A stretch of DNA of 64,000 nucleotides from a virus. Lineage: Duplodnaviria > Caudoviricetes. The notes under the pieces were generated by a model. That model had not been told where the DNA came from and made no database searches. It was given only the letters and a program-made list of their open reading frames with translations. Of this stretch, positions 1 through 64,000 are shown piece by piece. The DNA is taken from positions 1 to 64,000 of the IMG/VR virus record IMGVR_UViG_3300020172_000524; one strand, 5' to 3'. The position numbers and the translations under genes are program-made. Numbering within the stretch: position 1 is the first letter of the stretch; every line of letters starts with the position of its first letter.

Positions 1-1
1 A

Positions 2-574
2 GGTAATGAAGACTATATTCAGTTTGTAGGAAGTGGTAAATGGAATGACTTAAATAACAGTAGCAGTCTAGCATATGTAATAGAATTTGATTACATAGTA
101 ACAACTTCTTCTTGGGCACTCTATAAAACAATCTATACTAACTCTTCAGGATACTATTCTATCTCTGAGACTTATGATCCTTCTAAGGAATACTACATAC
201 AAGTAGATGCTCCTACTAGAGTTCAATCTTATACTACCTCAGACATCCAAGCAGTATCTAATGTAATCTTAGGAAAGACTGTTAGGAATGGATTATCCTT
301 TCATATGTTTGATGTAAATGAAGATGGAGTACTTTCAGTATCAGATAAGTATTACGTAGCTGCAAGGAAAGCAGGAAGATTTTCTAGGTGGAGAACAGCT
401 CCTGACGTAAGAATCTTTACTACTACAGAATACAACGCTATCAAAGCAGCTAAAGTAAACGTACGTGCAACTTATCCTGGAGTTAGTACGTACACAACTT
501 CTACTTTAACTAGTGGAGGAACTTTAAATCTATATTTAATAGCTCCTGGATACTCTGGAGCAGTAACTTACTAA
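2..574 (+). CDS. 5'-truncated protein: end of a C-type lectin-like domain followed by a dockerin/EF-hand-like motif
   Basis: The frame is open from position 2 and continuous with ORF 305..574. It reads GNEDYIQFVGSGKWNDLNNSSSLAYVIEF (CTL-type ED...GxWND motif) and later DVNEDGVLSVSD (Ca-binding-loop pattern). Confidence 0.6.
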   Translation, partial: GNEDYIQFVGSGKWNDLNNSSSLAYVIEFDYIVTTSSWALYKTIYTNSSGYYSISETYDPSKEYYIQVDAPTRVQSYTTSDIQAVSNVILGKTVRNGLSFHMFDVNEDGVLSVSDKYYVAARKAGRFSRWRTAPDVRIFTTTEYNAIKAAKVNVRATYPGVSTYTTSTLTSGGTLNLYLIAPGYSGAVTY

Positions 575-575
575 C

Positions 576-1022
576 ATGAAAAAACTATTTATACTTTCCG
601 CTTTAGTCATTATGATGACTTCTCTGAGTGCTCAATGCTACAAAGTTGACACTGTAACTTCAATTGCTTCTGTAACAGAGATAGGAGGAAGACCTATTAT
701 CTTCGGAGCACAGACAACTCTAGAAGAGATCGCTTCTTCAAAGTACCAATTATGTAATGAGGGCAGTCCTATTTCAGGAGAAATCAAATCCATTGCTATG
801 CCTGAGCAACTCTTAAACATTGTAGGCTTACAGTTTCTTAAGCGTGAGTACATTGTAATTACACAGATCAATGTCAATGGAACTGTTGTAACAGGAGAAG
901 CAAAGAAGATTGTCTATGTAAATGCAATGTTTGTTTCTGTAGAAGGGATTCCTCACAACAGAAAAGCTTACTCTAAGGCCTTGGAGAAGTCGTTTAAGAA
1001 TGGATTTGAAAACTTGAAATAG
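576..1022 (+). CDS. Hypothetical exported protein
   Basis: Sec-type signal peptide MKKLFILSALVIMMTSLSA followed by Gln, as is typical in Bacteroidota; starts 1 nt after the upstream stop. Confidence 0.7.
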   Translation: MKKLFILSALVIMMTSLSAQCYKVDTVTSIASVTEIGGRPIIFGAQTTLEEIASSKYQLCNEGSPISGEIKSIAMPEQLLNIVGLQFLKREYIVITQINVNGTVVTGEAKKIVYVNAMFVSVEGIPHNRKAYSKALEKSFKNGFENLK

Positions 1023-1029
1023 GATAATA

Positions 1030-1300
1030 TCCTTCTCAGATGAGAAGTTGTCTATTTTGACTTTCTATTCTAACTTATATTACAGCAGTTTTTAACCAAA
1101 TAGCTCTCGGAGCTAAGTCTCTGTTCTGTCCACTTATTGCCTACGGTCTATTAGTTGTAGGTCAGAGCACTGTAAACTTCGTAAGAACATTTCGACACTA
1201 TCGGAGAAACCTCTTTTCACCTCTGAGGGCTACTCATACTATCCGACTTCTAGCAGATTACTTTCTAATCCTCATCTGCGAACACTAAGAAGTGGTGTCA
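1030..1300 (-). ncRNA. Candidate structured non-coding RNA (family unknown, strand tentative)
   Basis: ORF-free region with many nested inverted repeats (1080-85/1170-75, 1101-06/1110-15, 1119-23/1163-67, 1140-44/1157-61, 1194-98/1295-99, 1201-05/1242-46, 1246-51/1288-93, 1253-58/1274-79). A minus-strand TACATTTG element at 1313-1306 lies just upstream. Confidence 0.5.
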
Positions 1301-1305
1301 GTCTA

Positions 1306-1313
1306 CAAATGTA
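1306..1313 (-). promoter_or_regulatory. Bacteroidota-type -7 promoter element (TACATTTG) inside a 9-bp inverted repeat
   Basis: Matches TAnnTTTG and is followed by TAGAC, the same context as the element at 62507-62500; inverted repeat 1303-1311/1318-1326. Confidence 0.5.
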
Positions 1314-1362
1314 ATAGCATTTGTAGGTCAGAAGTCTGGTGTGTTGAAAATTTGTGGATTTT

Positions 1363-1635
1363 TTAGAGTCCTGCAGCCTGCTGACCCTTTAGATAATCAG
1401 TCTGTTGCATTGGAGGATCATCGTCTACAAGAGAGTCCATAGCCATTTCTATGTATTCCCACAACATTTCTTCTGTGTATCTCTTTCTGTAGGTAAAGTC
1501 TTTGAAGCCTTCGTACAAAGCATTTTTAAATCCTTCTATATCCCCTGCTATCTTAATCTCTTCGTCTTGCAAGGCTAACAGGAATATGTCAAACACTTCC
1601 TGAGCTGTGGGTTTTTTAATCTTTTCCATCGACAT
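1363..1635 (-). CDS. Hypothetical acidic protein
   Basis: ORF track gives 1363..1656. The ATG at 1635 is preferred because a TATATTTG element occupies 1663-1656. Confidence 0.65.
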   Translation of the reverse strand: MSMEKIKKPTAQEVFDIFLLALQDEEIKIAGDIEGFKNALYEGFKDFTYRKRYTEEMLWEYIEMAMDSLVDDDPPMQQTDYLKGQQAAGL

Positions 1636-1655
1636 AGCAGTGTTTTTAATCAACA

Positions 1656-1824
1656 CAAATATAAGTTTAAATCTTTTTTTGTCTATAGTGTTTGTCTAAT
1701 ACTTACAAACTAATAAAATAATTATCTAGATTAAAATTTCTCTTAACACGTGTAATATAAAATGTTACACGTGTCTTTAGACTTAACATTTAACTTGACT
1801 TTTTTTGCTATAATGGTATATTTG
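1656..1824. promoter_or_regulatory. Divergent promoter region with a paired palindromic operator-like site
   Basis: Minus-strand TATATTTG at 1663-1656; plus-strand TTG at 1795 with TATATTTG at 1817; two ACACGTGT palindromes at 1746-1753 and 1767-1774. Confidence 0.65.
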
Positions 1825-1848
1825 TTTAAGTAAAAACAAACCAAACCA

Positions 1849-2205
1849 ATGAAAGTAGCACGTAGATATGAAGAAGGAGTCAAGTTACATCAAGCATATA
1901 TTGATGTATTGCTTAGACTTGCAGGGTATAGATTGTCAGATCTATACACTAGTATATTAGCCCATAGTTCTTACTACGGTACTTTAGACAAGGAAGTAAA
2001 AGAAAGAATCGCAAGTGAGTTTAGCACATCAGTCCAAGTAATTTCTAACGGAATTACTAGACTAAGAAAAATGGGCATCTTAGAAAAAAACACAGTCAAC
2101 AGAAGATTGTGTCCTACTAGCAAGCAAGACGTTACACTCACTTTGATTCTTTCTACAGGAGAAACTAAAAAGGTAGAACCCCAGTTGGAAGCTGCACAAG
2201 CATGA
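1849..2205 (+). CDS. Putative winged helix-turn-helix DNA-binding protein
   Basis: KERIASEFSTSVQVISNGITRLRKMGILEK fits an HTH plus wing pattern; first gene after the promoter. Confidence 0.6.
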   Translation: MKVARRYEEGVKLHQAYIDVLLRLAGYRLSDLYTSILAHSSYYGTLDKEVKERIASEFSTSVQVISNGITRLRKMGILEKNTVNRRLCPTSKQDVTLTLILSTGETKKVEPQLEAAQA

Positions 2206-2756
2206 GAACTGTAAAGGATAAATACGATAACATCGAGATAAAAACCTATGCAGCTTACTCTGAAGTTGCTAAGGAAATGGATATGACCATAGACCAAGTA
2301 AGTACAGTCTATGAGTGGTATCTTAAGAAAACCATCGAAGAGATCAAAGAACTACCTACAGTTAAAGTAAGATTATCTGGATTAGGAGTTCTAGTATTTA
2401 ATCCTAACAAGGCAATGAAGACTATAGCTACTAAACTTAAGTCTGAAACTTTGCTTACAGATTCTCCTAGAGAAGATCTTACAGCACTCAGAGGATATAA
2501 TAACTACTACTTGCTAGAGAACTGGATTAAGTTATTTGAAGACAGATATGAAAGAGGAAAATCTAAAAAACTATACGCACCTGTAGTAGTTGATTACTTT
2601 GATAGAACTCTTATAACCTTAAAACAAAACCACAAAAAATTATATGAATCCTTACAAAGAGTACATGGCCCTGAGCCTGAAGGGTCTAAAGAATTTGAAC
2701 AAAGTACTGGAGGGAGTGGCAACGAAGACAGCGAACCAATTCAAACTATTGAATAA
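2202..2756 (+). CDS. HU/IHF-like DNA-binding protein
   Basis: EVAKEMDMTIDQVSTVY...VKVRLSGLGVLVF resembles the HU/IHF fold; ATGA overlap with the upstream gene. Confidence 0.55.
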   Translation: MRTVKDKYDNIEIKTYAAYSEVAKEMDMTIDQVSTVYEWYLKKTIEEIKELPTVKVRLSGLGVLVFNPNKAMKTIATKLKSETLLTDSPREDLTALRGYNNYYLLENWIKLFEDRYERGKSKKLYAPVVVDYFDRTLITLKQNHKKLYESLQRVHGPEPEGSKEFEQSTGGSGNEDSEPIQTIE

Positions 2757-3018
2757 TGAAAAACAGAACATTATCGCAGAGCGAATGGATATTTGTCTCA
2801 AGTGTCCCTACAATTCAACAAACGCAGTATCTTCCCCTGAGTACTTACAACTCACGGGCGAACACTACAGCACTACCAGGTCAGAACTACACTGTTCGTT
2901 TTGTGGGTGTATCTGCACCTTCAAAACAGCATCTCTATCTTCGAATTGTGGAGTAGAGAGTTGGAACGCATCTAAACCAGATAAACAAATAGAACTATTA
3001 TGGCACAAAGTAGAGTAA
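2644..3018 (+). CDS. Hypothetical Zn-finger-like protein
   Basis: RMDICLKCP...HCSFCGC...KT...C cysteine pattern; overlaps the low-complexity tail of the upstream ORF by 113 nt. Confidence 0.7.
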   Translation: MNPYKEYMALSLKGLKNLNKVLEGVATKTANQFKLLNNEKQNIIAERMDICLKCPYNSTNAVSSPEYLQLTGEHYSTTRSELHCSFCGCICTFKTASLSSNCGVESWNASKPDKQIELLWHKVE

Positions 3019-3131
3019 AAAGAAACACAATCAAGAATGGTTGTGACAAAAAACCAGGAAGTAAGTGTGGAGTACAGATTTACTTCTTGCCTGCTGACAA
3101 ACCTTTAACACAGGTTTCTTCTAAAAAATAA
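3000..3131 (+). CDS. Small basic 43-aa protein, absent from the ORF track
   Basis: MAQSRVKRNTIKNGCDKKPGSKCGVQIYFLPADKPLTQVSSKK*; spans the gap and stops 4 nt before the next ATG. Confidence 0.5.
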   Translation: MAQSRVKRNTIKNGCDKKPGSKCGVQIYFLPADKPLTQVSSKK

Positions 3132-3135
3132 GATT

Positions 3136-3342
3136 ATGGAAAACCACCAAGCCCCTAATCAACAACCCTACGTATCTAAAACTTTACAGGATAACTTATT
3201 CGAGACGTTTAAGATTTTCTGGAAAGCAGGATACTCGTACGGAAAGACTGGAAGAGATGAAGACTTCTATGCACGTGTTCTTGAAGACATCATGAACATG
3301 AACCAGTCAGACTTCTTAAAAAAATACAACAATGGCAACTAA
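3136..3342 (+). CDS. Hypothetical protein
   Basis: 68-aa ORF in a tightly packed operon. Confidence 0.65.
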   Translation: MENHQAPNQQPYVSKTLQDNLFETFKIFWKAGYSYGKTGRDEDFYARVLEDIMNMNQSDFLKKYNNGN

Positions 3343-3649
3343 AAAACTATCCTATATATCAGCAGAACTTGAATGGGCAGAACAACGCTTAACTGAGTGG
3401 AGAGCATATATAGATAACAATCCTATCAATGGATTGAAAGACAGAATTGAATGGAAGCCTACAGCCAAAGGAGGAACAATGCCTATGGTTATTGCTAGCC
3501 AAGAATCACAAATCAAATCTCTTAGAGACACTATGAAAGAATACTTAGCTTTACTTGAAGTAGTAGACCGTCTTAGAGAGAAAGAAGAACAAAAAGCAGA
3601 AGCCCGTGGATCTCAAGAGATTAACGGTAAGATGAAACAATTTAGTTAA
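3332..3649 (+). CDS. Helical protein, possible terminase small subunit
   Basis: Directly upstream of terL and translationally coupled to it (TAATG); function inferred from position only. Confidence 0.45.
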   Translation: MATKKLSYISAELEWAEQRLTEWRAYIDNNPINGLKDRIEWKPTAKGGTMPMVIASQESQIKSLRDTMKEYLALLEVVDRLREKEEQKAEARGSQEINGKMKQFS

Positions 3650-5661
3650 TGATACATCCTAATCTAGATAGTCCAGAGTTCCTAATCAACGTAAGGAATT
3701 TCCCTGATACTGATTCAGAGGAATATACTGCGTTTTGGGAAAACGAGGATAAGAAGATTACAGAAGGTGTTACTATTAATGGATTTTACTTTTCTCCTTT
3801 CATTTATTGGCATTTAAACTATTGGTCTATTTATATAGACACTATAGTAGGTAAGCGTCAAGTTCGTAAACTAGATAAACCTCAACTTTGGGACACCTAC
3901 CTAGCTGTAGATGAAACCATTCACAAGGCAGAGAATCACGAGGATGGAAAGAAAGGAGTTGTTATGGTAGGATCCAGACGTATCTCTAAATCTGTTTTGA
4001 CTTCTTCTTATATGGCTCACAAAGCCATTACACAGAAGGGTTCTGATAACTTGATATCTGCACTTAACCAACCTGACTTAAAAGTAATTACAGATTACGT
4101 AGACTTAGGTATTCGTAATCTTCCTGACTACTTTAGATTCCCTCGTATTGAGGATGACTGGAAGAAGCAGGTTACTTTAGGTTTTAAAGATAAAAAGACC
4201 AACGCTCGTAATGAGTGGTCTAAATTCCACGTACGTAACTTTGATGAAGGCAACAATACGGAAGCAGCTGCTGGTCTTACTCTGTCTTCTTTTCTTTTGG
4301 AAGAAGGAGGAAAGGGTAAGATTCTTAGTTGCTTAGCGGCAACTACTCCGTGTTTCGATAGTCCTTATGGATGGCGTTGTTCTCCATTTGTTATCGGAAC
4401 TTCGGGAGACATGAGTAAAGCTGCTGACCTAGAAGAATTATTTAATAACCCAGAAGCTTATAACTTTCTACCTGTAGAGGCAAACGAAACAGGTAAGAGT
4501 TATGGATTGTTTATTCCAGGAACTAAATCTCTAAAAGTACCAAAGGAAGAAAAATCCTTAGGACTTTACTTAGGCAAAGAAGAGGCTTCTGAGTTAGACT
4601 TAATTAAGATTTGGGTAGCAGACGAAGAGAAGGGTAAAGAACTTATCTTAAAGTCTAGGGAACAGATTAAAAAGTCTAGTGGATTAGAGACTTACTTAAA
4701 AGAAGTAATGTACTATCCTCTCACGCACGAAGAGTGTTTCTTAGAGTTATCTCAGAACATTTTTCCAGTAGACTTACTTCAAGAACAACTACAGAAGTTA
4801 ACTGCTCAAGAGATTGTAGCAGACAACGTAGAACTCTACATGTCAGCAGACGGAACAGTACGTCACAAGTTTACCGAGAAAAAGGCTGTTACGAACTTCC
4901 CTGTTAAACCAACAGATAATATTGAGGGTTGTGTACAGATTTGGGAATATCCTCTGTCAGAAGCCCCCTATGGACTTTATACAGCAGGAACGGATCCATA
5001 CAAACAGTCACAGGCACACTACTCAACTTCTTTGGGGTCTACTTACATTTATAAGCGAGTACATAATCTTAACGGAGAAGGCTGGCAGAATATGGTAGTA
5101 GCTTGTTATACAGGTCGTCCTAAGAAAATCGAGACTTGGTACGAGACTACTAAGATGCTTCTTAAGTATTACAATTCTAAGACTCTTTGTGAGAACATGG
5201 ACTATGGTTTTATCCAGCACTGTGTAGATAAGCAAGAGTCTCCTAGAGTTTTAGAGAAGACACCTAAGTTTCTTAACGACATCCACCCTAACTCTACAGT
5301 TAATCGTGACTATGGAATTCACATGACCAAGGATATTAAAAACTATTTAATGTCGCTTATCATTGAGTACATCACAGAAGTAGTAGATATAGAAAGAGAT
5401 GCAGATGGTAACACTATAAAAGAACGTTTAGGAGTTACTAGAATCTTAGATCCTGTTCTAATTAAGGAATTAATTAAGTTCACACCTAAGTTAAACGTTG
5501 ACCGAGTTATTTCATTTGGTCTTACTTTAGCTATGGCTAAGTCTTTAAACACTCAAGTAATTATTTCTGATGCAAGTCAGGATACTAGAATGCAAGCATA
5601 CTTTAGAGAGAAGAAAGGCTCATCTCTTTTTCGTACAACTTCATCACCTTTTCGCTATTAA
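3649..5661 (+). CDS. terL: Terminase large subunit
   Basis: ATPase motifs (GSRRISKS; FLLEEGGK; VIGTSG) and RNase H-like nuclease motifs (AGTDPY...STSLGS; CEN; DRVISF); lies upstream of the portal. Confidence 0.92.
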   Translation: MIHPNLDSPEFLINVRNFPDTDSEEYTAFWENEDKKITEGVTINGFYFSPFIYWHLNYWSIYIDTIVGKRQVRKLDKPQLWDTYLAVDETIHKAENHEDGKKGVVMVGSRRISKSVLTSSYMAHKAITQKGSDNLISALNQPDLKVITDYVDLGIRNLPDYFRFPRIEDDWKKQVTLGFKDKKTNARNEWSKFHVRNFDEGNNTEAAAGLTLSSFLLEEGGKGKILSCLAATTPCFDSPYGWRCSPFVIGTSGDMSKAADLEELFNNPEAYNFLPVEANETGKSYGLFIPGTKSLKVPKEEKSLGLYLGKEEASELDLIKIWVADEEKGKELILKSREQIKKSSGLETYLKEVMYYPLTHEECFLELSQNIFPVDLLQEQLQKLTAQEIVADNVELYMSADGTVRHKFTEKKAVTNFPVKPTDNIEGCVQIWEYPLSEAPYGLYTAGTDPYKQSQAHYSTSLGSTYIYKRVHNLNGEGWQNMVVACYTGRPKKIETWYETTKMLLKYYNSKTLCENMDYGFIQHCVDKQESPRVLEKTPKFLNDIHPNSTVNRDYGIHMTKDIKNYLMSLIIEYITEVVDIERDADGNTIKERLGVTRILDPVLIKELIKFTPKLNVDRVISFGLTLAMAKSLNTQVIISDASQDTRMQAYFREKKGSSLFRTTSSPFRY

Positions 5662-5683
5662 CTAAAACTAAATAACAAATACA

Positions 5684-8137
5684 ATGATTATTGAATCTCT
5701 CAAAGAGTACACTGATCCAGTCAATCACGCCTACTTTTATCCTGAGCAGTTTGTAAGCTTATCGGATAAAGAAAAAGAGAACTGGATTAAGTCTACTATG
5801 GACTACTTTGCAAATATTGCATTTGCACAGTACAAGCAGAATATCACCTTTAGAAAAAACTATAGGTTGCTTAACGGAGAATTTAACTTCTCTGACTACA
5901 CAAACATCCCTGAGATGCAGGAACTAATCAGTTACTTAAATGATGTACCTGATCAAGAGCCTGAAGTACCTCAGCACTTAAAACACTATCCTATTGTTAA
6001 CCCTCCTATCAATCAGTTGAAGGGAGAGTTGATTAACCGTCCTCACAAGTACAAGGTTAAAGCAGTAGATGACGAAGCTGTAAACGAGACTATTGATTTC
6101 CGTACAGAGTTAATTAAAGAACATTTTGTAAAGAAGTTAGAAGCTCAGTTAGAAGGTCAGCCTATCGATCCCGAACAAGAAGCTCAGATGCAACAAGAAC
6201 TACAGAACAAAATCTTGGATTATACTTCTGTTGCAGAAGAGTGGGGTAACAAAACTTTAAATGCTCTTAAGTATCACTTTAACTTTAGAGAGAAGTCTCA
6301 GCAAGCTTTCTTAGATTTCTTAGTAACAGGTAAAGAGTTTCACCACTTCTACCCAGATAATTCTCGCTTAGGATTTACCTATAAGACAGAGAACCCATCT
6401 AACGTATGGTACTTAGCTAATCGTAATGCTCAGTACACATCTGACTGTTGGGCTTTAGGTTTGATTGAAGTTCTTTCTATGAGTGAAATCGTAGAGAGAT
6501 ATAATCTTACAGGAGAAGAAGTAGAGCATTTGAAGAATCGTTCTTTACAGAACTTAAGAAACAACGAATACTCTCCCTTAGCTCCAGCTTTACCAGATCC
6601 TAATGATCCTTTGTGGCAGTTAACCTTCGAGAACGTAGGTGACTTTGCTAACGGAGGTATTGATCATAACGTATTCTCATTTAACTCTCAGCACTCTTAC
6701 ACAGTTGTTACTTCTTACTGGCAGTCTAAGAAACGTATCTTCAAACGTACCTACTTAGATGAGGAAGGATTCCAACAAGAGATGTTTGTATCTGAAGATT
6801 ACAAGATGGATAAAACCTTAGGTGATATTACTCTTGAAGAACTTTGGATAAACGAATGGTGGAGAGGTATTAAGATTGGTGCAGACATCTACGTAAATGT
6901 AGAACCTTTAGAGTTTACTCAAAGTGCTCCTATCGTAGGTATTATTAATACTACTCGTAACACTCAAGGTAAGTCTTTGTTAGATCTTCTTAAGCCCTAT
7001 CAGGTTCTTTACAACATCTGTATGAATCAGTTGTGGGAATTGCTTGAGAAAGAGATTGGTGTTGTGTTCTTAGGTGACTTGAAAGTAGTTCCTAAGAAAG
7101 ACTCTCAGGATCCTATTGAGACAATGCTATGGAATGCTAAGAACAGAGGAACTCTTTTGATTGATACTTCAATTGAGAACACAGGAGGAGCTGTACAGTT
7201 TAACCAATTCTCTCGTCTTGATCTTACTCGTTCTCTAGAGATCCAAGCACGTATTCAATTAGCTCAACAACTTCGCTTAGAAGCTTATGAGTTAGTAGGT
7301 CTTACTCGTCAACGTCTAGGTAACTCTCAAGCATCAGATACAGCTACTGCTGCTAACAATGCTTTGATTCAATCTTTTGCTCAGACAGAAACTTGGTTTG
7401 CTTGGCATGATAACATCTTGCAGAAAGTTTACCAGACTATCTTGGATATGGCTCAGTACATTGAATTACAGAAGCCTACTTCTACTTTAAACTATCTAAA
7501 CTCTGAACTAGAGACTGTATTCTTGAGAGTTAGCAAACAAGAACTCTTACACGAACTATTTGTTTTTGTTTCTTCTTATGCAGAAGACAAGGTTACTCTC
7601 GAACAGTTAAAGCAATTGGCTCAGCCTGCAATGCAGAATGGAGCAGAACTTTCTGAGATGGTTGATCTATTTACAGCTAACTCTGAAAGAAGCTTACGTA
7701 AGACTTTAGGTGATGTACAGAAACGTAAAGAAGCTATTCGTCAACAAGAACAAGCGCTTAAGCAACAGCAGTTGGAGCAACAACAAGCACAGTTTGAGCA
7801 GAAGATGCAGATGGATGCAGCTCAGAAAGCAGAAGATGCTAGAAGAGAAGATATGAACAAGCAGCTTGATCGTGAGAATAGACTGCAAGTAGTACAACTT
7901 CAAGGTATTGCTAACGAAGGTTCTTATAATCCAGATGTAGATACTACAGGTCTTCTTATCCAACAGACAAAACTTGCTCAAGAAGTTTCTAAACAGACTT
8001 ACGAGAAAGTAGCTAAAGATAAAGAGTTAAGTCTTAAAGAAAAAGAGCTAGCACTCAAAGAAAAAGACATTAACAATAAGCTTAAAATAGCTCAAACAAA
8101 TAAAAACAAGTACGATTCAGGCTCAAAAAAGAAATAA
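5684..8137 (+). CDS. Portal protein (crAss-like)
   Basis: 817 aa with HYPIVNPPINQLKGE, WINEWWRGIKIG, SLLDLLKPYQVLYNI and GLTRQRLG motifs and a C-terminal Q-rich coiled coil; follows terL. Confidence 0.88.
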   Translation: MIIESLKEYTDPVNHAYFYPEQFVSLSDKEKENWIKSTMDYFANIAFAQYKQNITFRKNYRLLNGEFNFSDYTNIPEMQELISYLNDVPDQEPEVPQHLKHYPIVNPPINQLKGELINRPHKYKVKAVDDEAVNETIDFRTELIKEHFVKKLEAQLEGQPIDPEQEAQMQQELQNKILDYTSVAEEWGNKTLNALKYHFNFREKSQQAFLDFLVTGKEFHHFYPDNSRLGFTYKTENPSNVWYLANRNAQYTSDCWALGLIEVLSMSEIVERYNLTGEEVEHLKNRSLQNLRNNEYSPLAPALPDPNDPLWQLTFENVGDFANGGIDHNVFSFNSQHSYTVVTSYWQSKKRIFKRTYLDEEGFQQEMFVSEDYKMDKTLGDITLEELWINEWWRGIKIGADIYVNVEPLEFTQSAPIVGIINTTRNTQGKSLLDLLKPYQVLYNICMNQLWELLEKEIGVVFLGDLKVVPKKDSQDPIETMLWNAKNRGTLLIDTSIENTGGAVQFNQFSRLDLTRSLEIQARIQLAQQLRLEAYELVGLTRQRLGNSQASDTATAANNALIQSFAQTETWFAWHDNILQKVYQTILDMAQYIELQKPTSTLNYLNSELETVFLRVSKQELLHELFVFVSSYAEDKVTLEQLKQLAQPAMQNGAELSEMVDLFTANSERSLRKTLGDVQKRKEAIRQQEQALKQQQLEQQQAQFEQKMQMDAAQKAEDARREDMNKQLDRENRLQVVQLQGIANEGSYNPDVDTTGLLIQQTKLAQEVSKQTYEKVAKDKELSLKEKELALKEKDINNKLKIAQTNKNKYDSGSKKK

Positions 8138-8169
8138 GAGATACAAATAAGTAATAGATTATAGCACTA

Positions 8170-8206
8170 AAGTAGGGGGTTTTTGAGTCTAAAAATCCCC
8201 TATTTT
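8170..8206 (+). terminator. Stem-loop/intrinsic terminator after the portal gene
   Basis: TAGGGGGTTTTT-gagtct-AAAAATCCCCTA followed by TTTT. Confidence 0.6.
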
Positions 8207-8244
8207 AACTTATTGTGCATATCGTAACCTAATTTATTAATCTC

Positions 8245-8274
8245 TTGTGTTAATTTTTTAAAATATTACTTTTG
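8245..8274 (+). promoter_or_regulatory. Promoter TTG-N19-TACTTTTG
   Basis: Same -33/-7 spacing as the elements at 1795/1817, 27200/27222 and 52462/52484. Confidence 0.6.
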
Positions 8275-8294
8275 AATTAAACCAAACTAACCTT

Positions 8295-9419
8295 ATGACA
8301 ACCAATAGTCCATTAGAGAATTTAGAGTTCTTTGACAGTTTTTCCGTAGATGATCCACTAGATTTAGATACCACTACAGAAGATCCTAATGCCAACATTA
8401 AACCAGATATTTTAGGAGGAGAAGACTTTGATCCCCTAGAAGAAGATGAAAATCCTGAACCTATAGATCCTCCAAAACCTCCAGCACCTGCTGAAGAAGA
8501 AGAGGAAGAAGAGGAAGAAGTAGATTTAGAAGGAGATGAAGACGATGAAGATAATTACTTTGAAGTCTTTGGTAAGGGTCTTGTTAAAGCAGGAATGCTT
8601 AACGTAGAAGAAGGAGAAGAAATTGAGTGGAATGAGCAAACGTTCTTAGCTAAGATGAACGAGACTATCGAAGATAGAGCTTGGAATCAATTAGAAGAAC
8701 TTGCTACTGAAACTTACGGAGAAGCAGGAGTACAGATGATTGAAGATATCTTCATTAACAAAGTACCTGTGCAAGAATACTTACAGAAGTTCTCAAACGA
8801 ACAAGTAGTCGAGAATGTAGACTTATCTGTAGAGGGAAACCAAGAAAGAGTTTTCCGTTTGTATTTAGCTAAGACAGGAATGGATGAAGATGAAATCGAA
8901 GATCAACTGAACTACGCTAGAGATAATGATCGCTTAGAAGCATATGCTCAAAAGTATCAAGTTAAATTGGTAGAGAAGATGCAACAGGAAAGAGCAGTAC
9001 TTGCACAACAAAGTGAAGCTCGTGTACAAGCGATTAAACAGAAAGAAGAAGAAAGAGAGCAACTATATGCTGATGTATTAGATAAAGCTATTACTTCAGG
9101 TAACATTGAAGGATATCCTTTGAATGAGTCTTCTGCCAATGAGTTGTTTGACTTTGTTCTTTCTAAACCCCACGTTCTTCCAAACGGTCAACGTATTAGT
9201 GAGTTTGAATACAAACTTGCTAAGATGCGTCAAGAGGATCCCTCAAAGTTCTTAGCTGTAGCTAAATTAGTCCAAAGCGATTTAGATCTATCTCCTGTAA
9301 AAAGAAAAGCTGTAACAGAAGAGACCAATTCTCTATTCAATGATTTAAAGACCAAGAGTAAAAAGTCTGGTAAGACCTCAAAATCTAACGATGAATTATT
9401 CTCACGGTACTTCAAATAA
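8295..9419 (+). CDS. Acidic protein between portal and capsid genes (putative scaffold/assembly protein)
   Basis: Very acidic, disordered N-terminus with poly-E and a coiled-coil C-terminal half; this position is conserved in crAss-like capsid modules. Confidence 0.65.
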   Translation: MTTNSPLENLEFFDSFSVDDPLDLDTTTEDPNANIKPDILGGEDFDPLEEDENPEPIDPPKPPAPAEEEEEEEEEVDLEGDEDDEDNYFEVFGKGLVKAGMLNVEEGEEIEWNEQTFLAKMNETIEDRAWNQLEELATETYGEAGVQMIEDIFINKVPVQEYLQKFSNEQVVENVDLSVEGNQERVFRLYLAKTGMDEDEIEDQLNYARDNDRLEAYAQKYQVKLVEKMQQERAVLAQQSEARVQAIKQKEEEREQLYADVLDKAITSGNIEGYPLNESSANELFDFVLSKPHVLPNGQRISEFEYKLAKMRQEDPSKFLAVAKLVQSDLDLSPVKRKAVTEETNSLFNDLKTKSKKSGKTSKSNDELFSRYFK

Positions 9420-9450
9420 AACATAAAAACAAAAATAATAAATTACTACT

Positions 9451-10974
9451 ATGCCTAATCAAAGTATTCCAAGGGTTAACGGGAGAGTTATAGCTAACGC
9501 TCACATGACCAGCTCATTCTATTCTAAAAATGGTTTGGGTAAATTGACAGACAAGAACTTCGTTGAAACCATGCTGCGCACTAAGCCTGATCAGTATGAC
9601 AAAATGATGATTCGCCTTTTCACCGACACTAAATTGTACAAGAACGACTTGTTGGATTTGGTAATGAAGACTGGTAAGCCTTTTATGGTTAACGATCCTA
9701 ACGGAGTTTTCACCTACAAAATCAAGAAGCGTGCTGAGTTACCTAAGATCATTGTATCTACTGCTGCTACCTACCCAGGTCGTGATGGTTCTACTTTCGA
9801 ATTGGTATTTGACAAGAACGTGTTTGTTGTTAATGACATTATCACTGGCCACCGCTATGAGCAAGAAACTCAAATCCAAATCGTTTCTGAAGGTGAAAAA
9901 CACCAGAACGGTTTCAAGTACAAGTGTACTGCAGTAGGTGCTTCTTCTAGCGACTACGTAGCTGCTACTTTCTTGGCTGTAGGTGTTGAGTACTTCAAGA
10001 TCGGTAACGTATTGGGTGAGTACACCACTTCATTCTCTAGCTTGGGATTGTTCGATGGTAACTTAGAAGTTATGGCTGATGTATTGCAACAGTATGGTGT
10101 TGAACACACTATCACTGACTGGGCTGATGCAACCAAATTGGGTATGCAGACAGACGCTTCAGGCAATCCTATGGACATCACTTACTACTCTGTAAGCGAT
10201 CCTATGGCTGAAGGTGAGAAAACCAAAATCGTTGGTTGGGAACCTACAGTATCTCGTTTGCTCCGTATGGAGATGATGCGCATGAAAGCTAACACTTTGA
10301 TGTGGGGTCGTCAAGGTAACGGTAAAGATGAAAAAGGTCGTCCTACTCGTGCTAAGCAAGGCTTATGGCAGCAATTGCACTTGGGTAACGTTATCTACTA
10401 CGATCGTGGTCAGTTCTCTTTGAACTTGATTCGTACTGCTATCGGTGACTTGTTCTACAACCGTGTGTTGTTGAAAGACCGTAGCGTGAAGATCTACACC
10501 AACCGTTCTGGTATGGAGTTGGCTTCTACTGCTATCCGCAAAGACTTCAACGGTCAGAACTTTATGGTATCTGCTGATAAGTTCTTGGATGGTAAAGATC
10601 GTACTAAGCAAGGTTATGCTTTCCAATTCGATCACTTCATGACTACTGAGACTGGTCCAGTTGAATTCGTAGAATTGGAGCAATTGAATGAGCATGCTAC
10701 TTTCTTGGAGTTGGGTCCTAACAAGAAGACTCCTCCAATTTTCATCATCTTGGATGTAAGTGGTCAAGATGACGCAGGTATCCGTGAGGTAAAATTATCT
10801 ACTCGTCCTAACATGTACTACCAGTACATTGCAGGTTCAGTAGGATTCGGTGCTCAACAGACATCAATCGCTAGCAAAGATCCTTATTCTACCTACATCA
10901 TGAAAGACTTCGCAGGTATCTTCTTGGAAGATCCTACCAAGACTGTGATCATTAAAGAATTCCCTCGCATCTAA
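9451..10974 (+). CDS. Major capsid protein (crAss-like)
   Basis: 507 aa; codons typical of highly expressed genes (TTC, AAC, ATC, CGT); position after portal and scaffold; GLWQQL...YY motif. Confidence 0.85.
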   Translation: MPNQSIPRVNGRVIANAHMTSSFYSKNGLGKLTDKNFVETMLRTKPDQYDKMMIRLFTDTKLYKNDLLDLVMKTGKPFMVNDPNGVFTYKIKKRAELPKIIVSTAATYPGRDGSTFELVFDKNVFVVNDIITGHRYEQETQIQIVSEGEKHQNGFKYKCTAVGASSSDYVAATFLAVGVEYFKIGNVLGEYTTSFSSLGLFDGNLEVMADVLQQYGVEHTITDWADATKLGMQTDASGNPMDITYYSVSDPMAEGEKTKIVGWEPTVSRLLRMEMMRMKANTLMWGRQGNGKDEKGRPTRAKQGLWQQLHLGNVIYYDRGQFSLNLIRTAIGDLFYNRVLLKDRSVKIYTNRSGMELASTAIRKDFNGQNFMVSADKFLDGKDRTKQGYAFQFDHFMTTETGPVEFVELEQLNEHATFLELGPNKKTPPIFIILDVSGQDDAGIREVKLSTRPNMYYQYIAGSVGFGAQQTSIASKDPYSTYIMKDFAGIFLEDPTKTVIIKEFPRI

Positions 10975-10989
10975 TTGCGAATCTATGAC

Positions 10990-11013
10990 GGAGGGGGTGT
11001 AATAGCCCCCTCC
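10990..11013 (+). terminator. GC-rich hairpin after the capsid gene (weak terminator or mRNA stabiliser)
   Basis: GGAGGGGGT-gtaata-GCCCCCTCC with no U-tract. Confidence 0.5.
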
Positions 11014-11055
11014 TAAATAGATAAAGTTAGAACCAAAAATTAAACCAAACCAAAA

Positions 11056-11994
11056 ATGAGTAAAGAAATAGCACAGGGAGTGCGAATTATTCGTCCCTAC
11101 AAAAGACAACCTTCTAGCATGCGCACATTAGAAGGATCATTGTACCAGAATGGATATAACTTCATTCCAGGAACAGTAAGAAAGTTTTTCCCACGAGTTG
11201 ATTCACGTGGAGTAATTAGAACAGGATTAGATGAGAACTCTCCGAAGTTCCGTGGAATCTTGGACACAAAAGCTAGAGAGCAAGAGATGCAGAGAGTTAA
11301 GCAACTTAGAGAATACTATGAGTCGCTTCTTGATGAATCCTTACTGCCTGCTAGTACGTTCTATGACGAAATTAAAGAAAACGGATACACCCTAGAAGAC
11401 GGAGACAACGTCTTCAATATGGAGAATCCTAGGGAGGCAATTAACTTTTATTGGTTAATGGAGACCGAAATGGTTGCTCACTCTATGGATGATATAGAAA
11501 GTGGTAAGATAGATACAGCTATTGTAAAGTTCTACGTTTACAATGGTGATGTAGAAACTAAGACTACTTTTGAACGTAAGAAACGCATTAACAGTGCAAT
11601 TGCATCTTTAGATAAGATGACTGCAAGTAAGCGTAAGAAAGTTCAAAAGCTTATTGGCTTAGGATTACCAATGGATGCTACGGAAGAAGAAGTTTACAAT
11701 GCAGTAGATGAGTTCTTACGCACACCAGCATCTGTTCTTGACCGAGATCCTATTGATCAGTTTAACAAGATTATGTCATACAGTGATGACTTGTTAGATG
11801 TGAAGGCTCTTGTAAAAGATCTAGTAGATAAAAACATCATTAGAATTAAAGGTTCTATTGTATACGAAGGAGAGCATGTATGGGCTAAGTCAATCGAAGA
11901 GTTTGAATTATTCCTTGCAGATCCTAAGAATACAGAAGAGTATACATCCTTTAAGGATAAGTTGAAAAACAAAGCACGAATTGACGCTCTATAA
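11056..11994 (+). CDS. Conserved crAss-like protein following the capsid gene
   Basis: Synteny; IRTGLDEN and KALVKDLVDKNIIR motifs. Confidence 0.65.
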   Translation: MSKEIAQGVRIIRPYKRQPSSMRTLEGSLYQNGYNFIPGTVRKFFPRVDSRGVIRTGLDENSPKFRGILDTKAREQEMQRVKQLREYYESLLDESLLPASTFYDEIKENGYTLEDGDNVFNMENPREAINFYWLMETEMVAHSMDDIESGKIDTAIVKFYVYNGDVETKTTFERKKRINSAIASLDKMTASKRKKVQKLIGLGLPMDATEEEVYNAVDEFLRTPASVLDRDPIDQFNKIMSYSDDLLDVKALVKDLVDKNIIRIKGSIVYEGEHVWAKSIEEFELFLADPKNTEEYTSFKDKLKNKARIDAL

Positions 11995-12010
11995 AAACTA
12001 AATATATAAC

Positions 12011-12727
12011 ATGATCCCTGTTGAGGAACTCATCTATGAGTTTAAACTAACTTTAAATAAAATCAATCGTCAGGATAATATAGATATCCCGATTGAAGAT
12101 ATTATAGTTTACCTCAACAAGGCTCAGGTTAGTTGGATTAAAACTAAACTTAATCCTAACAATATTTATAAAGTAGGCTACGATTCTATCAGAAAGCGTA
12201 TTGATGATCTTCAGATATTGAAGACCAGCAATGTGCCTCTGAATCCCGTAAAAACAAATGATCTCTTTCACGTTGGCTATGATTGTCCTCTGAAAGACGC
12301 AGCAAACTATATGTTCTATATTTCGTCTTACGCAATAGCAAAGAATGGAACCTGTTCTGAGCCCATTACTATAGACTTAGTTAGACATGGAGAACTTACT
12401 ACTAAGTACCTTGACAACAATTACAGCCCTTCGTTTGAGTGGAGAACAACTTTAGCCACACTGGGGAATGATAACTTGACAGTCTACACTGATAGTAAGT
12501 TTAAGATCGAAAAAGTGTTTGTAACATACTTACGTTATCCCTTAGATATAGATGTAGAGGGCTACGTTAAGTTTGATGGAACAAACTCTAAGAATCAAAA
12601 CTCAGAACTCCCTGAGTATGCTCAGTCAGACTTAGTCGACTTAGCTGTTAAGTTCGCTGCTCAATCAACTGATAATCAAGCACAAGCTGTGTTTGCTGAA
12701 GATCGTTTAAACAAAAACTCTGAATAA
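12011..12727 (+). CDS. Putative head-tail ring/adaptor protein
   Basis: YLNKAQ, KRIDDLQIL, YLRYP and SELPE...VDLAV motifs typical of crAss ring proteins; synteny. Confidence 0.7.
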   Translation: MIPVEELIYEFKLTLNKINRQDNIDIPIEDIIVYLNKAQVSWIKTKLNPNNIYKVGYDSIRKRIDDLQILKTSNVPLNPVKTNDLFHVGYDCPLKDAANYMFYISSYAIAKNGTCSEPITIDLVRHGELTTKYLDNNYSPSFEWRTTLATLGNDNLTVYTDSKFKIEKVFVTYLRYPLDIDVEGYVKFDGTNSKNQNSELPEYAQSDLVDLAVKFAAQSTDNQAQAVFAEDRLNKNSE

Positions 12728-12738
12728 TATATAAAACT

Positions 12739-13806
12739 ATGAATCACAAGATCACACAAATCTTTGTACCTAGCGCAGTAGATTCTGCTGCTGCTAGCAC
12801 TTTTGCATTGGCTAATAAGTCAATCGCTGCTTTCGATGCTGATGGTAACTCTAACTTGGGTGCTACTCCTGCTGTTCCTGCTTCTTTCAAATTGGTTTTT
12901 GGAACTGGTACTAACAACAAATTTGGTACTTTCAAAACTAGCGTTATCAAGCAAAGCAATATTTTGTCTGTAACCAAGACTAACGCTGACTTGAGTGTAA
13001 CTCAACAGGTTTCTTACTTAGGTTGGGACGAAGCTTCTGCTGCTACTCCTGTTTTCAAATGTGACGAAGAATACGTTGTTACTTTGAAAATTGACGAGTA
13101 CTGGAGCAAAGGCATTTACCAGCCAATGATTCAAGAGTCTGTAGTTGTTAAAACTGCATGCTGCTCTGAATGTGGTGGTGACTGCGATGCTTTGTCTGCT
13201 TCTACCTACTTGACTGCTATCGTTACTAAGATCAACGCTTCTCCTTTGTTGAGCAAGTATGTTGTTGCTTCTTTGGTATCTAGCGGATCTAACTACGGTG
13301 TTAAATTGGTAGGTAAGGCTTTGGATGAATTCGGTAACGCTTGTGTTCCTGATGCAGTTCCTTACGTATTCAACTTGGTACGTTTCAAAGCTCACGTTCA
13401 TGAAGGTCCTTACAACACTCAAGATTTCGATATCGAAAATTCTTGTGCTGCTTGGACTATCACCTATACAACTCCTGTTAAGTATCCTATCGGTGCTAAA
13501 GCTGCTATGGCTGAAATGGAGCGTCACTACTTCCGTAACAACTTGCCTAACGTAGCTGAAGCTCGCTACTACTGGAATCCTATTTACAACGAAGATGTAA
13601 ATCAGTTCTTGTACGTAGATGACTACACTGCTGCTACTGGTTTTGAAATGTACGAAATCACTTACTTGGAAGATTCTCCAGTAGGTTTCGAAAACAAAAG
13701 TAAAAACACCCACTCTATCATCATCTTGAGTGAAGAGGGTGGAGCAGGTGAAGCTGGCATCCGTGCCTTCATCAATGCTTTGACTGGTTTCTCTTTCGTA
13801 GACTAA
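12739..13806 (+). CDS. Abundant structural protein (putative auxiliary capsid protein)
   Basis: Codon bias like the capsid gene, crAss capsid-module position, followed by a terminator. Confidence 0.65.
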   Translation: MNHKITQIFVPSAVDSAAASTFALANKSIAAFDADGNSNLGATPAVPASFKLVFGTGTNNKFGTFKTSVIKQSNILSVTKTNADLSVTQQVSYLGWDEASAATPVFKCDEEYVVTLKIDEYWSKGIYQPMIQESVVVKTACCSECGGDCDALSASTYLTAIVTKINASPLLSKYVVASLVSSGSNYGVKLVGKALDEFGNACVPDAVPYVFNLVRFKAHVHEGPYNTQDFDIENSCAAWTITYTTPVKYPIGAKAAMAEMERHYFRNNLPNVAEARYYWNPIYNEDVNQFLYVDDYTAATGFEMYEITYLEDSPVGFENKSKNTHSIIILSEEGGAGEAGIRAFINALTGFSFVD

Positions 13807-13818
13807 TCAAGAGATTAT

Positions 13819-13848
13819 GTGGGGGATTAATCTCCCCCACTTTTTCTT
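13819..13848 (+). terminator. Intrinsic terminator
   Basis: GTGGGGGA-ttaatc-TCCCCCAC followed by TTTTTCTT. Confidence 0.8.
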
Positions 13849-13868
13849 ACCTATTAACTTAAAACAAA

Positions 13869-14165
13869 ATGAAAGATATCAATCTCAAACCTGGAACATT
13901 TAGTGAAACCTTGGAAAATGCTTCTGGCAAAGGTCCTGGGAAATCACTTGTAAAATTTATCTTGGGAGTTTTATCTAGCAACTCAACTTGCTGCGATAAA
14001 ACTTTTGCTTATGGTAAAGTTAACAACTCTACTATTACTCTTCTTTCTTACAGCACATCAGAATTAGGTGCTTTGACTGGAATGACTGAAGGAACTTTAG
14101 CTTACGATACTACCTTGAACAAAGTTCATGTGTATAACGGATCTGCTTGGGTAGCTCTCCACTAA
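13869..14165 (+). CDS. Small structural/fibre-like protein
   Basis: C-terminal GTLAYDTTLNKVHVYNGSAW motif common in phage fibre and decoration proteins. Confidence 0.6.
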   Translation: MKDINLKPGTFSETLENASGKGPGKSLVKFILGVLSSNSTCCDKTFAYGKVNNSTITLLSYSTSELGALTGMTEGTLAYDTTLNKVHVYNGSAWVALH

Positions 14166-14178
14166 TCTCTAAATAAAT

Positions 14179-14204
14179 GGGGGAGATAACACTCCCCCTT
14201 TTTT
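14179..14204 (+). terminator. Intrinsic terminator
   Basis: GGGGGAG-ataaca-CTCCCCC followed by TTTTTT. Confidence 0.8.
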
Positions 14205-14212
14205 AAAAAACT

Positions 14213-14719
14213 ATGAACGTACAACTTAACTTAGAAGCACTTAAAGCAAAGGATTGCTCTTACTTGTCTATCCTTGATACATCAGTATATCCATTAGCTC
14301 CTGATACTGCAGAGATTTCTATCTCAGTACCTGGCTATGATAATCCTTTTACTTTCAATTACACTATTGGCGAAGTAAACATATTCAACTCTTATAACTT
14401 TGGATTCACTACTTCTTCTACCAGTGGCTTTACTGCTTTACCTGATGGCGTTTATACTTTAACTATTACCACTTGTCCTGATACTGGTATCAACACTCGC
14501 TATCACTTGAGGACTTGTAAGATTGATTGTCGTCTTGGAGTACAGTGGGCTAAGTATGTAGACTGCTGTGATGACGAGAAGACTCTTATTTACTTGGACA
14601 AAATTGAGTTTTTGCTTAAGGGTGCTGAAGCACATGCTGATTTATGCAACCCTGCAAAAGCTACTGAATTATATAGAAAAGCCGATGACTTACTCAGAAG
14701 ACTTGAGTCTGACTGTTAA
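14213..14719 (+). CDS. Putative tail hub/structural protein
   Basis: LPDGVYTLT motif, Cys-rich C-terminal half, tail-region context. Confidence 0.55.
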   Translation: MNVQLNLEALKAKDCSYLSILDTSVYPLAPDTAEISISVPGYDNPFTFNYTIGEVNIFNSYNFGFTTSSTSGFTALPDGVYTLTITTCPDTGINTRYHLRTCKIDCRLGVQWAKYVDCCDDEKTLIYLDKIEFLLKGAEAHADLCNPAKATELYRKADDLLRRLESDC

Positions 14720-14873
14720 GAAGAAACTTGCTCATGCTGCTTACAAAGAGTTACAGCATATCAAGTACTTAACAAAACCCTATTATAAAAAGTCTAAAGC
14801 ACTAGCACGCTTCTTGAAGTATGCTGAATGCATAGACTGCGATACAAAAGCAACTCTGAAAATTAAACTTTAA
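14685..14873 (+). CDS. Small hypothetical protein
   Basis: In-frame ATG at 14685 within ORF 14568..14873; fills the gap before the gene at 14878. Confidence 0.5.
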   Translation: MTYSEDLSLTVKKKLAHAAYKELQHIKYLTKPYYKKSKALARFLKYAECIDCDTKATLKIKL

Positions 14874-14877
14874 AACA

Positions 14878-15408
14878 ATGACTAACTGCTGCCCTAATAA
14901 CAACTGCGTAGAAATCGTTCCTTCTGGGTGCGTAAAGTATACAGGTACTCCTACTCCAGGAGGTCTGATTGATTCTTTTTCTTCTTGTGACCATCCTTAT
15001 TTAAATGACTTACTTAAGTTATTAGATGATAAAGTAGTTAATATAGATACTCGTGTAGGATTAAATAAAACTGCATTTGATGCAGCTAACACTGCATGTG
15101 GAACTACTTCAGTAATTTCGACAGTAGGCCTTACAGTAACAGATGATAAATATTATTCTGCTGAGGTAGTACTTAAACTTGTAGGAGTTATTTGTGAGTT
15201 GCGTTCTCGTTTAAACTATTTGTCTGCAGAAAACATCAATACTAATAACGGAAACTTACATTGGGAAGATCTTCCATTAAGTCCTGATTTTCTTGCTTAT
15301 ATAAGAACTAAATGCTTAGGAGATGATCCTTGTGGTACTGGAGTACCTACTACCCTTGGAGGAGTTCTTAGAGCTATCATTAATAAACTTTGTACTTGCT
15401 GCCCATAA
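14878..15408 (+). CDS. Cys-rich putative tail fibre-associated protein
   Basis: CVKYTG motif related to CITYSG in the next gene; Cys clusters at both termini. Confidence 0.55.
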   Translation: MTNCCPNNNCVEIVPSGCVKYTGTPTPGGLIDSFSSCDHPYLNDLLKLLDDKVVNIDTRVGLNKTAFDAANTACGTTSVISTVGLTVTDDKYYSAEVVLKLVGVICELRSRLNYLSAENINTNNGNLHWEDLPLSPDFLAYIRTKCLGDDPCGTGVPTTLGGVLRAIINKLCTCCP

Positions 15409-15410
15409 CT

Positions 15411-17093
15411 ATGTCTACTTGTCTTGATTGTTTCGGAACACATATATCAACTACACCTTGCACTTCTGTAGGATGTTTGTCAACTAACTATGCTAAATGT
15501 ATTACCTATTCTGGGTTGCCTTTAGCTTGCGGCACAGGAGCTATTTTAACTGTAAGTAAAGCAGGTTTAGCTTTAAGTCCTACAGTTATTACCGAATACA
15601 CTGTATCTCCTACAGGAGGATCAGGTTCGGGTGCATCTGTTAAGGTTACTCGTACTCCAGGTTCTAATGTTTATACAGTTACTTTACTCAACGGTGGGTC
15701 TGGATACACAGTAGGAAACTTCTTAACTGTGTTAGGAACTTCATTAGGTGGAGCTACTCCTGCAAATGATTTGACTTTGCAAGTAACTACTCTTGCAGCT
15801 ATCATTGCAACAGGAACTAACTTGGATGTAGTTGTATCTAATCTTCACCAACGTATCTGTAACTTAACAGCTTCTGGCTTAGATTACTCAGCATATAGCT
15901 ATGGTTGCTTACGTTTAGGCGGTAACTTAGATAGTATTGGAACTGCTATTACCAGTGCTCAAGGATTTGTAGAATCAGTTGCTACAGCACTTTGCTCTGT
16001 AGACAACAGAGTAGTTGCCGTAGAGACTCCTACCTTTACAGTACCTGGATGTGTTACAGGAATTACTTCTGGTAGTTCTACTTTGGGTCAAGTATTAACT
16101 GCATATGGAACTAAACTTTGTAGTACCACTACAAGCATTGATATGTCAGGAGTTGTAGGTAACCCTTGTATCACCTATTCATTTACAACTAAACCTTCTA
16201 CTACTGTAGTTTCAGATTACATTAACTGGATTACTACTAATATGTGTGGTATCTATGTTTCGCAAAACACTTACATTGGTACTGTAACTACTACAGCTAA
16301 TGATCTTAAGTTTTACGTAGCTGGTGGCGGCTCTATTCCGACATCTATTAATACTTCTTGTATCTCAGGTGGGTCAACAACAAGCACTTTATCTGCTGCT
16401 GCTATCTTGTTTACAAGTCAGATTTGTGCAATTAATACTGCTTTAGCTTCTATCCCAGCTACAAACTATGCTTTGACTTGGGCTACCAACTTTGGTTCTA
16501 CTGCATACTACGGTTATACTTTTAACTACACCAACACTTCTACTACTTTACAAACTCAATTAAATAGAATAGTAGATACTTTAGGTAGATTAAAACTTAA
16601 GTTAAATCCAGCACACTTTACTGCTACTAGTGATTCAGATGGTTTGAATATATCTTTAGTTAGCAGTGGTGGATCAACTACTCCAAGTTTTGTAAACTTA
16701 ACAGCAGGAACTTTAACTAATGCAGTTGTAGTTTCTTCTGCTAGATTCCCTATTGGTAGTTTGCCTAAACTCCAAAAGTATGGTAACGTAGTTACAGTTA
16801 TTGGAAGCTTAGCTGTAAATGCTACAGGTTCATTTACTTGGACTCACGGTCAATCTTTAACAATCGCAAACATTCCTGCAGGATATGCTCCTCTTTATAC
16901 TCAAGTCTTTAGTGTTCTTATTCTTAAGTATGCAACAACTTCTGGTACTCCTTCAACCGCAGTTTATCAAGGTGCATGCTACATGAACGGTACAGACTTA
17001 GTAGTAGAGTTAAACAATCCCGCAGCTTCAGTGACTTTATCTGGTACAGAGTCTTTAGAGATTTTTGTAGGAGGTAATTCATACGCAGTATAA
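15411..17093 (+). CDS. Putative tail fibre/spike protein
   Basis: Thr/Ser/Gly-rich; GGSGSGASVKV...NGGSGYTVGN motif; C-terminal KYGNVVTV...IANIPAGYAP head motif; ATG at 15411 lies 2 nt after the upstream stop. Confidence 0.65.
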   Translation: MSTCLDCFGTHISTTPCTSVGCLSTNYAKCITYSGLPLACGTGAILTVSKAGLALSPTVITEYTVSPTGGSGSGASVKVTRTPGSNVYTVTLLNGGSGYTVGNFLTVLGTSLGGATPANDLTLQVTTLAAIIATGTNLDVVVSNLHQRICNLTASGLDYSAYSYGCLRLGGNLDSIGTAITSAQGFVESVATALCSVDNRVVAVETPTFTVPGCVTGITSGSSTLGQVLTAYGTKLCSTTTSIDMSGVVGNPCITYSFTTKPSTTVVSDYINWITTNMCGIYVSQNTYIGTVTTTANDLKFYVAGGGSIPTSINTSCISGGSTTSTLSAAAILFTSQICAINTALASIPATNYALTWATNFGSTAYYGYTFNYTNTSTTLQTQLNRIVDTLGRLKLKLNPAHFTATSDSDGLNISLVSSGGSTTPSFVNLTAGTLTNAVVVSSARFPIGSLPKLQKYGNVVTVIGSLAVNATGSFTWTHGQSLTIANIPAGYAPLYTQVFSVLILKYATTSGTPSTAVYQGACYMNGTDLVVELNNPAASVTLSGTESLEIFVGGNSYAV

Positions 17094-17102
17094 TAAAAAT
17101 CT

Positions 17103-17177
17103 TGGCAGGGTTTTTTTGGTTGGTTTTCCTGTCATCTTGCTAGTAGGAGCCTGCGAAAGTGGGCTCTTCTAGTTCTT
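17103..17177 (+). terminator. Tandem hairpins closing the fibre operon
   Basis: TGGCAGGG/TCCTGTCA stem with a U/G-rich loop, then CTAGTAGGAGCCTGC-GAAA-GTGGGCTCTTCTAG followed by TTCTT. Confidence 0.65.
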
Positions 17178-17187
17178 AAATAAACAC

Positions 17188-17218
17188 TTGACTTAACTTT
17201 AAAATTAATTTATATTTG
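17188..17218 (+). promoter_or_regulatory. Promoter TTGACTT...TATATTTG
   Basis: TTG at 17188 and TATATTTG at 17211, upstream of the tail operon. Confidence 0.7.
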
Positions 17219-17252
17219 TAATAAGCCTTAAATTAACCCAAACTATATACTA

Positions 17253-17894
17253 ATGTATACTAACTCAGACTTAATCGCTAGGGTAAGAAGCGCTAACAAG
17301 TTCATCAGTGATGATGATATGATTAGTGACCGCTATATTTACGGCTTATTAAAAACTAAAGCTTCTACACTATTACGTAGAGAAATCAACTTACGAAGAC
17401 TTCTTACTTCAGATAATGTGTATCAAGCATATGAGTGTTTACATTTAATTGAGGCTCCTGGTTCTGAATGTGATCTTAACTGTCCTATACGTAGAAGCAA
17501 AAACAAACTACCAAAGATAGATGAGGGGTTGTATTCGTACTTTATTCAGGGGGTGTTCAACACTTCTAACTCGCAGGAACTTTTTCCTACTACTATTAGA
17601 GATTTTATTAATCATACTTCTTTACGTTTTAAGACCCCTAAAAAGTACTATACTATCCGCAATGGATATCTTTACGTTTTAGATCCAGATGTAGAGTGTG
17701 TGAATATGTACGCTTACTTTACTGAGTCTATCGAAGATCTTGATGGCTCACAGTGTATGAGTATGTATGATAAACAATTTAAGTTTCCTGGCTACTTGCT
17801 AGATACTTTAATTGAAATGTGTAATCAGTCTTTAGTCAACTATCATAAGTTGCCTTACGAGACTGAGGACAACAACAGGGATGAACCCAACTAA
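17253..17894 (+). CDS. Putative tail ring/tubular protein
   Basis: ISDRYI, RSKNKLPKI and YYTIRNGYLYV motifs; first gene of a crAss-like tail operon. Confidence 0.6.
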   Translation: MYTNSDLIARVRSANKFISDDDMISDRYIYGLLKTKASTLLRREINLRRLLTSDNVYQAYECLHLIEAPGSECDLNCPIRRSKNKLPKIDEGLYSYFIQGVFNTSNSQELFPTTIRDFINHTSLRFKTPKKYYTIRNGYLYVLDPDVECVNMYAYFTESIEDLDGSQCMSMYDKQFKFPGYLLDTLIEMCNQSLVNYHKLPYETEDNNRDEPN

Positions 17895-17896
17895 TT

Positions 17897-18385
17897 ATGT
17901 CGAAAGACTTTATAAAACCAAACCCAAGAAAACAAGTTAGGAAAAAAGAGAAAGATACAACTTCGGATACGAACTATCTTTCCCTTAGAGCCTATCATCT
18001 GTTCTTAAAAGAAACTAAACGCAAAGACATTACCTATAAGCAGTTTTGTGGCATTCCTAAAAAGATTCACATTAAACTTATAGAGAGGTTACTACGTGGA
18101 AGATACTCATTACGGTTTCCAAACTTCGGATCAATTAAAATTGTAAAGACTGAAAATGCAATTAAAGAAGGTAAACATACAATTATTAACTGGAAGCTCT
18201 ACAATGAAACTGGCATCAAAGTGCCTTATAGAAATTCACATACCGATGGTGCAGTCTATAAATTTCATTTGTATCCATATTCTAAACGAATAGTTGAGTT
18301 TGGTTTCTACGATCTAAGAATGTCTAACAGACATAAGACAGCCTTAGCTCAAGCAATCAAAGACAACAAACTAAATATAAGGTAA
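17897..18385 (+). CDS. IHF/HU-like protein of the crAss tail module
   Basis: LRFPNFGSIKIVK...INWK...NSHTDG...YKF pattern; conserved position before the tail tubular protein. Confidence 0.65.
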   Translation: MSKDFIKPNPRKQVRKKEKDTTSDTNYLSLRAYHLFLKETKRKDITYKQFCGIPKKIHIKLIERLLRGRYSLRFPNFGSIKIVKTENAIKEGKHTIINWKLYNETGIKVPYRNSHTDGAVYKFHLYPYSKRIVEFGFYDLRMSNRHKTALAQAIKDNKLNIR

Positions 18386-18396
18386 ACTAAAATAAA

Positions 18397-19239
18397 ATGA
18401 AATACGATAACACTAACTTTATTTCCTCTGAGCCTTTAGTTGCTGAAGTAAAGCAAGAGCTCAAGTCGTACTTTGAAGCTGGTGCTATCAGTGAGGTTCT
18501 TATTCCTACTTTCATTGACCAGGCTTTACGCAAACTTCGTGTAATGGTATTGAAGCCTGAAGAAGCTGTACTTACTTTCTCTAATTATAAATCTGAATTA
18601 CCCTGTGACTTTTCTTTGTTAGACTATGCTTTGATTTACGAAGCAGATGTACAATGGACTTCAGGTGTTAATTCTATGCAGGGATACTGGTGGCAGAATC
18701 TAGAATGTACTGGAGGTTGTGATGCAGGAGACTGTGTCAAGCAAGAAAACTATTACGAGACTATCAGTGTACCTACACCTGGTTTTAAGATTACTATGCA
18801 ACACCCTAAGATGCTTAGAGTGTATCATGGTTCTAAGACTATGTGTATTGAGGGTTGTGAAAACCTCAATGTGTCGTCAGCTGATGTATTACAAATTTAT
18901 CCGAATAAAACAGTTAGTGCAACGTTTGAAACAGGTTGTGTTTTCCTTAGATATTACTCACGTCCAATGGACGATGATAACATACCTATGGTGCCAGAAA
19001 TTCTTGAGGTTGAAGAGTATGTCAAGTCTTATCTTAAGTTTAAATTTTTTGAGCAGCTTTGGCATTCAGTAGTAGACGAAAGTCAACGTCAAGTAGATTC
19101 TAAGTTTCAGTACTACAGACAAGATCAATTAAATAAGTTACAGGCTGCTAATGGTTACTTGTTAACCTACACCAAACAGCAGATGGCTGATAACGTAGCC
19201 CGTACTAAAAATCGCTTTACTAAGTTCCATATCTCTTAA
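18397..19239 (+). CDS. Tail tubular/ring protein (P22 gp4-like, crAss type)
   Basis: ELPCDF and ATFETGCVFLRYYSRPMDDDNIPMVPE motifs; precedes the stabilisation protein. Confidence 0.7.
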   Translation: MKYDNTNFISSEPLVAEVKQELKSYFEAGAISEVLIPTFIDQALRKLRVMVLKPEEAVLTFSNYKSELPCDFSLLDYALIYEADVQWTSGVNSMQGYWWQNLECTGGCDAGDCVKQENYYETISVPTPGFKITMQHPKMLRVYHGSKTMCIEGCENLNVSSADVLQIYPNKTVSATFETGCVFLRYYSRPMDDDNIPMVPEILEVEEYVKSYLKFKFFEQLWHSVVDESQRQVDSKFQYYRQDQLNKLQAANGYLLTYTKQQMADNVARTKNRFTKFHIS

Positions 19240-19244
19240 GTTTA

Positions 19245-22200
19245 ATGGATAACAAGATCAATCAGAATGTAGCAGGTTTAAACCTTGATTCGGTTAATTA
19301 CCAGATCAAGGAGAACATGATTACGTTTGCTCTAAACGCAAACATTCAGTCTCATGATGGTAACTCTACCACATACACTAATGAACCTTCTAACCAAATC
19401 TGTTATAATTTTACAACTAGTTATCCTGGCTATAAAATAGTAGGCACACTTAGTATCACAGAACAATCTAAGTTAATTGTATTCCTAGCTCATCCTGATG
19501 GACGTTCCTTAATAGGTGAGATAACTAACTTAAGTAAAGATTGTACTAGTCTTATAGAAACAGAAAAAGATTGTGGATGTATTTCTGGAACTGTTGTTAC
19601 AAACGTAGTTACAGAAGATAGTTCTTGTTGTTTGTTTACTCCTTTAGTAGTCGACAACTGTTGTGACTGTACAGACTGCTATAGATATGATGTACAGGCT
19701 ACAGACAACCAACCTTTTACGGTTGTATTTGTAGACTGTAACGGAGTAGAGACAAGTGAGACGTTTCCTTCAGGAATAGGAACTTTTAAAGCAAAACGAA
19801 ATAGGTTTATTTTACCTGTTAATGTAGAGATTCTATATTCAGTTTTAGACTCTCAAGGAACATGTATTCCTAAGAGTGCTCCTTGTTGTTTGGGTTTGTC
19901 TCCAGACTTTCCTGTCTACTCAGAATACAGAATAGATAACTGTGAGACTAAGGTTTACTTTATTGCTCGTAATATACAACCTCGTTATTTCTCATTAGAA
20001 GAGCCTTATGGCAGAGATCAATGTGGAGATGCCATTGACTGTATTACAGACTCTTGTGAACGCTTAAAACTATTTCCAGACTTCTGCCAACCTGATATCT
20101 ATCCTACTGCGGTAGACTCAGGAGGAACTTTAAAAGGTGGAGTATATTCTTTCTCTCTTGCTTACGCAGATGAGAATGGTAAAGAACTTACAGACTACGT
20201 AGATTTCTCTAATCCGATTCCAATCTTTGAGAGAGCTATCACTGAGCAGACTGAATACGAAACCTCTAAATCTATTAGAGTTTCTATAGATCACAGTACA
20301 GCAATCTTTGATTACTTTAACTTAGTCGTAGCTGAGAACATTAATGAAGTAACTACATACCAGTTGGTAGGTACTTATAGAGTTAACCAATCAACCTACA
20401 GAGATTCTTTGGTTTATACAGGAGATTACTCTTCTACTTTCTCTTCTATTGTTCCTTTGATTCGTAGTCCTCATTATGAGACTGCTGAGATTATTGAAAA
20501 GCAGAATGACATTCTAATGTTAGCTGACTTAGTAGAGACTCCTAAGTACAACTTTCAACTATTAGCAAACCAGATTAAACTTCGTTGGGAAACAGTTAAG
20601 ATGCCTGTGGATAATAAGTTTGACTTTTCTAATCCAGAAATTGCTTATTTCTTCCGCACTTATCAAAGAGATGAAGTTTATCCATTTGGTATTAAGTTTA
20701 AACTAAAGAACGGAAAGTATACAGATGTATTCCACATTCCTGGTAGAGAAGTATTTGTAAACTCTAACGAAGAAGAATTACTTTACTCTTCTAGTAATCC
20801 TGATGCTTTTGGTACATCTAATGATTGCATTGTAACTACAGCACAACCTAGATGGAAAGTTTACAACACAGCTACTACAGGACTTACTCCTCCAAACAAT
20901 ACTCCTTCTTTGCAGGAAGTTCAATACTCTTGTAAAATTACTGTTGAAACATCTGGAGAGTTTGCTTACTGGGAGTCTACTGAAACTTACCCTTGTTATG
21001 AGGATGTTTGGGGAACCTTAGCAGGTAAAGCTATACGTCACCACAAGTTTCCTGAGAATGCTAAGTCTCACATCCATGCAGATGGAGATGACTTTATTTA
21101 TCCTATTGGAGTACGTATTTGGAATGAGTCTTTATTTGAAGGCATATTAGACCAAGAAACTGTATACGATCCCTTAAACACTTACGGTAATCACCAGATT
21201 CCTGTTAAGGAACTTATCTGTGGTTACGAATTAGTAAGAGGTAATCGTGTAAATAACAAATCAGTTGTTGCTAAGGGACTTATCTATGACGTAGGAACTT
21301 TTATAAATGCTAAGACTGGGAAGTCTTACTACTATCCTAACTATCCCTATAACTCTTTACAAGATGATCCATACATTAAATCTACTCCTGATTGGTATAA
21401 TCAGGCAGATAGAGGCATTGATAAGGATCAAGATGGAATGAGGTTACATGAAGGATTCAACACAATTGGATCTCGCTATACATTCCATTCACCTGATACA
21501 CACTTTCAGTATCCTAAGATCGGTACAGAACTTAAACTAGAAACTGTAGAGTACGGTAAAGTACAAGGACACTTTGTTCCTGTATTAGATCACCCTAAAC
21601 ATAAGTTTTTAACCTTAGCTGATTATGCTACAGCTGCAACACTTGCTAATGCATTAGCTTTAGCGTTTGAAAGTGATACAGCCGTAAATACTACTGTTCC
21701 ACCTCCTCCTGGAGTAAGTACAACTATTAGTAATAAATCTAAAACAGATGCACTTTCTATTATAACCAACAACCAAGCGTTTATAGACTTAATAGAAAAG
21801 TTAATTCCTTTAGCAAACTTTGCTTATCAGTTTAACTCTATTGGAGAATACAAAAGATTCTTACCAATTACTACAATAGGAAACAGAAGAAGATTCTTAG
21901 ACATTGGACTTTACGCTAATGATAAGATCGTAGAACTGAATGATGACAAACCTATTCATAACAGATTAAGAGAGACTTCTGTTTATCTTAAGACAAACGG
22001 ATCTTTCTCTACAGAATATTCAAGTATCATAGACAACAGTCGCTATACTATTGGACAAAAAAACTTAGCAAAGGATCCAGAGCAGATAGTAGAATCTGAT
22101 ACTAGAGCCTACTATGCTTCTATCAAAAGAGAATTTCCAAATCAATATGGACAGATAGAAAATATTAAATATGTTTCTACTGGGTACTCTTGTTCTGTAT

Positions 22201-24326
22201 ACACAGATATTTCAGGAACACTTAAAATTAAAACTAAGTACTATCCTGCATTTGGTGGAGACACTTACATTAATAAGTTTGCACTTAAGCGTAAGCACTC
22301 TTTCTTTACTCGTAACTTAGCTAACTTACCAGCTAAAGTAGATAATGTTCCTTTTGATTACTGGTTGTATCCTAACTTAGGCTACCCTACTTACTATATC
22401 GGAGAATCTCCTGAAGATTTAAGTTCAGCAGCAACCGAAGCTTTAATAGCTGGAGTTGCAGCAGCTGCGGCTGCGGCATTAGCTGCAGGAGTTGTTACAG
22501 GAGCTTTAGTAGCAGGCAGTGTTTTAAATGCTGCTCTTACAGGAGTATTGGCTTCAATCTACAGTTTGTTTGTAAAGAAGAATAACTTAGATGCAGATCC
22601 TCAACCTTTCTTCTATCAGAAAGGATTCTTCTACACAGCTTCTTATGGTATTCCAGTATTCTATGTAGAGTCTGACATTAACGTAGACTTACGTCATGGA
22701 AGAAATGAATTAGAAGAAAACTTTTATCCTAACGTAGGAGATGGTATTCCTGATGACTGGTTGCATGAAGTAAACGTACCTATCAAGTTTGACAACTTTT
22801 ATAGTTACAATGCAACTTATTCTGCACAGAACTTAAGTCCTAACTTCCCATATAGATTAAAGTATCCTAAGTTAGAATGCTTGTCTATTCACCATAACCG
22901 TGTGATCTATTCTGATCCTGCAAACTCTTCTAACTATCTTTCAGATGCTTGGAGAGTATTCCGTCCAGGTAATTTCTATGACTTCCCTAAGCAAGGAGGA
23001 CGCTTAATAGATCTAAATGCAGGAGAGAACGAAAGAGTACATGCTAGATTTGAAAACACTACTAAGGTTTATAACTCTCGTATTACTTTAACTACTACTT
23101 CTCCTTATCAGTTAGAGATTGGAAGTGCAGAAATGTTCAAACAAAAACCTGTTGATTTAGCTAAGACTGATTTAGGTTACATAGGAACTCAACACAAAGC
23201 TTACGTTAAGTGTGAGTATGGAACATTCTGGGTAGATGCTAAACGTGGGCATATCTATCAGTTGACAGGTGAGGGTTTTAACGAAATTAAAACTGACAAC
23301 AACTTTAACTGGTTTAAACAAAACCTACCCTTCCAGATTCTTAAAGACATTCCTAATGCAGACATCGACAATCCTCCTATTGGATTAGGTATTGTTATGG
23401 GATGGGATGAAAGATACGAGAGAGTATTTATTACTAAACTAGACTACAGAGTTAAGCCTGAGTATAGACCTGGAAGTCCTTCAGTAGTTAAGTATATTAC
23501 AGACACTTCAGATAGCAACTATCGTAAGTATGTATTAGATAGTGGAAGTATTGAGGTAGAGATTACTTTTGGTGATCCAGCATTCTTCGAGAATAAATCT
23601 TGGACAGTAGCTTACTCACCTAAGTTGAAGAACTTTATTTCTTTCTACTCTTTCCTTCCTAACTTCTTTGTTCCCCAACTAGGTCACTTCCAAACCATAA
23701 TCAATACTTCTACAGGAGCGTCTACTTGGAATCATAACTTGTCGCTTTATAGTTATCAGACTTATTACAATATACTCTATCCTTATATAATCGAGTATAA
23801 TGTAAACTCTTTCCCACAAGTATCTACAATCAACTCTATTACTTTGATGCAGGACATACAAGAATACTATTCTGATTACGAGTACTATTCTTTGTCTACT
23901 GCTAACAAAAAGAACTTAGCAAACTTTACTAAGGCTATCATCTATAACAAAGAACAGTCTTCTGGTATCATTAAGTTGATACCTGAAGAGTTTGGTAACA
24001 CAAGACAGAAGATTACCTATCCTAGAATGACAGCAACAGGCATAGAAGCTCTTATCTCTCGTAGAGAACACTTGTATACCTTTAATGGATTTTGGAACGT
24101 TGCAGCTCAAGGAAATGGTCAACCTCTATGGTCAACTCAGTGGAGTGACTTAGTTACTCAGTACCCTATAGACAAAGTGCCTAATACTAAGAGTGTAAGA
24201 CCTGTATCTGTGTCTTATCAGAAGTCTAAGATTAAGTCTGACTTTGCTAAAGTCAGACTGATTCAAGATCAATACTCTAGATTTAAGTTTATTAACACCA
24301 TTCAAATAACCCAAACCAACCCATAA
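19245..24326 (+). CDS. Tail stabilisation/muzzle protein (P22 gp10-like, crAss type)
   Basis: 1693 aa with GLNLD...FALNA at the N-terminus and YQRDEVYPFGI, IRHHKFP, FGGDTYI, GTFWVDAKRG, SWTVAYS...FISFYSFLP motifs. Confidence 0.8.
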   Translation: MDNKINQNVAGLNLDSVNYQIKENMITFALNANIQSHDGNSTTYTNEPSNQICYNFTTSYPGYKIVGTLSITEQSKLIVFLAHPDGRSLIGEITNLSKDCTSLIETEKDCGCISGTVVTNVVTEDSSCCLFTPLVVDNCCDCTDCYRYDVQATDNQPFTVVFVDCNGVETSETFPSGIGTFKAKRNRFILPVNVEILYSVLDSQGTCIPKSAPCCLGLSPDFPVYSEYRIDNCETKVYFIARNIQPRYFSLEEPYGRDQCGDAIDCITDSCERLKLFPDFCQPDIYPTAVDSGGTLKGGVYSFSLAYADENGKELTDYVDFSNPIPIFERAITEQTEYETSKSIRVSIDHSTAIFDYFNLVVAENINEVTTYQLVGTYRVNQSTYRDSLVYTGDYSSTFSSIVPLIRSPHYETAEIIEKQNDILMLADLVETPKYNFQLLANQIKLRWETVKMPVDNKFDFSNPEIAYFFRTYQRDEVYPFGIKFKLKNGKYTDVFHIPGREVFVNSNEEELLYSSSNPDAFGTSNDCIVTTAQPRWKVYNTATTGLTPPNNTPSLQEVQYSCKITVETSGEFAYWESTETYPCYEDVWGTLAGKAIRHHKFPENAKSHIHADGDDFIYPIGVRIWNESLFEGILDQETVYDPLNTYGNHQIPVKELICGYELVRGNRVNNKSVVAKGLIYDVGTFINAKTGKSYYYPNYPYNSLQDDPYIKSTPDWYNQADRGIDKDQDGMRLHEGFNTIGSRYTFHSPDTHFQYPKIGTELKLETVEYGKVQGHFVPVLDHPKHKFLTLADYATAATLANALALAFESDTAVNTTVPPPPGVSTTISNKSKTDALSIITNNQAFIDLIEKLIPLANFAYQFNSIGEYKRFLPITTIGNRRRFLDIGLYANDKIVELNDDKPIHNRLRETSVYLKTNGSFSTEYSSIIDNSRYTIGQKNLAKDPEQIVESDTRAYYASIKREFPNQYGQIENIKYVSTGYSCSVYTDISGTLKIKTKYYPAFGGDTYINKFALKRKHSFFTRNLANLPAKVDNVPFDYWLYPNLGYPTYYIGESPEDLSSAATEALIAGVAAAAAAALAAGVVTGALVAGSVLNAALTGVLASIYSLFVKKNNLDADPQPFFYQKGFFYTASYGIPVFYVESDINVDLRHGRNELEENFYPNVGDGIPDDWLHEVNVPIKFDNFYSYNATYSAQNLSPNFPYRLKYPKLECLSIHHNRVIYSDPANSSNYLSDAWRVFRPGNFYDFPKQGGRLIDLNAGENERVHARFENTTKVYNSRITLTTTSPYQLEIGSAEMFKQKPVDLAKTDLGYIGTQHKAYVKCEYGTFWVDAKRGHIYQLTGEGFNEIKTDNNFNWFKQNLPFQILKDIPNADIDNPPIGLGIVMGWDERYERVFITKLDYRVKPEYRPGSPSVVKYITDTSDSNYRKYVLDSGSIEVEITFGDPAFFENKSWTVAYSPKLKNFISFYSFLPNFFVPQLGHFQTIINTSTGASTWNHNLSLYSYQTYYNILYPYIIEYNVNSFPQVSTINSITLMQDIQEYYSDYEYYSLSTANKKNLANFTKAIIYNKEQSSGIIKLIPEEFGNTRQKITYPRMTATGIEALISRREHLYTFNGFWNVAAQGNGQPLWSTQWSDLVTQYPIDKVPNTKSVRPVSVSYQKSKIKSDFAKVRLIQDQYSRFKFINTIQITQTNP

Positions 24327-24330
24327 TATC

Positions 24331-24711
24331 ATGAAAGAAAAAGAACTCTTCACAACAGTTAAACCCGAAATAGTACTGGGACAGTTATTCCAGTCTAGGG
24401 ACATCATTCACTTAGCTCACTTACAGACAACTTCGTTTAGTGAGCACAAAGCTTTAGACGGTTACTACTCAGAAGTAATCGGTCTATTAGATGATTTAGT
24501 AGAAGCATACTTCGGAACTATTGGAAAACGCTTAAACTTTAAGATTCCTGGCTCAGAGTATATGAATGCTAAAGCTCATCTTACTTACATGAAAGATTAT
24601 GTAATGAAGCATCGTAATGTATTCGGAAACGAAAACACACACTTACAAAACATTGTAGACGAGATCATTGCTTTGATTACTTCTACTTTGTATCAATTGA
24701 CACTAAACTAA
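24331..24711 (+). CDS. Ferritin/Dps-like four-helix protein (DUF5856-like)
   Basis: HLAHLQT...EHKALDGYY...DDLVEAY...LQNIVDEI pattern. Confidence 0.7.
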   Translation: MKEKELFTTVKPEIVLGQLFQSRDIIHLAHLQTTSFSEHKALDGYYSEVIGLLDDLVEAYFGTIGKRLNFKIPGSEYMNAKAHLTYMKDYVMKHRNVFGNENTHLQNIVDEIIALITSTLYQLTLN

Positions 24712-24719
24712 ATAACTAT

Positions 24720-25115
24720 ATGAATCGTTTAAAGAAAGCTTATTCTTCCTGCATGATGTGTGGAGGTAAGAAGATGAAATCTGGCGGTAACTGGATTAAG
24801 AGTGCTATTAAAAAGCCAGGATCTTTTACTGCACAAGCTAAAAAAGCTGGTATGTCTGTACCTGCATTCCGTGATAAAGTGTTAGCTAATAAAGAAAAGT
24901 TCTCAAGTACAACTGTAAAAAGAGCTAACTTGGCTAAGACTCTTTCTAAGATGCGTAAAGGAGAAGATGGAATGTTGAATACGTCTGGTGTTAAGACTGT
25001 AAAAAGTATACCTATAAAAACTACTAAAGGTCAAACTAAGGAAATGCCAAAAATGAGTACCGTAACATCTAAGGATAAGTACGGTGTACGTAACGCTTCT
25101 TATCGTAAGAAATAA
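24720..25115 (+). CDS. Small Lys-rich putative virion protein
   Basis: NWIKSAIKKPGSFTAQAKKAG...KRANLAKTL; carries RLKKAY and MxxGG motifs. Confidence 0.65.
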   Translation: MNRLKKAYSSCMMCGGKKMKSGGNWIKSAIKKPGSFTAQAKKAGMSVPAFRDKVLANKEKFSSTTVKRANLAKTLSKMRKGEDGMLNTSGVKTVKSIPIKTTKGQTKEMPKMSTVTSKDKYGVRNASYRKK

Positions 25116-26551
25116 TGTTTGTCCCAGGAGTAAATGGTTCTGTAATTCCTAGTGTGTCTTCTGGCTCTAGGCTTAAGGGTGCATACAAGAATTCTAAGAA
25201 GCGTAGAATGGATAATGGGGGATGGGCTAACTGGACTCCTAATACAGGAAAGCCTTACTTAAGAACTAGTCCTGCAGGTAATGCAGGTTACTCTGACAAT
25301 ACTAAAGTAATTACTCAAAATACAAACGTTACTGCAGCTAATAGAAAAGCAGCAGAAGCTGCAGAGTATGCTAAACGTGTAGGTAGTGTTAGTCAGGGTA
25401 AAGTTAAATCTAACTATGAGAAAGCAAAAGAAGCCAGCTCATTAGTAGCACAAGCGCAACAACGTAAAGGTTCTGCTGATCCAATAGACTATGTATTAGA
25501 TGCTGTTAATCCTGTCAATTATGTTACTAATGCTATTGATTTAGTCGGTAATACAGGATCTGCGGTTGTTAATGCTTCTCAAGGAAATTTTGCTGAAGCA
25601 GGAGTTGATTTACTAGGCGCAGGATTGAATGCACTTGATGTTGTGCCCTTAACTAGAGGTTTAGGTTTAGGAAAAATAGCAAAACCTGCGATTAAAAAAG
25701 TTGCACAACCTTTTCTAAAGTACGCAGATGATGTAGTACAAACTTCTAAGATTGCAGGTAAACCTGCACTGCCTACTTACAAAAATGTGTATAGAGGAGA
25801 GCATGCAAACTTTAATACTATGGCAAAACCTGACGATTTTACGGGTAGGTGGGCACTAGATAATCCTAAAGACGTAGAGTTTTATGTGGGAAACTTAAAA
25901 ACTCCTAGAGGAGATTCTTATACTACAAGTAATTATTTTAAAGGAGAAGTAGAGCCTGTAAGAATAATGAGGGATAGACTTCCTGAGTATAAAATGAAAC
26001 AACAATTTGCGGAAGGTATGCCAGAGGAAGCACGAATTATGAGTATGGGTAGAGGTAAGTTGACTGATAAAGAACTTGCTAGTGTTTTAGGTGACGGTGC
26101 TGCTGATAGAATACGGAAGGGTATTCTAACAGAAATGGATTACAACAGTATGTCTACTGCTCCTTTTATGTACAATACAGCAGAGGGTATACTTGATGCA
26201 AACAGAATGAATCAACTACGTAAGGGTGAAAATACTTTTTTAGGTCGGGGAAAAACTAACTTGTTTCCAGATCAAAAGCAAGCTATTGACTATATAAGTA
26301 ATCAGTCAAAAGGACAAAAAAATAGTTCTCTAATTAGTAAATACCTACCTTTTAGTACTTATAAAAACGGAGGAGAAGTAGAAGATGATGACGATAAACA
26401 AATGGTAGATGGAGTAGCAAGTATCCTTAGAGACGTAAAGAGTAAAGAGAACAGATTACAGTTAGCTAACAAGATGGCTAAACAGTTTAACAGAGAAAAG
26501 GTAAACTATAATTTACCACAATTCCTAGCTAAATCCAAAGTAAAAAAATGA
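25115..26551 (+). CDS. Putative virion cargo protein with a variable central domain
   Basis: RLKGAY, MDNGG and YKNGG motifs; hydrophobic segment before VYRG; no Cys. Confidence 0.6.
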   Translation: MFVPGVNGSVIPSVSSGSRLKGAYKNSKKRRMDNGGWANWTPNTGKPYLRTSPAGNAGYSDNTKVITQNTNVTAANRKAAEAAEYAKRVGSVSQGKVKSNYEKAKEASSLVAQAQQRKGSADPIDYVLDAVNPVNYVTNAIDLVGNTGSAVVNASQGNFAEAGVDLLGAGLNALDVVPLTRGLGLGKIAKPAIKKVAQPFLKYADDVVQTSKIAGKPALPTYKNVYRGEHANFNTMAKPDDFTGRWALDNPKDVEFYVGNLKTPRGDSYTTSNYFKGEVEPVRIMRDRLPEYKMKQQFAEGMPEEARIMSMGRGKLTDKELASVLGDGAADRIRKGILTEMDYNSMSTAPFMYNTAEGILDANRMNQLRKGENTFLGRGKTNLFPDQKQAIDYISNQSKGQKNSSLISKYLPFSTYKNGGEVEDDDDKQMVDGVASILRDVKSKENRLQLANKMAKQFNREKVNYNLPQFLAKSKVKK

Positions 26552-26997
26552 AACAAATGATAAAACGTAAGGATGGATCTTACTCACAAAGAGGTTTGTG
26601 GGATAACATCCGTGCTAACAAAGGATCTGGTAAAAAGCCTACAAAAGAAATGCTTAAGCAAGAGACTAAGATTAAAAAAGAAAGTCGCTTAAAGAAGGCA
26701 TACATGGCTAAAGGTGGAAACATTGCTAAGACTACTAAAGGTCCAGGAGCAAACTATCGTCCTACTAAATCAGGAGCAGGTATGACTCAGAAAGGTGTAA
26801 TGGCTTATCGTAGAGCAAACCCTGGATCTAAACTAAGCACTGCTGTTACAGGTAATGTAAAGGCTGGTAGCAAAGCAGCCAATCGTAGAAAGTCTTATTG
26901 TGCTAGATCATTAGGTCAGCTACGTAGATCTAAACAGTCTACACAGAATGATCCTAATAGCAGAATACGTCAAGCACGTAGACGCTGGAAGTGCTAA
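26548..26997 (+). CDS. Highly basic protein (C-terminal part DUF6321-like)
   Basis: GLWDNIRA...RLKKAYMAKGG...RRKSYCARS...DPNSRIRQARRRWKC; the family name is from recollection. Confidence 0.6.
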   Translation: MKQMIKRKDGSYSQRGLWDNIRANKGSGKKPTKEMLKQETKIKKESRLKKAYMAKGGNIAKTTKGPGANYRPTKSGAGMTQKGVMAYRRANPGSKLSTAVTGNVKAGSKAANRRKSYCARSLGQLRRSKQSTQNDPNSRIRQARRRWKC

Positions 26998-27032
26998 GAA
27001 CTAAATAAACTAAATAAACTAAAACTAAATAT

Positions 27033-27188
27033 ATGGCCGCTAAAGCATCTAAATCAAAATCAACTTCTACTGCTTCCAAGTTTAAAGTTAAACCAAAGAT
27101 CCGCAGAAAAGGAGTAGTAGCAAAAACTAAAGCTTCAAAGTTAAAGTCTAGTAAGAACTACTTAAAGAAATCAAGAGGTCAGGGGTAA
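27033..27188 (+). CDS. Lys/Ser-rich 51-aa protein, absent from the ORF track
   Basis: MAAKASKSKSTSTASKFKVKPKIRRKGVVAKTKASKLKSSKNYLKKSRGQG*; A-rich leader upstream and a terminator directly after. Confidence 0.7.
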   Translation: MAAKASKSKSTSTASKFKVKPKIRRKGVVAKTKASKLKSSKNYLKKSRGQG

Positions 27189-27211
27189 GCAATTACCCCT
27201 TGCTTTTTTTT
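27181..27211 (+). terminator. Intrinsic terminator overlapping the next promoter
   Basis: AGGGGTAA-gcaa-TTACCCCT followed by TGCTTTTTTTT. Confidence 0.8.
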
Positions 27212-27229
27212 ATTAATCTTGTATATTTG
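27200..27229 (+). promoter_or_regulatory. Promoter TTG-N19-TATATTTG
   Basis: Consensus spacing; lies upstream of the cargo/RNAP operon. Confidence 0.65.
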
Positions 27230-27292
27230 TATAACTAGCTTATTTCCAAGCACTTATTAACATCTTAAGTTAATAACATTAAACATTAAAAC

Positions 27293-29953
27293 ATGTTAAG
27301 AAGCAATCTTTTTAAGAGATTCAGTAAGAAGAAATTCGAAGATGCAGGTACTGTAACAAAACCTGAAGAAACAGGTTTGTCTATACCTACCGTAGAAGAT
27401 ATTAAAAAGAACTTTGGTATTAATAATCCCTTTGTTCTAGATGGTTATACTACTCCCGAACAACCTAAAGGTACTGTTAGTACTACTGAAAGTTCTTTTG
27501 CCCCAGGTACATTTAGCGACCTAGTTAAGAGTCCTATGTTTACTACAGGATTTTCTCCTTTGAATCCTTACGATATCAATCCTAAGACTCCAGAACCAGA
27601 GCAAGGTCCAATGACTAAGGAACAGAGTGATTACTTTGTTCTAGATCAAAGTATGCCAGAAACTAAAACTCCTGAAACCAAAGAAGATAACAGACCTGCT
27701 ATGGTCTCTTTAGGCTTACTAGGATTTAATGCTTTACTTGGTAAGAACGAAGATTTACAGAATCAACAAAGTTTTAACGAATCAATTCAACAAAGAAACT
27801 CTAAACCTATTAATGACTATAACTTTAAGTACGGTCCTAATAGCAGTGGAGGTACAGAGTTTCAACCTACAATCAAAGCCGAAATGGGTGCAAAAATAAA
27901 CAAACGTTATGCTAGTGAAGGCATGAACGATGTAGAGATTGAAGGAGGAGAGTTTATCCAACTTCCAAACTTAGAGACAGAAATGGCTGAAGGGCTTTCT
28001 CACGAGAATGGAGGTATTCCTACTAATCTACCTAATCAGACTCGTGTCTACTCTAACAACTTAAAGCCAGAAGGTTCTAAGAAAACTTTTGCTCAGCTTG
28101 CTAAGAACTACGATACTACTTCATATAAGAAGATCTTAGACAATAACTTTGCTAAGCAAGTAGATAAAGATACTGCACAGATAATGATGCAGAGAAACCA
28201 AAAGATCCTAGATCAATTGTTTTCAGATCAACAAGCAATGAATGGCAACTCTAACGGAGAGTTAGAAGCTAAGAATGGAGCAGGTATTAATAACCCAGGA
28301 TTTAAATCATTACCTGGTTATGTACAAGCTAAGATTATGTCTAATATGGCTGATGGAGGAGTGGATGATCCACTAAACGAGTTACCTAGAGTAAAAGCTA
28401 TTGATCCATTAAACTTAGCAGCTATGAGTACTCTTAATGCAATTGATCCTATACAAGAGTCATTTAGGCCTTTTGCTATGCCTGGGGGTCAAGTACCTCC
28501 TGCTAATAAAATGGAATACTTTGAGAGAGCATACTCTGATATCCTTTCTCAGAAGTTAAAGCCTAGAGCAACTATGATTGATCCTAGTGGTGATCTTCCT
28601 TCTGTTAAAGCTATTGATCCTACTAACGTAGAAGCAATGAAAACTCTTGCTCAATTAGAGTCTCAGTCTAACGTAGATGCACAAGAAAACCCTACTTCTA
28701 GTGCTTCTCCTGCAATGACTGCAGCAGCTAATACTTCTAATATTGCAGCTCGTAGTAAGAATGCAATGTTTGATCCTACCAAACCTGCAATGCCTGCACA
28801 CACTGGTCCTGAAAAACAATTCTTAACAGGTATAGATCCTAGTATAGATCCAAGTTTACAGATGGTTCCAGGAGTTCAACCTAGCTTAGGTACAGGTGTA
28901 TACGGAGAGGCTTCTAACATTGAGACCTTTACTAAGAATTATGGTTGGTACTTGGATGACTTGAAAGCAAGTGGAGAGACATTTGATCCTAAAAATGAGG
29001 GTAGTGTTCGTAGAGCACAAGTTGCTTTTACAGAAGAAGCTTATAACAGATTTAGAAGAGAAGGACTTTCAGAACAAGAAGCAAGAACTAAAGCAGACGA
29101 AGTAGGATTTACTGCAGTAAAAGGTTTACAGAATTCTGTAGATGACATGTTAGGATTGTACACAGCAACACGTGTACTTCCTGAAAGCAAAAAGACTCCT
29201 ACTCCTGTTACTCCTGGAGATAAACCTTTTATGGATTTAATTGATGGAGAGACTCCTCAGCCAGAAAAAGGTAAGTCTAATATTCCTAGAACAGGAGAAA
29301 CTCCAAAAGGAACTCCAGGAAGAACCTTTACTCCTGCGGGATCTCCTGCTAAAGGTAAGTACATTCCAGGACAGTTTCCTTTGTATCAGGCTATTCCTGA
29401 GGCTATGGGATTAGCTCAAGCACAACAGATTTATCCTTATGCTATTCCTGAGATTGACTCTCCTTACGTACGTCCTCAAACATTAAACATTCAAAGTCAA
29501 TTACAAGATATTGATAGCATGGCTACTGCAACTCAAAGAGCAGGAGGAGATCCTTTGACTACTTACATTGCAGGATTAGACGCTAAACAGAAAGCTTTCC
29601 AAGCTAAGCAAAACTTTGATGCTCAGGGACGCTCTCAAGCTGACATGGCTAATGCTCAAACTAGAATGCAAGCTGATCAAATCAACGCTCAGTACTTTGA
29701 TCGTGTATATAATAATTTAGTAGGTCAAGCAAGAGATGCACAGTCTGCAGAAAAACAAGCAGCTATTGCAAGCGTTACAAATAAAAAGGCTAAATTTACA
29801 CAGGACGAAACTAAGAAGTCTGCTTACATTAATGCTTTAATGGAAAACTACGATGTAGACTCTAAAGGTAACTTTACTTTAAAGCCAGGTAAGAATCCTG
29901 TTATAAATTCTAATCCAGCAAAAACTGCCAAGAAAGGCATGTATAAAAAATAA
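27293..29953 (+). CDS. Virion cargo protein (crAss-like)
   Basis: VEIEGGE...SHENGGI...VYSNNLK...TFAQLAK motif; Pro-rich; several xxxGG/GA motifs; no Cys. Confidence 0.65.
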   Translation: MLRSNLFKRFSKKKFEDAGTVTKPEETGLSIPTVEDIKKNFGINNPFVLDGYTTPEQPKGTVSTTESSFAPGTFSDLVKSPMFTTGFSPLNPYDINPKTPEPEQGPMTKEQSDYFVLDQSMPETKTPETKEDNRPAMVSLGLLGFNALLGKNEDLQNQQSFNESIQQRNSKPINDYNFKYGPNSSGGTEFQPTIKAEMGAKINKRYASEGMNDVEIEGGEFIQLPNLETEMAEGLSHENGGIPTNLPNQTRVYSNNLKPEGSKKTFAQLAKNYDTTSYKKILDNNFAKQVDKDTAQIMMQRNQKILDQLFSDQQAMNGNSNGELEAKNGAGINNPGFKSLPGYVQAKIMSNMADGGVDDPLNELPRVKAIDPLNLAAMSTLNAIDPIQESFRPFAMPGGQVPPANKMEYFERAYSDILSQKLKPRATMIDPSGDLPSVKAIDPTNVEAMKTLAQLESQSNVDAQENPTSSASPAMTAAANTSNIAARSKNAMFDPTKPAMPAHTGPEKQFLTGIDPSIDPSLQMVPGVQPSLGTGVYGEASNIETFTKNYGWYLDDLKASGETFDPKNEGSVRRAQVAFTEEAYNRFRREGLSEQEARTKADEVGFTAVKGLQNSVDDMLGLYTATRVLPESKKTPTPVTPGDKPFMDLIDGETPQPEKGKSNIPRTGETPKGTPGRTFTPAGSPAKGKYIPGQFPLYQAIPEAMGLAQAQQIYPYAIPEIDSPYVRPQTLNIQSQLQDIDSMATATQRAGGDPLTTYIAGLDAKQKAFQAKQNFDAQGRSQADMANAQTRMQADQINAQYFDRVYNNLVGQARDAQSAEKQAAIASVTNKKAKFTQDETKKSAYINALMENYDVDSKGNFTLKPGKNPVINSNPAKTAKKGMYKK

Positions 29954-29964
29954 AATTTAAACCT

Positions 29965-31653
29965 ATGCCAATTTCAGCACAACATACCAAATTTGTCTAT
30001 CCTGATTATGTATCTGCTTTACCAGCAGACGACTTAATCAATCTTGCTGTTAAGAAGCAAGAGATGTACACTGAGGGACTAGCTAAAGTACAACAGAACG
30101 TAGATGCTTATGGCCAGTTAAGAAACAACATTAAAACAGACGTAGAGCGTGAGTACTTTGATAAAACAATGGATAACCTAGTTAACACCATTAACCAAAG
30201 TGCAGGCTTAGACTTTTCTATGAAAGGTAACGTACAAGCTGTTTTAAACATTGGAAAACCCTTAGAAAGAGACGAATACATTACTACTGCTATTTCTAAC
30301 GGTAAAGAGATTACTCGTAGACAAGAAACTTTATCTAAACTTAAGTCTAATGAAAGAAGTGCTGCTAATGATGCAGATTACTTTGAAGATGTTCAAGACT
30401 ACATGAAGAGTGGTAAACTAGGTTACAAGTTAGGCACTAAAGAATACACTCCATACATTGACATCTCTAAGGAGATCAATGAACGTATGAAGGGAGCTAA
30501 AGAAAACGGTACTGTAGATATTATGATGGATGGTAAATACATTCGTACTGAATCTACAAAAGGTTTAACTAATGATCAAGTTGCTGCAAAAATTAGAGCA
30601 GGACTAGGAGGTAAAGAATATAATCAACTTCGTATAGATGCAATGTATGACCTTAAGCAAAGAGGAGTAGAACAGGGACATGCTGAGGTTGTTAACTACT
30701 ATAGTAATCTTAAACAAACAAGCGAAGCCATTCTATTACAAAGCCAAAACAATCTTAAAGCAGCACAAGATGCTTACGCTAAAGCTCCTACAGAAAGTGC
30801 AAGACTAGATCTTGAGGCTGTTAGAGGTCCTTTAGAAGAAGCGAGAACTCAAGTAGAAGTTGCTAATAAAAACTTAACTCAAGTATCTGATATAAACAAT
30901 TTCAATCCTAATCAATACGTTAATTTGTTTACAGATAAGTTTATCTCTAATCAGTCTAATGCATATGTTTACAAACAGGTAGAAGCAAAAATTGAAGCTG
31001 ATCCTTACGGTACAATTGAAGCAAATTCAAAAAAAGCAATGAACTTAGCTGCATTTAATAGTCAGTTACGTAGAGAAGAAGATAAAGAAAAAGAAAATAG
31101 AGCTGCTGCTAAACTTCCTGCTGATGCACGAGTTATCTCTGGTCTAGATGTCTATGACTTAGGAAGAGATCCAATTAAGTTGATGGATAATATAGTACAG
31201 AACTCTACTAAAGTAGATCCTCAAATAGGAACTGATATAACAGAAGCTAAGGCTTTATTAGAAGCAGCAGCTATTTCTACTAATCAAGGAAGAGCAGACA
31301 TTCAAAAAGCTATTACTTCTTTAAGAAATTCTTACAATTCTCTTTTAACAGATCACGATGTACAAGACAAAGCTTTAGATGGTCTGATAAGAAAGACTCA
31401 AGCAATACTTTCAGGATACAATAATTATGAAAGTAAAATTTCAGCTAAAGATAGTAAGTTTAAGAAAGGTGAATTCCCTGAAGTAAATTACGGTCCTGGA
31501 TCAATGCCAGCTGATGAATACTTTAAACTTCCCTTTATGGAGTTGTTACAATCTGATCAGACACAGATTTACTCTAGATCTCAAAGATCCGAAGGTAGCA
31601 TGGATTGGATGAACAACGTTCCTCTTACTCCTCCTTCTTCACCAACAACATAA
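29965..31653 (+). CDS. Virion cargo/ejection protein
   Basis: Helical and Cys-free; AVKKQEMYTEG...AGLDFS...YTPYID pattern; precedes the giant proteins. Confidence 0.6.
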   Translation: MPISAQHTKFVYPDYVSALPADDLINLAVKKQEMYTEGLAKVQQNVDAYGQLRNNIKTDVEREYFDKTMDNLVNTINQSAGLDFSMKGNVQAVLNIGKPLERDEYITTAISNGKEITRRQETLSKLKSNERSAANDADYFEDVQDYMKSGKLGYKLGTKEYTPYIDISKEINERMKGAKENGTVDIMMDGKYIRTESTKGLTNDQVAAKIRAGLGGKEYNQLRIDAMYDLKQRGVEQGHAEVVNYYSNLKQTSEAILLQSQNNLKAAQDAYAKAPTESARLDLEAVRGPLEEARTQVEVANKNLTQVSDINNFNPNQYVNLFTDKFISNQSNAYVYKQVEAKIEADPYGTIEANSKKAMNLAAFNSQLRREEDKEKENRAAAKLPADARVISGLDVYDLGRDPIKLMDNIVQNSTKVDPQIGTDITEAKALLEAAAISTNQGRADIQKAITSLRNSYNSLLTDHDVQDKALDGLIRKTQAILSGYNNYESKISAKDSKFKKGEFPEVNYGPGSMPADEYFKLPFMELLQSDQTQIYSRSQRSEGSMDWMNNVPLTPPSSPTT

Positions 31654-31664
31654 TTAGACTGCTA

Positions 31665-34600
31665 ATGCCTAAAGAACCTGTATATAATGTATCACCTAAA
31701 AGTGGGATATTAACTAGTCGAACAGTAAACTTAGCAGATCCTAATGTATCTAATGCATTAGTTTATGCAGACATAAGTGCTAGAAATACTCAAGCACAAG
31801 TAGCTCAGATTAATCAAAAGAAAGAAGCAGAAAGACTTAAAGCAGCAAATGATGCTAAGATTGACGAAGCATTGGAAGCAGCAGCTAAGATTAACTTAGA
31901 AAACGCAGGAGCATTTAATACTAATGTTTTTGGACAACTAGCAGGAAGTGCAGACTTACCTGCTTTTACTATTAAACCACCTGCAGGATCTCAGGTATTA
32001 GCTGGAGGTAAGTTTAAGTTACCTGATGGAAGAATTATAAGTTCAACTTCTCTTGCTGCACCTACACAAACAAAAGCACAACCTACACCTGATCAACTAA
32101 TAGAACAAGAGACTAAAAGATCTAGATCTATTATTGAGGATAGCTTCGGAGCAAAAGATCCTATTTCAGAAGATCTTAGTAAAAAAATAGAACAACTAGA
32201 ATCTCAAATAGCAAAGATAAAAGTATTTGATGAAGAATCTGTTAGTCAATCTACTACTGCAGCTGCAGCTTGGGGGGGACAACAAGATCCTTTGTTGAGT
32301 GCCTATTTGTTTAATGCAGGAAGTAGAGTTGCTAGTGGAGAAACTAAAACAAATGAAGAGATTTTACAAGATAAGAAAAAACTTCAAACTCAATTAACTG
32401 AACTTAAACAAAGTCAAGTAGCAATCAACTCTTTTAAAGCTGATTTACAGATTAAAAAAGTTACTACAGATTATCTTACTGAGTTAAAAGGACAAGGTAA
32501 AAAGTTTGGAGAGCAAGATGCAGCAGCTTTAGTACAGAAATCAAAAGAGATTACAGCAAACCAAAGACATTATACTAGGGGAGATGAATTGTATGACGAT
32601 AATACATACAATACTTACATAAAAGAATTTCAAGGAAAGAATGATTTCTTTGACTGGAGACATACTGAAATGAGTTTAGGTAATGCAATAAACTCTGTTT
32701 ACGAACAGATAAAGACTGCAAAAGGGCCTGAGAGAGAAGAGTTAGTAGGAGTTCTTGATCAACTAACCAAGTATAATAAAAAACACGAGAGTTCTAATAA
32801 GGATGCTTATGACCATTACTATGGAGGATCAAAACAGTACTATAAAGAAAAAACCCCTTGGAAAACATATTTAGGTAACCAAGTTGGAGGAGGGGTTACA
32901 GAAGGATTATATAATGCTTTAGGTACAATAACTAGTGCTTCTCAAGATTTATTAGGATACCACTCTGCTGCATTTGCTACAAGACAAAGTAAGGATAAGT
33001 ATTTTTCAGCCGACATGCTTCAAGCAGACTTAGATGGAGATGGCCAAATTACAGAAAAAGATAAAGACATTAACGGGCAACATCAGTACATTGGAAAGAA
33101 TGTTACCTACACAAAAAAAGATGGAAATATAGGTTTTATTGGGCAGTCTGTTTTAGGAGCTTCTGTAAGAACTCTTGCAGAAATGGGACCTACTCTTTTA
33201 GCAACACACGGACTAATGAAAGCAGGAGTAGGAATGAGGACTGCAACTTTTGCACCTGTTGCTTTAACTTCTACTATTCGTTCTTATGAAGAGAATCGTA
33301 AATGGTTTAAAGATAAAGGAACTGCAGCTTTAGTGAGTGGTATTCAAGGAATTATTGAAGGAGCAACTGAATCTATTGTTCCAGACATTAGTTACTTTAT
33401 GGGTAACAAAGGATTAGGAACAAAGGCTTTGTCGGGTTTTAGCAGAAAATATTTTACAGCTCAGACTTTAGTTCCTGAGTTTACAACACTTTCTAAAGGA
33501 GCAAAGAACTTTTTATTAGGAACGGGTTATGCAGGACTAGCTTTAGGTAAACAAACTTTACAAGAAGGTTTTGAAGAAGAACTTTCAATGTTTGCTAACT
33601 ATGTTTTAGATAAACAAATTAAAACGCAAGATGATGCTTATCTAAATACTGAAGGAAAACTAGGAAGACCTCAAGAGTTAGATGACAGTAGTGTAGGAGG
33701 ATTCTTTAAATCAATAGCTCAGACTTTTGTAGAATCTGCAGCTGCTGGCTTACTTATGTCTGGTACTGCTATAGGAAGTTCTCGTACTCAGGATAGAAAC
33801 TACATGCGATTTAACATTGCAAATAATCCTGAGCAGTTTAAAGCAGAGCTCAAGACTCAACTAGAAGAAAAGAAAATTACCCAAGATCAATACAATAAAG
33901 GAATCTTGGAAACAGGTCGCTTAGCTCAACTACAAGAACAAGCAACTAATACTATGATGAACTTAGTAGACTCAGAAAATCTACTACAAGATCACGATAA
34001 ACAATATGAATATTTTTCTCAATTACTTACTAGAGATGATCTACTACAAAAAGTAGATTATAATTCTTTATCTGAAACAGAAAAAGAAGAGTATGTTAAG
34101 AAAGTAGAGAGTGTAGAGAAAGATATAGATAAGTTTGAGAATTCAGCAAGACAGTATGCAAATATGCCTAAAGAACAAAAAGAAGGCATTCTTGCTAAGA
34201 TGGTTCAAAAAAATCTTGAAAGTGTAAAGACCACAAATAATCCTGCAGTTCTTGCTAAAAACTTAGAAGCTATTGATGATGCTATTCAGATAGGAGAGAA
34301 GACTGGTAAAGGCTCTCAAGTAATGCTTTTAGGCAGACAACAAATAAGAGAAGCTTTAATAGGACAGATACAGAGACTTCAGACTGTAGAAGATAATGAT
34401 AATACTGTATTTGAGAATCAATTATTAAATAGCCCTATAGAATCTTCTGGAGAATCTATGCAGATTAGTAACGGAGTACGACTTGCAGCTTTAGTAATGC
34501 AAAACTCTAATCTTATTAGGTCTGAAGTTCAAACTCAACTTTTAGATAAAATTAAAGTTGCTTCAGAGACTGCTCAAAGTAGAATGCAAAATCTATCCAG

Positions 34601-37600
34601 AAGAGAACAAAAGAAAATTGCAGCAAGAGAACTTGCACGAGTAGAACTTATTCATCCAGGAACAGCATTTAATGCAGACGCATTAGAGCTTCTTTTTAAG
34701 TTAGATTTAACTCCTGAAGAACATTCAGATGTAGTAAGAGATGCTTCTGTTATAACTGCTAGAGAAAAAGAAAAGATTCAAGATGAAGATATCTTCCAAC
34801 CTACAGAGAAAGACACTGTAATTGATTCTTTAATCAAGTCTTTTGAGTCTCAGCCTTTAGAAGTTCAAGTAGAGAACGAACAAGGTAACTTAGAGACAGT
34901 AAGAAACGAAGAAAGAAAGACTAGGGAGATGAGAGCAATCTTTGCTATTCCCAGATCTAAATCTAAAGAACAAGCTAAGAATAGAATTAAATCTATTTTT
35001 AAAGCTATGGGATATAGTGCAGAGGATATTAACAAAGCACTAGAAGATCTTAACCAAGTGTTTGATAATCAAGAGGTTACAAATCCTGGTGACATTTATA
35101 CTTCATATTTAAGATTCTTAAATCCTACTTTACTTAAAGGTTTACCTGATAAGGTTGTTCCACAAGAAGACATTCTAGCAGAAGAAGCTCCTACAGAAGT
35201 AGCAGCAACTCCTACAGAAGTAACTCCCGTTGTTGAAGTTACTCCTTCTACCTTAGAAGAAGATGAACTGTTTGGAACTAACGAAGAGATTGATGCAGCA
35301 AGAGAAAAGAAACTAGAGATTCCTGAAGTAGATCCAGCTGACCAAGTTGTAGAAGTTACAGTAGAAGCACCCGTAGTAGAAGATGAGTTTGATGGCTTAG
35401 AGGTAGTTCCTGTAAATACAATAGAGTCTTCTGACTTAGTAGCAACTACTCCTACTTTCTCTACAAGTAGTAACTCTGCAGTACAGGGTTCTATCATGAA
35501 GACTATAAGCAATTCTGTAGAGTCCTTTAACTTAAAGTTGGTAGATATGTTTTCTTTCATTAGAGAGACTTTAGGAGAGTCATCTATATCTACTCTAGAG
35601 AACATCTATAATAACGTAACAGAGGCGCTTAAAACAAACAACCTAGAAGCTATTGCTAGACTTAAAGAAGACTACTTAGCTGTATTCAGTGGTAGTACAT
35701 TTGCTAATGAGCAGTTAGAGTATATCTGGAAAGAACAGTATATAAAAGGAAAACCTGATGCTTCTATTCCTTTTCAAGACTTAGCTTATGTTACCAACGG
35801 ACAGTTTGCTATAGCATATCAAGGAGATGAGGTAATTGTTACTGGAGTAAATAAGCAAACAGGAGAGATGTTTACTTATAATGCCACTGTAACAGGTAAA
35901 GTAAACGAATCAAATCAGATTGAAGTTAAGACTCGTAATGGTAAAATAGTTTATATTAAAAAGAGTAACCTTCAAACTATTGCTTTTAGGCCGATTAATG
36001 TAAGAACAACCTTCAACCAAATTAACTCTGTAATGATTACAGCAGTAGATAGAACTAGTGGAGAGATTGCTAAGTTTAATTCTAACGGAGAAAGAGATGC
36101 TCAAGGAGATACTCAGTTAAATGTGTTTGCTCCTAGAGAAAACGATACCATGAAAGAAGTAAGAAAGAATCTTGCTTCAGGTCAACCTATCTCTCACACT
36201 CTTCCTATTCATACAGGAGCTAGAATAAACAATAGTGCTGCTTATAAAAAAGGAAAGAACTCTGTTTACTTAACTGCTTCAGTTGCAGGCATAGATACTA
36301 GTATTCAAACAGTAGAGCCTGAGATAGAAACTCCTGCTCAACCTCTACCTATTTCAGAAGAGGTTGTTAAAGAAACAGAAGCAAAAATAAAAAGAAGAGA
36401 CTTATTTGATGGTGTAGGAGAATTTTCTAGGATACTAGGAAATAGTGGAGTAGATTCAGTTCCAGTATCACACTCTGAAAACAATGGTATAGAATTAGTT
36501 CAGTATGCAAATCCAAAAACTGGATCTGTAGACGTTATTGTAACTGGAACTTCAGAAAATGACTTTGTTGGTTTCTATCGTATTTACGAGAACGGAAAGC
36601 CAACAAACAAGTGGAGTTCAAAGTTTGAAAACCAGTCTAGGAATAAGGAAAACTTCAAGACAATGATCAGTGGCGTACAGTCAATGCTACCAAGTGATCA
36701 TGAATATACAGAAAAAACAAGCATCTCTACCGATGGTTTAAGAGTTTGGAACCAACAACTTGATAGAGGTTACGAGTTACAGTATGACGAAAATGGAAAA
36801 TTAAAAACAAACTTAGTAGCCATTAATGGGGATGCTATTCAAAATGAATTAGGTATACCTGTAAACAAGGGCAATTTTGAAAATATAAAAGTAAAAACAG
36901 AAGAAGAGTTTGAAATATCAAAGAAAGCTTTGTTGCCTTATCTAGAAAAACTAGGGTTGAATGAAAGCAATATTTATTATAACTCTGGTACTATTAAAAT
37001 TGATTTGCCTATATTAAAAAAATCTTTACCTACTCAAGCTACTGCTACTACAGCACCTTCAGTTGATATAAGTAAAGAAGTTATACTTAGTGGTTTAAGG
37101 GGGGGATTTAAAGCAGTGTCATACTCATCATTTGATATACGAAGTGATGAGAATGTAATCAATCAAATAGAAAGAAACAAGTCATTTTCAACTACTATAG
37201 AAAGAAAGGGCAAAAAATACGTATTAGTAGGGTTACGTATAATTCAAGATGTAGGCGCTACAACTTTAGGTAGGGATGGTTACTCATTTGCTATGATAGA
37301 AGACAATGGAAGTTTACCCAGTAACATTGTAGACCTTCTTAAGGAACAAGCTATAAACAATGTTTCAAACATATATCCAAACATTGATGCTGTTGAATCT
37401 TCTTTCGAGCCAATAAAAGTACCTGTTCAATTAGTTGCTTTAGAACAACCAGCATTTGAACCAGAAGTAACTACTAACTTAAGTAAAGATGAGTTAGCTA
37501 TTCTTTCTTTTGATGTTAGTTCTATTGAAGGACTTGAGGGAGCTACTGAGTCTTTAGACCAGAATACTAGCAAAGAGATAGATGATGCAGGTAGCTGTAA

Positions 37601-37610
37601 GATTAATTAA
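31665..37610 (+). CDS. Giant virion-packaged/ejected protein (1981 aa from the ATG at 31665)
   Basis: Gly/Ala-rich membrane-like segments, QEGFEEE motif, acidic linker, C-terminal accessory domains; the single Cys is 4 residues from the C-terminus. Confidence 0.7.
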   Translation: MPKEPVYNVSPKSGILTSRTVNLADPNVSNALVYADISARNTQAQVAQINQKKEAERLKAANDAKIDEALEAAAKINLENAGAFNTNVFGQLAGSADLPAFTIKPPAGSQVLAGGKFKLPDGRIISSTSLAAPTQTKAQPTPDQLIEQETKRSRSIIEDSFGAKDPISEDLSKKIEQLESQIAKIKVFDEESVSQSTTAAAAWGGQQDPLLSAYLFNAGSRVASGETKTNEEILQDKKKLQTQLTELKQSQVAINSFKADLQIKKVTTDYLTELKGQGKKFGEQDAAALVQKSKEITANQRHYTRGDELYDDNTYNTYIKEFQGKNDFFDWRHTEMSLGNAINSVYEQIKTAKGPEREELVGVLDQLTKYNKKHESSNKDAYDHYYGGSKQYYKEKTPWKTYLGNQVGGGVTEGLYNALGTITSASQDLLGYHSAAFATRQSKDKYFSADMLQADLDGDGQITEKDKDINGQHQYIGKNVTYTKKDGNIGFIGQSVLGASVRTLAEMGPTLLATHGLMKAGVGMRTATFAPVALTSTIRSYEENRKWFKDKGTAALVSGIQGIIEGATESIVPDISYFMGNKGLGTKALSGFSRKYFTAQTLVPEFTTLSKGAKNFLLGTGYAGLALGKQTLQEGFEEELSMFANYVLDKQIKTQDDAYLNTEGKLGRPQELDDSSVGGFFKSIAQTFVESAAAGLLMSGTAIGSSRTQDRNYMRFNIANNPEQFKAELKTQLEEKKITQDQYNKGILETGRLAQLQEQATNTMMNLVDSENLLQDHDKQYEYFSQLLTRDDLLQKVDYNSLSETEKEEYVKKVESVEKDIDKFENSARQYANMPKEQKEGILAKMVQKNLESVKTTNNPAVLAKNLEAIDDAIQIGEKTGKGSQVMLLGRQQIREALIGQIQRLQTVEDNDNTVFENQLLNSPIESSGESMQISNGVRLAALVMQNSNLIRSEVQTQLLDKIKVASETAQSRMQNLSRREQKKIAARELARVELIHPGTAFNADALELLFKLDLTPEEHSDVVRDASVITAREKEKIQDEDIFQPTEKDTVIDSLIKSFESQPLEVQVENEQGNLETVRNEERKTREMRAIFAIPRSKSKEQAKNRIKSIFKAMGYSAEDINKALEDLNQVFDNQEVTNPGDIYTSYLRFLNPTLLKGLPDKVVPQEDILAEEAPTEVAATPTEVTPVVEVTPSTLEEDELFGTNEEIDAAREKKLEIPEVDPADQVVEVTVEAPVVEDEFDGLEVVPVNTIESSDLVATTPTFSTSSNSAVQGSIMKTISNSVESFNLKLVDMFSFIRETLGESSISTLENIYNNVTEALKTNNLEAIARLKEDYLAVFSGSTFANEQLEYIWKEQYIKGKPDASIPFQDLAYVTNGQFAIAYQGDEVIVTGVNKQTGEMFTYNATVTGKVNESNQIEVKTRNGKIVYIKKSNLQTIAFRPINVRTTFNQINSVMITAVDRTSGEIAKFNSNGERDAQGDTQLNVFAPRENDTMKEVRKNLASGQPISHTLPIHTGARINNSAAYKKGKNSVYLTASVAGIDTSIQTVEPEIETPAQPLPISEEVVKETEAKIKRRDLFDGVGEFSRILGNSGVDSVPVSHSENNGIELVQYANPKTGSVDVIVTGTSENDFVGFYRIYENGKPTNKWSSKFENQSRNKENFKTMISGVQSMLPSDHEYTEKTSISTDGLRVWNQQLDRGYELQYDENGKLKTNLVAINGDAIQNELGIPVNKGNFENIKVKTEEEFEISKKALLPYLEKLGLNESNIYYNSGTIKIDLPILKKSLPTQATATTAPSVDISKEVILSGLRGGFKAVSYSSFDIRSDENVINQIERNKSFSTTIERKGKKYVLVGLRIIQDVGATTLGRDGYSFAMIEDNGSLPSNIVDLLKEQAINNVSNIYPNIDAVESSFEPIKVPVQLVALEQPAFEPEVTTNLSKDELAILSFDVSSIEGLEGATESLDQNTSKEIDDAGSCKIN

Positions 37611-37645
37611 TAAGAGTTAAAAGTAGTATAAATACTAAACTAAAG

Positions 37646-37653
37646 TATATTTG
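37646..37653 (+). promoter_or_regulatory. -7 element TATATTTG 5 nt upstream of the RNAP start codon
   Basis: Exact TAnnTTTG match in an intergenic gap; no clear -33 TTG. Confidence 0.55.
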
Positions 37654-37658
37654 TAAAG

Positions 37659-40600
37659 ATGGCAAAAATAATCTGCCCTACCAGGGAAAATAAAGACTTT
37701 TCAAACTTAAGCAATGCTATAGGTAGTGATGCCTTAGCAAGATATGTATGGCTTCAACACGGTAATCTTCCTTTAAATGTAACGGAGGATTCTGAAGGAA
37801 ACATTGTTCCTAATGAAACCTACAAAAGAATATTAAATGAAGTTGCAGACGGTAACGAAAATCTTGCCTTAGATACTACTTCTTTGATGTACTACCCTAG
37901 TTTTAAAGAAAAGTATGCTGAAGAAGATCCTGCTTTTATTGTAGACTACATTAAACAAGAAGCACAGGACAAACAAGAGAAGGCAGCTAGAAGACAAGCT
38001 CAAGTTGAAGAAGAGAAGATTATTCCTGGAACAAAGACTCTTTACATTCAATCACCTGAAGGAGATGTTGTATATACTCAAGAAGAAGGAAAAGAAATCT
38101 TTGACAGTTTAGAGTACTTAGCGTCTACTAAAAAAGGTTGGAAGGGTGTAGTCGAATCATTGAAAGAAAGAGTCACAGACATTCAAACAAAGATTAAGAA
38201 TGGTGCAAGCGATCCTGAAGTAACTGTTACTCCTCAAGAACTTTTAATCGGTAAGAACTTAGTCAACCTTCTTAAGCATTGGCCTCAAGTAAAAGCTTGG
38301 TATCTCAGTCAAGATACAAACTTTGGCTTAGAGTTACTTGAAGATGAAGTAGATCAAGAGACAGGAGGAAGTGTATACAATAAGAATGCACATGAACGCA
38401 GTCAGATGGATTTAGCATCTGCTGAAGTTATTAAATTAGTACAATCTCTTCCTAGGTATAATAAACTTACTACACAAGATCGTAAGGATGTTAAAGAAGG
38501 CAAGAAGAGTATTACGGACTTTCAAGTAATCAGTAACCTAACAGGCTTTCCCGTAGTCGGAACTTTCTCTACTAACTGGAATGTACTTACTTCTAGTTTG
38601 TCTGGTATTACTAAGTATGATAAAATCTTACAAGAGTTAGAAGTAGTTGCTCAAGAGTATCCTCAGTTTAGAGACTTAGCTAACATGCTTCCTAAGGAAG
38701 ACATACAGGATGCAGACCTAAAGACTGCAAACTTTGTAGCTTCTTTTGTACAGACTGTATCTCTACCTGAAATAGGCGCCTATCAATTGTCTATTGGAAA
38801 AAGAAATGTAGGTAAAGAAGTTAAGTTAACCTCTAAAGTATTTAAGTTAGGCACTAGAACAGTAGACAATCTAATTCGTTACTTTGACGAAGACTACTTT
38901 AAGTCTAATCCTAGCTACGGTATTTTAAACGATGAAGGAAAGACTGTTTTAAACATTCCTAAACTATTAGCAGACTTCAGAGGTATTACAGATATTCGTA
39001 GATTCTTCGCAGACAAAAATAATATAGACTCCCCAGAAGGAAGAAAGCTTCTTCAAGGCATCCACAAGTTCTACAATGCATTAGGTATAATTCCTAGTAA
39101 TGCTCTTTACCAAAAAGACAAGAAAGCTTTGTATGACTTCTTAGCTGATACTACGTTTGAAGTAAGAGAACTATATGATAAGTTAGAAGCTAGTATCGAT
39201 GATAAAACAGTTACTCAACCACTACAGTTTTTAGCTAGACCCCAAGGTTCAGGCAAACAACTTGGTCCTAAGTTTGATATTGTAAATAAGATTGTAGGTT
39301 ACTATGGTAAGTTTGAGAGAGAGTTTGCTTCAGGTTCTTACTATAACCCTGAGGATAAACTACAATACAATCGTGTACAATACTTTTATCTTACTCAAGT
39401 AACTAACGCACTTAATAGTGTAAACAGTTATAACGAGTTAATTAGTAAGCCTGAGTTTGCTCATTTAGACTTTAGATTAAATCCTAATATTCTTGGTTCT
39501 GTATGGATGGAAAGAATGTTTGGTGTTAGTCTTAAGGGTAAAACTATTGGACAACTTAAGAAAGAACTAGACGGAGGTAAAGAGTTTCCTAGACTTAAAA
39601 CTAAGTTTAGTAAAGAGCCCTTTAAGATCGACATAGTAAACTATTCTGGTTTAAGCATTGATGCTGACGTAAAGAAAGGTGTTACTACTACAGAACTTAC
39701 AGCAGAAGATAAGATTACACAAGACTTTATTTCTTTCTTTGCTGGAGGAGTAGTAGAAAACATTCGTTTTGGTGACAAAGGAACTTCTTACGCTACCGTT
39801 ACTTCAGGTAAGATAGAAGAGAGAATGTATATTCCTTTGAATAGCGAGATCATGGGTATGCCAGAAAAGCCTACCTCTGTAGTGGAACAAGCACTTGTAG
39901 CACAGTTTAAAGATTATCTTACCTCTGAAGTATATCGTATTCTTGCTATCAATAAGGATACAAAGAAACACACCTACAATAAGAATGGAAGACAGTTGTT
40001 TTTATTTAAAGACATGCTTCCAAAAGAAGACTATGATGCTTTGACTAGTGAAGATGATGCAGTAGTAAAAGAAGCCTATGGTAGAGTCGTTAATCAACTT
40101 CCTACTTATCTAGGTAATTATTTTGCAGAACAGACTAAGGCTTATAAAAGTCGTTTATCAGATTCTGTTCTTGGAGATACTTCTGCTATTATGTCTTCGA
40201 TTACAGAAGAACAAAGAGAGGAGCAATTAGTAAATTCTATTAATGCATTAGGATTTATGGACCCTGCTTTAAGTAAAGTAGGATTAAATAAAAACAATCT
40301 AGATTACGTTATTGCAAACTACTTAAAGAACGACTTTATTCATAAGGCAGAGTTCATGAAAGTGTTTGTAGGAGACATTGCTAACTTCCAAGTTAAAGGT
40401 GACTTCCGTGAGGTCTTCAAGCGTATTCCTCTTACCTCTTCTCCTGGATTTGTTTTCCAAGACAATCCAGTAGTAATGGCTCACTTAAACAACAGTAGTG
40501 GTACTAACGGACTATACAAAGCCCTTAGAGGTGGTGGAAGAAAGTTTGGTAAGACTGTAAGAACTGTAGTATTTAATGACGTTAATACTTTTTCTAAAGA

Positions 40601-43600
40601 AGATTGGCCTACGTATAGAGCTGCTTTAGGACTTCCTGATACTATGGAGTATCAAGAGTATGTAAACTCTCCTAAGGAAGCAGATGCACAAGGTTTAGTT
40701 AGTTTAGATTTTTATCGTAACTATCTTATTGGTCTAGGACAATGGTCTCAGGAGCAAGAAAATGCCTACTTAAACGAAATAGAAATCTTCAAGATTCTTA
40801 ACAAGAAAGAAAAGACAGAAGAGGACTATGCTAAGATGCAAGAGTTGAAAGCTTCTATGAACTACGTAGGTTTCCCTCCACTTAAGTTGGGACACTATGG
40901 ACCTATTGTAGAAGATCCTAAGCTTACAGCTTTACATAAGTATTCATTAGCTCCTATGATTCCTTCTATGATTGCAGGAACACAGTTAGAAGAATTGAAC
41001 AAACAAATGATAGCTAAGCAAATTGACTATGCTACATTTAACTCAGGTTCTAAAGCTTCTAACTACGGAGATGCTCTAGACTTTTATGTTCCAGACGTAA
41101 ACAATCAAGGAACTCTTAAAGTAAATCCAAGTATTAAAGGGAACAACGTTACTACTCTTCACTTAACTAACCTTAAGCAACAACAGTATATTGCTCCTAA
41201 ATTTAAGAACGAAGCTACTTTAGCTACTCAGATGGTCAAACTTATCTTTGGAGATTTTTTTGCTCAAGGTAAATTAACTGACTTAAATGCGAGTACTGCA
41301 AAAACTATCTCTGATCTTTACAAAGACTATACAAATGTATTAGGAAATATTATTGGAGCAGAAGAAATTAATCTATTTAACAAACTAGGAATAAGCAAAG
41401 ATGCTCAAGGTAACATTGTAGGCTTTGACAACAAGAAGTTCTATAACTTCCTAAAAGGAGAGTTAGAAAAGAGAGATACAAGTGCTTCTCTTAAAAGGTA
41501 TATTCAATTAGATGAAGCTGGTAACATCAAGTATCCACTAGATGCTACCAAGAACAGAGCAGAGATTGAAAACATCTTACTCTCTATTATTAATAATAAA
41601 GTTATCTCTCAGAAACTCCACGGGGAGTCTTATGTACAGATGGCTTCTACAGCTCAAGGCAATACAAGATTCACTAAACCTACTGAAGAACAAATTAAGA
41701 AGTACGGTATTAACGGATTAAGATTCTACCGTAAGGGACCTGATGGTACAGAACCTGCAGATGTTAAAATTGCATTCAATCCTAAGAAGCATGCAGGTTT
41801 ACTTAATCTTACATTTAGAGGTAAGAAGATCGGAACTATAGATAACCTAAACAAGATCCTTAAATCTAATAACCAAGAAGCTATTGATTGGGTAAACCAA
41901 CACACTAAAAAACTTAGCTTAGTAGGTGTACGTATTCCTGTACAAGGACTAAACTCTATGGAGTACTTTAGAGTAAGAGAGTTCTTACCTACTAGTGCAG
42001 GTCCTGTAATTGTAGTTCCTTCTCAAATCGTAGTTAAGTCGGGTTCTGACTTTGACATAGATAAGTTGACTATGTTTGAACCTAAGTTAGATGCTAACGG
42101 AGAGATAGTAGGAGATGGAGGATTTGATTTAGGAAAGTACAGAGAGAGCCTTCCTAGCCAGAAAGAGGCTATGAGGATGCTTAAGACTCTTATTGAAGCT
42201 AAGCAAGCTTTATCAGAAGTTCTAGCAGTAACTCCTGTTTATGTAAACAAAAAACAATTAGAGAAAGAAATCCAAGAGTTAACCGAGTCTATCTCTTCGA
42301 CAGAAGAAGAGATTGGTAAATTCTCTAACAAAAAAATGAACCTAGAAGAACTTCAGGCACTTATGTCTGAGGGATCTAGCGAGAAAGAAAACTTAATTAA
42401 AGCTAAGATAGAAGAAGCAAAAGCACTTGCTAAATCAGGTGATCTAGCTGCATCTCTTCCAGTACTTAAAGCACTTAAGTCTGAAATCAAAAACTACGTA
42501 GAATCAGTTAATGGAGTAAGAAACTTTAAACAGGCTAACGTTAATAAGTTGATTGACATCTTTACCTCTGTTCTTTCTATGAAGGAGAACTACGATAAGC
42601 TAGTTCTTCCTAATACCAACACTGTATTGACAGAGATCTCTGATAAGCTAAATGCTAATCCTATTACTTCTACTGAACTATTTAGTCCTTTGACATCTAA
42701 CCGTGTATACGGAGACAATATCGAGTCTAAGAAGGCTTTAGGAATTGATGCTAAGCTTAACACTATGCAGAAAGAGTTTCAGATTGCAGGTCTTGTTTAC
42801 ACAAACGAACTCTCTTTTATGTATCCTTTTTCTGCAAATAAAGTAGGCGAAGGAATTAGTTTAGGTGAAAAAACTCTTACAGACGGAACTTCTATTTCTC
42901 GTGTAATCAGTGAAGCTATTAATGGTCACGTAGATATTGCAAAAGAAGATTGGATTATCTTGTTAGGATTAGATAAAGCTAAGACTCCTTTATTTCATGC
43001 TATGATTCTTGCAGGTACCCCTGTAAAGACTGCCTTAGATTTCTTGAATAAACCTGTAGTAAAGTATGTTCTTAAAGAATCTACTAGAGGTCCTTTGTTT
43101 CAACAGTTAGGCGGCAGAAGAGGAAGACGTACTGATTTAACTTTTAATGATATTCTACTAGATACTTTTTACGAATTAGATTCCTCAGAAGAAACCTATA
43201 GTATAATTCAAGGTTCCATTGTATATAATAATAGTGATAATATTAAAATTAAGGAAAGTATTTTAAACATAAGATCTTCGGTAGGCTCAATCGAGAACAA
43301 AGAAGTTGCTGATAAAGTAAAAGATCTAGTTGATCTTTATATGATTAAACAACTACAAGGTTCTATTCAGCAATTGACTAGTCTTGTAGATTACAATACA
43401 AAAAGATTCCAGAACTCCTACCAAGTAAAAGCGGATAAGATTACTTTAGGTAAGATTTATTCTAGTTTTAATAGTGAAGGTTTAAACAAACTAATTAATA
43501 AATCTGCTTTATCTAAGTTTAATCAATCTAATAGTATTGAGTCTTTGATGCCTCAAATATTTGATGTATCTAATCATCCTAGTGTGCTTGATGCTATTAC

Positions 43601-45866
43601 AATTTATTCTAACAGGGCTAGGTTGTTTGTTGAAGAAGACTTAGTAAAAGCTTCTAGAAAAGTTAAAGACAATTACTTAGTTGCTATGGTACAACTCTTT
43701 GGGGTTGATAACACAGGAACCAAGTTACAAGATAAGTTCTTCTCTAAAGCAGGATTACTTACTAAGAGCAATCCTAATAACTTAGCTAAGCGTATTGCAG
43801 ACATCCAAGAGAAGTATAGTGACTTATCTAAGAATCAAGTTTTAGCAAACCTTTACACAGCTGAGACTAACTCTGATAATGTTATTTTCAAACTTAGGAA
43901 TGCAAACCTAGATAGTTACTTGATTGGAGAGTATGAGAAAGCATTTATTACAGGACTTAATGACGTACGTCCAGACGTACGTGAAGTATTCCAGAATCTT
44001 GGCTTAGGAACATTCCTTCAGTTTGGATTTGCTAAAAACTCTTACGGTCTATCTCAAATAATTCCTTATGAGACTTATGTAACTCACACAACTCAAGCAG
44101 TAGCTAGACTTAAAGAAGGATTACAGGATGAACAGTTTTCAAAGTCTATCTCTAGGTACATAGGATTAATGACTTACTTCAATGATAGTAAGAATGTTCC
44201 TACGTTGGTTTTAAATTCTAAAGTAGCCAACGATGCTTACAATGCAGACTATTTAGTTACTGTAGGAAGAGATGCTGATACCCTAGACAGTGCGCTTAGA
44301 GATATTGCTAACTTTAAAAGTAAATCTTATACTAACTTTGAGAACATTAAATCTAAAGGTAAGTTTAGAGGTCTTCCTATAGAGTTAGTAGATGTTATCC
44401 CTACTAAGAAGACTACTCCTGTAGCTATGAGAAATAGAGAGGGTACTATTCTTATTGATGAGAAAGCGTTCATCCAGAAGTTTAATGATAAAGCTTGGAC
44501 TGAGCCTGTTAAACAATCAGATGATAGTTTTGCTACTCCATTAGCTTTAGATGAATTTCAATCAATAGAAGAGTTCTTGACGTTTGCTCTTATTCATGAA
44601 ACAAAGCATAACACAGTCAAGAGAGTAGACGGAGAGACTGTTGGGCAATACGAAGACAGAGTTAATCAAGCTGCTTTACAAGACTTACGTTATAGTTACC
44701 GTAAAGGTCAAGCAATTACAGCAGTTCCTTTTCAACCACTAAACGTACCTACTCAACCGTCTACTAGCGTTAATAAATTTGATAAGAAAAATTTATTTAC
44801 TGTAACTCCTATAAAAACTGCTGATAAAAAAGCAATTATTAAAGCAAGTATTGCTACTCAATATATAGGATTTGGTGAAGGTATCCAGGGAAGTTCGACA
44901 GAATTATACAGACAACAGGTATTACAACAAACTTTTAAACAAATTCCTAAAGTAGGAGATGTTGTTACAATGACATTTGAAATAGACTATAAAGATGTTG
45001 AAGTAGCAGCTAAAATAACTGCTTTAAAAATTAATCTAGAAGAGTCTATAAGTAATAAAGGTTTTGCAGTCGATTTAGAAAACATCAAAACAGGTAAAAA
45101 ATATGAAGTATATGTAGATACAGACGGTTCTATTTCACAGTTTGTAGGTAAAAAAGGATTAAAAATAGGAACTGATAACTATATAAAAGAGTTTAATATT
45201 GATGCTCAAGAGAACAATATTGTAAATTCAGGTAACTACTCAGCTGATGATGTTATATTTGTATCTGTTCCAGGTAGAAGAGGTACTGAATTACAACAAA
45301 AAACTCAACAAGATAGAACTATTAAAGAAGCTGTTAAAGCTGTGGAAGCTGGAGCTACTATTCTTACTGATAATAAATCTTATATAGACTCCAATAAATA
45401 TAATACAGGGGAACAAAGACTTTATAAAAATATGGAGTCTAAAGGTTATAGCTACTCTGAAATTACAATTGATGGTCAATTAATCGGTACTTGGAGTAAA
45501 TCTACTCAACCATCTACTGGTGTTAAGGAAGAAGTAGCTGAAACACAAGTAGCAATCCAACAGAACTTTAACTTAAAGGAGGGATCTAAGGTACAAGTAA
45601 ATACGAGTGATACTTCTTTTGAAGTAGAGTTAAAGACCTTTAGACAGAGAGATAATGTAGTAGAACTTTCTTATGTTAATTCTTTTGGTGTACAGATAGG
45701 ATATCGGGGAAAAGTTAGAAGTGGTACTTTATATCCTACAGAAATTTTTAATCAAAGAAAAGGATGGAGTAAGCTAAGTACAGCTAGTTATGTTGATATT
45801 CAATTATCTAATATGCCTTCTTCTCAAGATACTAATCAAACTATAACAGATCCATTTAAATGTTAA
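37659..45866 (+). CDS. Virion-packaged DNA-dependent RNA polymerase of crAss-like phages, with C-terminal zincin-like and accessory domains
   Basis: RIPVQGLNSM...LPTSAGPVIVVP...GSDFDIDKL catalytic DxDxD-type motif; ADAQG, PPLK, LHKYS and NGHVDIAKE blocks; HETKH at 44595. Confidence 0.9.
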   Translation: MAKIICPTRENKDFSNLSNAIGSDALARYVWLQHGNLPLNVTEDSEGNIVPNETYKRILNEVADGNENLALDTTSLMYYPSFKEKYAEEDPAFIVDYIKQEAQDKQEKAARRQAQVEEEKIIPGTKTLYIQSPEGDVVYTQEEGKEIFDSLEYLASTKKGWKGVVESLKERVTDIQTKIKNGASDPEVTVTPQELLIGKNLVNLLKHWPQVKAWYLSQDTNFGLELLEDEVDQETGGSVYNKNAHERSQMDLASAEVIKLVQSLPRYNKLTTQDRKDVKEGKKSITDFQVISNLTGFPVVGTFSTNWNVLTSSLSGITKYDKILQELEVVAQEYPQFRDLANMLPKEDIQDADLKTANFVASFVQTVSLPEIGAYQLSIGKRNVGKEVKLTSKVFKLGTRTVDNLIRYFDEDYFKSNPSYGILNDEGKTVLNIPKLLADFRGITDIRRFFADKNNIDSPEGRKLLQGIHKFYNALGIIPSNALYQKDKKALYDFLADTTFEVRELYDKLEASIDDKTVTQPLQFLARPQGSGKQLGPKFDIVNKIVGYYGKFEREFASGSYYNPEDKLQYNRVQYFYLTQVTNALNSVNSYNELISKPEFAHLDFRLNPNILGSVWMERMFGVSLKGKTIGQLKKELDGGKEFPRLKTKFSKEPFKIDIVNYSGLSIDADVKKGVTTTELTAEDKITQDFISFFAGGVVENIRFGDKGTSYATVTSGKIEERMYIPLNSEIMGMPEKPTSVVEQALVAQFKDYLTSEVYRILAINKDTKKHTYNKNGRQLFLFKDMLPKEDYDALTSEDDAVVKEAYGRVVNQLPTYLGNYFAEQTKAYKSRLSDSVLGDTSAIMSSITEEQREEQLVNSINALGFMDPALSKVGLNKNNLDYVIANYLKNDFIHKAEFMKVFVGDIANFQVKGDFREVFKRIPLTSSPGFVFQDNPVVMAHLNNSSGTNGLYKALRGGGRKFGKTVRTVVFNDVNTFSKEDWPTYRAALGLPDTMEYQEYVNSPKEADAQGLVSLDFYRNYLIGLGQWSQEQENAYLNEIEIFKILNKKEKTEEDYAKMQELKASMNYVGFPPLKLGHYGPIVEDPKLTALHKYSLAPMIPSMIAGTQLEELNKQMIAKQIDYATFNSGSKASNYGDALDFYVPDVNNQGTLKVNPSIKGNNVTTLHLTNLKQQQYIAPKFKNEATLATQMVKLIFGDFFAQGKLTDLNASTAKTISDLYKDYTNVLGNIIGAEEINLFNKLGISKDAQGNIVGFDNKKFYNFLKGELEKRDTSASLKRYIQLDEAGNIKYPLDATKNRAEIENILLSIINNKVISQKLHGESYVQMASTAQGNTRFTKPTEEQIKKYGINGLRFYRKGPDGTEPADVKIAFNPKKHAGLLNLTFRGKKIGTIDNLNKILKSNNQEAIDWVNQHTKKLSLVGVRIPVQGLNSMEYFRVREFLPTSAGPVIVVPSQIVVKSGSDFDIDKLTMFEPKLDANGEIVGDGGFDLGKYRESLPSQKEAMRMLKTLIEAKQALSEVLAVTPVYVNKKQLEKEIQELTESISSTEEEIGKFSNKKMNLEELQALMSEGSSEKENLIKAKIEEAKALAKSGDLAASLPVLKALKSEIKNYVESVNGVRNFKQANVNKLIDIFTSVLSMKENYDKLVLPNTNTVLTEISDKLNANPITSTELFSPLTSNRVYGDNIESKKALGIDAKLNTMQKEFQIAGLVYTNELSFMYPFSANKVGEGISLGEKTLTDGTSISRVISEAINGHVDIAKEDWIILLGLDKAKTPLFHAMILAGTPVKTALDFLNKPVVKYVLKESTRGPLFQQLGGRRGRRTDLTFNDILLDTFYELDSSEETYSIIQGSIVYNNSDNIKIKESILNIRSSVGSIENKEVADKVKDLVDLYMIKQLQGSIQQLTSLVDYNTKRFQNSYQVKADKITLGKIYSSFNSEGLNKLINKSALSKFNQSNSIESLMPQIFDVSNHPSVLDAITIYSNRARLFVEEDLVKASRKVKDNYLVAMVQLFGVDNTGTKLQDKFFSKAGLLTKSNPNNLAKRIADIQEKYSDLSKNQVLANLYTAETNSDNVIFKLRNANLDSYLIGEYEKAFITGLNDVRPDVREVFQNLGLGTFLQFGFAKNSYGLSQIIPYETYVTHTTQAVARLKEGLQDEQFSKSISRYIGLMTYFNDSKNVPTLVLNSKVANDAYNADYLVTVGRDADTLDSALRDIANFKSKSYTNFENIKSKGKFRGLPIELVDVIPTKKTTPVAMRNREGTILIDEKAFIQKFNDKAWTEPVKQSDDSFATPLALDEFQSIEEFLTFALIHETKHNTVKRVDGETVGQYEDRVNQAALQDLRYSYRKGQAITAVPFQPLNVPTQPSTSVNKFDKKNLFTVTPIKTADKKAIIKASIATQYIGFGEGIQGSSTELYRQQVLQQTFKQIPKVGDVVTMTFEIDYKDVEVAAKITALKINLEESISNKGFAVDLENIKTGKKYEVYVDTDGSISQFVGKKGLKIGTDNYIKEFNIDAQENNIVNSGNYSADDVIFVSVPGRRGTELQQKTQQDRTIKEAVKAVEAGATILTDNKSYIDSNKYNTGEQRLYKNMESKGYSYSEITIDGQLIGTWSKSTQPSTGVKEEVAETQVAIQQNFNLKEGSKVQVNTSDTSFEVELKTFRQRDNVVELSYVNSFGVQIGYRGKVRSGTLYPTEIFNQRKGWSKLSTASYVDIQLSNMPSSQDTNQTITDPFKC
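44749..45526 (+). repeat. Imperfect 25-bp direct repeat (encoding TQPSTxV) bracketing an in-frame module
   Basis: ctactcaaccgtctactagcgttaa (44749-44773) versus ctactcaaccatctactggtgttaa (45502-45526), 22/25 identical. Confidence 0.8.
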
Positions 45867-45870
45867 ACAC

Positions 45871-46383
45871 ATGGCAAGTTGCGACTTAAAAACAACAAAC
45901 AGAGAATACATGATATCTACGGGAGCCTTAGAACAAGGTTCTCGTAAGATAAAAAACGAAGGTCTCTTTGATGTAAAGAATGCAGAGATTAGAGATGCTG
46001 CTAATCAACGTTACAATCTAAACACTCAAGAACTTCCTTTCAGTAAAACAGAAAGAACTATTTCCAGAAGTGAGTATCTTAAAAGAGGGTCTGACTATTT
46101 TGTAGAATGGAACTTTAATGATAAGTTCTTTGATGAAGTAACTCCCACAGTAGAGTTTTATAAGTCTATGGAAGAAAATGAAATAGAAGATGAGATCATA
46201 CCTACTTATGATCAGTTGCAGATTCCATTCGAAGAGTTAATAGATGAAGATGTGATTGTTAAAGACAGTCCTACTAGATCTACTTTTCCTTTTGAAGCTG
46301 AAGACTATCTGGAAGATGTTAAGCCAGAAACTAAAGCTAATTTAAATAAACTCCAATTCAAAGAACAACAGTGTGGTCTTTGA
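45871..46383 (+). CDS. Small virion-module protein with one Cys near each terminus (putative linker)
   Basis: MASCD...EQQCGL; acidic C-terminal half; sits between two giant genes. Confidence 0.65.
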   Translation: MASCDLKTTNREYMISTGALEQGSRKIKNEGLFDVKNAEIRDAANQRYNLNTQELPFSKTERTISRSEYLKRGSDYFVEWNFNDKFFDEVTPTVEFYKSMEENEIEDEIIPTYDQLQIPFEELIDEDVIVKDSPTRSTFPFEAEDYLEDVKPETKANLNKLQFKEQQCGL

Positions 46384-46384
46384 T

Positions 46385-46392
46385 TATATTTG
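46385..46392 (+). promoter_or_regulatory. -7 element TATATTTG
   Basis: Exact match in the gap before the gene at 46419. Confidence 0.5.
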
Positions 46393-46418
46393 TATATATT
46401 CTAACTTAAGATAAAATA

Positions 46419-49400
46419 ATGTCCTGTAAAGCAACTATAAAATCTCCTATTACTGGTAAGACAGTTATGTCTACTACTTACTTTCAGTTAACTAATGTGT
46501 TTGACAAAGAGAAGGCTGTAGATATTTATAACAGTATGTATACTCCAGCATTCCAAGACTTACTTGGGTTTGATTGGACTACAAACAAACAGTATAGAGA
46601 AGAGCTTAACTTAAACGGAGAGCCTAAGATTGAGTACCTTAACAAGATACTTAATTTGGAAATGTCTGATTATCAGATAGATGCGATCAACTCTCAAGAG
46701 GATATCTTGACTCAGTTAGATCCTATGCAGAACTTTCCTAGCTACGAAGAAGCTCAAGTTGTTGCAGCTCAATTTAACTTAAACCCAAGATACAAGAATG
46801 TATCTGCAGAAGTAATAAGAACAGATGATGGTTTCAGAGTAGCAGTAGGTGTTTACAGTATAGCTAGACCAGAAACTAAAGAAACTTTAAGTGCTCTTAA
46901 CTTTGGAGAGATTATCTCTCAGTTCTTTCCTAGTAGCGATACTAATTGGAATGATGTAGTATCAGGATTACTTACTAGCGATCGTATCTCCGATACTCAA
47001 AAGACTATCTTATCTAAATTACAAGAATTACAAAACATCAACCCTAGTGTTAAGCTAGTAGTGTTCGATGATACAGACTCTATGGATGCAGGTCAAGTAG
47101 CATTCTATGACAATAACTCACGTACGATCTACATAGGTAAGACTGTAAGTGAGAGTATGGATGATTCTAAGCTTATTAGAGACATTATCCACGAGTCTAT
47201 GCATGCTTACACCATTAAGGCTTTGAATGAACCTGTAACAGATCAGGAGAAGGCATTTAAGGCAGAGATGGAAAAGGCTTACAACTCTTACTTGAAGAAG
47301 TTTCCTAACCTAGTTGTTAACTACGGATTTAACAACGTAGAAGAGTTTGTAAGTGAGGTAGTATCCAACCCAGATTTTAGAGCAGCTTTAATCACACAGC
47401 AAGAGTCTCTTAAAGAAGATAAGAACTTCTTAAGAAACATGATAGAGAAGATTACAAACTTCTTAAAGGGTTTGTATACTGACGTTCCTAACTTAGAGGA
47501 GATTGATTCTACCATCAATAATTATCTAGATCACTTAGTTGAGACTAGAGATATGCCTGTTACTCAGGGAGAATATGACTTAAGATTCAGAAATGAAAAG
47601 TTTAATCCCAACGGAGTTACAGACTTAGAAAGATTCCCAGAGTTACAGAAGTTTGTAAACTTCATCAATAAGAACTCTTCTACAAAGATGTGGGGACAGA
47701 TTACACAATCCCTTAAAGAGATTGACTCTTCTCTTAGAAACACTGGTAGATTACAAGAACGTTTCACTAGTATTAATGCTACTAACGCTAAAGATATCTT
47801 AGCTAATACTATTAGTTATTTAAATTCAGCTTTATCTACTCTTTCAACTGTACAGAATCAACTAGAACTTTACAAGAAGAACGCTTCTGAGTTTGAAGAC
47901 TTTGCAATCATTAAGACTTTTAACTACGCTAAGAACTTAAGTGGAGTAATCAAAGACCAGCTTAATGAGTTTGAAAAAGAGTTTAACTCTATCTTTAACG
48001 TAGCGGATATAACAGACATGCAAGAGAAAGCTAGCACTATTGAGGCTTTTGAAATGTCTGTACCTAACTACGAAGAAGTAGTTAGAGAGATTTTAAGCAG
48101 TATAGAAGGTACTCGTAAGTTAGCGGACTCTATTGACAGTAACTATAACAACGCAGTAATTGCTCCTATTGCTAGAGAGTTGTCTAGTTCTTTTGGAGAG
48201 AGTGCAACAATTGAAGGTAAGAAAAGAGTACAAGAACAACTTGCAGCATTAGTTGCAGCTAAAGCCAAAGCAGACTCTACTGGTAAAACAGCTTTATCTA
48301 AAGTTTTAGCTAGAGAGATTGAAGACTTACGACAGTTAGAGAAGTTTATTCCTACAGCTAAGAACATTGAAGAGCTTCTTAAAAACGATAAGAAGAACGG
48401 AAGAGAGACTAGTTTGTTAGGTATGTGGATTAACAATGCAGTTCAAGGTAAGAATCCTACTGTCCAAATTGTTAAACAGTTTATTGATAAGGCTACTGCA
48501 GAAGCTCAGGTAAACTCTGGTAAGTTTAGTAAGCGTGCTCAAGATATCTTTGATAGACTACGTGCCCTTAGAGGTAAGTTAGCTACTGAGGTAATGACTT
48601 ACCAAACCTTATATAAAGGTTTTACTAGAGAGGTAGAAGTTTTACATAAACAACCAGATGGTTCTTTCAAGAAAGTAAAGCAAGCAATCTTAAACACTAA
48701 GTTAAAAGAAGAGGAGTTCCAGAATGATCTTAAGATTCTTTTACAAAGAGAAGACGATGCTTTAAAGACAGGTAACCAATCTGCTATAGACTCTACCAAA
48801 GAAGCTACTAATAAGTTCTTAGAAGAGTATGCTATGCGTCCTTACACAGACGAATACTATAAGATTCAAGGCTTACTTACAGAAGAAGCTAAGCAAGCAA
48901 GAGAAGAGATCTTATCAGAGATTAGTTTCTTATCAGAAGATCCTAATCCTGAGGAAGGAACTAAAGACGAGATCAAAAGACTCTTAACTGAGTTTAATCG
49001 CTTAGGTTCTCTTTACTATTCTAATGGAGATGAGAAGCCAGCAGGAAGTAAAGAAAGAAGAATAGCTGAATCTATTATGGCTTGGAAGAAGGAAAGAAAC
49101 AATCGAGATGTTTTAACCTACGACAACCTAACTAAGAGAAAACAGTGGCAGATCCAAAAGAATGAGATAGATGAACAGTACTCTAAAATTTTAAAAAGAA
49201 AGAATGCTTCAGATATTTCTATGTCTATGGCAGGATTTGCAGAAGTGGCAGACGAGAATCTGGCAGAACAGAATGAAAATATCACTAAAGAGTTTGAAGA
49301 AGCTAAGAAAGTAAGAGATCAGTGGTACGAGGAGAATACAAAAACAGAAATTGCACCTGAGTTCTATCGACAACAACAAGCTATCACTGATTCGATTAAT

Positions 49401-52400
49401 GCTATTCTTAGTAGGTATCCTACTTTTGATGCACAAGATCTTACTGATGCTTACCAAAGATTAAACAATGCAGTATTAGGCTTTAGAGATAACGATGGAG
49501 CTATCCAAGGTAATGACGTTGTTAACGCTGGTAACTTGTTTCAGACTGTAAAAGAAATAGAAGAAGAGATAGAAACCATTAAGAAAAATAGTCAGGCTAG
49601 GGAAGTAAGCAAAGATGACCAAGAAGAGTTGGCTAGACTGTATAAGATGCTTAATGCTTTGCAGGGTAGAAAAGAAACTCAATACTATAAAGACAAAGTA
49701 TCAGAAGTACAGGCAAGTATCAGAACAGAGTTAGCTCAGGATGAAGAGTTCATGAAGGACTTGGATGAAAAAGCTAAAGCTAGAAGAGATTCTTACATTG
49801 CAGCACAGTTAATGAATACTTTTACAACAGTAGAAGATGTTAAACAAGCAATGATTGAGGAAGAGATAGAAGATAGGTTTAGAGCAACTCAATGGTATAA
49901 GGACAATCACATCGTTACAGAAGAAACTAGAATCGTAAACGGAGATACAGTAACAACTACAAAAGAAAGACCTTCTTATATTTGGACTCAGGTAGTACCT
50001 AAAGATCCTAGAAATATTATAGAAGAATCTCCTTCTTTTCAGTGGGCTATTCCTGTAATTGATGAGACTTTCAAGAATAAAGATTATCGTTTTACTACAG
50101 AACCTAGACCTAGAGAAACTCAAGATGGTAAATACTCTAACCCAGAGTATTCTAGCTTACCTGCACAAGAGAAAGCTATCTTAGATGATATTATTGCTTT
50201 ACATGAAGACGTACAGAAAGAGTTGCCTAAGAGTCAACGTGTAGGGTATGCTATTGTAAACGAAAACAAGACAGCATTTGAAACTTTATCTACTGCTTTA
50301 AGAAAGCCTCTAGATACATTCTCAGGAATCTATGAGTTGTTTAAGTTAACATTTGCACCTAACATAGGATCTGCTGAGTACGAAAGATTAGATGACTCAG
50401 AAGTAGAGGTTATTAGTGGAAGAAAGGTACAATTGATTCGTAGTCGTTATAAGACTCCTTTAAACACTAACCAAGTATCTTATAATATTCTAGGTAACAT
50501 TGCTAAGTTTGGTGTTTACTCTTCCCACTTTGCAGCCATGCAGAAGATTATGCCTACTGTGTTCAGCACAAGAGACGCATTAGAGAGAAACAAATCAGCA
50601 GAAAGTACTTTATCTACAGTAGACTTCGAAATTTCTAAGAACTTCTACGGAGAAGAAATTAGTTCTATGGGTAACAATAAGTATGTAAAACTTATTAGTC
50701 GTCCTTTAAATAAGTTCTTATCTGTAGGTCAACGTAAAGCTTTACAGTTTAACGTAATTGCATCTATAAAGAACTTTGCAATCAACTTATGGAACGCAGG
50801 TATAAACAATAACCTAGCAGGTGTAACTAGAGCAGAGTTTATTCAAGGTATGTGGAGAGGTATCAAACAATCAGATAAGATGTTTGAAGTGTACAGAGGA
50901 GGAGGAAATGTTTCTTACTACGCAGATTTATTGATGCATTTTAATGCTATGCCACAAGCACAACCTGGAGCTAAAGCAGATACTATCCATCAGACTATGT
51001 TGAATAGGTTTGTTTCTAGTGAGACTGCAGGATTTGTAGTACGTGGATACTTAGAAAGTATTTCTACTATTGCTGTATTTGAATCTATCATGAACCAATA
51101 TAACGTTCAGATAGAACAGGGAGGAACAACAAGAACTATTAAGTTAGCAGAAGCTTACGAGCAAGTAAATGGTAAACTTCAGCTTAAAGCAGGAGTTAAA
51201 GTAGAGAAAATAGATCGCTTAGAGCAAGAAATCAGGGATAGAATCTTTAACTACTTTACTTCATCTCAAGGTAACTACTATAAGAGAGGATCTGCTCAGT
51301 ACGAAAGATACATTATTGCTAGAATGGTGATGAGTATGAAGCGTTGGCTAACTAGCACATTTAATAATAAGTATGGAGCGAGAAGACTTCAGTTAAACAC
51401 AGGTAACCTAGAGAAAGGATTTAACAGAGAAGTTATGTCTTATGTCCAGTTGCTAGCTTTGGGAGGTAGTTCTATGGCTAACCAGATGACTACTGATCAA
51501 CAGAAATCTAGAATGCGTACTGCAGCAACTAACTTAGTAGCTATGCTTGCTGTTCAACAAGCTTTAATTACTACTATGGGTATACTTGCTAAGTCCTTAG
51601 ATGATGATGATGAAGAGCCTACTAGTCCTTTCTTGGCGTTTATTGGTAATATTCTTCAGGGTATGCATGATGAGTTAAGTACCTTTAGTCCTTTAGGAGC
51701 AGCAAACTGGGCTTACAAATCACTCCTACAAACTCCTCAGAAACAACCAGGAGAGAGTGATGCAGTAGCAAGAGCTAAACAAATAAGTTGGAGTTTGATT
51801 GGAGGTACAACCAAGGCTTCTTATGATGCTTTAACTCCTTTCTTTGATAAGGATACTTGGTTAGATCCTGCAGGTTCTTTTACTTATAGATATACTAACG
51901 GAAAACCCGATTCTTTTAGTACTCCTGAAGCATTAGAAGGAAAATCAAACTTACTTGCAGCTTTCATGATTTATACGGGAGCAGAAGTAGGTATGAGTCA
52001 ATTCCTACAACCAGAGAAGAAGCTTTATACAGTTCTAAAATACAATCCAAGGTTAGACTTTACAGAGGAAAGAAGAATTAAACTAGATCCAATGGGAAGC
52101 TACAATGAGTTGAGTGAAAGGGTAACAGCAATAAAAAAAGAGTTGAAGTCAGTAGTTCCCTCAGAGATAATAACAGATAGAGCAGAAAGAGACGCTAAGA
52201 TTTCCGAAATACTAGTCCTAGAGAAAACCATGGAAACAATAGGAGAACAATATTCATATGTAGGAGCATACTATAGAAATAGAAAGTTTGCTTCTTCTTT
52301 GGGTAGTTCAGAAGCAGCAGATCTAGATAAGGAGATTAAAAGATACCAAATACAGAATAACCCACAAGATTTTATCAGAGAAAAGATAAAGTCTAAACAG

Positions 52401-52448
52401 GAAAGTCTAGAAAATAAAAGAGCTAAGGAGAGACTAAGGGGAAAATAG
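46419..52448 (+). CDS. Giant virion-packaged protein with a zincin-like metallopeptidase domain
   Basis: AFYDNNSRTIYI...IIHESMHAYT...EEFVSEVVSNPDF (HExxH at 47190 plus a downstream Glu); long helical body; the single Cys is residue 3. Confidence 0.75.
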   Translation: MSCKATIKSPITGKTVMSTTYFQLTNVFDKEKAVDIYNSMYTPAFQDLLGFDWTTNKQYREELNLNGEPKIEYLNKILNLEMSDYQIDAINSQEDILTQLDPMQNFPSYEEAQVVAAQFNLNPRYKNVSAEVIRTDDGFRVAVGVYSIARPETKETLSALNFGEIISQFFPSSDTNWNDVVSGLLTSDRISDTQKTILSKLQELQNINPSVKLVVFDDTDSMDAGQVAFYDNNSRTIYIGKTVSESMDDSKLIRDIIHESMHAYTIKALNEPVTDQEKAFKAEMEKAYNSYLKKFPNLVVNYGFNNVEEFVSEVVSNPDFRAALITQQESLKEDKNFLRNMIEKITNFLKGLYTDVPNLEEIDSTINNYLDHLVETRDMPVTQGEYDLRFRNEKFNPNGVTDLERFPELQKFVNFINKNSSTKMWGQITQSLKEIDSSLRNTGRLQERFTSINATNAKDILANTISYLNSALSTLSTVQNQLELYKKNASEFEDFAIIKTFNYAKNLSGVIKDQLNEFEKEFNSIFNVADITDMQEKASTIEAFEMSVPNYEEVVREILSSIEGTRKLADSIDSNYNNAVIAPIARELSSSFGESATIEGKKRVQEQLAALVAAKAKADSTGKTALSKVLAREIEDLRQLEKFIPTAKNIEELLKNDKKNGRETSLLGMWINNAVQGKNPTVQIVKQFIDKATAEAQVNSGKFSKRAQDIFDRLRALRGKLATEVMTYQTLYKGFTREVEVLHKQPDGSFKKVKQAILNTKLKEEEFQNDLKILLQREDDALKTGNQSAIDSTKEATNKFLEEYAMRPYTDEYYKIQGLLTEEAKQAREEILSEISFLSEDPNPEEGTKDEIKRLLTEFNRLGSLYYSNGDEKPAGSKERRIAESIMAWKKERNNRDVLTYDNLTKRKQWQIQKNEIDEQYSKILKRKNASDISMSMAGFAEVADENLAEQNENITKEFEEAKKVRDQWYEENTKTEIAPEFYRQQQAITDSINAILSRYPTFDAQDLTDAYQRLNNAVLGFRDNDGAIQGNDVVNAGNLFQTVKEIEEEIETIKKNSQAREVSKDDQEELARLYKMLNALQGRKETQYYKDKVSEVQASIRTELAQDEEFMKDLDEKAKARRDSYIAAQLMNTFTTVEDVKQAMIEEEIEDRFRATQWYKDNHIVTEETRIVNGDTVTTTKERPSYIWTQVVPKDPRNIIEESPSFQWAIPVIDETFKNKDYRFTTEPRPRETQDGKYSNPEYSSLPAQEKAILDDIIALHEDVQKELPKSQRVGYAIVNENKTAFETLSTALRKPLDTFSGIYELFKLTFAPNIGSAEYERLDDSEVEVISGRKVQLIRSRYKTPLNTNQVSYNILGNIAKFGVYSSHFAAMQKIMPTVFSTRDALERNKSAESTLSTVDFEISKNFYGEEISSMGNNKYVKLISRPLNKFLSVGQRKALQFNVIASIKNFAINLWNAGINNNLAGVTRAEFIQGMWRGIKQSDKMFEVYRGGGNVSYYADLLMHFNAMPQAQPGAKADTIHQTMLNRFVSSETAGFVVRGYLESISTIAVFESIMNQYNVQIEQGGTTRTIKLAEAYEQVNGKLQLKAGVKVEKIDRLEQEIRDRIFNYFTSSQGNYYKRGSAQYERYIIARMVMSMKRWLTSTFNNKYGARRLQLNTGNLEKGFNREVMSYVQLLALGGSSMANQMTTDQQKSRMRTAATNLVAMLAVQQALITTMGILAKSLDDDDEEPTSPFLAFIGNILQGMHDELSTFSPLGAANWAYKSLLQTPQKQPGESDAVARAKQISWSLIGGTTKASYDALTPFFDKDTWLDPAGSFTYRYTNGKPDSFSTPEALEGKSNLLAAFMIYTGAEVGMSQFLQPEKKLYTVLKYNPRLDFTEERRIKLDPMGSYNELSERVTAIKKELKSVVPSEIITDRAERDAKISEILVLEKTMETIGEQYSYVGAYYRNRKFASSLGSSEAADLDKEIKRYQIQNNPQDFIREKIKSKQESLENKRAKERLRGK

Positions 52449-52461
52449 TCCTCCTAGTTTC

Positions 52462-52491
52462 TTGACTTTATTTTTAATTAAAGTATTTTTG
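52462..52491 (+). promoter_or_regulatory. Promoter TTGACTT...TATTTTTG
   Basis: TTG-N19-TAnnTTTG upstream of the lysis-like operon. Confidence 0.65.
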
Positions 52492-52537
52492 TTATACGGA
52501 CTAAGGTCGGACTTAACAGTCGTAAAGATAAATATTT

Positions 52538-52876
52538 ATGGAAACACATGACATTCTCAGAGAGCAATCAAAGAAACTTCGTCACATTGAAGGTCAACTT
52601 TGTTGCATCAACGCTAGCGTAACTGCGGAAGCAGGTATGAACGGCAGTAAAGTAATCTCAGGCACATCACCAGTTACAGGTACTTTTCAGTACTTTGTTG
52701 TTAACGCATCAGCTGTAGTTAGTGCTATTTTAGATCAGAACGCAGCTAGTCTTATGACAAGCTTAGGTCTTTCAGGAGTTACTTTGGCACCAGGAATGAA
52801 GATTAGCGTAGCTAAAGGAACAACTATCTCTTCTATAACACTTGCTTCAGGATCTATTATTGCTTACAACGCTTAA
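52538..52876 (+). CDS. Small beta-rich putative structural protein
   Basis: C-terminal ISSITLASGSIIAY motif; first gene after the promoter. Confidence 0.55.
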   Translation: METHDILREQSKKLRHIEGQLCCINASVTAEAGMNGSKVISGTSPVTGTFQYFVVNASAVVSAILDQNAASLMTSLGLSGVTLAPGMKISVAKGTTISSITLASGSIIAYNA

Positions 52877-52879
52877 TTC

Positions 52880-53305
52880 ATGAAGACCCTTTTAGTAACT
52901 ATCACCACAGTATGTGCCTTCTTGGGCACATATTTTTTAAATCTAACTGCAGATAACGCAGAACAATACTTAGCGATTGTTGCTGTTGTATTTGTAGATG
53001 GATTTTTTGGTGTGTGGGCAGGTACTAAGAAGATTGGTTTTCAGACAAGAAAAGCAGTTAAAGTACTTCAGACCTTGTTTGCTTGGGTAATGATTCTTTC
53101 TGCTATCTTAATGGTAGAGAAGGGTTTCCAAGGTACGTTCTGGCTTTCAGAAACTTTCTGTGCTCCTTTTATTGTCTTCCAACTTATTAGTGCGCTTAAG
53201 AATGCTCACACAGTAGGAGTACTAAACAACAGTGTACTATCTCAGATCTTAGCAAAGATAGACCAGCATAAATTTAACCACGATAATGAAAAACCTCTCG
53301 ATTAA
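52880..53305 (+). CDS. Putative holin
   Basis: Several TM segments; VDGFFGVWAG...SALKNA...G pattern resembling phage holin family 4. Confidence 0.7.
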   Translation: MKTLLVTITTVCAFLGTYFLNLTADNAEQYLAIVAVVFVDGFFGVWAGTKKIGFQTRKAVKVLQTLFAWVMILSAILMVEKGFQGTFWLSETFCAPFIVFQLISALKNAHTVGVLNNSVLSQILAKIDQHKFNHDNEKPLD

Positions 53306-53603
53306 ACTTAATATTATCTTTTTCTTCATCATTGCTTACTTACTTTTTAAGTATGAGTATGTACAGGAACAAGATACTAATCAAGTAATATCTTTTATTG
53401 ATTCTATAGATAAACAAAACGATACTTACTTTGAAAAAATTGACTCTCTAGAACATATAAAGCACGAAGAGTATTTCCGTTACGAACAAATCACCCTAAA
53501 GTATGACACAATTCAGATTGCTATTGACACTATGCCTGATATTGACGGCACAAAATTCTTACTCACAATCAGTAGACAGCTTACCCTTAAAGGAGTTGAA
53601 TGA
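53286..53603 (+). CDS. Protein with an N-terminal TM and coiled coil (i-spanin-like)
   Basis: LNIIFFFIIAYLLF anchor; follows the holin. Confidence 0.5.
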   Translation: MKNLSIKLNIIFFFIIAYLLFKYEYVQEQDTNQVISFIDSIDKQNDTYFEKIDSLEHIKHEEYFRYEQITLKYDTIQIAIDTMPDIDGTKFLLTISRQLTLKGVE

Positions 53604-53862
53604 TGAATTCCTAAAAGGAATTCAAGCACGTGAGAGAGTAGTAAGTCTTAAGAAGATTATCAAGACAGATAGCGTTCAGTTATCCTTGTATAAAGATTCT
53701 ATTATCCCTAACTATAAGAAGGCTTTAGATACCGCTAAAGTAGAGATAGTTCGCTTAGATACTAAAGTTAGATCTCAAGCAGAAACAATTAAAACTTTAA
53801 AGAACGTTTTGAAAGGCGGGTTATTTGCTATAGCTTTGTTAACCATAGGGTTAATACTTTAA
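53503..53862 (+). CDS. Signal peptide, coiled coil and C-terminal TM protein (spanin-partner-like)
   Basis: Overlaps the previous gene by 101 nt; SYS|Q cleavage-like site; ends GGLFAIALLTIGLIL. Confidence 0.5.
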   Translation: MTQFRLLLTLCLILTAQNSYSQSVDSLPLKELNDEFLKGIQARERVVSLKKIIKTDSVQLSLYKDSIIPNYKKALDTAKVEIVRLDTKVRSQAETIKTLKNVLKGGLFAIALLTIGLIL

Positions 53863-53873
53863 CCTACCAGCCT

Positions 53874-55193
53874 ATGATGCCAATCTCTAAACAGATTATC
53901 CAACACTACATGGATAATCCAAATACGGATGAGTCAGCTTTAGAAGTTGCTATTCGTTTCAACTATCAACCAGAAGTATATAATGAGCTAAGAGCTAAGC
54001 GAGTTCGTGACTTAAAAAGAACTGCTATGTATAAGTTGGGTGCAGATAAACCTGTATCACCTAACGATCAACCTACACAAATTACAGGAACTTATGATGA
54101 GAATCTAGATAAAGGTACACTTGAGGTATCTAAACTAGTTTCTACTCAACCTAGATCTTCTGAAGAAATCATTGAAATTCATAAGATAGATAGATCTAAG
54201 TGGAGATTAGTACAATATTGGAGTAAAGAAAAACAATCAGGTTGGCTAGTGTCAGCCTTATTTGCTTCTATAAAGCCTGAGGATAGTCTTCCTCAAGACA
54301 TAGAGAACGTTCTTAGAGAGGTTTTCTTAGAATCTAATATAACTCCGTACCCAACACCTAGAAAGTCTCCTATAGCGTCTAAGAGAGGCTTATTCGTCTA
54401 CATGAGTGACAAACACGTAGGTGCTCTTACTCATCCTAACTCTATTTTCAACAATCAGTACAACGAAGATGTCTTCGAAGTACGTATGATGAGAGTATTA
54501 GAAGAGATAGAGAAGCAAGTAAAGACCTATGGAAGGTTAGAAGATCTTTTTATTTGTGACTTAGGAGATTCATTAGATGGTTGGAGTGGTCATACTACTA
54601 GAGGAGGACATGCACTTCCACAGAATATGAATAACAAAGAGTCTTTTATGACTTATCTTTATGCTCATAAGCGATTCTTTGACCTGTTAGTAGAAAAAAA
54701 CTTAGCTAATAACATTCATGCTATTATGCAGACAGAAGATAACCACTCAGGTTCTTTTGGCTACATAACTAACCAAGCACTAACTCTTTATTTAAATACG
54801 GCTTATCCTTTTATCAAAGTAACGATAATGGAGAAGTTCTTAGAACATTTTGACTATGGAAAACATACATTTATTTTTACTCATGGAAAAGACTCTGAGG
54901 ATCTTAAGCATGGTCTTCCCCTTTTCTTAACCGAGAAAGCAGAAAATTTTCTTAACAAGTATATAGATCACCACAATTTAGGAGAGAATAAAAACATCTC
55001 GATAGTAAAAGGTGACCTACATACAGAGAGCATGCAGCAAGTTTACAAGTTTAGATATAGGAATGTATTGTCTATGTACGGCTCTTCTAAGTGGGTAATG
55101 AATAACTTTGGTCCTGGTTATCCAGGAGTTTCATTTGATTTAGTAGAAAAAGATACGGATTTAATATATTCGTTTTATATTCGCTTTAAATAA
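53874..55193 (+). CDS. Calcineurin-like metallophosphoesterase-fold protein
   Basis: SDKHVG, GDSLDG, DNH, THG and GDLH metal-binding motifs in the expected order. Confidence 0.75.
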   Translation: MMPISKQIIQHYMDNPNTDESALEVAIRFNYQPEVYNELRAKRVRDLKRTAMYKLGADKPVSPNDQPTQITGTYDENLDKGTLEVSKLVSTQPRSSEEIIEIHKIDRSKWRLVQYWSKEKQSGWLVSALFASIKPEDSLPQDIENVLREVFLESNITPYPTPRKSPIASKRGLFVYMSDKHVGALTHPNSIFNNQYNEDVFEVRMMRVLEEIEKQVKTYGRLEDLFICDLGDSLDGWSGHTTRGGHALPQNMNNKESFMTYLYAHKRFFDLLVEKNLANNIHAIMQTEDNHSGSFGYITNQALTLYLNTAYPFIKVTIMEKFLEHFDYGKHTFIFTHGKDSEDLKHGLPLFLTEKAENFLNKYIDHHNLGENKNISIVKGDLHTESMQQVYKFRYRNVLSMYGSSKWVMNNFGPGYPGVSFDLVEKDTDLIYSFYIRFK

Positions 55194-55200
55194 AATTAAG

Positions 55201-55431
55201 ATGATTAAGCTAGCAGATATAGATAAACTTATAAACCAGTTCTATTTAGACTCAGAGAAGGATGGGTTAGCAGTAAGACCTAATGTGGTACTGCTTACAG
55301 AAGATCAGTTTGAAGATCTATTAAAAGAAATGGGAGTAGAAGAAGAAGACGATGTTGTAATAGAAAGTATACTAGGATTAGATGTCGTCATAGCAAACGG
55401 GATAGAACATCCAAGAGTAATAAGATTATAA
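55201..55431 (+). CDS. Hypothetical acidic protein
   Basis: 76 aa; last + strand gene before the convergent terminator. Confidence 0.65.
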   Translation: MIKLADIDKLINQFYLDSEKDGLAVRPNVVLLTEDQFEDLLKEMGVEEEDDVVIESILGLDVVIANGIEHPRVIRL

Positions 55432-55465
55432 AAAAAGGGGCCCTATTAAGAGCCCCTTTTCTTTT
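55431..55465. terminator. Bidirectional intrinsic terminator at the strand switch
   Basis: A-run, GGGGC...GCCCC stem, TTTTCTTTT; lies between convergent operons. Confidence 0.8.
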
Positions 55466-55472
55466 GGTTGGT

Positions 55473-55513
55473 AAACTAAATAACTAAAAACTAAAACTAA
55501 ATAAACTAAAACT
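55473..55513. repeat. Tandem degenerate A(A)ACTAAA repeats
   Basis: aaactaaataactaaaaactaaaactaaataaactaaaact; a similar tract lies at 26999-27030. Confidence 0.7.
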
Positions 55514-55517
55514 ATGA

Positions 55518-55841
55518 TTACATCGCTTGTGGTCCTCCTGTAGCAGCTAAGAAAGCAAGAACTTCTTCTTTTACTTTTAGCTCTACTACGATTGGCTCAC
55601 TTGTGATTTCAAATTTAGTGATTTTTACTGGAACTTTTTGCTTAGTTGCAGGATCAATTTTGTATTGATAGTCTACAGGGTTAAGTTTATCAGCGTTACC
55701 TTCTAAGACAACGGCTAAACCATTCTCTGTAGGGTAAGTCATAAGAACCTTGTGGATGTTAAAAGAGAAACCTTTCTTGATGATCAATTCCATCTCTTCA
55801 CCGTTCTCTACTTTTTCTTTTTCTGTATAATAGAATAACAT
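55518..55841 (-). CDS. Hypothetical protein
   Basis: ORF track gives 55518..55865; the ATG at 55841 avoids overlap with the upstream gene. Confidence 0.65.
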   Translation of the reverse strand: MLFYYTEKEKVENGEEMELIIKKGFSFNIHKVLMTYPTENGLAVVLEGNADKLNPVDYQYKIDPATKQKVPVKITKFEITSEPIVVELKVKEEVLAFLAATGGPQAM

Positions 55842-55851
55842 AATCTTTCTT

Positions 55852-56136
55852 TTAATTCCATACAATAGCGATGTCGCTATCTCTTACCATGATTTTCTCT
55901 TCTCCATCTACTTCAACTAGTTCAGCAGACTGAAGATACATTAGGTTTACGTATACTACGTCTCCTTCTGATACATTGACTACGTCTTCTCCAACTGCAT
56001 AAACTTCTAGATGCTTTAAGCCTACTAGTTCTTTCATGTTCAATTCTTCTTCCATCTCTGGTGTAAGCTGAATGAGTCTTTCTTCTCTCTTAGGACGATT
56101 GAGTAATACTCTGTGTCCTTTTACTGTGATTGCCAT
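55852..56136 (-). CDS. groES: GroES-like co-chaperonin
   Basis: GHRVLL...EVYAVGEDVVNVSEGDVVYV...VEVDGEEKIMVRDSDIAIV matches the Cpn10 pattern; 94 aa. Confidence 0.8.
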   Translation of the reverse strand: MAITVKGHRVLLNRPKREERLIQLTPEMEEELNMKELVGLKHLEVYAVGEDVVNVSEGDVVYVNLMYLQSAELVEVDGEEKIMVRDSDIAIVWN

Positions 56137-56142
56137 ATTGTT

Positions 56143-56583
56143 TTAATTTGTTTTTGCTTTGATTACATCTAGACCTGCTGCTATTAATAGTTCTAATCCT
56201 GTTCTATCTCTATAATCTTCTAGATATACAAATGTAGTGATTCCACTTTGAATAATCAACTTAGCACAATGCACACAGCATGCATGAGTACAGTACATAG
56301 TTGCTCCTTCTGTACTGATAGGACTCTTGCATGCTTTAGTAATTGCATTGGATTCTGAGTGGAGTACGTATTCAAAGGTTGTATCATTCTCTTCACATAC
56401 ATTTGGAAACCCTGAAGGAGTTCCATTATACCCAAAAGAGATAATGTTTCCGTTCTTTACGATTAAAGATCCTACCTGTAGTCTCTCACAGTAAGATTCT
56501 TGAGCGATTCTTACAGCTAAATCTAAGTAAAGTTCAGACTTATCAGTCTTAGGCATGTTGTATATGATAGGTATTTTATACAT
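56143..56583 (-). CDS. dCMP deaminase
   Basis: SYCERLQVG...GYNGTPSG...HSESNAI...CCVHCAKLIIQSGI Zn-deaminase motifs. Confidence 0.9.
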   Translation of the reverse strand: MYKIPIIYNMPKTDKSELYLDLAVRIAQESYCERLQVGSLIVKNGNIISFGYNGTPSGFPNVCEENDTTFEYVLHSESNAITKACKSPISTEGATMYCTHACCVHCAKLIIQSGITTFVYLEDYRDRTGLELLIAAGLDVIKAKTN

Positions 56584-57031
56584 TATTGTTTATTAAAAAT
56601 TGTTCAGGCGGTACAAATCTACAAAGTTCTCTTGGTACTTCATAAAAATCTTCCCAACCTTTTCTACCATCTTTAGTTATATACTTTTGTACTTTATGTT
56701 CGTATCTAAAAATTACATCAGAAGGTGCCCATATAGCTCCACCATTCCTATTACTAATTATAAAATATATAAACCAGTTCTTCTCAGCAAACTTTCGCTT
56801 ACGAGAAAGAAATGATACTGTTTTATAAAAAGCTTCAGGAGTAGTAATACTTATGTCTTTTTTCATTTCTGCCTCAAACAGATATCTATTACCATCCTTA
56901 TAGGCTAGTATGTCTATATTAAAGTCTTCTTCTTTAGATTCTATTTCATAACCTTTACTACTTAGAAAATCAGAAAGGAGTTTTATTCCTTTCTGATTAT
57001 AAGTATTGTATGATTCTTGTATAAACGGCAC
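56576..57031 (-). CDS. Putative PD-(D/E)xK nuclease
   Basis: IDILAYKDG...FEAEMKK motif. Confidence 0.6.
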   Translation of the reverse strand: MPFIQESYNTYNQKGIKLLSDFLSSKGYEIESKEEDFNIDILAYKDGNRYLFEAEMKKDISITTPEAFYKTVSFLSRKRKFAEKNWFIYFIISNRNGGAIWAPSDVIFRYEHKVQKYITKDGRKGWEDFYEVPRELCRFVPPEQFLINNNV

Positions 57032-57489
57032 TAAGATAAACTGAGTTCAAATCTAAAGATTTCTTTTGGAATATCTACAACTACGTCTTTAAAATTTATA
57101 TCACGATGTAAAAGAGATTTATAATCTTTGGACATGTCATTAAATCTACCTTGCTTAAACAATTCAATGTCTCTGTGGTATAAAGAACTAGGTCTAAAGA
57201 CATACATAACCATATCATCTACTTCATAATAGTCGTAGAAAGAGTCAAATCCTGTAATTTTAGTTTCAAACATCTCAAAAGCATCTTTGTCTGTAGGCTT
57301 AAACAGAAAGAACAAACAGTTAGTGTACTTACTTTTATACCCGTAATCATCTATGTAAACATTAACTAACCCAAAGTTAGCAAGTAAACGAGCAGCATTA
57401 GCCCCTGATGTAAATATCATGGGGCTAAGGAATTTTGTGGTATTGTTTGTAGTATCTGAGTACACTTTACACAATTCTAAGTCCGTCAT
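57031..57489 (-). CDS. Hypothetical protein
   Basis: 152-aa ORF coupled to its neighbours. Confidence 0.7.
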   Translation of the reverse strand: MTDLELCKVYSDTTNNTTKFLSPMIFTSGANAARLLANFGLVNVYIDDYGYKSKYTNCLFFLFKPTDKDAFEMFETKITGFDSFYDYYEVDDMVMYVFRPSSLYHRDIELFKQGRFNDMSKDYKSLLHRDINFKDVVVDIPKEIFRFELSLS

Positions 57490-58435
57490 TCCAGTAGTCC
57501 TCCATTGTATATGCCCACATATCGTTTTCTGAGTGCCATTTTAAGCGTTGAATTGCTTGGTGGAACCCTTCATACTCCTTACCTAAGTAAGTGCCTCCCA
57601 TCTTTCCTAAATCCATTAGCTTGTCTGACATCTCATAGATCAAAGGACTACCTGGATACTTCTGACTTTCTACAATAAATCTAAAGTTATGTATAGTCAA
57701 GTTCTCTCCGTAGATACTTAGGTCTGTTTGTTTAAGAGCTTCTGTGTAAAAGGCTGCTTGGAAATCATACCTGTGCTTAAGCAACATCTCTATCCAGTAG
57801 TTTAAAGAAGTTGTGGTTGTCTTAAGGTCAATAGGATATAGGATGTTGTTCACTGTGTCAACTACCACTAAATCCAAAAGACCCTTACAAGCAACTCCTT
57901 CGTATTCAAACTGAAGAGACTGTTGGGTAAATACTTTAAACTGTGAATTCCCTACTACGTACTTAGAAGTAAAGGGACTCATCTTAAGAGTGTTGGCTAC
58001 GTTCTGAATAGTTGCATACTGAATAGGACTTACTACTTTCTTTCCTTCTCCAGCAATCAAATCATCGTAATAGGCTTTACCCTCTTTCTCGAATCTCTCT
58101 CTTACTTTAGGGAGAGTATCACGCTTAAATCCTGCTAATTCGTAGGCTATGTTTTCTGCCATAGTATCATTACGATTAGCAAATAGATGCCATACGAAGT
58201 CTCCCATCTGTCCTGTAGGTCTTTCTACAGTAGTGAAATAGAATTGCTCCATAAATACATCTTCTCCTTGAGTTAATAATAAATCTACTCCGTCACCTAT
58301 AACTGTTACTTCTGCTGGTTCATCCATGTCAGAATTAGGATCGTAGTTAATATAAAGGTTAGGGTGTAAAAGTATTTTCTTTAGCCTACTCTGGCTTTGT
58401 GCTGTGTTGGATAAATAATCCTCGTCTAAAATCAT
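57467..58435 (-). CDS. PD-(D/E)xK exonuclease (RecE/exonuclease VIII-like)
   Basis: SQSRLK, CKGLLDLVVVD...IDLKTT...YDFQAAFY motifs. Confidence 0.8.
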   Translation of the reverse strand: MILDEDYLSNTAQSQSRLKKILLHPNLYINYDPNSDMDEPAEVTVIGDGVDLLLTQGEDVFMEQFYFTTVERPTGQMGDFVWHLFANRNDTMAENIAYELAGFKRDTLPKVRERFEKEGKAYYDDLIAGEGKKVVSPIQYATIQNVANTLKMSPFTSKYVVGNSQFKVFTQQSLQFEYEGVACKGLLDLVVVDTVNNILYPIDLKTTTTSLNYWIEMLLKHRYDFQAAFYTEALKQTDLSIYGENLTIHNFRFIVESQKYPGSPLIYEMSDKLMDLGKMGGTYLGKEYEGFHQAIQRLKWHSENDMWAYTMEDYWNDGLRIV

Positions 58436-58623
58436 TGCTTCGTAAATTTAATAGTTAGTGTAAACCATAAGAACCCTAAATGAATACTAAACCTCTCTCT
58501 AGAGTTAGTGCGACTAAAAGTTAATATGGGTAAAGGATAGAAGAACCAATAAGGATAATCCCTTTGGCCTTTGGTTAGTTTGGAGTAGTTACTTACTTGA
58601 ATCTTCATGTCTTCTATCGTCAT
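58432..58623 (-). CDS. Small hydrophobic hypothetical protein
   Basis: 63 aa; ATGA-type coupling to the downstream gene. Confidence 0.5.
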   Translation of the reverse strand: MTIEDMKIQVSNYSKLTKGQRDYPYWFFYPLPILTFSRTNSRERFSIHLGFLWFTLTIKFTKQ

Positions 58624-58912
58624 ACTGAGACTTCTCTCTCATTATGTACGAGAGAAACATAGCGTTACACATTACATGTCCTAAGTGATCTATTCCTGAT
58701 TCAGGGTCTTTATCTTCTCCTGAAAGAAAAGCAAACATATGCCTAAGCAAGCTCTCGCTTACTTCACTTACAGGCATACCCTTACACCAATTCCATTTCT
58801 CGTATTTCTCTGCTCCAAATTCAAGGACTTCAACCATAGGCTCTAGAGACTTAAAATCTACTAAAGACCATTGTCTCTTTCCTTTGTTGTAGCGTAGTGC
58901 TTGTTCAGTCAT
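58589..58912 (-). CDS. DUF5664-like dATP/dGTP diphosphohydrolase-domain protein
   Basis: YNKGKRQWSLV...VLEFGAEKY..WNW.KG...SLLRH...GEDKDPESGIDHLGHVMCNAMFL. Confidence 0.8.
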   Translation of the reverse strand: MTEQALRYNKGKRQWSLVDFKSLEPMVEVLEFGAEKYEKWNWCKGMPVSEVSESLLRHMFAFLSGEDKDPESGIDHLGHVMCNAMFLSYIMREKSQYDDRRHEDSSK

Positions 58913-58914
58913 AG

Positions 58915-59187
58915 TTAACGCTTTAAAGCACCTGTAGTAGTTTTAGAAATAGGATAAGCAGGAACTACTGTAAGAACAACTCTTCCAAATTTCATAGGAA
59001 GAACATTAGTTACAATAGACATTACTTCATTACAGTTTACTATAGTTCCTAATTGAATAGTTTGACTGTACTCATCTCCATAATAGGTGACCATGTTTTC
59101 TCCATAAGCGTAGGAGTGTGCGACATCAGGGGAGCCAACAGCTTCCACTTTGTCTGATTCTGTGCGGGGTTCTATAATATATAACAT
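58915..59187 (-). CDS. Hypothetical protein
   Basis: 90-aa ORF filling the operon gap. Confidence 0.55.
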   Translation of the reverse strand: MLYIIEPRTESDKVEAVGSPDVAHSYAYGENMVTYYGDEYSQTIQLGTIVNCNEVMSIVTNVLPMKFGRVVLTVVPAYPISKTTTGALKR

Positions 59188-59192
59188 AATTT

Positions 59193-59630
59193 TTAGTCTA
59201 GTTCTGGTACTTCCACTCCCAGGATATCTCTTGCAAATACAATCACATCTTGTATAAACTTATGTACTTCGTCTTTCTTACCGTTAGATAAGGAGAGAGG
59301 AGTTTTAATAAACTGTCCTTGGAACATAGTCTCTTCGTAGAAGTACTTGTCTTTAAGGAATGTTACTACGTCCTCTTTGCTGTATACTTCGCCTGTAAGC
59401 GACTCAAAGCCTGCTTTTACTATAGGTACTAGGGTACTATAGAAATAAGCTAACTGAGGGTTTGTTTTCTTAGAATCTATTCTAGTAATACAAACTTCTA
59501 CATCTATACTCGGATCTTGTTTCATAAGTTCTTTAAAGTATGATTGCATTAACTCTTTATCTCCCTTAAGATAAACGTTACCATCTATATTAAGGGAGAG
59601 AGTTGCAGGTATGTAAACTCTATTTATCAT
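59193..59630 (-). CDS. NinB/YbcN-like recombination accessory protein
   Basis: KKTNPQLAYFY...SKEDV...LK...SLS...EVHKFIQDV...LGVEVP pattern. Confidence 0.55.
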   Translation of the reverse strand: MINRVYIPATLSLNIDGNVYLKGDKELMQSYFKELMKQDPSIDVEVCITRIDSKKTNPQLAYFYSTLVPIVKAGFESLTGEVYSKEDVVTFLKDKYFYEETMFQGQFIKTPLSLSNGKKDEVHKFIQDVIVFARDILGVEVPELD

Positions 59631-59880
59631 TAGTTCTCTTTTCTATTTCTTCCAAAAGCAAAAATGCTAACTCTTCGTCTTCTTCTATCTGGTTACTTAC
59701 GTTTCTCTTCTGCAAATATCCGTCTAAAATTTTAATAAAGTAAGCATTTTTTGCTTTTGCTTCGTTAATTGCTTTCCGTAAATCGTCATTAACAAACTCA
59801 CGGATAAACTGATACTGTGTGTTAACTGCTCTAGCAAGAAGATAAGTTCTTCTTACTTCTTTTATCTGTTCCTCTGTCAT
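59620..59880 (-). CDS. Hypothetical helical protein
   Basis: The ATG at 59880 lies 1 nt after the polA stop, within ORF 59620..59955. Confidence 0.6.
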   Translation of the reverse strand: MTEEQIKEVRRTYLLARAVNTQYQFIREFVNDDLRKAINEAKAKNAYFIKILDGYLQKRNVSNQIEEDEELAFLLLEEIEKRTNDK

Positions 59881-59881
59881 C

Positions 59882-61852
59882 TTACTTCTTCCAATATGGT
59901 GCAATACAGGGATCTGCTTTAAGAGGAACTCTCTTACAAAACTTAGCACCTGCATCTACCATTGCTTTTTCTAATTGTGCAGCAGCCTGTTGCGCAATTT
60001 CCTCAGGTGTTTCTATTAATATCTCATCGTGTATTATATTGACCATCAATACTTTAAACAATAAGTTATTAGGTACTAGATACTTAGTCCAGAAATACAC
60101 ACAAGCTAACTTAGTAATCTCTGCGGATTCACCTTGGATAGGATAGTTTAAAGACATGCGTTCAATGTCTCCACGTTTTCTAAAGAATTGACTTACCTTT
60201 TCTTTCATCTCTCTAGCCGTAGGTGTGTTTGCATTCTTCATCTGCTTGTACCTGTCCCAGAAATCTTTGTTCATCTCATTCTTAAGTTTAGAAAACTCAT
60301 CGTAGTAATCTACGTAAGACTTCTTACCTGTTACGGGTGAGATAAGAACATAGCCATTCTCTACACCAAACTTCTTTGCTTCAGTAAAATAAGCTGCTAA
60401 TCCTGGGAAGGCTCTAAAGTATGCATCATAGATAGACTGACCTTGTTCTACATTTAGTCCTAATTGATCTGCAATACCAATACCTGAGCCACCGTAGTTA
60501 ATAGCAAAGCCTGCAACTTTAGCTGATTGACGCTTATCCTTGTGTTTCTTTTTGATGTCATTAAGATCCATACCATCTAACTCAGGATACATCTTGCTCG
60601 CAATAAAGCTGTGCATATCACCTAAGTCATTATCGTAGAATTCTAAAAGGTTTTTATCTAGACACTTGTTAACTAATACAATTTGTTCTTGACCTGTATA
60701 GTCACAACCTACTAGAGTGTTTCCTTCTGATGCTACAAAGCAAGATCGAGTTTCTTGGTCTGAGGGAATGTTCTGAAAGTTAAAGTTCTTTACGTCTCCT
60801 GATTTACCACCACTAGATAAGCGTCCTGTGTTCATCAACTGCTTAAACTGTGTGTGGATTCTTCCGCTTACTGGATTAATTTGATCTATCCAGTTCTGTC
60901 CGTAAGTACCTATGTCCTTTTGAGCTCCCTTAAACTTTAAATAAAGCTCAATAATGGGGTATTTTGAGCTGTATTTTACTAGATGGTTAGCTTCAATGGT
61001 GTCTTTAGTCTTTCCTTTCTCTACTACCTTAGTGTTTACACCTAGTGCTTGAAAGAATTCTACTACCTGTGAAGGTGAGTTCCAATTCACATTAACCTTA
61101 GTCGAAGAAGAGAAGAGGTCAAGTTGAGAGTCGATAAACTTTTCCATCTTATTATCTAGGATGAATTGGTTTAACTGTGCTTCAGCTTCATCTGCTATGG
61201 CTTGTACTTTGTTTATCTTAGCTGTCCATTGCTCTACGTCTAGTTTCATTCCTGAATACTCGATGTAGGCTAGTACTAATACAAACTTATTGTCCAAATC
61301 AATGGACACTGAGGTACCATCTGCTAGCTGTAAGAACTCTTGTTTGTCCTTTAATTCGTGTAGATACTTTACGTCATACGCAGAGTATTTTACGAAACCT
61401 TCAGTAAGTCTACCTGTAATATTTAGTCGCTCTTCTTTGCTTAGTATGATTCCACAATGACGTAATACACAAGCAGCAAGTGAGCATCTATGGCTTTCTA
61501 TACCTAGGCGAGATGTTTTTTCTCCTAAGAAGGTATCATATACCTTTGTTGGAATTACCCTATAATGATAAAGGAATCTTAGGTCAAACTTTAAGTTATG
61601 ACCAATAAGACCCTTAGTCTCTAATAACTCTTTGTATTCGTTGATGTCAATCGTAGTTAAGTCTATTACGTATTGAACATCATTATCTCCTAACTGAAGA
61701 GTATACAGTTTAGTAGTGTAAGGATCGAAACCTGAGGTCTCTGTGTCCAAACCTATCCACTCTAACTTGTTTAAGTATTCGAGGGACTCTTGTACTGTAG
61801 TAAGGGTAATGTCGGGTAAGGAGATATCTTGTTTGGTAACTAGATATATCAT
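59882..61852 (-). CDS. polA: Family A DNA polymerase with a 3'-5' exonuclease domain
   Basis: Exo I DTETSG, Exo II HNLKFD, Exo III YSAYD; TGRLSS, NFQNIP, motif A DYTGQE, motif B RQSAKVAGFAINYG, motif C IHDE. Confidence 0.95.
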   Translation of the reverse strand: MIYLVTKQDISLPDITLTTVQESLEYLNKLEWIGLDTETSGFDPYTTKLYTLQLGDNDVQYVIDLTTIDINEYKELLETKGLIGHNLKFDLRFLYHYRVIPTKVYDTFLGEKTSRLGIESHRCSLAACVLRHCGIILSKEERLNITGRLTEGFVKYSAYDVKYLHELKDKQEFLQLADGTSVSIDLDNKFVLVLAYIEYSGMKLDVEQWTAKINKVQAIADEAEAQLNQFILDNKMEKFIDSQLDLFSSSTKVNVNWNSPSQVVEFFQALGVNTKVVEKGKTKDTIEANHLVKYSSKYPIIELYLKFKGAQKDIGTYGQNWIDQINPVSGRIHTQFKQLMNTGRLSSGGKSGDVKNFNFQNIPSDQETRSCFVASEGNTLVGCDYTGQEQIVLVNKCLDKNLLEFYDNDLGDMHSFIASKMYPELDGMDLNDIKKKHKDKRQSAKVAGFAINYGGSGIGIADQLGLNVEQGQSIYDAYFRAFPGLAAYFTEAKKFGVENGYVLISPVTGKKSYVDYYDEFSKLKNEMNKDFWDRYKQMKNANTPTAREMKEKVSQFFRKRGDIERMSLNYPIQGESAEITKLACVYFWTKYLVPNNLLFKVLMVNIIHDEILIETPEEIAQQAAAQLEKAMVDAGAKFCKRVPLKADPCIAPYWKK

Positions 61853-62493
61853 TTTAAAATGGGTCCTACTATCTTGTTATAATCATTTAAAGCCTGTTTA
61901 AGCTTTTCATACTTCTGCTCTTGTGAGTAGTTGCCTTGTTCAATATCCGTAAGGCAGGTTCTATACACATCGTAGATAAGCTTTCTATCGTGGTTACTTA
62001 ACTTAAGAATCTTATTCGAAAGTTGTAGCATGTCTTCTGTGGTATCTTCTCCCCATATTCTGTTTAGGGACTTACCTAAGTTCCATACGTGATGAGGGGT
62101 ATAAAGATTGCACTTAGGACAAGCGGGTAATAAGTTAGTTAAGTGATAACGAGTAGATACTTTAGTTCTACCTACAAAGTGAGCACATTGAAGTCCTTTA
62201 GGATCTAGAGTAATTTCACAAGCATGACACTTATTAATGTGTGCAGCCCTTACTAGCCATGATGTTATTTGGTCTAACCTGCTTTGGGTAATGGTTTCTT
62301 GCTTGATCTTACGTTTGATTTCTTTGCGGACTTTTTGCTTAGCTTTCTTTTCTTTTACTACGCATCCTGCACAAAGTCTCTTAGTCTTGTTGGCGATAGC
62401 TTTTACTTTACCGCACTCAGAGCAAGGCTTCTGCAAGTCTCTTTCTTCGGGATTTCCTTTTACAGGAACTTTCTTGATTGTTCTCTTTAACAT
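61849..62493 (-). CDS. NinG-like HNH/Zn-finger nuclease
   Basis: CHAC...QCAHFVGR...TRYHLTNLLPACPKCN, plus an N-terminal CxxC...CxxC. Confidence 0.75.
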   Translation of the reverse strand: MLKRTIKKVPVKGNPEERDLQKPCSECGKVKAIANKTKRLCAGCVVKEKKAKQKVRKEIKRKIKQETITQSRLDQITSWLVRAAHINKCHACEITLDPKGLQCAHFVGRTKVSTRYHLTNLLPACPKCNLYTPHHVWNLGKSLNRIWGEDTTEDMLQLSNKILKLSNHDRKLIYDVYRTCLTDIEQGNYSQEQKYEKLKQALNDYNKIVGPILK

Positions 62494-62499
62494 GGTCTA

Positions 62500-62507
62500 C
62501 AAATATA
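62500..62507 (-). promoter_or_regulatory. -7 element TATATTTG 6 nt upstream of the ATG at 62493
   Basis: Exact match directly downstream of a terminator. Confidence 0.6.
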
Positions 62508-62510
62508 ACT

Positions 62511-62540
62511 AAAAGAAAAGGGGATCTGTTGACCCCCTAA
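62511..62540 (-). terminator. Intrinsic terminator after the DUF932-like gene
   Basis: Minus strand GGGGG-tcaacagat-CCCC followed by TTTTCTTTT. Confidence 0.65.
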
Positions 62541-62562
62541 TCTTTTTTGGCATGCAAGAGAA

Positions 62563-63411
62563 TTACAAAGTTAATCTAGCTTCGTGTAAAGGAGTGTAGG
62601 TTTCAGAAATTAATTCTAAGCCTCTGTTGTTGATGTTGTAAGCTGTACCGTGGATCAAAGACTCACGCTTATGCTCTATACTCTTGTGTCCCATCATATA
62701 GTTAGTGAAACGAGTTGTAGCATTAAACAAAGCATAAGCTGTATTACCATGAGTGTTATACTCAGTAGCGATAGCTTGTTTGAAATCTAAAATACGATTT
62801 TTAGTACGAGAAGCTTCTCCATCACCTCCGATAATACCTACGATAAACTCGTCTGTAACTACCTCAGGAATGTTAATCTTACTCAATTCGATTAGCTTTT
62901 CAACAAACTGCTCTTCTTGAGTAAGAGAGTTTTGTAGTTGAGAGATGATAACTGCTAATCTTCCGTGAGAGTTCTTAGTATGTCTTACCCTCTGAGAGTC
63001 TCTTAGAGCCATGTAAAACGTGTTAGCACATACAACTGTCACATTGGTTGCTCCGAAGCCAATAGGAGCACTACCATCGTGTGAAGTAAGGGCTGTAAGA
63101 AACCTCTTATTGTCAGATCCACCGATAGTAACATCAGTTAGAGGGAATTGATAGTATACTTTCTGGCCGTCTCCTAAGAAACCACCTCTTTCTCCTGAGA
63201 TATTAACCCTAGCAGCAGCTTCTAAAAGCATGTCTAAGATTTCTTCATTCTGTGTAGGAACATATTTAGATCCTACAATACCTAAGCACTTGTTAGTATC
63301 TCCTCTGAAGATACCAAAAGCAGGAGTAGGTTCTCCGTTAGGACCTACTAGTTCACGTTTGTCTACTGTCCAGTTAGTCCTGGAGGTTTCTAATAATTGT
63401 TGTTTGTTCAT
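62563..63411 (-). CDS. DUF932-like phage/plasmid protein
   Basis: NWTVDKREL, LGIVGSKYVPTQNEE, TSHDGS, VVCANT, RHTKN and GNTAYALFNATT motifs. Confidence 0.8.
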   Translation of the reverse strand: MNKQQLLETSRTNWTVDKRELVGPNGEPTPAFGIFRGDTNKCLGIVGSKYVPTQNEEILDMLLEAAARVNISGERGGFLGDGQKVYYQFPLTDVTIGGSDNKRFLTALTSHDGSAPIGFGATNVTVVCANTFYMALRDSQRVRHTKNSHGRLAVIISQLQNSLTQEEQFVEKLIELSKINIPEVVTDEFIVGIIGGDGEASRTKNRILDFKQAIATEYNTHGNTAYALFNATTRFTNYMMGHKSIEHKRESLIHGTAYNINNRGLELISETYTPLHEARLTL

Positions 63412-63605
63412 AAGGCTGGTCTTTTAAATGTTTCAATAAAGTTTTGTAGTTCTTCTAATTCTTTAATTCTACCTTGTACTTCACAATATTCGTACTCGGT
63501 ACTTTGTTCCATTAGTTTGGTTTGTTTTACTCTTTCAGTAAAGTGTTCTATTAATTTAGATTTAAATTCTAAATGACTTAATGTCTCGAAATCTTGCCAA
63601 TTCAT
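63408..63605 (-). CDS. Hypothetical protein
   Basis: 65 aa; ATGA-type coupling; GRIKELEEL. Confidence 0.6.
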   Translation of the reverse strand: MNWQDFETLSHLEFKSKLIEHFTERVKQTKLMEQSTEYEYCEVQGRIKELEELQNFIETFKRPAL

Positions 63606-63610
63606 ATTTT

Positions 63611-64000
63611 TTATTTTAAGTTTTGTAGCCAGTCTATATCATCACGATTACTGGCCATTAGTATTTCGTTTATTCTTTTAAAGTGGTTACATTCCCACTT
63701 ACCTCCAGCGTATAGAGCAGCTGCAGGATGAGGTGCTACTAATACGTGATGAAACTTATCATCAATTAAAGGAGCAAACTTTAAAGCATCTTTACCCCAG
63801 AAACAAAAGATAAGTCCTGTAGTGCTTTCGTTTAAAGTTTTGAATACAGCTTCTGTAAATTGAGTCCAATGAGCTAGGTGAGAACCTGACTTACCTTCTT
63901 CGATAGTTAAAGCTGCGTTAATTAAGAGAACTCCTTGCTTAGCCCATGCTTCTAGGTCCATGTCAATAGGAAATGATAGTTCGTCTGGATAAATGTCTTC
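63611..64000 (-). CDS. ung: Uracil-DNA glycosylase family 1 (5'-truncated by the window edge)
   Basis: DLEAWAKQGVLLINAALT...SH...W...FWGKDA...HP...HF...N; the frame is open to position 64000. Confidence 0.9.
   Translation of the reverse strand, partial: EDIYPDELSFPIDMDLEAWAKQGVLLINAALTIEEGKSGSHLAHWTQFTEAVFKTLNESTTGLIFCFWGKDALKFAPLIDDKFHHVLVAPHPAAALYAGGKWECNHFKRINEILMASNRDDIDWLQNLK

Follow-up and report, generated by a model that had tools for sequence, protein, structure and literature searches.

A gap between ORFs upstream of the terminase region

What, if anything, is encoded in the gap that separates two converging genes near the start of this phage sequence? The gap (1023-1362, 340 nt) is bounded by the stop codons of a 148-aa ORF (576-1022, plus strand) and a 97-aa ORF (1363-1656, minus strand). 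Both are in the window, the whole 64,000-nt stretch analysed here, which belongs to a 76.6-kb record. No ORF of at least 30 aa with a start codon lay fully within the gap; two short plus-strand ORFs, 1341-1442 (33 aa) and 1405-1578, began in or beyond its last 22 bases. The original prediction had placed the element in the longest ORF-free gap of the window, and this holds among ORFs of at least 80 aa, the next gaps being 55194-55517 (324 nt) and 26998-27292 (295 nt). The element sits 2.3 kb upstream of terL and the other genes of the terminase-portal-capsid block, at a switch of gene orientation, and neither Pfam nor PHROG gave a match for the flanking 90-aa and 148-aa proteins. In a similarity search against the 76.6-kb record the element matched itself and nothing else, with no second copy.

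We rejected a coding region. The sole long open frame (1061-1288, plus strand, 75 codons) contained no ATG, GTG or TTG, and no gene-like frame emerged in the element when TAG was translated as Q or TGA as W. Insertions and deletions of 1, 2, 12 and 13 nt between the copies of relatives also count against coding. In our preferred reading, which we hold to have an even chance of being right, a crAss-like phage infecting Bacteroidota would encode a structured non-coding RNA ~240-270 nt long as an independent gene at positions 1299 to 1062 of the minus strand.

Conservation within one phage clade

Sequences matching the element were found at 26 of 33 related loci (18 contigs) with 81-100% identity. 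In all, 32 distinct sequences were retrieved, and alignment A3 was built from 29 intact copies, no two identical, that came from IMG/VR and from metagenome contigs. Nucleotide identity was 80-97% in the RNA core, 72-99% in the neighbouring 90-aa gene and 69-100% in the adjacent spacer; the flanks were the least conserved parts of the locus. A covariance model of the 3' domain (R1) found one copy per genome in all five clade records, and a model of the 5' domain (R2) gave a single match in a control genome (G007). The effective sequence number was ~1 for both models, as all copies are close kin of low diversity.

Outside this group the element was not detected. An nhmmer search of the more distant phage relatives L028-L034 found no copy, and R1 and R2 had no match in five and four whole records of more distant relatives, respectively, with positive controls included. 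When positions 1-3000 of the window were compared by blastn with 50,697 phage records, the sole match was the upstream lectin-like gene, which lies outside the element, and a 21-nt core was absent from 185,579 bacterial species genomes. One apparent relative, a GC-rich 2-kb metagenome contig, had only a 22-nt core motif in common with the element and no R1, Rfam or fold match, and we dismissed it as a chance similarity. As far as these sequence searches define it, the putative RNA family is narrow, with a single copy per genome in a single freshwater/estuarine crAss-like clade.

A covarying two-domain fold

The RNAalifold consensus of the 29 sequences contained 50 pairs in 11 helices, arranged as follows (predicted features, all on the minus strand).

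1062-1299, minus strand: structured RNA core, 238 nt, two domains, RNAalifold consensus of A3
1194-1299, minus strand: 5' domain, four-way junction with P1-P5, alignment consensus
1295-1299/1194-1198, minus strand: P1, variation via G-U only
1291-1294/1283-1286, minus strand: P2, two double-change pairs
1275-1279/1253-1257, minus strand: P3, one double-change pair
1242-1247/1200-1205, minus strand: P4, variation via G-U only
1212-1238, minus strand: distal P4 arm (A3 columns 66-101), two linked loop variants, internal loop of AGUA (1234-1231) and GAA (1218-1216)
1228-1230/1219-1221, minus strand: P5, consensus
1066-1189, minus strand: 3' domain with P6-P11, alignment consensus
1186-1189/1066-1069, minus strand: P6, outer helix, consensus
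1181-1182/1073-1074, minus strand: P7, outer helix, one double-change pair
1169-1175/1080-1086, minus strand: P8, three double-change pairs
1163-1167/1119-1123, minus strand: P9, one double-change pair
1157-1161/1140-1144, minus strand: P10, consensus
1124-1139, minus strand: 16 unpaired nt, invariant in 29/29 copies, separating P10 from the 3' strand of P9
1112-1115/1101-1104, minus strand: P11, two double-change pairs, length variable, with up to 13 extra nt that lengthen the hairpin

Of 1400 cells in the paired columns of the consensus, 99.6% held a pair, compared to 95.7 ± 0.3% after column shuffling, and none of 500 shuffles reached the observed value. Compensatory double changes occurred at 10 pairs, compared to 6.0 ± 1.0 in the shuffles (0/500 reached 10); column shuffles ignore kinship and related sequences can beat them, and we read these changes as about a dozen events. 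Controls in which the partners were slid by 1-3 columns retained 0-2 double-change pairs and 27-43% pairing. The conservation and covariation among relatives that the original prediction had proposed to look for were thus both present in the 29-copy alignment.

The ten stems named from the single sequence could be compared with this consensus. All the complementary segments exist, and eight of the ten stems were borne out: 1194-98/1295-99; 1201-05/1242-46 (as 1200-05/1242-47); 1253-58/1274-79 (as 1253-57/1275-79); 1080-85/1170-75 (as 1080-86/1169-75); 1101-06/1110-15, 1119-23/1163-67 and 1140-44/1157-61, each part of the supported consensus; and the terminal palindrome 1032-38/1041-47, a supported hairpin. 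The other two were not. Stem 1246-51/1288-93 was contradicted by the alignment, in which 1288-93 varies without changes in the proposed partner and covaries instead in the local hairpin 1283-86/1291-94, and stem 1210-13/1225-28 is missing from the second variant of its loop. The consensus also includes helices that had been overlooked, namely that local hairpin and two outer helices (1066-69/1186-89 and 1073-74/1181-82).

When column pairs were scanned for covariation that might point to pseudoknots, lineage effects dominated. The only pair that looked meaningful was formed by columns 71 and 93 in the distal P4 arm, where U-A is switched to A-U. Several unpaired stretches of the RNA were invariant across the copies, and one of them, 1124-1139, is a candidate recognition surface, as judged from its conservation.

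Folding energy gave a different picture. The 340-nt gap folded with z of -2.06 on the plus strand and -1.76 on the minus strand relative to shuffles, and the exact 238-nt RNA with z of -0.16 (minus) and -0.71 (plus); 86 of 200 shuffles folded at least as well as the minus-strand RNA. The expectation that the element would fold better than shuffles was therefore not upheld for the exact RNA on either strand. We gave this null result less weight than the covariation and the strand asymmetry of G-U pairs.

We considered whether the locus might have no function at all, the pairing pattern being a by-product of relatedness in a young, little-diverged stretch. The low diversity, the effective sequence number of ~1, the tendency of kin to beat column shuffles and the unremarkable minimum free energy all fit this view. 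It is set against a core more conserved than the coding and non-coding DNA that flanks it in the same genomes, double changes that fall on predicted partners and are lost on sliding by 1-3 columns, indels restricted to hairpin tips and the near absence of A-C mismatches described next. We regard the absence of function as extremely improbable.

Strand asymmetry and the question of RNA or DNA

Canonical pairing in the supported helices reached 99.6% when the element was read as minus-strand RNA and 88.6% when read as plus-strand RNA, with 154 G-U cells versus 1 A-C cell on the minus strand. The data favour the minus strand as the RNA sense, as far as base pairing in the alignment can indicate. 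The original prediction had cautioned that several stems extend by G-U pairs on the plus strand only; in the alignment this caveat is reversed, as the G-U pairs of the supported helices are those of the minus strand.

The asymmetry bears less directly on the chemical nature of the folded strand. G-T wobbles are also tolerated in hairpins of single-stranded DNA, and therefore covariation and strand asymmetry alone cannot separate RNA from a structure in minus-strand ssDNA, such as a signal for priming or replication or a site linked to packaging. The position 2.3 kb upstream of terL, at the orientation switch, would suit such a site, and the original prediction had named an ssDNA origin or packaging signal as its alternative. 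Against this, an orientation-matched promoter box lies directly upstream of the element in every copy and hairpins bound it (see below), no iterons or repeats were noted in it by eye, and the AGUA/GAA internal loop is one that we take to be a bulged-G (loop E-like) module of RNA type. RNA-library contigs, considered below, add a weak argument in the same direction. The ssDNA alternative is thus less likely than an RNA, and we consider it improbable.

Promoter, boundaries and the neighbouring gene

The features that delimit the element were as follows.

1363-1635, minus strand: 90-aa gene, same strand as the RNA and immediately upstream, product acidic and helical
1303-1326, minus strand: hairpin separating the RNA from the 90-aa gene (arms 1303-1311/1318-1326), read from the sequence, overlapping the promoter box
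1306-1313, minus strand: -7 promoter box TACATTTG (TAnnTTTG type), ending 6 nt before P1
1032-1047, strand not assigned: hairpin common to the converging transcription units, stem kept and loop varying among relatives

Promoters of the Bacteroidota housekeeping sigma factor have a -7 box, TAnnTTTG, and a -33 element, TTG/TTTG, ~19-21 nt upstream. The minus-strand TACATTTG predicted at 1313-1306 is present, and all 29 copies kept a TAnnTT(T/C)G box there, 4-7 nt ahead of P1 (TTTG in 17, TTCG in 12), while the surrounding columns varied. The same type of box, with TTGAC upstream, heads late operons at 1817, 8267, 17211, 27222 and 52484; the -33 element is clear before these operons and was not evident by eye upstream of the box of the RNA. 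Host RNA polymerase would start the RNA ~6 nt after the box, at or just before P1.

Hairpin 1303-1326 is likely the terminator of the 90-aa gene, judging from the sequence; in this region the sequences of relatives differ, yet each can form a hairpin (by eye, uncounted). At the other end, a terminator scan found 1032-1047 to be terminator-like on the plus strand only, the minus strand having no U-run. This hairpin is the terminator of the 148-aa plus-strand gene, and its use on the minus strand as the 3' end of the RNA in the clade of the window is likely. In other clades the RNA would end at a separate hairpin followed by a U-run, of the kind seen by eye between the RNA and the next ORF in the L063 type.

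The element was present on contigs of RNA libraries in four of four runs. Neighbouring genes were covered alike, and the contigs, which could derive from DNA, carry no strand or end information; they are weakly compatible with transcription and are no proof of it. Uncovered parts and contig depths were not counted as evidence. Two of the contigs ended at 1321-1322, where strains diverge, and this divergence accounts for the break.

Could the element instead be a structured 3' untranslated region of the 90-aa mRNA, co-transcribed, perhaps cut out, and stabilising or regulating the message in cis? The 90-aa gene adjoined the RNA on the same strand, directly upstream, in 8 of 8 contexts examined, the two were jointly absent from 5 of 5 more distant relatives, and the missing -33 element would be as expected. 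This reading is harder to reconcile with the hairpin that divides gene and RNA in each lineage (by eye) and with a promoter-type box retained in all copies amid varying surroundings. The RNA is also better conserved than the gene it would serve, and invariant loops of 16 nt exceed the needs of a stabiliser. We therefore consider a 3' untranslated end rather unlikely. The 90-aa family comprised 49 clusters, 48 of which had at least 68% identity over at least 98% of the query, with a conserved C-terminus and stop. The protein gave no Pfam, PHROG or Atlas lead, and its AlphaFold model (pLDDT 62.8) was too weak for a fold search. Its acidity (pI 4.32) does not speak for it as the partner of the RNA.

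On the other side of the element, 5 of the 29 copies (L005, L059, L042, L047 and L063) had an ORF of 83-101 aa on the same strand within ~50-100 nt downstream. The ORF seen in these clades is small, membrane-anchored and lysine-rich. Its position would suit a present or former cis-regulatory, riboswitch-like leader. The remaining 24 copies, that of the window included, have no downstream ORF and a fully conserved RNA, the L063 type places a hairpin and U-run between RNA and ORF, and an expression platform was not evident. We rejected a riboswitch or leader on these grounds and rate it very improbable.

Comparison with known RNA classes

At gathering thresholds, none of the 4227 models of Rfam 15 matched anywhere in the window. 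Relaxing the search of 900-1500 to E values up to 10 gave eight weak matches of 11-17 bits, compared to thresholds of 36.8-99, so that the Rfam search called for by the original prediction matched no known family. ARAGORN found no tRNA or tmRNA gene in the window or in the other 12.6 kb of the record, and no ribozyme or intron model of Rfam, Intron_gpI included, matched 900-1500 at E up to 10, in line with the original prediction, which had not recognised the element as a tRNA, tmRNA, self-cleaving ribozyme or intron.

Several further classes were rejected one by one. A retron msr-msd or a DGR template was dismissed on the lack of a reverse transcriptase (PF00078 was missing from all five clade records, of which three were ≥94% complete, with control genomes positive; none among 48 window and record proteins scanned with Pfam) and of a diverged second copy in the 76.6-kb record. 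As to an antisense sRNA acting by base pairing, the longest complementarity was 12 nt in the 76.6-kb phage genome, the only genome compared, and 100 shuffles gave maxima of 11-15 nt. The guide RNAs of IscB, TnpB and IS110 (omega RNA, HEARO, bridge RNA) were set aside, as the neighbouring proteins had no Pfam or PHROG match and Rfam gave no HEARO match. Likeness to RNase P and group I RNAs, sought by eye in their conserved elements, conflicted with the covarying helices and was dropped. A group I intron interrupting a gene was also rejected: the upstream gene ends at its conserved stop, the flanks are the least conserved parts and no ORF follows in the clade of the window.

In the relative L065, the tip of the P4 arm is occupied by an ORF of the endonuclease VII family, and P1-P3 and all of the 3' domain remain intact. 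The insertion point is flanked by the two linked variants of the distal P4 loop. This arrangement, together with the complex fold, the multiple junctions and the invariant unpaired nucleotides, raises the question of a catalytic or self-processing RNA, either a new ribozyme or a decayed intron-like element able to hold a nuclease ORF in a peripheral loop, the usual place of intron ORFs. Beyond the lack of matching ribozyme or intron models, the element has no exons, and the order of its helices seems to misfit the group I scheme. The insertion was seen in 1 of 32 distinct sequences and replaces ~25 nt of the P4 arm; of the 144 relatives of the nuclease in IMG/VR, 80 loci were fetched, and none had the RNA. 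A catalytic RNA is in our view quite unlikely. In L065, a nuclease ORF set into a hairpin tip of an otherwise intact fold still invites comparison with group I introns that bear homing-endonuclease ORFs in a peripheral loop; it differs in that the element has no host gene, and that the ORF replaces part of the arm.

The preferred reading, an independent non-coding RNA gene, has partial parallels in other phages. The GOLLD and ROOL RNAs are likewise phage-encoded, with complex multi-helix folds, conserved unpaired nucleotides and no obvious adjacent target gene, and rest on comparative genomics only; they are roughly 580-800 nt long. At ~240 nt the present element matches neither Rfam model, is confined to one narrow crAss-like clade and is not near tRNA genes, of which the 76.6-kb record has none. 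The pRNA of phi29-type phages is similar in size, has two domains and its own promoter, and the nearby terminase-portal-capsid genes invite the comparison. The element, however, had no Rfam match to pRNA and no covarying complementary loop pair (P5 and P11 loops, by eye). The RNA is missing from more distant relatives in which the 148-aa tail-region protein is present, and it is therefore probably not a core part of packaging in the group. P4 CI RNA and P1 c4 RNA are small phage-encoded non-coding RNAs with their own promoters; both are short RNAs that work by pairing with complementary phage transcripts, whereas the element is about three times longer, has a complex fold and shows no complementarity to the phage genome beyond chance.

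The literature searched contained no report of a structured RNA gene in crAss-like phages. In 2023, 10,006 unnamed candidate RNAs were catalogued from IMG/VR (PMC10690425), and this catalogue may already list part of the element. In PMC9226505, mentions of Crassvirales concern UG27 reverse transcriptases and are irrelevant to the element.

A candidate structured RNA gene of crAss-like phages

The original prediction was confirmed in part: the gap, the promoter box and eight of the ten stems stood, and two stems, the strand caveat and folding energy taken alone did not. Its central claim, that the minus strand encodes a new structured ncRNA of the phage with a TAnnTTTG-type promoter of its own, is supported by the covariation, the G-U asymmetry, the box in 29/29 copies and the absence of an Rfam match. 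The element fits no known family or kind among those tested.

How such an RNA might work can be sketched. Its invariant internal loops and the AGUA/GAA module may be binding surfaces for a host or phage protein, and the RNA could serve as a scaffold or a decoy during infection. It may act in trans as a folded RNA rather than through long antisense pairing, a guess by exclusion that we hold only tentatively.

Few known phages are as abundant as the crAss-like phages. In size and complexity, a 240-nt RNA that has two junction domains, invariant loops and seven covarying helices falls in the class of earlier orphan RNAs that proved to be ribozymes, guide RNAs or self-assembling particles. We consider it unlikely that the element represents a new class of functional phage RNA with an activity of its own, be it as a ribozyme or as the RNA at the centre of a ribonucleoprotein machine that serves, for instance, packaging or takeover. 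If it did, the RNA gene would be valuable enough for a homing-type nuclease to land in, at a hairpin tip that can be spared, a placement as in introns but without a host gene. With its predicted start, its fold, its conserved surfaces and a natural insertion variant, the RNA is a small and testable object.

Genomic setting and non-coding character of the element

The source record (76,651 bp, the window being its first 64 kb) is 65% complete according to CheckV. PHROG matches to the crAss-like group and Pfam matches to crAss tail ring proteins 1 and 2 and the muzzle protein mark the window phage, as judged from gene content, as crAss-like. The element lies in a 340-nt gap, the longest in the window between ORFs of at least 80 aa.

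Landmarks in the window
576–1022, +, 148-aa ORF; its stop is one border of the gap
1032–1047, hairpin downstream of the RNA in the window clade; found by the terminator scan on the + strand only
1303–1326, hairpin separating the box from the 90-aa stop (by eye); other sequences in other lineages
1313–1306, −, promoter-type box, the window copy of TAnnTT(T/C)G
1363–1656, −, 97-aa ORF; its stop is the other border of the gap; 90 aa (1363–1635) if read from the likely true start
3649–5661, terminase (PHROG)
5684–8137, portal (PHROG)
9451–10974, major head protein (PHROG)

The next longest gaps lacking such ORFs, 55194–55517 (324 nt, at a + to − gene strand switch) and 26998–27292 (295 nt), gave zero Rfam matches at gathering thresholds.

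No ORF of at least 30 aa with a start codon lies wholly within the 340-nt gap, two short ones starting no earlier than its final 22 bases. Antisense to the RNA, the + frame at 1061–1288 is stop-free for 75 codons but contains no ATG, GTG or TTG. A further + frame, 1117–1314, is stop-free for 65 codons. Both open frames are probably a by-product of the purine-rich RNA (58% purines). Rereading the gap with TAG or TGA as sense gained nothing gene-like. Indels among the relatives were 1, 2, 12 and 13 nt long and restricted to hairpin tips, lengths that rule out a reading frame. A coding region was rejected on the start-less open frame and these indels.

The original prediction had proposed a novel RNA, and Rfam 15 indeed returned zero matches at gathering thresholds over the whole window; at E up to 10, region 900–1500 gave just eight chance-level matches (11–17 bits). 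ARAGORN found no tRNA or tmRNA.

Conservation and distribution

Using both flanking proteins, we fetched 33 related loci. The gap matched 26 of these (18 contigs) at 81–100% identity (blastn), and the seven unmatched loci were the most distant, with 57–64% identity in the 148-aa protein. Pattern scans with short invariant stretches of the RNA yielded 22 and 26 IMG/VR contigs, 24 metagenome contigs and no match in bacterial and archaeal species genomes. From the 32 distinct sequences retrieved in total, L060 (truncated), L073 (a 22-nt motif with no model match) and L065 (an insertion) were left out of structural counts, for which the alignment held 29 copies, 28 of them distinct. The L073 match, at L073:1318–1345 on an unrelated GC-rich 2-kb metagenome contig, is exact over 22 nt of the invariant loop region and extends to nothing else; it was rejected as an RNA copy and is probably due to chance.

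Across eight relatives the RNA core (1062–1299) was 80–97% identical, compared with 72–99% for the 90-aa gene, 69–100% for the spacer 1300–1362 and 59–98% for the 148-aa gene; these values speak against the rival reading that the element has no function. A covariance model of the 3′ domain found exactly one copy per record in all five clade records (E ~1e-34) and none in five more distant relatives, three of whose records are 96–100% complete. The model of the 5′ domain likewise found none in four distant relatives (control, 1e-26). The distribution of the RNA is narrow.

The 90-aa gene preceded the RNA in all eight contexts examined and was present in none of the five distant relatives lacking a 3′-domain match. 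Its protein family comprises 49 clusters, none annotated, 48 of which share at least 68% identity over at least 98% of the query. A low-confidence model (pLDDT 62.8) of this acidic protein (pI 4.32) predicts four helices and a disordered yet conserved tail.

Consensus fold and covariation

RNAalifold on the minus-strand alignment gave a consensus of 50 pairs in 11 helices.

Helices of the consensus (all −)
P1, 1295–99/1194–98, 5′ domain, four-way junction
P2, 1291–94/1283–86, 5′ domain
P3, 1275–79/1253–57, 5′ domain
P4, 1242–47/1200–05, 5′ domain
P5, 1228–30/1219–21, 5′ domain
P6, 1186–89/1066–69, 3′ domain
P7, 1181–82/1073–74, 3′ domain
P8, 1169–75/1080–86, 3′ domain
P9, 1163–67/1119–23, 3′ domain
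P10, 1157–61/1140–44, 3′ domain
P11, 1112–15/1101–04, 3′ domain

Standard pairs filled 99.6% of 1400 cells versus 95.7 ± 0.3% after column shuffling, and ten pairs showed two-sided changes versus 6.0 ± 1.0; neither value was reached in 500 shuffles, a control that by the tool's own statement ignores sequence kinship. When the partner was slid by 1–3 columns, 0–2 double-change pairs and 27–43% pairing remained. The double changes fell in P2 (2), P3 (1), P7 (1), P8 (3), P9 (1) and P11 (2), the last a helix of variable length whose hairpin is lengthened by 12–13-nt inserts. By our reading they stem from roughly a dozen events; the aligned copies are close kin, with an effective sequence number of ~1 in both covariance models. 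Further pair types (22 versus 24.1) did not exceed the shuffles.

Covariation bore out the expectation of a conserved fold, and eight of the ten stems originally drawn are in the consensus. The stem 1246–51/1288–93 is contradicted by P2 covariation, and 1210–13/1225–28 is missing in one of two loop variants. Counting against the structure, as does the kinship of the copies, folding energy of the single sequence, proposed as a further check, was unremarkable, both for 340 nt (z −2.06 on +, −1.76 on −) and for the exact 238-nt RNA (−0.16 on −, −0.71 on +).

Strand, candidate promoter and possible expression

Consensus pairs were canonical in 88.6% of cells when read as plus-strand RNA and in 99.6% as minus-strand RNA, and the minus-strand reading contained 154 G-U cells versus one A-C cell. 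This reverses the earlier caveat that several stems extend by G-U pairs only on the + strand; taken alone, it would also fit a rival reading, that of an ssDNA signal.

The candidate minus-strand promoter sequence noted at 1313–1306 proved constant: all 29 copies have a TAnnTT(T/C)G box (TTTG in 17, TTCG in 12) that ends 4–7 nt before P1, while the surrounding columns vary. We take TAnnTTTG-type boxes to be the −7 element of Bacteroidota promoters. No clear −33 element was seen before the RNA's box. Late gene blocks share the box type in intergenic + strand motifs, TTGAC(T)-N(17–19)-TAnnTTTG, at 1817, 8267, 17211, 27222 and 52484, with TTGAC ~19 nt upstream, and these motifs indicate host-type (Bacteroidota-like) promoters for structural genes. 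The box before P1 speaks against the rival reading of the RNA as a 3′ UTR element. At the other end, the L063 type carries a separate hairpin and U-run downstream of the RNA (by eye).

The octamer palindrome ACACGTGT occurs twice at 1746–1774, with a separation of 13 nt. The site is the divergent promoter region that divides the first structural-operon gene from the 90-aa gene, and the pair looks like an operator.

Parts of window 700–1900 appeared in six metatranscriptome runs, and the element was covered by a contig in all four runs examined.

Metatranscriptome contigs
X15, window 700–1322
X16, window 1107–1321
X17, window 960–1223
X18, window 1093–1273, long-P11 variant

These assembled contigs carry neither strand nor ends, cover neighbouring genes too and may include DNA; they are compatible with transcription of the element without demonstrating it.

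Variants and neighbouring ORFs

One sequence among the 32, L065, carries a 126-aa endonuclease VII-family ORF (L065:1588–1968, −; PF02945, E 1e-24) at the tip of the P4 arm, within its RNA element (L065:1410–2050). The insertion displaces ~25 nt, P5 included, and leaves the promoter box, P1–P3 and the entire 3′ domain intact. Its insertion point is flanked by two linked P4 loop variants, found in several lineages, between which alignment columns 71/93 change from a U-A to an A-U pair. IMG/VR holds 144 relatives of the nuclease, and the RNA was absent from all 80 loci fetched, so that the insertion is a single observation.

An extra same-strand ORF of 83–101 aa follows the RNA in five of 29 copies.

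ORFs after the RNA
L063:9659–9952
L005:4727–4987
L047:1604–1897
L059:1079–1330
L042:7362–7667

These have an N-terminal hydrophobic helix, a lysine-rich C-terminal tail and zero Pfam matches; they are confined to more distant RNA-bearing clades and missing from the window clade. A leader of a downstream gene was not supported, the other 24 copies having no such ORF; a former leader is a rival in favour of which the same five copies speak.

The replication block encodes a dCMP deaminase and a dATP/dGTP diphosphohydrolase N-domain protein (56143–56583, 58589–58912), and also a 352-aa thymidylate-synthase-family protein (L081:10907–11965) whose sequence has a long insert when compared with the 266-position profile. 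The three hint at a pathway for modified nucleotides.

Prior reports and possible function

A listing-level literature search found no non-coding RNA of crAss-like phages. In PMC9226505, mentions of Crassvirales concern UG27 reverse transcriptases. PMC10690425 took intergenic regions of IMG/VR and predicted from them 10,006 candidate structured RNAs, all unnamed; its text names neither crAss nor Bacteroidota, and its pipeline dropped alignments above 200 bits, whereas copies of our element score 233–609 bits (blastn) against one another. Its supplementary tables could include part of the element.

Several roles found no support in tests: antisense to phage genes (longest complementarity 12 nt, versus 11–15 in shuffles), an RNA of a retron or DGR (reverse transcriptases were absent from five relatives and from the 48 proteins scanned, and the element has no second copy), a guide RNA for a neighbouring nuclease (no nuclease gene adjoins) and an intron (no exons). 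With these and the leader unsupported, an RNA acting through its fold is left, a ribozyme being one rival form. The 16-nt internal loop 1139–1124 and further joining strands are invariant, and the P4 arm holds an AGUA/GAA internal loop, presumably a bulged-G module; all three look like candidate recognition surfaces.

We are highly confident that the element is an RNA gene. The structured minus-strand phage RNA first proposed is conserved and covarying, and very probably represents a conserved structured RNA gene that no known family fits. Our tentative best guess at mechanism, which we hold at less than even confidence, is a trans-acting protein-binding RNA: the host polymerase would make the RNA, which may then act in trans as a scaffold or decoy for protein.

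Follow-up and report, generated by a model that had tools for sequence, protein, structure and literature searches.

Cysteines at the facing termini of the virion RNA polymerase and its partner proteins in crAss-like phages point to a probable disulfide-linked cargo chain

Results

Genes of the RNA polymerase module

The window, a 64,000-nucleotide stretch of viral DNA (positions 1 to 64,000 of IMG/VR record IMGVR_UViG_3300020172_000524), corresponds to the module for structure and early delivery in a divergent crAss-like phage. It carries a crass-type terminase (phrog_6681), portal (phrog_6547) and major head protein (phrog_11589), and the RNA polymerase (RNAP) module lies downstream. The module consists of four genes, here called A to D, preceded by two further genes.

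27293..31653, plus strand: two Cys-free genes upstream of A (886 aa and 562 aa), by gene order at the position of the crAss001 cargo proteins gp45 and gp46
31665..37610, plus strand: gene A, first chain link, 1981 aa; its sole Cys is Cys1978
37596..37598, plus strand: codon of A Cys1978 (GSCKIN before the stop), 3 residues before the C-terminus, from the Cys count
37659..45866, plus strand: gene B, virion RNA polymerase, 2735 aa; Cys6 and Cys2735 only
37674..37676, plus strand: codon of B Cys6 (MAKIIC), from the Cys count
42048..42062, plus strand: catalytic DFDID motif of the B RNAP, residues 1464-1468, from the alignment
45861..45863, plus strand: codon of the C-terminal residue of B, Cys2735 (DPFKC before the stop), from the Cys count
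45871..46383, plus strand: gene C, two-ended adaptor link, 170 aa; Cys4 and Cys168
45880..45882, plus strand: codon of C Cys4 (MASC), from the Cys count; kept in relatives
46372..46374, plus strand: codon of C Cys168 (QQCGL before the stop), from the Cys count; kept in relatives
46419..52448, plus strand: gene D, last chain link, 2009 aa; its sole Cys is Cys3
46425..46427, plus strand: codon of D Cys3 (MSC), from the Cys count
47190..47204, plus strand: HExxH motif of a presumed zincin-like domain of D, residues 258-262, from the motif scan

B aligns by tblastn with phi14:2 g066, annotated 'Catalytic RNA polymerase subunit' (24.9% identity, E = 2e-15), and is also homologous to crAss001 gp50. 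The phi14:2 match was obtained among 123 phage records, mostly from Crassvirales and Flavobacterium phages. The sequence SDFDIDK occupies B residues 1463-1469, and D1464, D1466, I1467 and D1468 are invariant among 18 homologues. B is flanked by both giant partner genes, A and D. A lies at the position of phi14:2 g067 and crAss001 gp47 and is matched full-length in blastp by the 'A' proteins found upstream in related loci, and D is homologous to phi14:2 g065 (blastp E = 2e-16) and crAss001 gp49. HExxH is present in the majority consensus of 53 D N-terminal segments; the zincin annotation of phi14:2 gp65 comes from the Drobysheva preprint (10.1101/2020.03.07.982082). A fold search of the D head gave faint matches to minimal metallopeptidases that were not significant. 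The C-terminal half of C is acidic, and homologues of C outside its own clade were not found. Relatives with as little as 67% identity retain both C cysteines.

The four proteins contain six cysteines, all at facing termini

An exact count gives six Cys in the 6,895 aa of A, B, C and D (1981, 2735, 170 and 2009 aa). Each of the six is 0-5 residues away from a protein end, and all belong to ends that face one another across the three gene junctions, in agreement with the first-pass annotation, which had reported six near-terminal cysteines in these four proteins. The pairs that it drew across the junctions (A Cys1978/B Cys6, B Cys2735/C Cys4 and C Cys168/D Cys3) were recovered with the same codon coordinates. 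The two termini that it had taken for the ends of the chain, the N-terminus of A and the C-terminus of D, are both without Cys. The remaining ORFs of the window contain 147 Cys in 10,952 aa (1.34%), a rate at which 92.5 Cys would be expected in A-D, against 6 observed (binomial P = 3.5e-32). The probability that all six would lie no more than 6 residues from one or another of the 8 termini is ~1.1e-13.

The free C-terminus of D is basic (ending in KERLRGK). The two genes upstream of A, the 886-aa product of which is matched by phrog_15413, probably encode cargo-position proteins as judged from gene order. They stand outside the Cys chain and show the same Cys suppression.

The cysteine pattern is conserved in crAss-like phages

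All six Cys are kept and none is gained in the close relatives L001-L007 (C 67-99% identical), and the Cys pattern is constant despite B lengths of 2237 to 2735 aa. The wider RNAP family was counted from the best 120 of 587 homologue matches. Within these best 120, exactly two Cys, one per end, are found in 98 proteins, a Cys ≤10 residues from the N-terminus in 104 and a Cys ≤20 residues from the C-terminus in 116, and their 332,156 aa include only 19 internal Cys. The terminal enrichment that the first-pass annotation had proposed to look for in RNAP modules is evident from the 98/120 proteins among these best 120 of 587 and from the census below.

A set of 80 related IMG/VR loci was assembled and reduced to 55 by dereplication at <80% core identity. 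The facing-termini Cys rule is kept in 80/80 loci, with the cysteines conserved down to 23% identity. The 55 loci have 239 same-strand adjacent ORF junctions, of which 94 have Cys on both sides, 121 on neither and 24 on one only. This reciprocity across junctions had also been proposed as a check, and the association is strong (Fisher odds ratio 81, P = 7e-39), in a test that counts related genomes and not evolutionary events. Upstream of B, 33 junctions have both Cys, 10 have neither and 1 is interrupted. Downstream of B there are 50 with both, 1 interrupted and 1 fused protein with neither; one further B has a C-terminal Cys and no next ORF within the distance rule. The ORFs that interrupt B junctions are GIY-YIG or T5orf172 homing endonucleases. 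Eleven loci left out of the junction count likewise follow the Cys rule.

The Cys census of the 55 loci covers 146 chain proteins (343,454 aa) with 220 Cys; 187 of these are ≤20 aa from an intact end, and the 33 others are internal (0.0096%), compared with 0.78% Cys in the other ORFs of the same loci. In complete chain proteins the terminal Cys is 0-7 residues from the end in 161/163 cases. In the loci examined, Cys is never present at the outer ends, the A N-terminus and the D C-terminus. Alignments of 33 A tails, 33 B N-terminal 300-aa segments and 53 D N-terminal 400-aa segments each have a single invariant column, which is the Cys (A Cys1978, B Cys6 and D Cys3, respectively), and the B Cys2735 column is nearly invariant in the alignment of RNAP homologues. 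The tails flanking the terminal Cys are the least conserved parts of the proteins.

Named members of the Steigviridae, Suoliviridae and Intestiviridae also follow the Cys rule. In phi14:2, g067 ends in its only Cys (Cys1797), g066 carries Cys3 and Cys2179 alone, and the single Cys of g065 is Cys3. In crAss001, gp47 has only Cys2339 of 2341 residues, gp50 has Cys5, Cys1334 and Cys2404, and gp49 has only Cys5. The crAss001 gp47 gene is on the opposite strand to those of gp50 and gp49. Up to 8 internal Cys occur in fused proteins of ~4,400-4,950 aa from named Suoliviridae, 7 in the D proteins of cr6_1 and cr125_1, and 5 in an Intestiviridae fusion, so the rule of a Cys-free interior is relaxed in some named lineages. 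These data identify the facing-termini Cys pattern as a rule in crAss-like phages.

Facing cysteines are lost on gene fusion and appear on gene splitting

The facing Cys pair is absent in A+B, B+D and A+B+D fusions and present at every extra split, which bears out the loss of junction Cys on fusion that the first-pass annotation had put forward for checking. In A+B fusions, the A C-terminal and B N-terminal Cys are lost jointly and the B C-terminal and D N-terminal Cys are kept. B+D fusions have the converse loss, and each new split adds one Cys per side. A+B fusions were identified by blastp to A proteins in L061, L066, L077, L084 and L090. The sole Cys of FpV4 gp32 (4287 aa), another A+B fusion, is Cys4286. 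Intestiviridae cr11_1 gp66, a B+D fusion, has Cys3 and no C-terminal Cys, and gp65 upstream of it has Cys1987 of 1988 residues. In a protein of 5002 aa (L052), B is joined to D and carries a 1,200-aa N-terminal extension; its terminal Cys are absent. Among 28 RNAP homologues of 4788-4995 aa, 26 have a C-terminal Cys, 4 an N-terminal Cys and 2 no Cys. Where the RNAP core starts more than ~2,400 residues from the beginning of the protein, the N-terminal Cys is absent. The independent evolutionary events behind the association are few: for A and B separate versus fused, 4/4 independent pairs agree (sign test P = 0.125).

The first-pass annotation had assigned C the role of a two-ended adaptor, and C fits a recurrent class. 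Nine other two-ended adaptors of 169-583 aa were found in the 55 dereplicated loci, all with Cys at both ends, and one locus (L082) has a five-link chain. The tail of the adaptor in L020 has matches at the very C-terminal end of B proteins that are not split (small local database, E 1e-5 to 1e-3). A size-based adaptor rule gives at least 8 state changes on the tree, one of them at L029, which is not a true adaptor.

Predicted structure of the termini

B Cys6 is predicted to lie in a coil tail that precedes a confidently folded domain (residues 11-90, pLDDT 84-90), and the B and D heads are both predicted to form folded domains directly after the Cys. Modelled as a complex, the A tail and the B head gave a median ipSAE of 0.39 (runs 0.57, 0.39 and 0.31), with 0.05 for the best control. 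The ipSAE pass mark was reached by 58/80 solved complexes and 2/110 mismatched pairs, and the passes at ipSAE ≤0.60 consist of 7 of the 80 solved complexes and both passing mismatches. The A tail/B head runs share at least 18% of contacts, and the partner pLDDT is at least 40 (41-44), a poorly folded state. Complex prediction, which the first-pass annotation had suggested for cognate termini, returned a weak pass with a poorly folded partner, and it weakly suggests that the A tail docks on the B head.

The first-pass annotation had also suggested, from a resemblance between the N-terminal regions of B and D, a docking domain for the tail of the preceding protein. The strings that it quoted exist (B 47-82 and D 13-45), and their resemblance is weak, with a local score of 42 and z = 2.6 that is matched by 15/500 shuffles. 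A profile of 34 B heads and one of 52 D heads can be aligned at M-x-x-C alone (hhalign probability 2%). These comparisons do not support docking-domain homology of the B and D N-termini.

Discussion

A proposed disulfide-linked cargo chain

Crassviruses are the most abundant phages of the human gut. How ~0.7 MDa or more of RNAP and partner proteins is packed and injected is a question raised by the crAss001 and N4 structure papers. The crAss001 homologues gp47, gp50 and gp49 are described as virion cargo identified by mass spectrometry (PMC10172136, Bayfield et al. 2023), and the same text states that the cargo must partly unfold to pass constrictions of <50 Å, models inter-subunit disulfides elsewhere in the virion and presents the RNAP-associated cargo as unresolved by cryo-EM, with no ordered density (PMC10172136). 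The presence of phi14:2 gp67, gp66 and gp65 in virions is recorded with the note 'experimental MS/MS proteomics'.

A, B, C and D would be internal cargo packed inside the capsid that leaves by way of the tail. Their interiors are kept Cys-free like those of other ejected phage proteins. A Cys1978 would pair with B Cys6, B Cys2735 with C Cys4 and C Cys168 with D Cys3, most likely through inter-chain disulfides formed in the assembled or released particle. The product would be a linear A-B-C-D polymer of ~6,900 residues in which the A N-terminus and the D C-terminus stay free. Each bond adjoins a chain end, so the side stubs would be only a few residues long and the joined chain could pass a narrow channel in a near-linear state. 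Such a chain would probably serve to keep RNAP and the partner proteins joined, at a set ratio and in a set order, while they are packaged and ejected, and reduction in the host cytoplasm would separate its members. Assembly takes place in reducing cytoplasm and many hosts are strict anaerobes, which counts against a disulfide chain.

Joining of the A-D cargo in gene order by inter-chain disulfides into one linear, threadable polymer is the probable reading. The Cys pattern, its reciprocity, its loss on fusion and the A4 precedent described below partly support the disulfide-joined chain of the first-pass annotation; the bond between facing Cys in crassviruses, the time of its formation, fixed stoichiometry, linked-chain threading and reductive release are parts that we infer.

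Alternative explanations

The same disulfides could staple a folded cargo body within the capsid, from which the proteins would leave singly and not as a linked thread. The bonds would then aid assembly or stability and would be broken, or of no consequence, by the time of exit. The A4 bond, Cys1715-Cys5, sits in an ordered fivefold pre-ejectosome (PMC12002296) and folded domains are predicted in the B and D heads directly after the Cys, as a staple would have it. Placement of the Cys 0-7 residues from the end (161/163) suits a threadable joint, whereas a staple at a folded interface needs no such placement. The flanking tails are the least conserved parts and the Cys alone is invariant, and the crAss001 cargo is described, in the text available, as having no ordered density for these proteins (PMC10172136). 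A staple is unlikely on this evidence. Coupling of the facing Cys by a bridging metal ion (Zn or Fe, for example, perhaps shared by two chains) could be easier than a disulfide for virion proteins made in reducing cytoplasm, and pairing deduced from sequence fits S-S and S-metal-S alike. There is one thiol per terminus, however, with no conserved His, Cys, Asp or Glu adjoining, and the only solved case of the pattern, that of A4, is a disulfide (PMC12002296), which leaves a metal bridge very unlikely.

It is highly improbable that the terminal Cys serve homodimers, closure of B into a ring, portal or capsid binding or another modification instead of pairing with a neighbour. The counts in the window alone would also fit A-D pairing with ring closure of B and C, but ring closure or homodimers predict no joint loss and gain of Cys with fusions and splits, and Cys is never found at the A N-terminus or the D C-terminus in the loci examined. 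Beyond the general Cys suppression of ejected proteins (PMC11445570), nothing speaks for the pattern as a by-product of low Cys content. The odds of this are negligible, given a positional P of ~1e-13 in the window, conservation of the Cys in 80/80 loci down to 23% identity, and the suppression of Cys without facing pairs in T7 and N4-like phages. A chance or compositional origin is refuted by the comparative data across crAss-like loci.

Implications of the proposed linear chain

By the rule observed here, the number of terminal Cys is twice the number of chain proteins minus two. We propose that junction Cys pairing is interchangeable with a peptide bond in evolution. Fusion and fission of the module seem to be tolerated, and the terminal Cys rule would explain this tolerance. 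The Drobysheva preprint proposed the fused forms as polyproteins that are 'likely cleaved' (10.1101/2020.03.07.982082). It is conceivable, if still doubtful, that the RNAP is part of a redox-cleavable pseudo-polyprotein in which at most five disulfide-joined proteins are held in fixed ratio, threaded in gene order and released, perhaps activated, by reduction. It may be that the three RNAP-associated proteins function together, as a counterpart of the single-chain N4 vRNAP. Linked ejection proteins in other phages could be sought by a sequence signature, a sole Cys at facing termini.

Comparison with known systems

The crAss001 and phi14:2 modules are homologous to that of the window and have the same facing Cys, with three links and without the 170-aa adaptor. 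The word 'cysteine' has 0 occurrences in the available texts of PMC10172136 and the Drobysheva preprint (10.1101/2020.03.07.982082). The first-pass annotation knew of no description of such a chain. This stands for crassviruses, where a literature search found no description of a Cys-linked chain, and fails elsewhere, as the A4 disulfide (PMC12002296) and Cys suppression (PMC11445570) are published.

Schitoviridae (N4, DEV), like crassviruses, deliver a giant virion RNAP through a narrow tail, presumably unfolded (PMC11445570, PMC13434306), and Cys makes up 0.865% of their proteomes compared with 0.00075% of the gp71 homologues, according to the text available (PMC11445570). Cys suppression of this type is found in the window, where the interiors of A-D are without Cys and the other ORFs have 1.34%. 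The N4-type vRNAP, as described in the accessible sources, is a single chain of ~3,400-3,500 aa from another polymerase family, without terminal Cys pairs or linked partners; the crass module would match this N4-like 'one thread' state by bonds between separate proteins. The T7 proteins gp14, gp15 and gp16 are ejected and Cys-suppressed like the crass proteins, with no Cys in gp15 and gp16 and only Cys2 in gp14, but the reciprocal facing pair is absent.

The closest precedent is cyanopodophage A4 (Anabaena phage A-4L), a member of an unrelated family, Saffermanviridae. Its cryo-EM structure has a disulfide between gp27 Cys1715 and gp26 Cys5 in the virion pre-ejectosome (PMC12002296, PNAS 2025), where the gp27 C-terminal helix inserts into a gp26 cleft in a fivefold ordered assembly and the bond sits at this site (PMC12002296). 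In the accessible text the bond is presented as a stabilising detail, with no general rule or link to fusion and fission stated (PMC12002296). Cys1715 is the sole Cys of gp27 (1717 aa, ending in DNPCQF) and Cys5 that of gp26 (1114 aa, starting with MSKHC). As in the crass module, these are products of neighbouring ejection-protein genes with sole Cys at facing termini. The A4 precedent supports the bond and not the threading of a linked chain, and if the pseudo-polyprotein reading is true, A4 shows the same redox-cleavable device in unrelated podophages. A4 gp26-gp29 had no blastp hits in the crass A, B and D sets at E ≤ 0.01, and for the head models of B and D no Foldseek match in the PDB reached E ≤ 0.001. 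A4 has one link between two proteins and its pair does not include an RNA polymerase, whereas the window has three links among four proteins and the crass chain includes one. Facing Cys of the A4 type are found at three junctions of the window and sequence or fold similarity to A4 gp26/gp27 is absent, so the window would work in an A4-like manner outside the A4 protein families.

Cysteines of the cargo genes lie at facing termini

By its sequence, the window belongs to a divergent crAss-like phage. Its terminase, portal and major head proteins have matches among crass-type PHROGs, and cargo gene B matches g066, the catalytic RNA polymerase subunit of Cellulophaga phage phi14:2 (24.9% identity, E = 2e-15), as well as many Crassvirales records. 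The invariant DFDID motif of B lies at residues 1464-1468. D matches phi14:2 g065 (E = 2e-16) and crAss001 gp49-type proteins, and carries HExxH at residues 258-262. In Pfam and PHROGs, A, C and D have no family match, and B has only an NDC80_loop match below threshold. The phage collection gave no match to window 45000-47500 in a DNA search, or to D by tblastn. The four genes are consecutive on the plus strand and together span 31665-52448.

Cargo genes and their Cys residues
31665-37610, plus strand: gene A, 1981 aa; Cys1978 only
37659-45866, plus strand: gene B, putative virion RNAP, 2735 aa; Cys6 and Cys2735 (the last residue)
45871-46383, plus strand: gene C, candidate two-ended adaptor, 170 aa; Cys4 and Cys168
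46419-52448, plus strand: gene D, 2009 aa; Cys3 only

An exact count gives six Cys in the 6,895 residues of A-D and no internal Cys. This confirms the first-pass annotation, which had reported six Cys near termini (with correct codon positions) and chain ends free of Cys; the A N-terminus and the D C-terminus are both bare. The Cys share of the remaining window ORFs is 1.34%, from which 92.5 would be expected in A-D (binomial P = 3.5e-32), and the probability that six Cys all fall within 6 residues of a terminus is about 1e-13. The pattern is not chance.

The upstream ORFs at 25115-31653 include three without Cys (478, 886 and 562 aa) and a fourth, of 149 aa, with two. This 149-aa DUF6321 protein (PF19846, E = 1.4e-10; 26548-26997, plus strand) ends in RRRWKC, and its C-terminal Cys is repeated in same-position 190-aa ORFs of loci L012, L016 and L018; the protein that follows it has no N-terminal Cys. 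A 131-aa protein between the tail and cargo genes (24720-25115, plus strand) with CxxC at residues 11-14 was considered as a redoxin and rejected: it has no Pfam match, is very basic and of low complexity, and is unlike glutaredoxin. A phage holin (PF05105, E = 4.6e-6) is encoded immediately downstream of the cargo module (52880-53305, plus strand).

Terminal cysteines are conserved in RNAP homologues

Seven IMG/VR relatives with C proteins 67-99% identical to that of the window keep all six Cys and gain none, at B lengths of 2237 to 2735 aa. A search with the RNAP core returned 587 matches, and tallies were made on the best 120 of these 587 (31-98% identical). Exactly two Cys are present in 98 of these 120; 104 have a Cys no further than 10 residues from the N-terminus, and 116 have one no further than 20 from the C-terminus. 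Internal Cys number only 19 in 332,156 residues. Homologues without one terminal Cys are mostly short with the RNAP core near the start, which suggests that most are truncated gene calls. The 28 homologues of 4788-4995 aa have the C-terminal Cys in 26 cases and the N-terminal Cys in only 4, and 2 have no Cys. Homologues with an A-like part fused in front, in which the core begins more than about 2,400 residues into the protein, lack the N-terminal Cys.

Precomputed Pfam annotation of the variable parts of RNAP homologues P0014, P0017, P0020, P0024, P0027, P0042, P0076 and P0123-P0144 lists 2OG-Fe(II) oxygenase (PF13532), NADAR/DUF1768 (PF08719), zeta-toxin (PF06414), ART-PolyVal (PF18760) and helicase (PF13604/PF13245) domains. 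These proteins are almost Cys-free nonetheless, and the extra domains look like injected enzyme modules carried by the polymerase.

Facing cysteines recur across crassvirus loci

A profile search of IMG/VR gave 80 loci at 23-88% identity. B was found in 69 of them with the first motif and translation table 11, and the other 11 were examined separately. The C-terminal Cys of A opposite the N-terminal Cys of B, and the C-terminal Cys of B opposite the N-terminal Cys of the next protein, are near-universal, and the outer chain ends are bare almost everywhere. Reciprocal pairing across junctions, proposed from the window, extends to almost all of these homologous loci. The 55 dereplicated loci contain 239 same-strand adjacent ORF junctions, with Cys on both sides in 94, on neither in 121 and on only one in 24 (Fisher odds ratio 81, P = 7e-39, a test that counts related genomes, not independent events).

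Cys at the junctions of B
Upstream junction: both 33; neither 10; interrupted 1; other 0
Downstream junction: both 50; neither 0; interrupted 1; other 2 (one with no next ORF by the distance rule, one fused protein with neither Cys)

The apparent exceptions can be explained. In L024 and L026, A has its sole Cys 18-20 residues before the end. In L029, L040, L045 and L089, inserted homing-endonuclease genes of the GIY-YIG, T5orf172 or NUMOD type lie between the partners, and most of the other one-sided junctions involve small non-chain ORFs. The endonuclease genes (L029:12361-13050, L045:10024-10641, L045:278-763, L089:18181-18774 and L040:16839-17048) occupy precisely the short spaces that separate chain genes, and the Cys pair is preserved despite the gene between the partners.

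The 11 separately examined loci, which differ in the motif or have stop codons that appear recoded, also obey the rule; some were translated with TAG=Q or TGA=W, and in two the start was shifted to the earliest Met following the upstream stop. Table 11 leaves many in-frame stops in late and cargo genes (57 in cr6_1 gp36, for example) of L092, L096 and L097 (cr6_1, cr125_1 and cr53_1) and of L035, L053, L067, L072 and L076. Reading TAG as Q or TGA as W gives longer frames, consistent with stop-codon recoding, which is known in some crass-like phages. The annotated start of cr110_1 gp40 (L094, NC_055879) is 14 codons upstream of the MSCTVKIT start of its relative cr11_1; the later start places a Cys at position 3.

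A census of the 55 loci covers 146 chain proteins with 343,454 residues and 220 Cys. Terminal enrichment, also expected from the window, is borne out: 187 of the 220 are no more than 20 residues from an intact end, leaving 33 (0.0096%) in the interior, compared with a Cys share of 0.78% in the other ORFs of these loci. Of the 163 terminal Cys in complete chain proteins, 161 are separated from the end by 0-7 residues and the remaining two by 18 and 20. Cys is the sole invariant column in alignments of 33 A tails (C-terminal segments), 33 B heads (N-terminal segments) and 53 D heads, in which mean column identity is 10-18%.

Gene fusion and fission change the cysteine count

Chain architectures (slash, separate genes; plus, fused; X, adaptor protein like C)
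A / B / D: phi14:2, crAss001 and many loci
A / B / X / D: the window and nine other adaptors, 169-583 aa
A1 / A2 / B / X / D: L082
A+B / D: FpV4, five named Suoliviridae and many loci
A / B+D: Intestiviridae, represented by cr11_1 and cr110_1
B fused to D with a 1,200-aa N-terminal extension: L052, 5002 aa, no terminal Cys

In every architecture, the count of terminal Cys is two fewer than twice its number of proteins. Junction Cys are lost upon fusion, which takes away exactly the two that face each other, and a split adds two. The A+B fusion was confirmed by blastp to A proteins in L061, L066, L077, L084 and L090. Ring closure within B, pairing of A with D, homodimers and bonding to some other partner were each considered and rejected, since none predicts loss or gain of two Cys with fusion or split. 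This failure argues strongly for pairing of the facing termini.

A tree of RNAP cores requires at least 5 changes in the A/B state. All 4 independent A/B contrasts agree with the Cys state (P = 0.125, too few for significance). L030 and L045 were excluded from the contrasts, their upstream context being cut by the contig start or endonuclease-interrupted; FpV4, whose motif differs from the search pattern, is absent from the tree. The adaptor state, assigned by a size-based rule, changes at least 8 times, one of these being L029, which is no true adaptor.

An HMM of the C family found no match outside its own clade in the local database, and C aligned unconvincingly (score 38) with the unsplit B tail of L018, a comparison relevant to whether C arose when B was split. 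A similar test hints weakly that the L020 adaptor arose by fission. The A tail of L020 (9560-9919) is 53% identical to that of the window (37248-37607), and the best aligned segment of the two RNAPs is only 38% identical, which suggests mosaic exchange of the A-tail segment.

Predicted structures of heads and tails

A docking domain shared by the B and D heads, proposed in the first-pass annotation, is not supported and was rejected: profile comparison gave a probability of 2% with only M-x-x-C aligned, and the two heads scored weakly against each other (z = 2.6). The B head (300 aa) was predicted at pLDDT 70, with residues 11-90 confident and Cys6 in a coil tail, and the D head (400 aa) at pLDDT 83.9. 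Neither model matched the PDB at E <= 0.001; the fold search gave faint, non-significant matches of the D head to minimal metallopeptidases. When the A tail (120 aa) and the B head (300 aa) were co-folded from alignments of 33 rows each, the median ipSAE was 0.39 (best control, 0.05), a weak pass by the tool's calibration with partner pLDDT of 41-44 and no contacts reported.

In crAss001 gp47 (residue 2157) and cr11_1 gp65 (1772), both A-position proteins, a zincin-like HExxH is found towards the C-terminus; in window D (258) and phi14:2 g065 (245), both D-position proteins, it is found towards the N-terminus. This presumed domain has moved along the chain. The free C-terminus of D is often basic (window 52386-52448; D proteins of L012-L091), and 29 of 44 D proteins have K or R as their last residue, compared with 71 of 198 other ORFs. 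T7 gp16 likewise ends in RERRK. The basic end may bind DNA or the portal, or may be chance.

Interpretation and comparison with known systems

The observation is confirmed in the window and its core pattern is reproduced on independent loci. The comparative evidence and one solved precedent, in the unrelated cyanopodophage A-4L (A4), make pairing of facing termini in crassvirus cargo a well supported reading. The bond would most likely be a disulfide. Avoidance of Cys in the cargo interiors would prevent cross-links during unfolded passage through the tail and cell envelope. The single Cys at each facing end would bond the neighbour, giving a linear A-B-C-D thread with stubs of just a few residues at the joints. 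The thread would hold the RNAP and its partners together in fixed ratio and order, and cytoplasmic reduction would separate them. Each of these steps, from the bond and when it forms to threading and release, is inferred. In the main rival reading the same bonds exist as staples of a folded cargo body, for which the gp27/gp26 disulfide of A4 is the precedent (PMC12002296, in the portion available).

The available sections of the crAss001 study identify gp47, gp49 and gp50 as virion cargo by MS, estimate about six copies of each and state that partial unfolding is required to pass constrictions under 50 Å; they model disulfides in tail and portal-vertex proteins and do not discuss cargo cysteines (PMC10172136). 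The accessible part of the Drobysheva preprint does not mention cargo cysteines and suggests that fused forms are cleaved polyproteins. No prior description of the crass cargo chain was found in a search of mainly open-access literature.

Strong Cys suppression is reported for Schitoviridae ejection proteins in the available text of PMC11445570, which cites a proposal that transit of the periplasm explains it. T7 gp15 and gp16 have no Cys and T7 gp14 has only Cys2. The A4 proteins show no blastp similarity to the crass proteins. In the cryo-EM structure, as the available part of PMC12002296 describes it, the C-terminal helix of gp27 lies in a cleft of gp26 and is fixed there by a Cys1715-Cys5 disulfide. 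The A-4L record shows that the two genes are adjacent and that these are the sole Cys of the 1717-aa and 1114-aa proteins.
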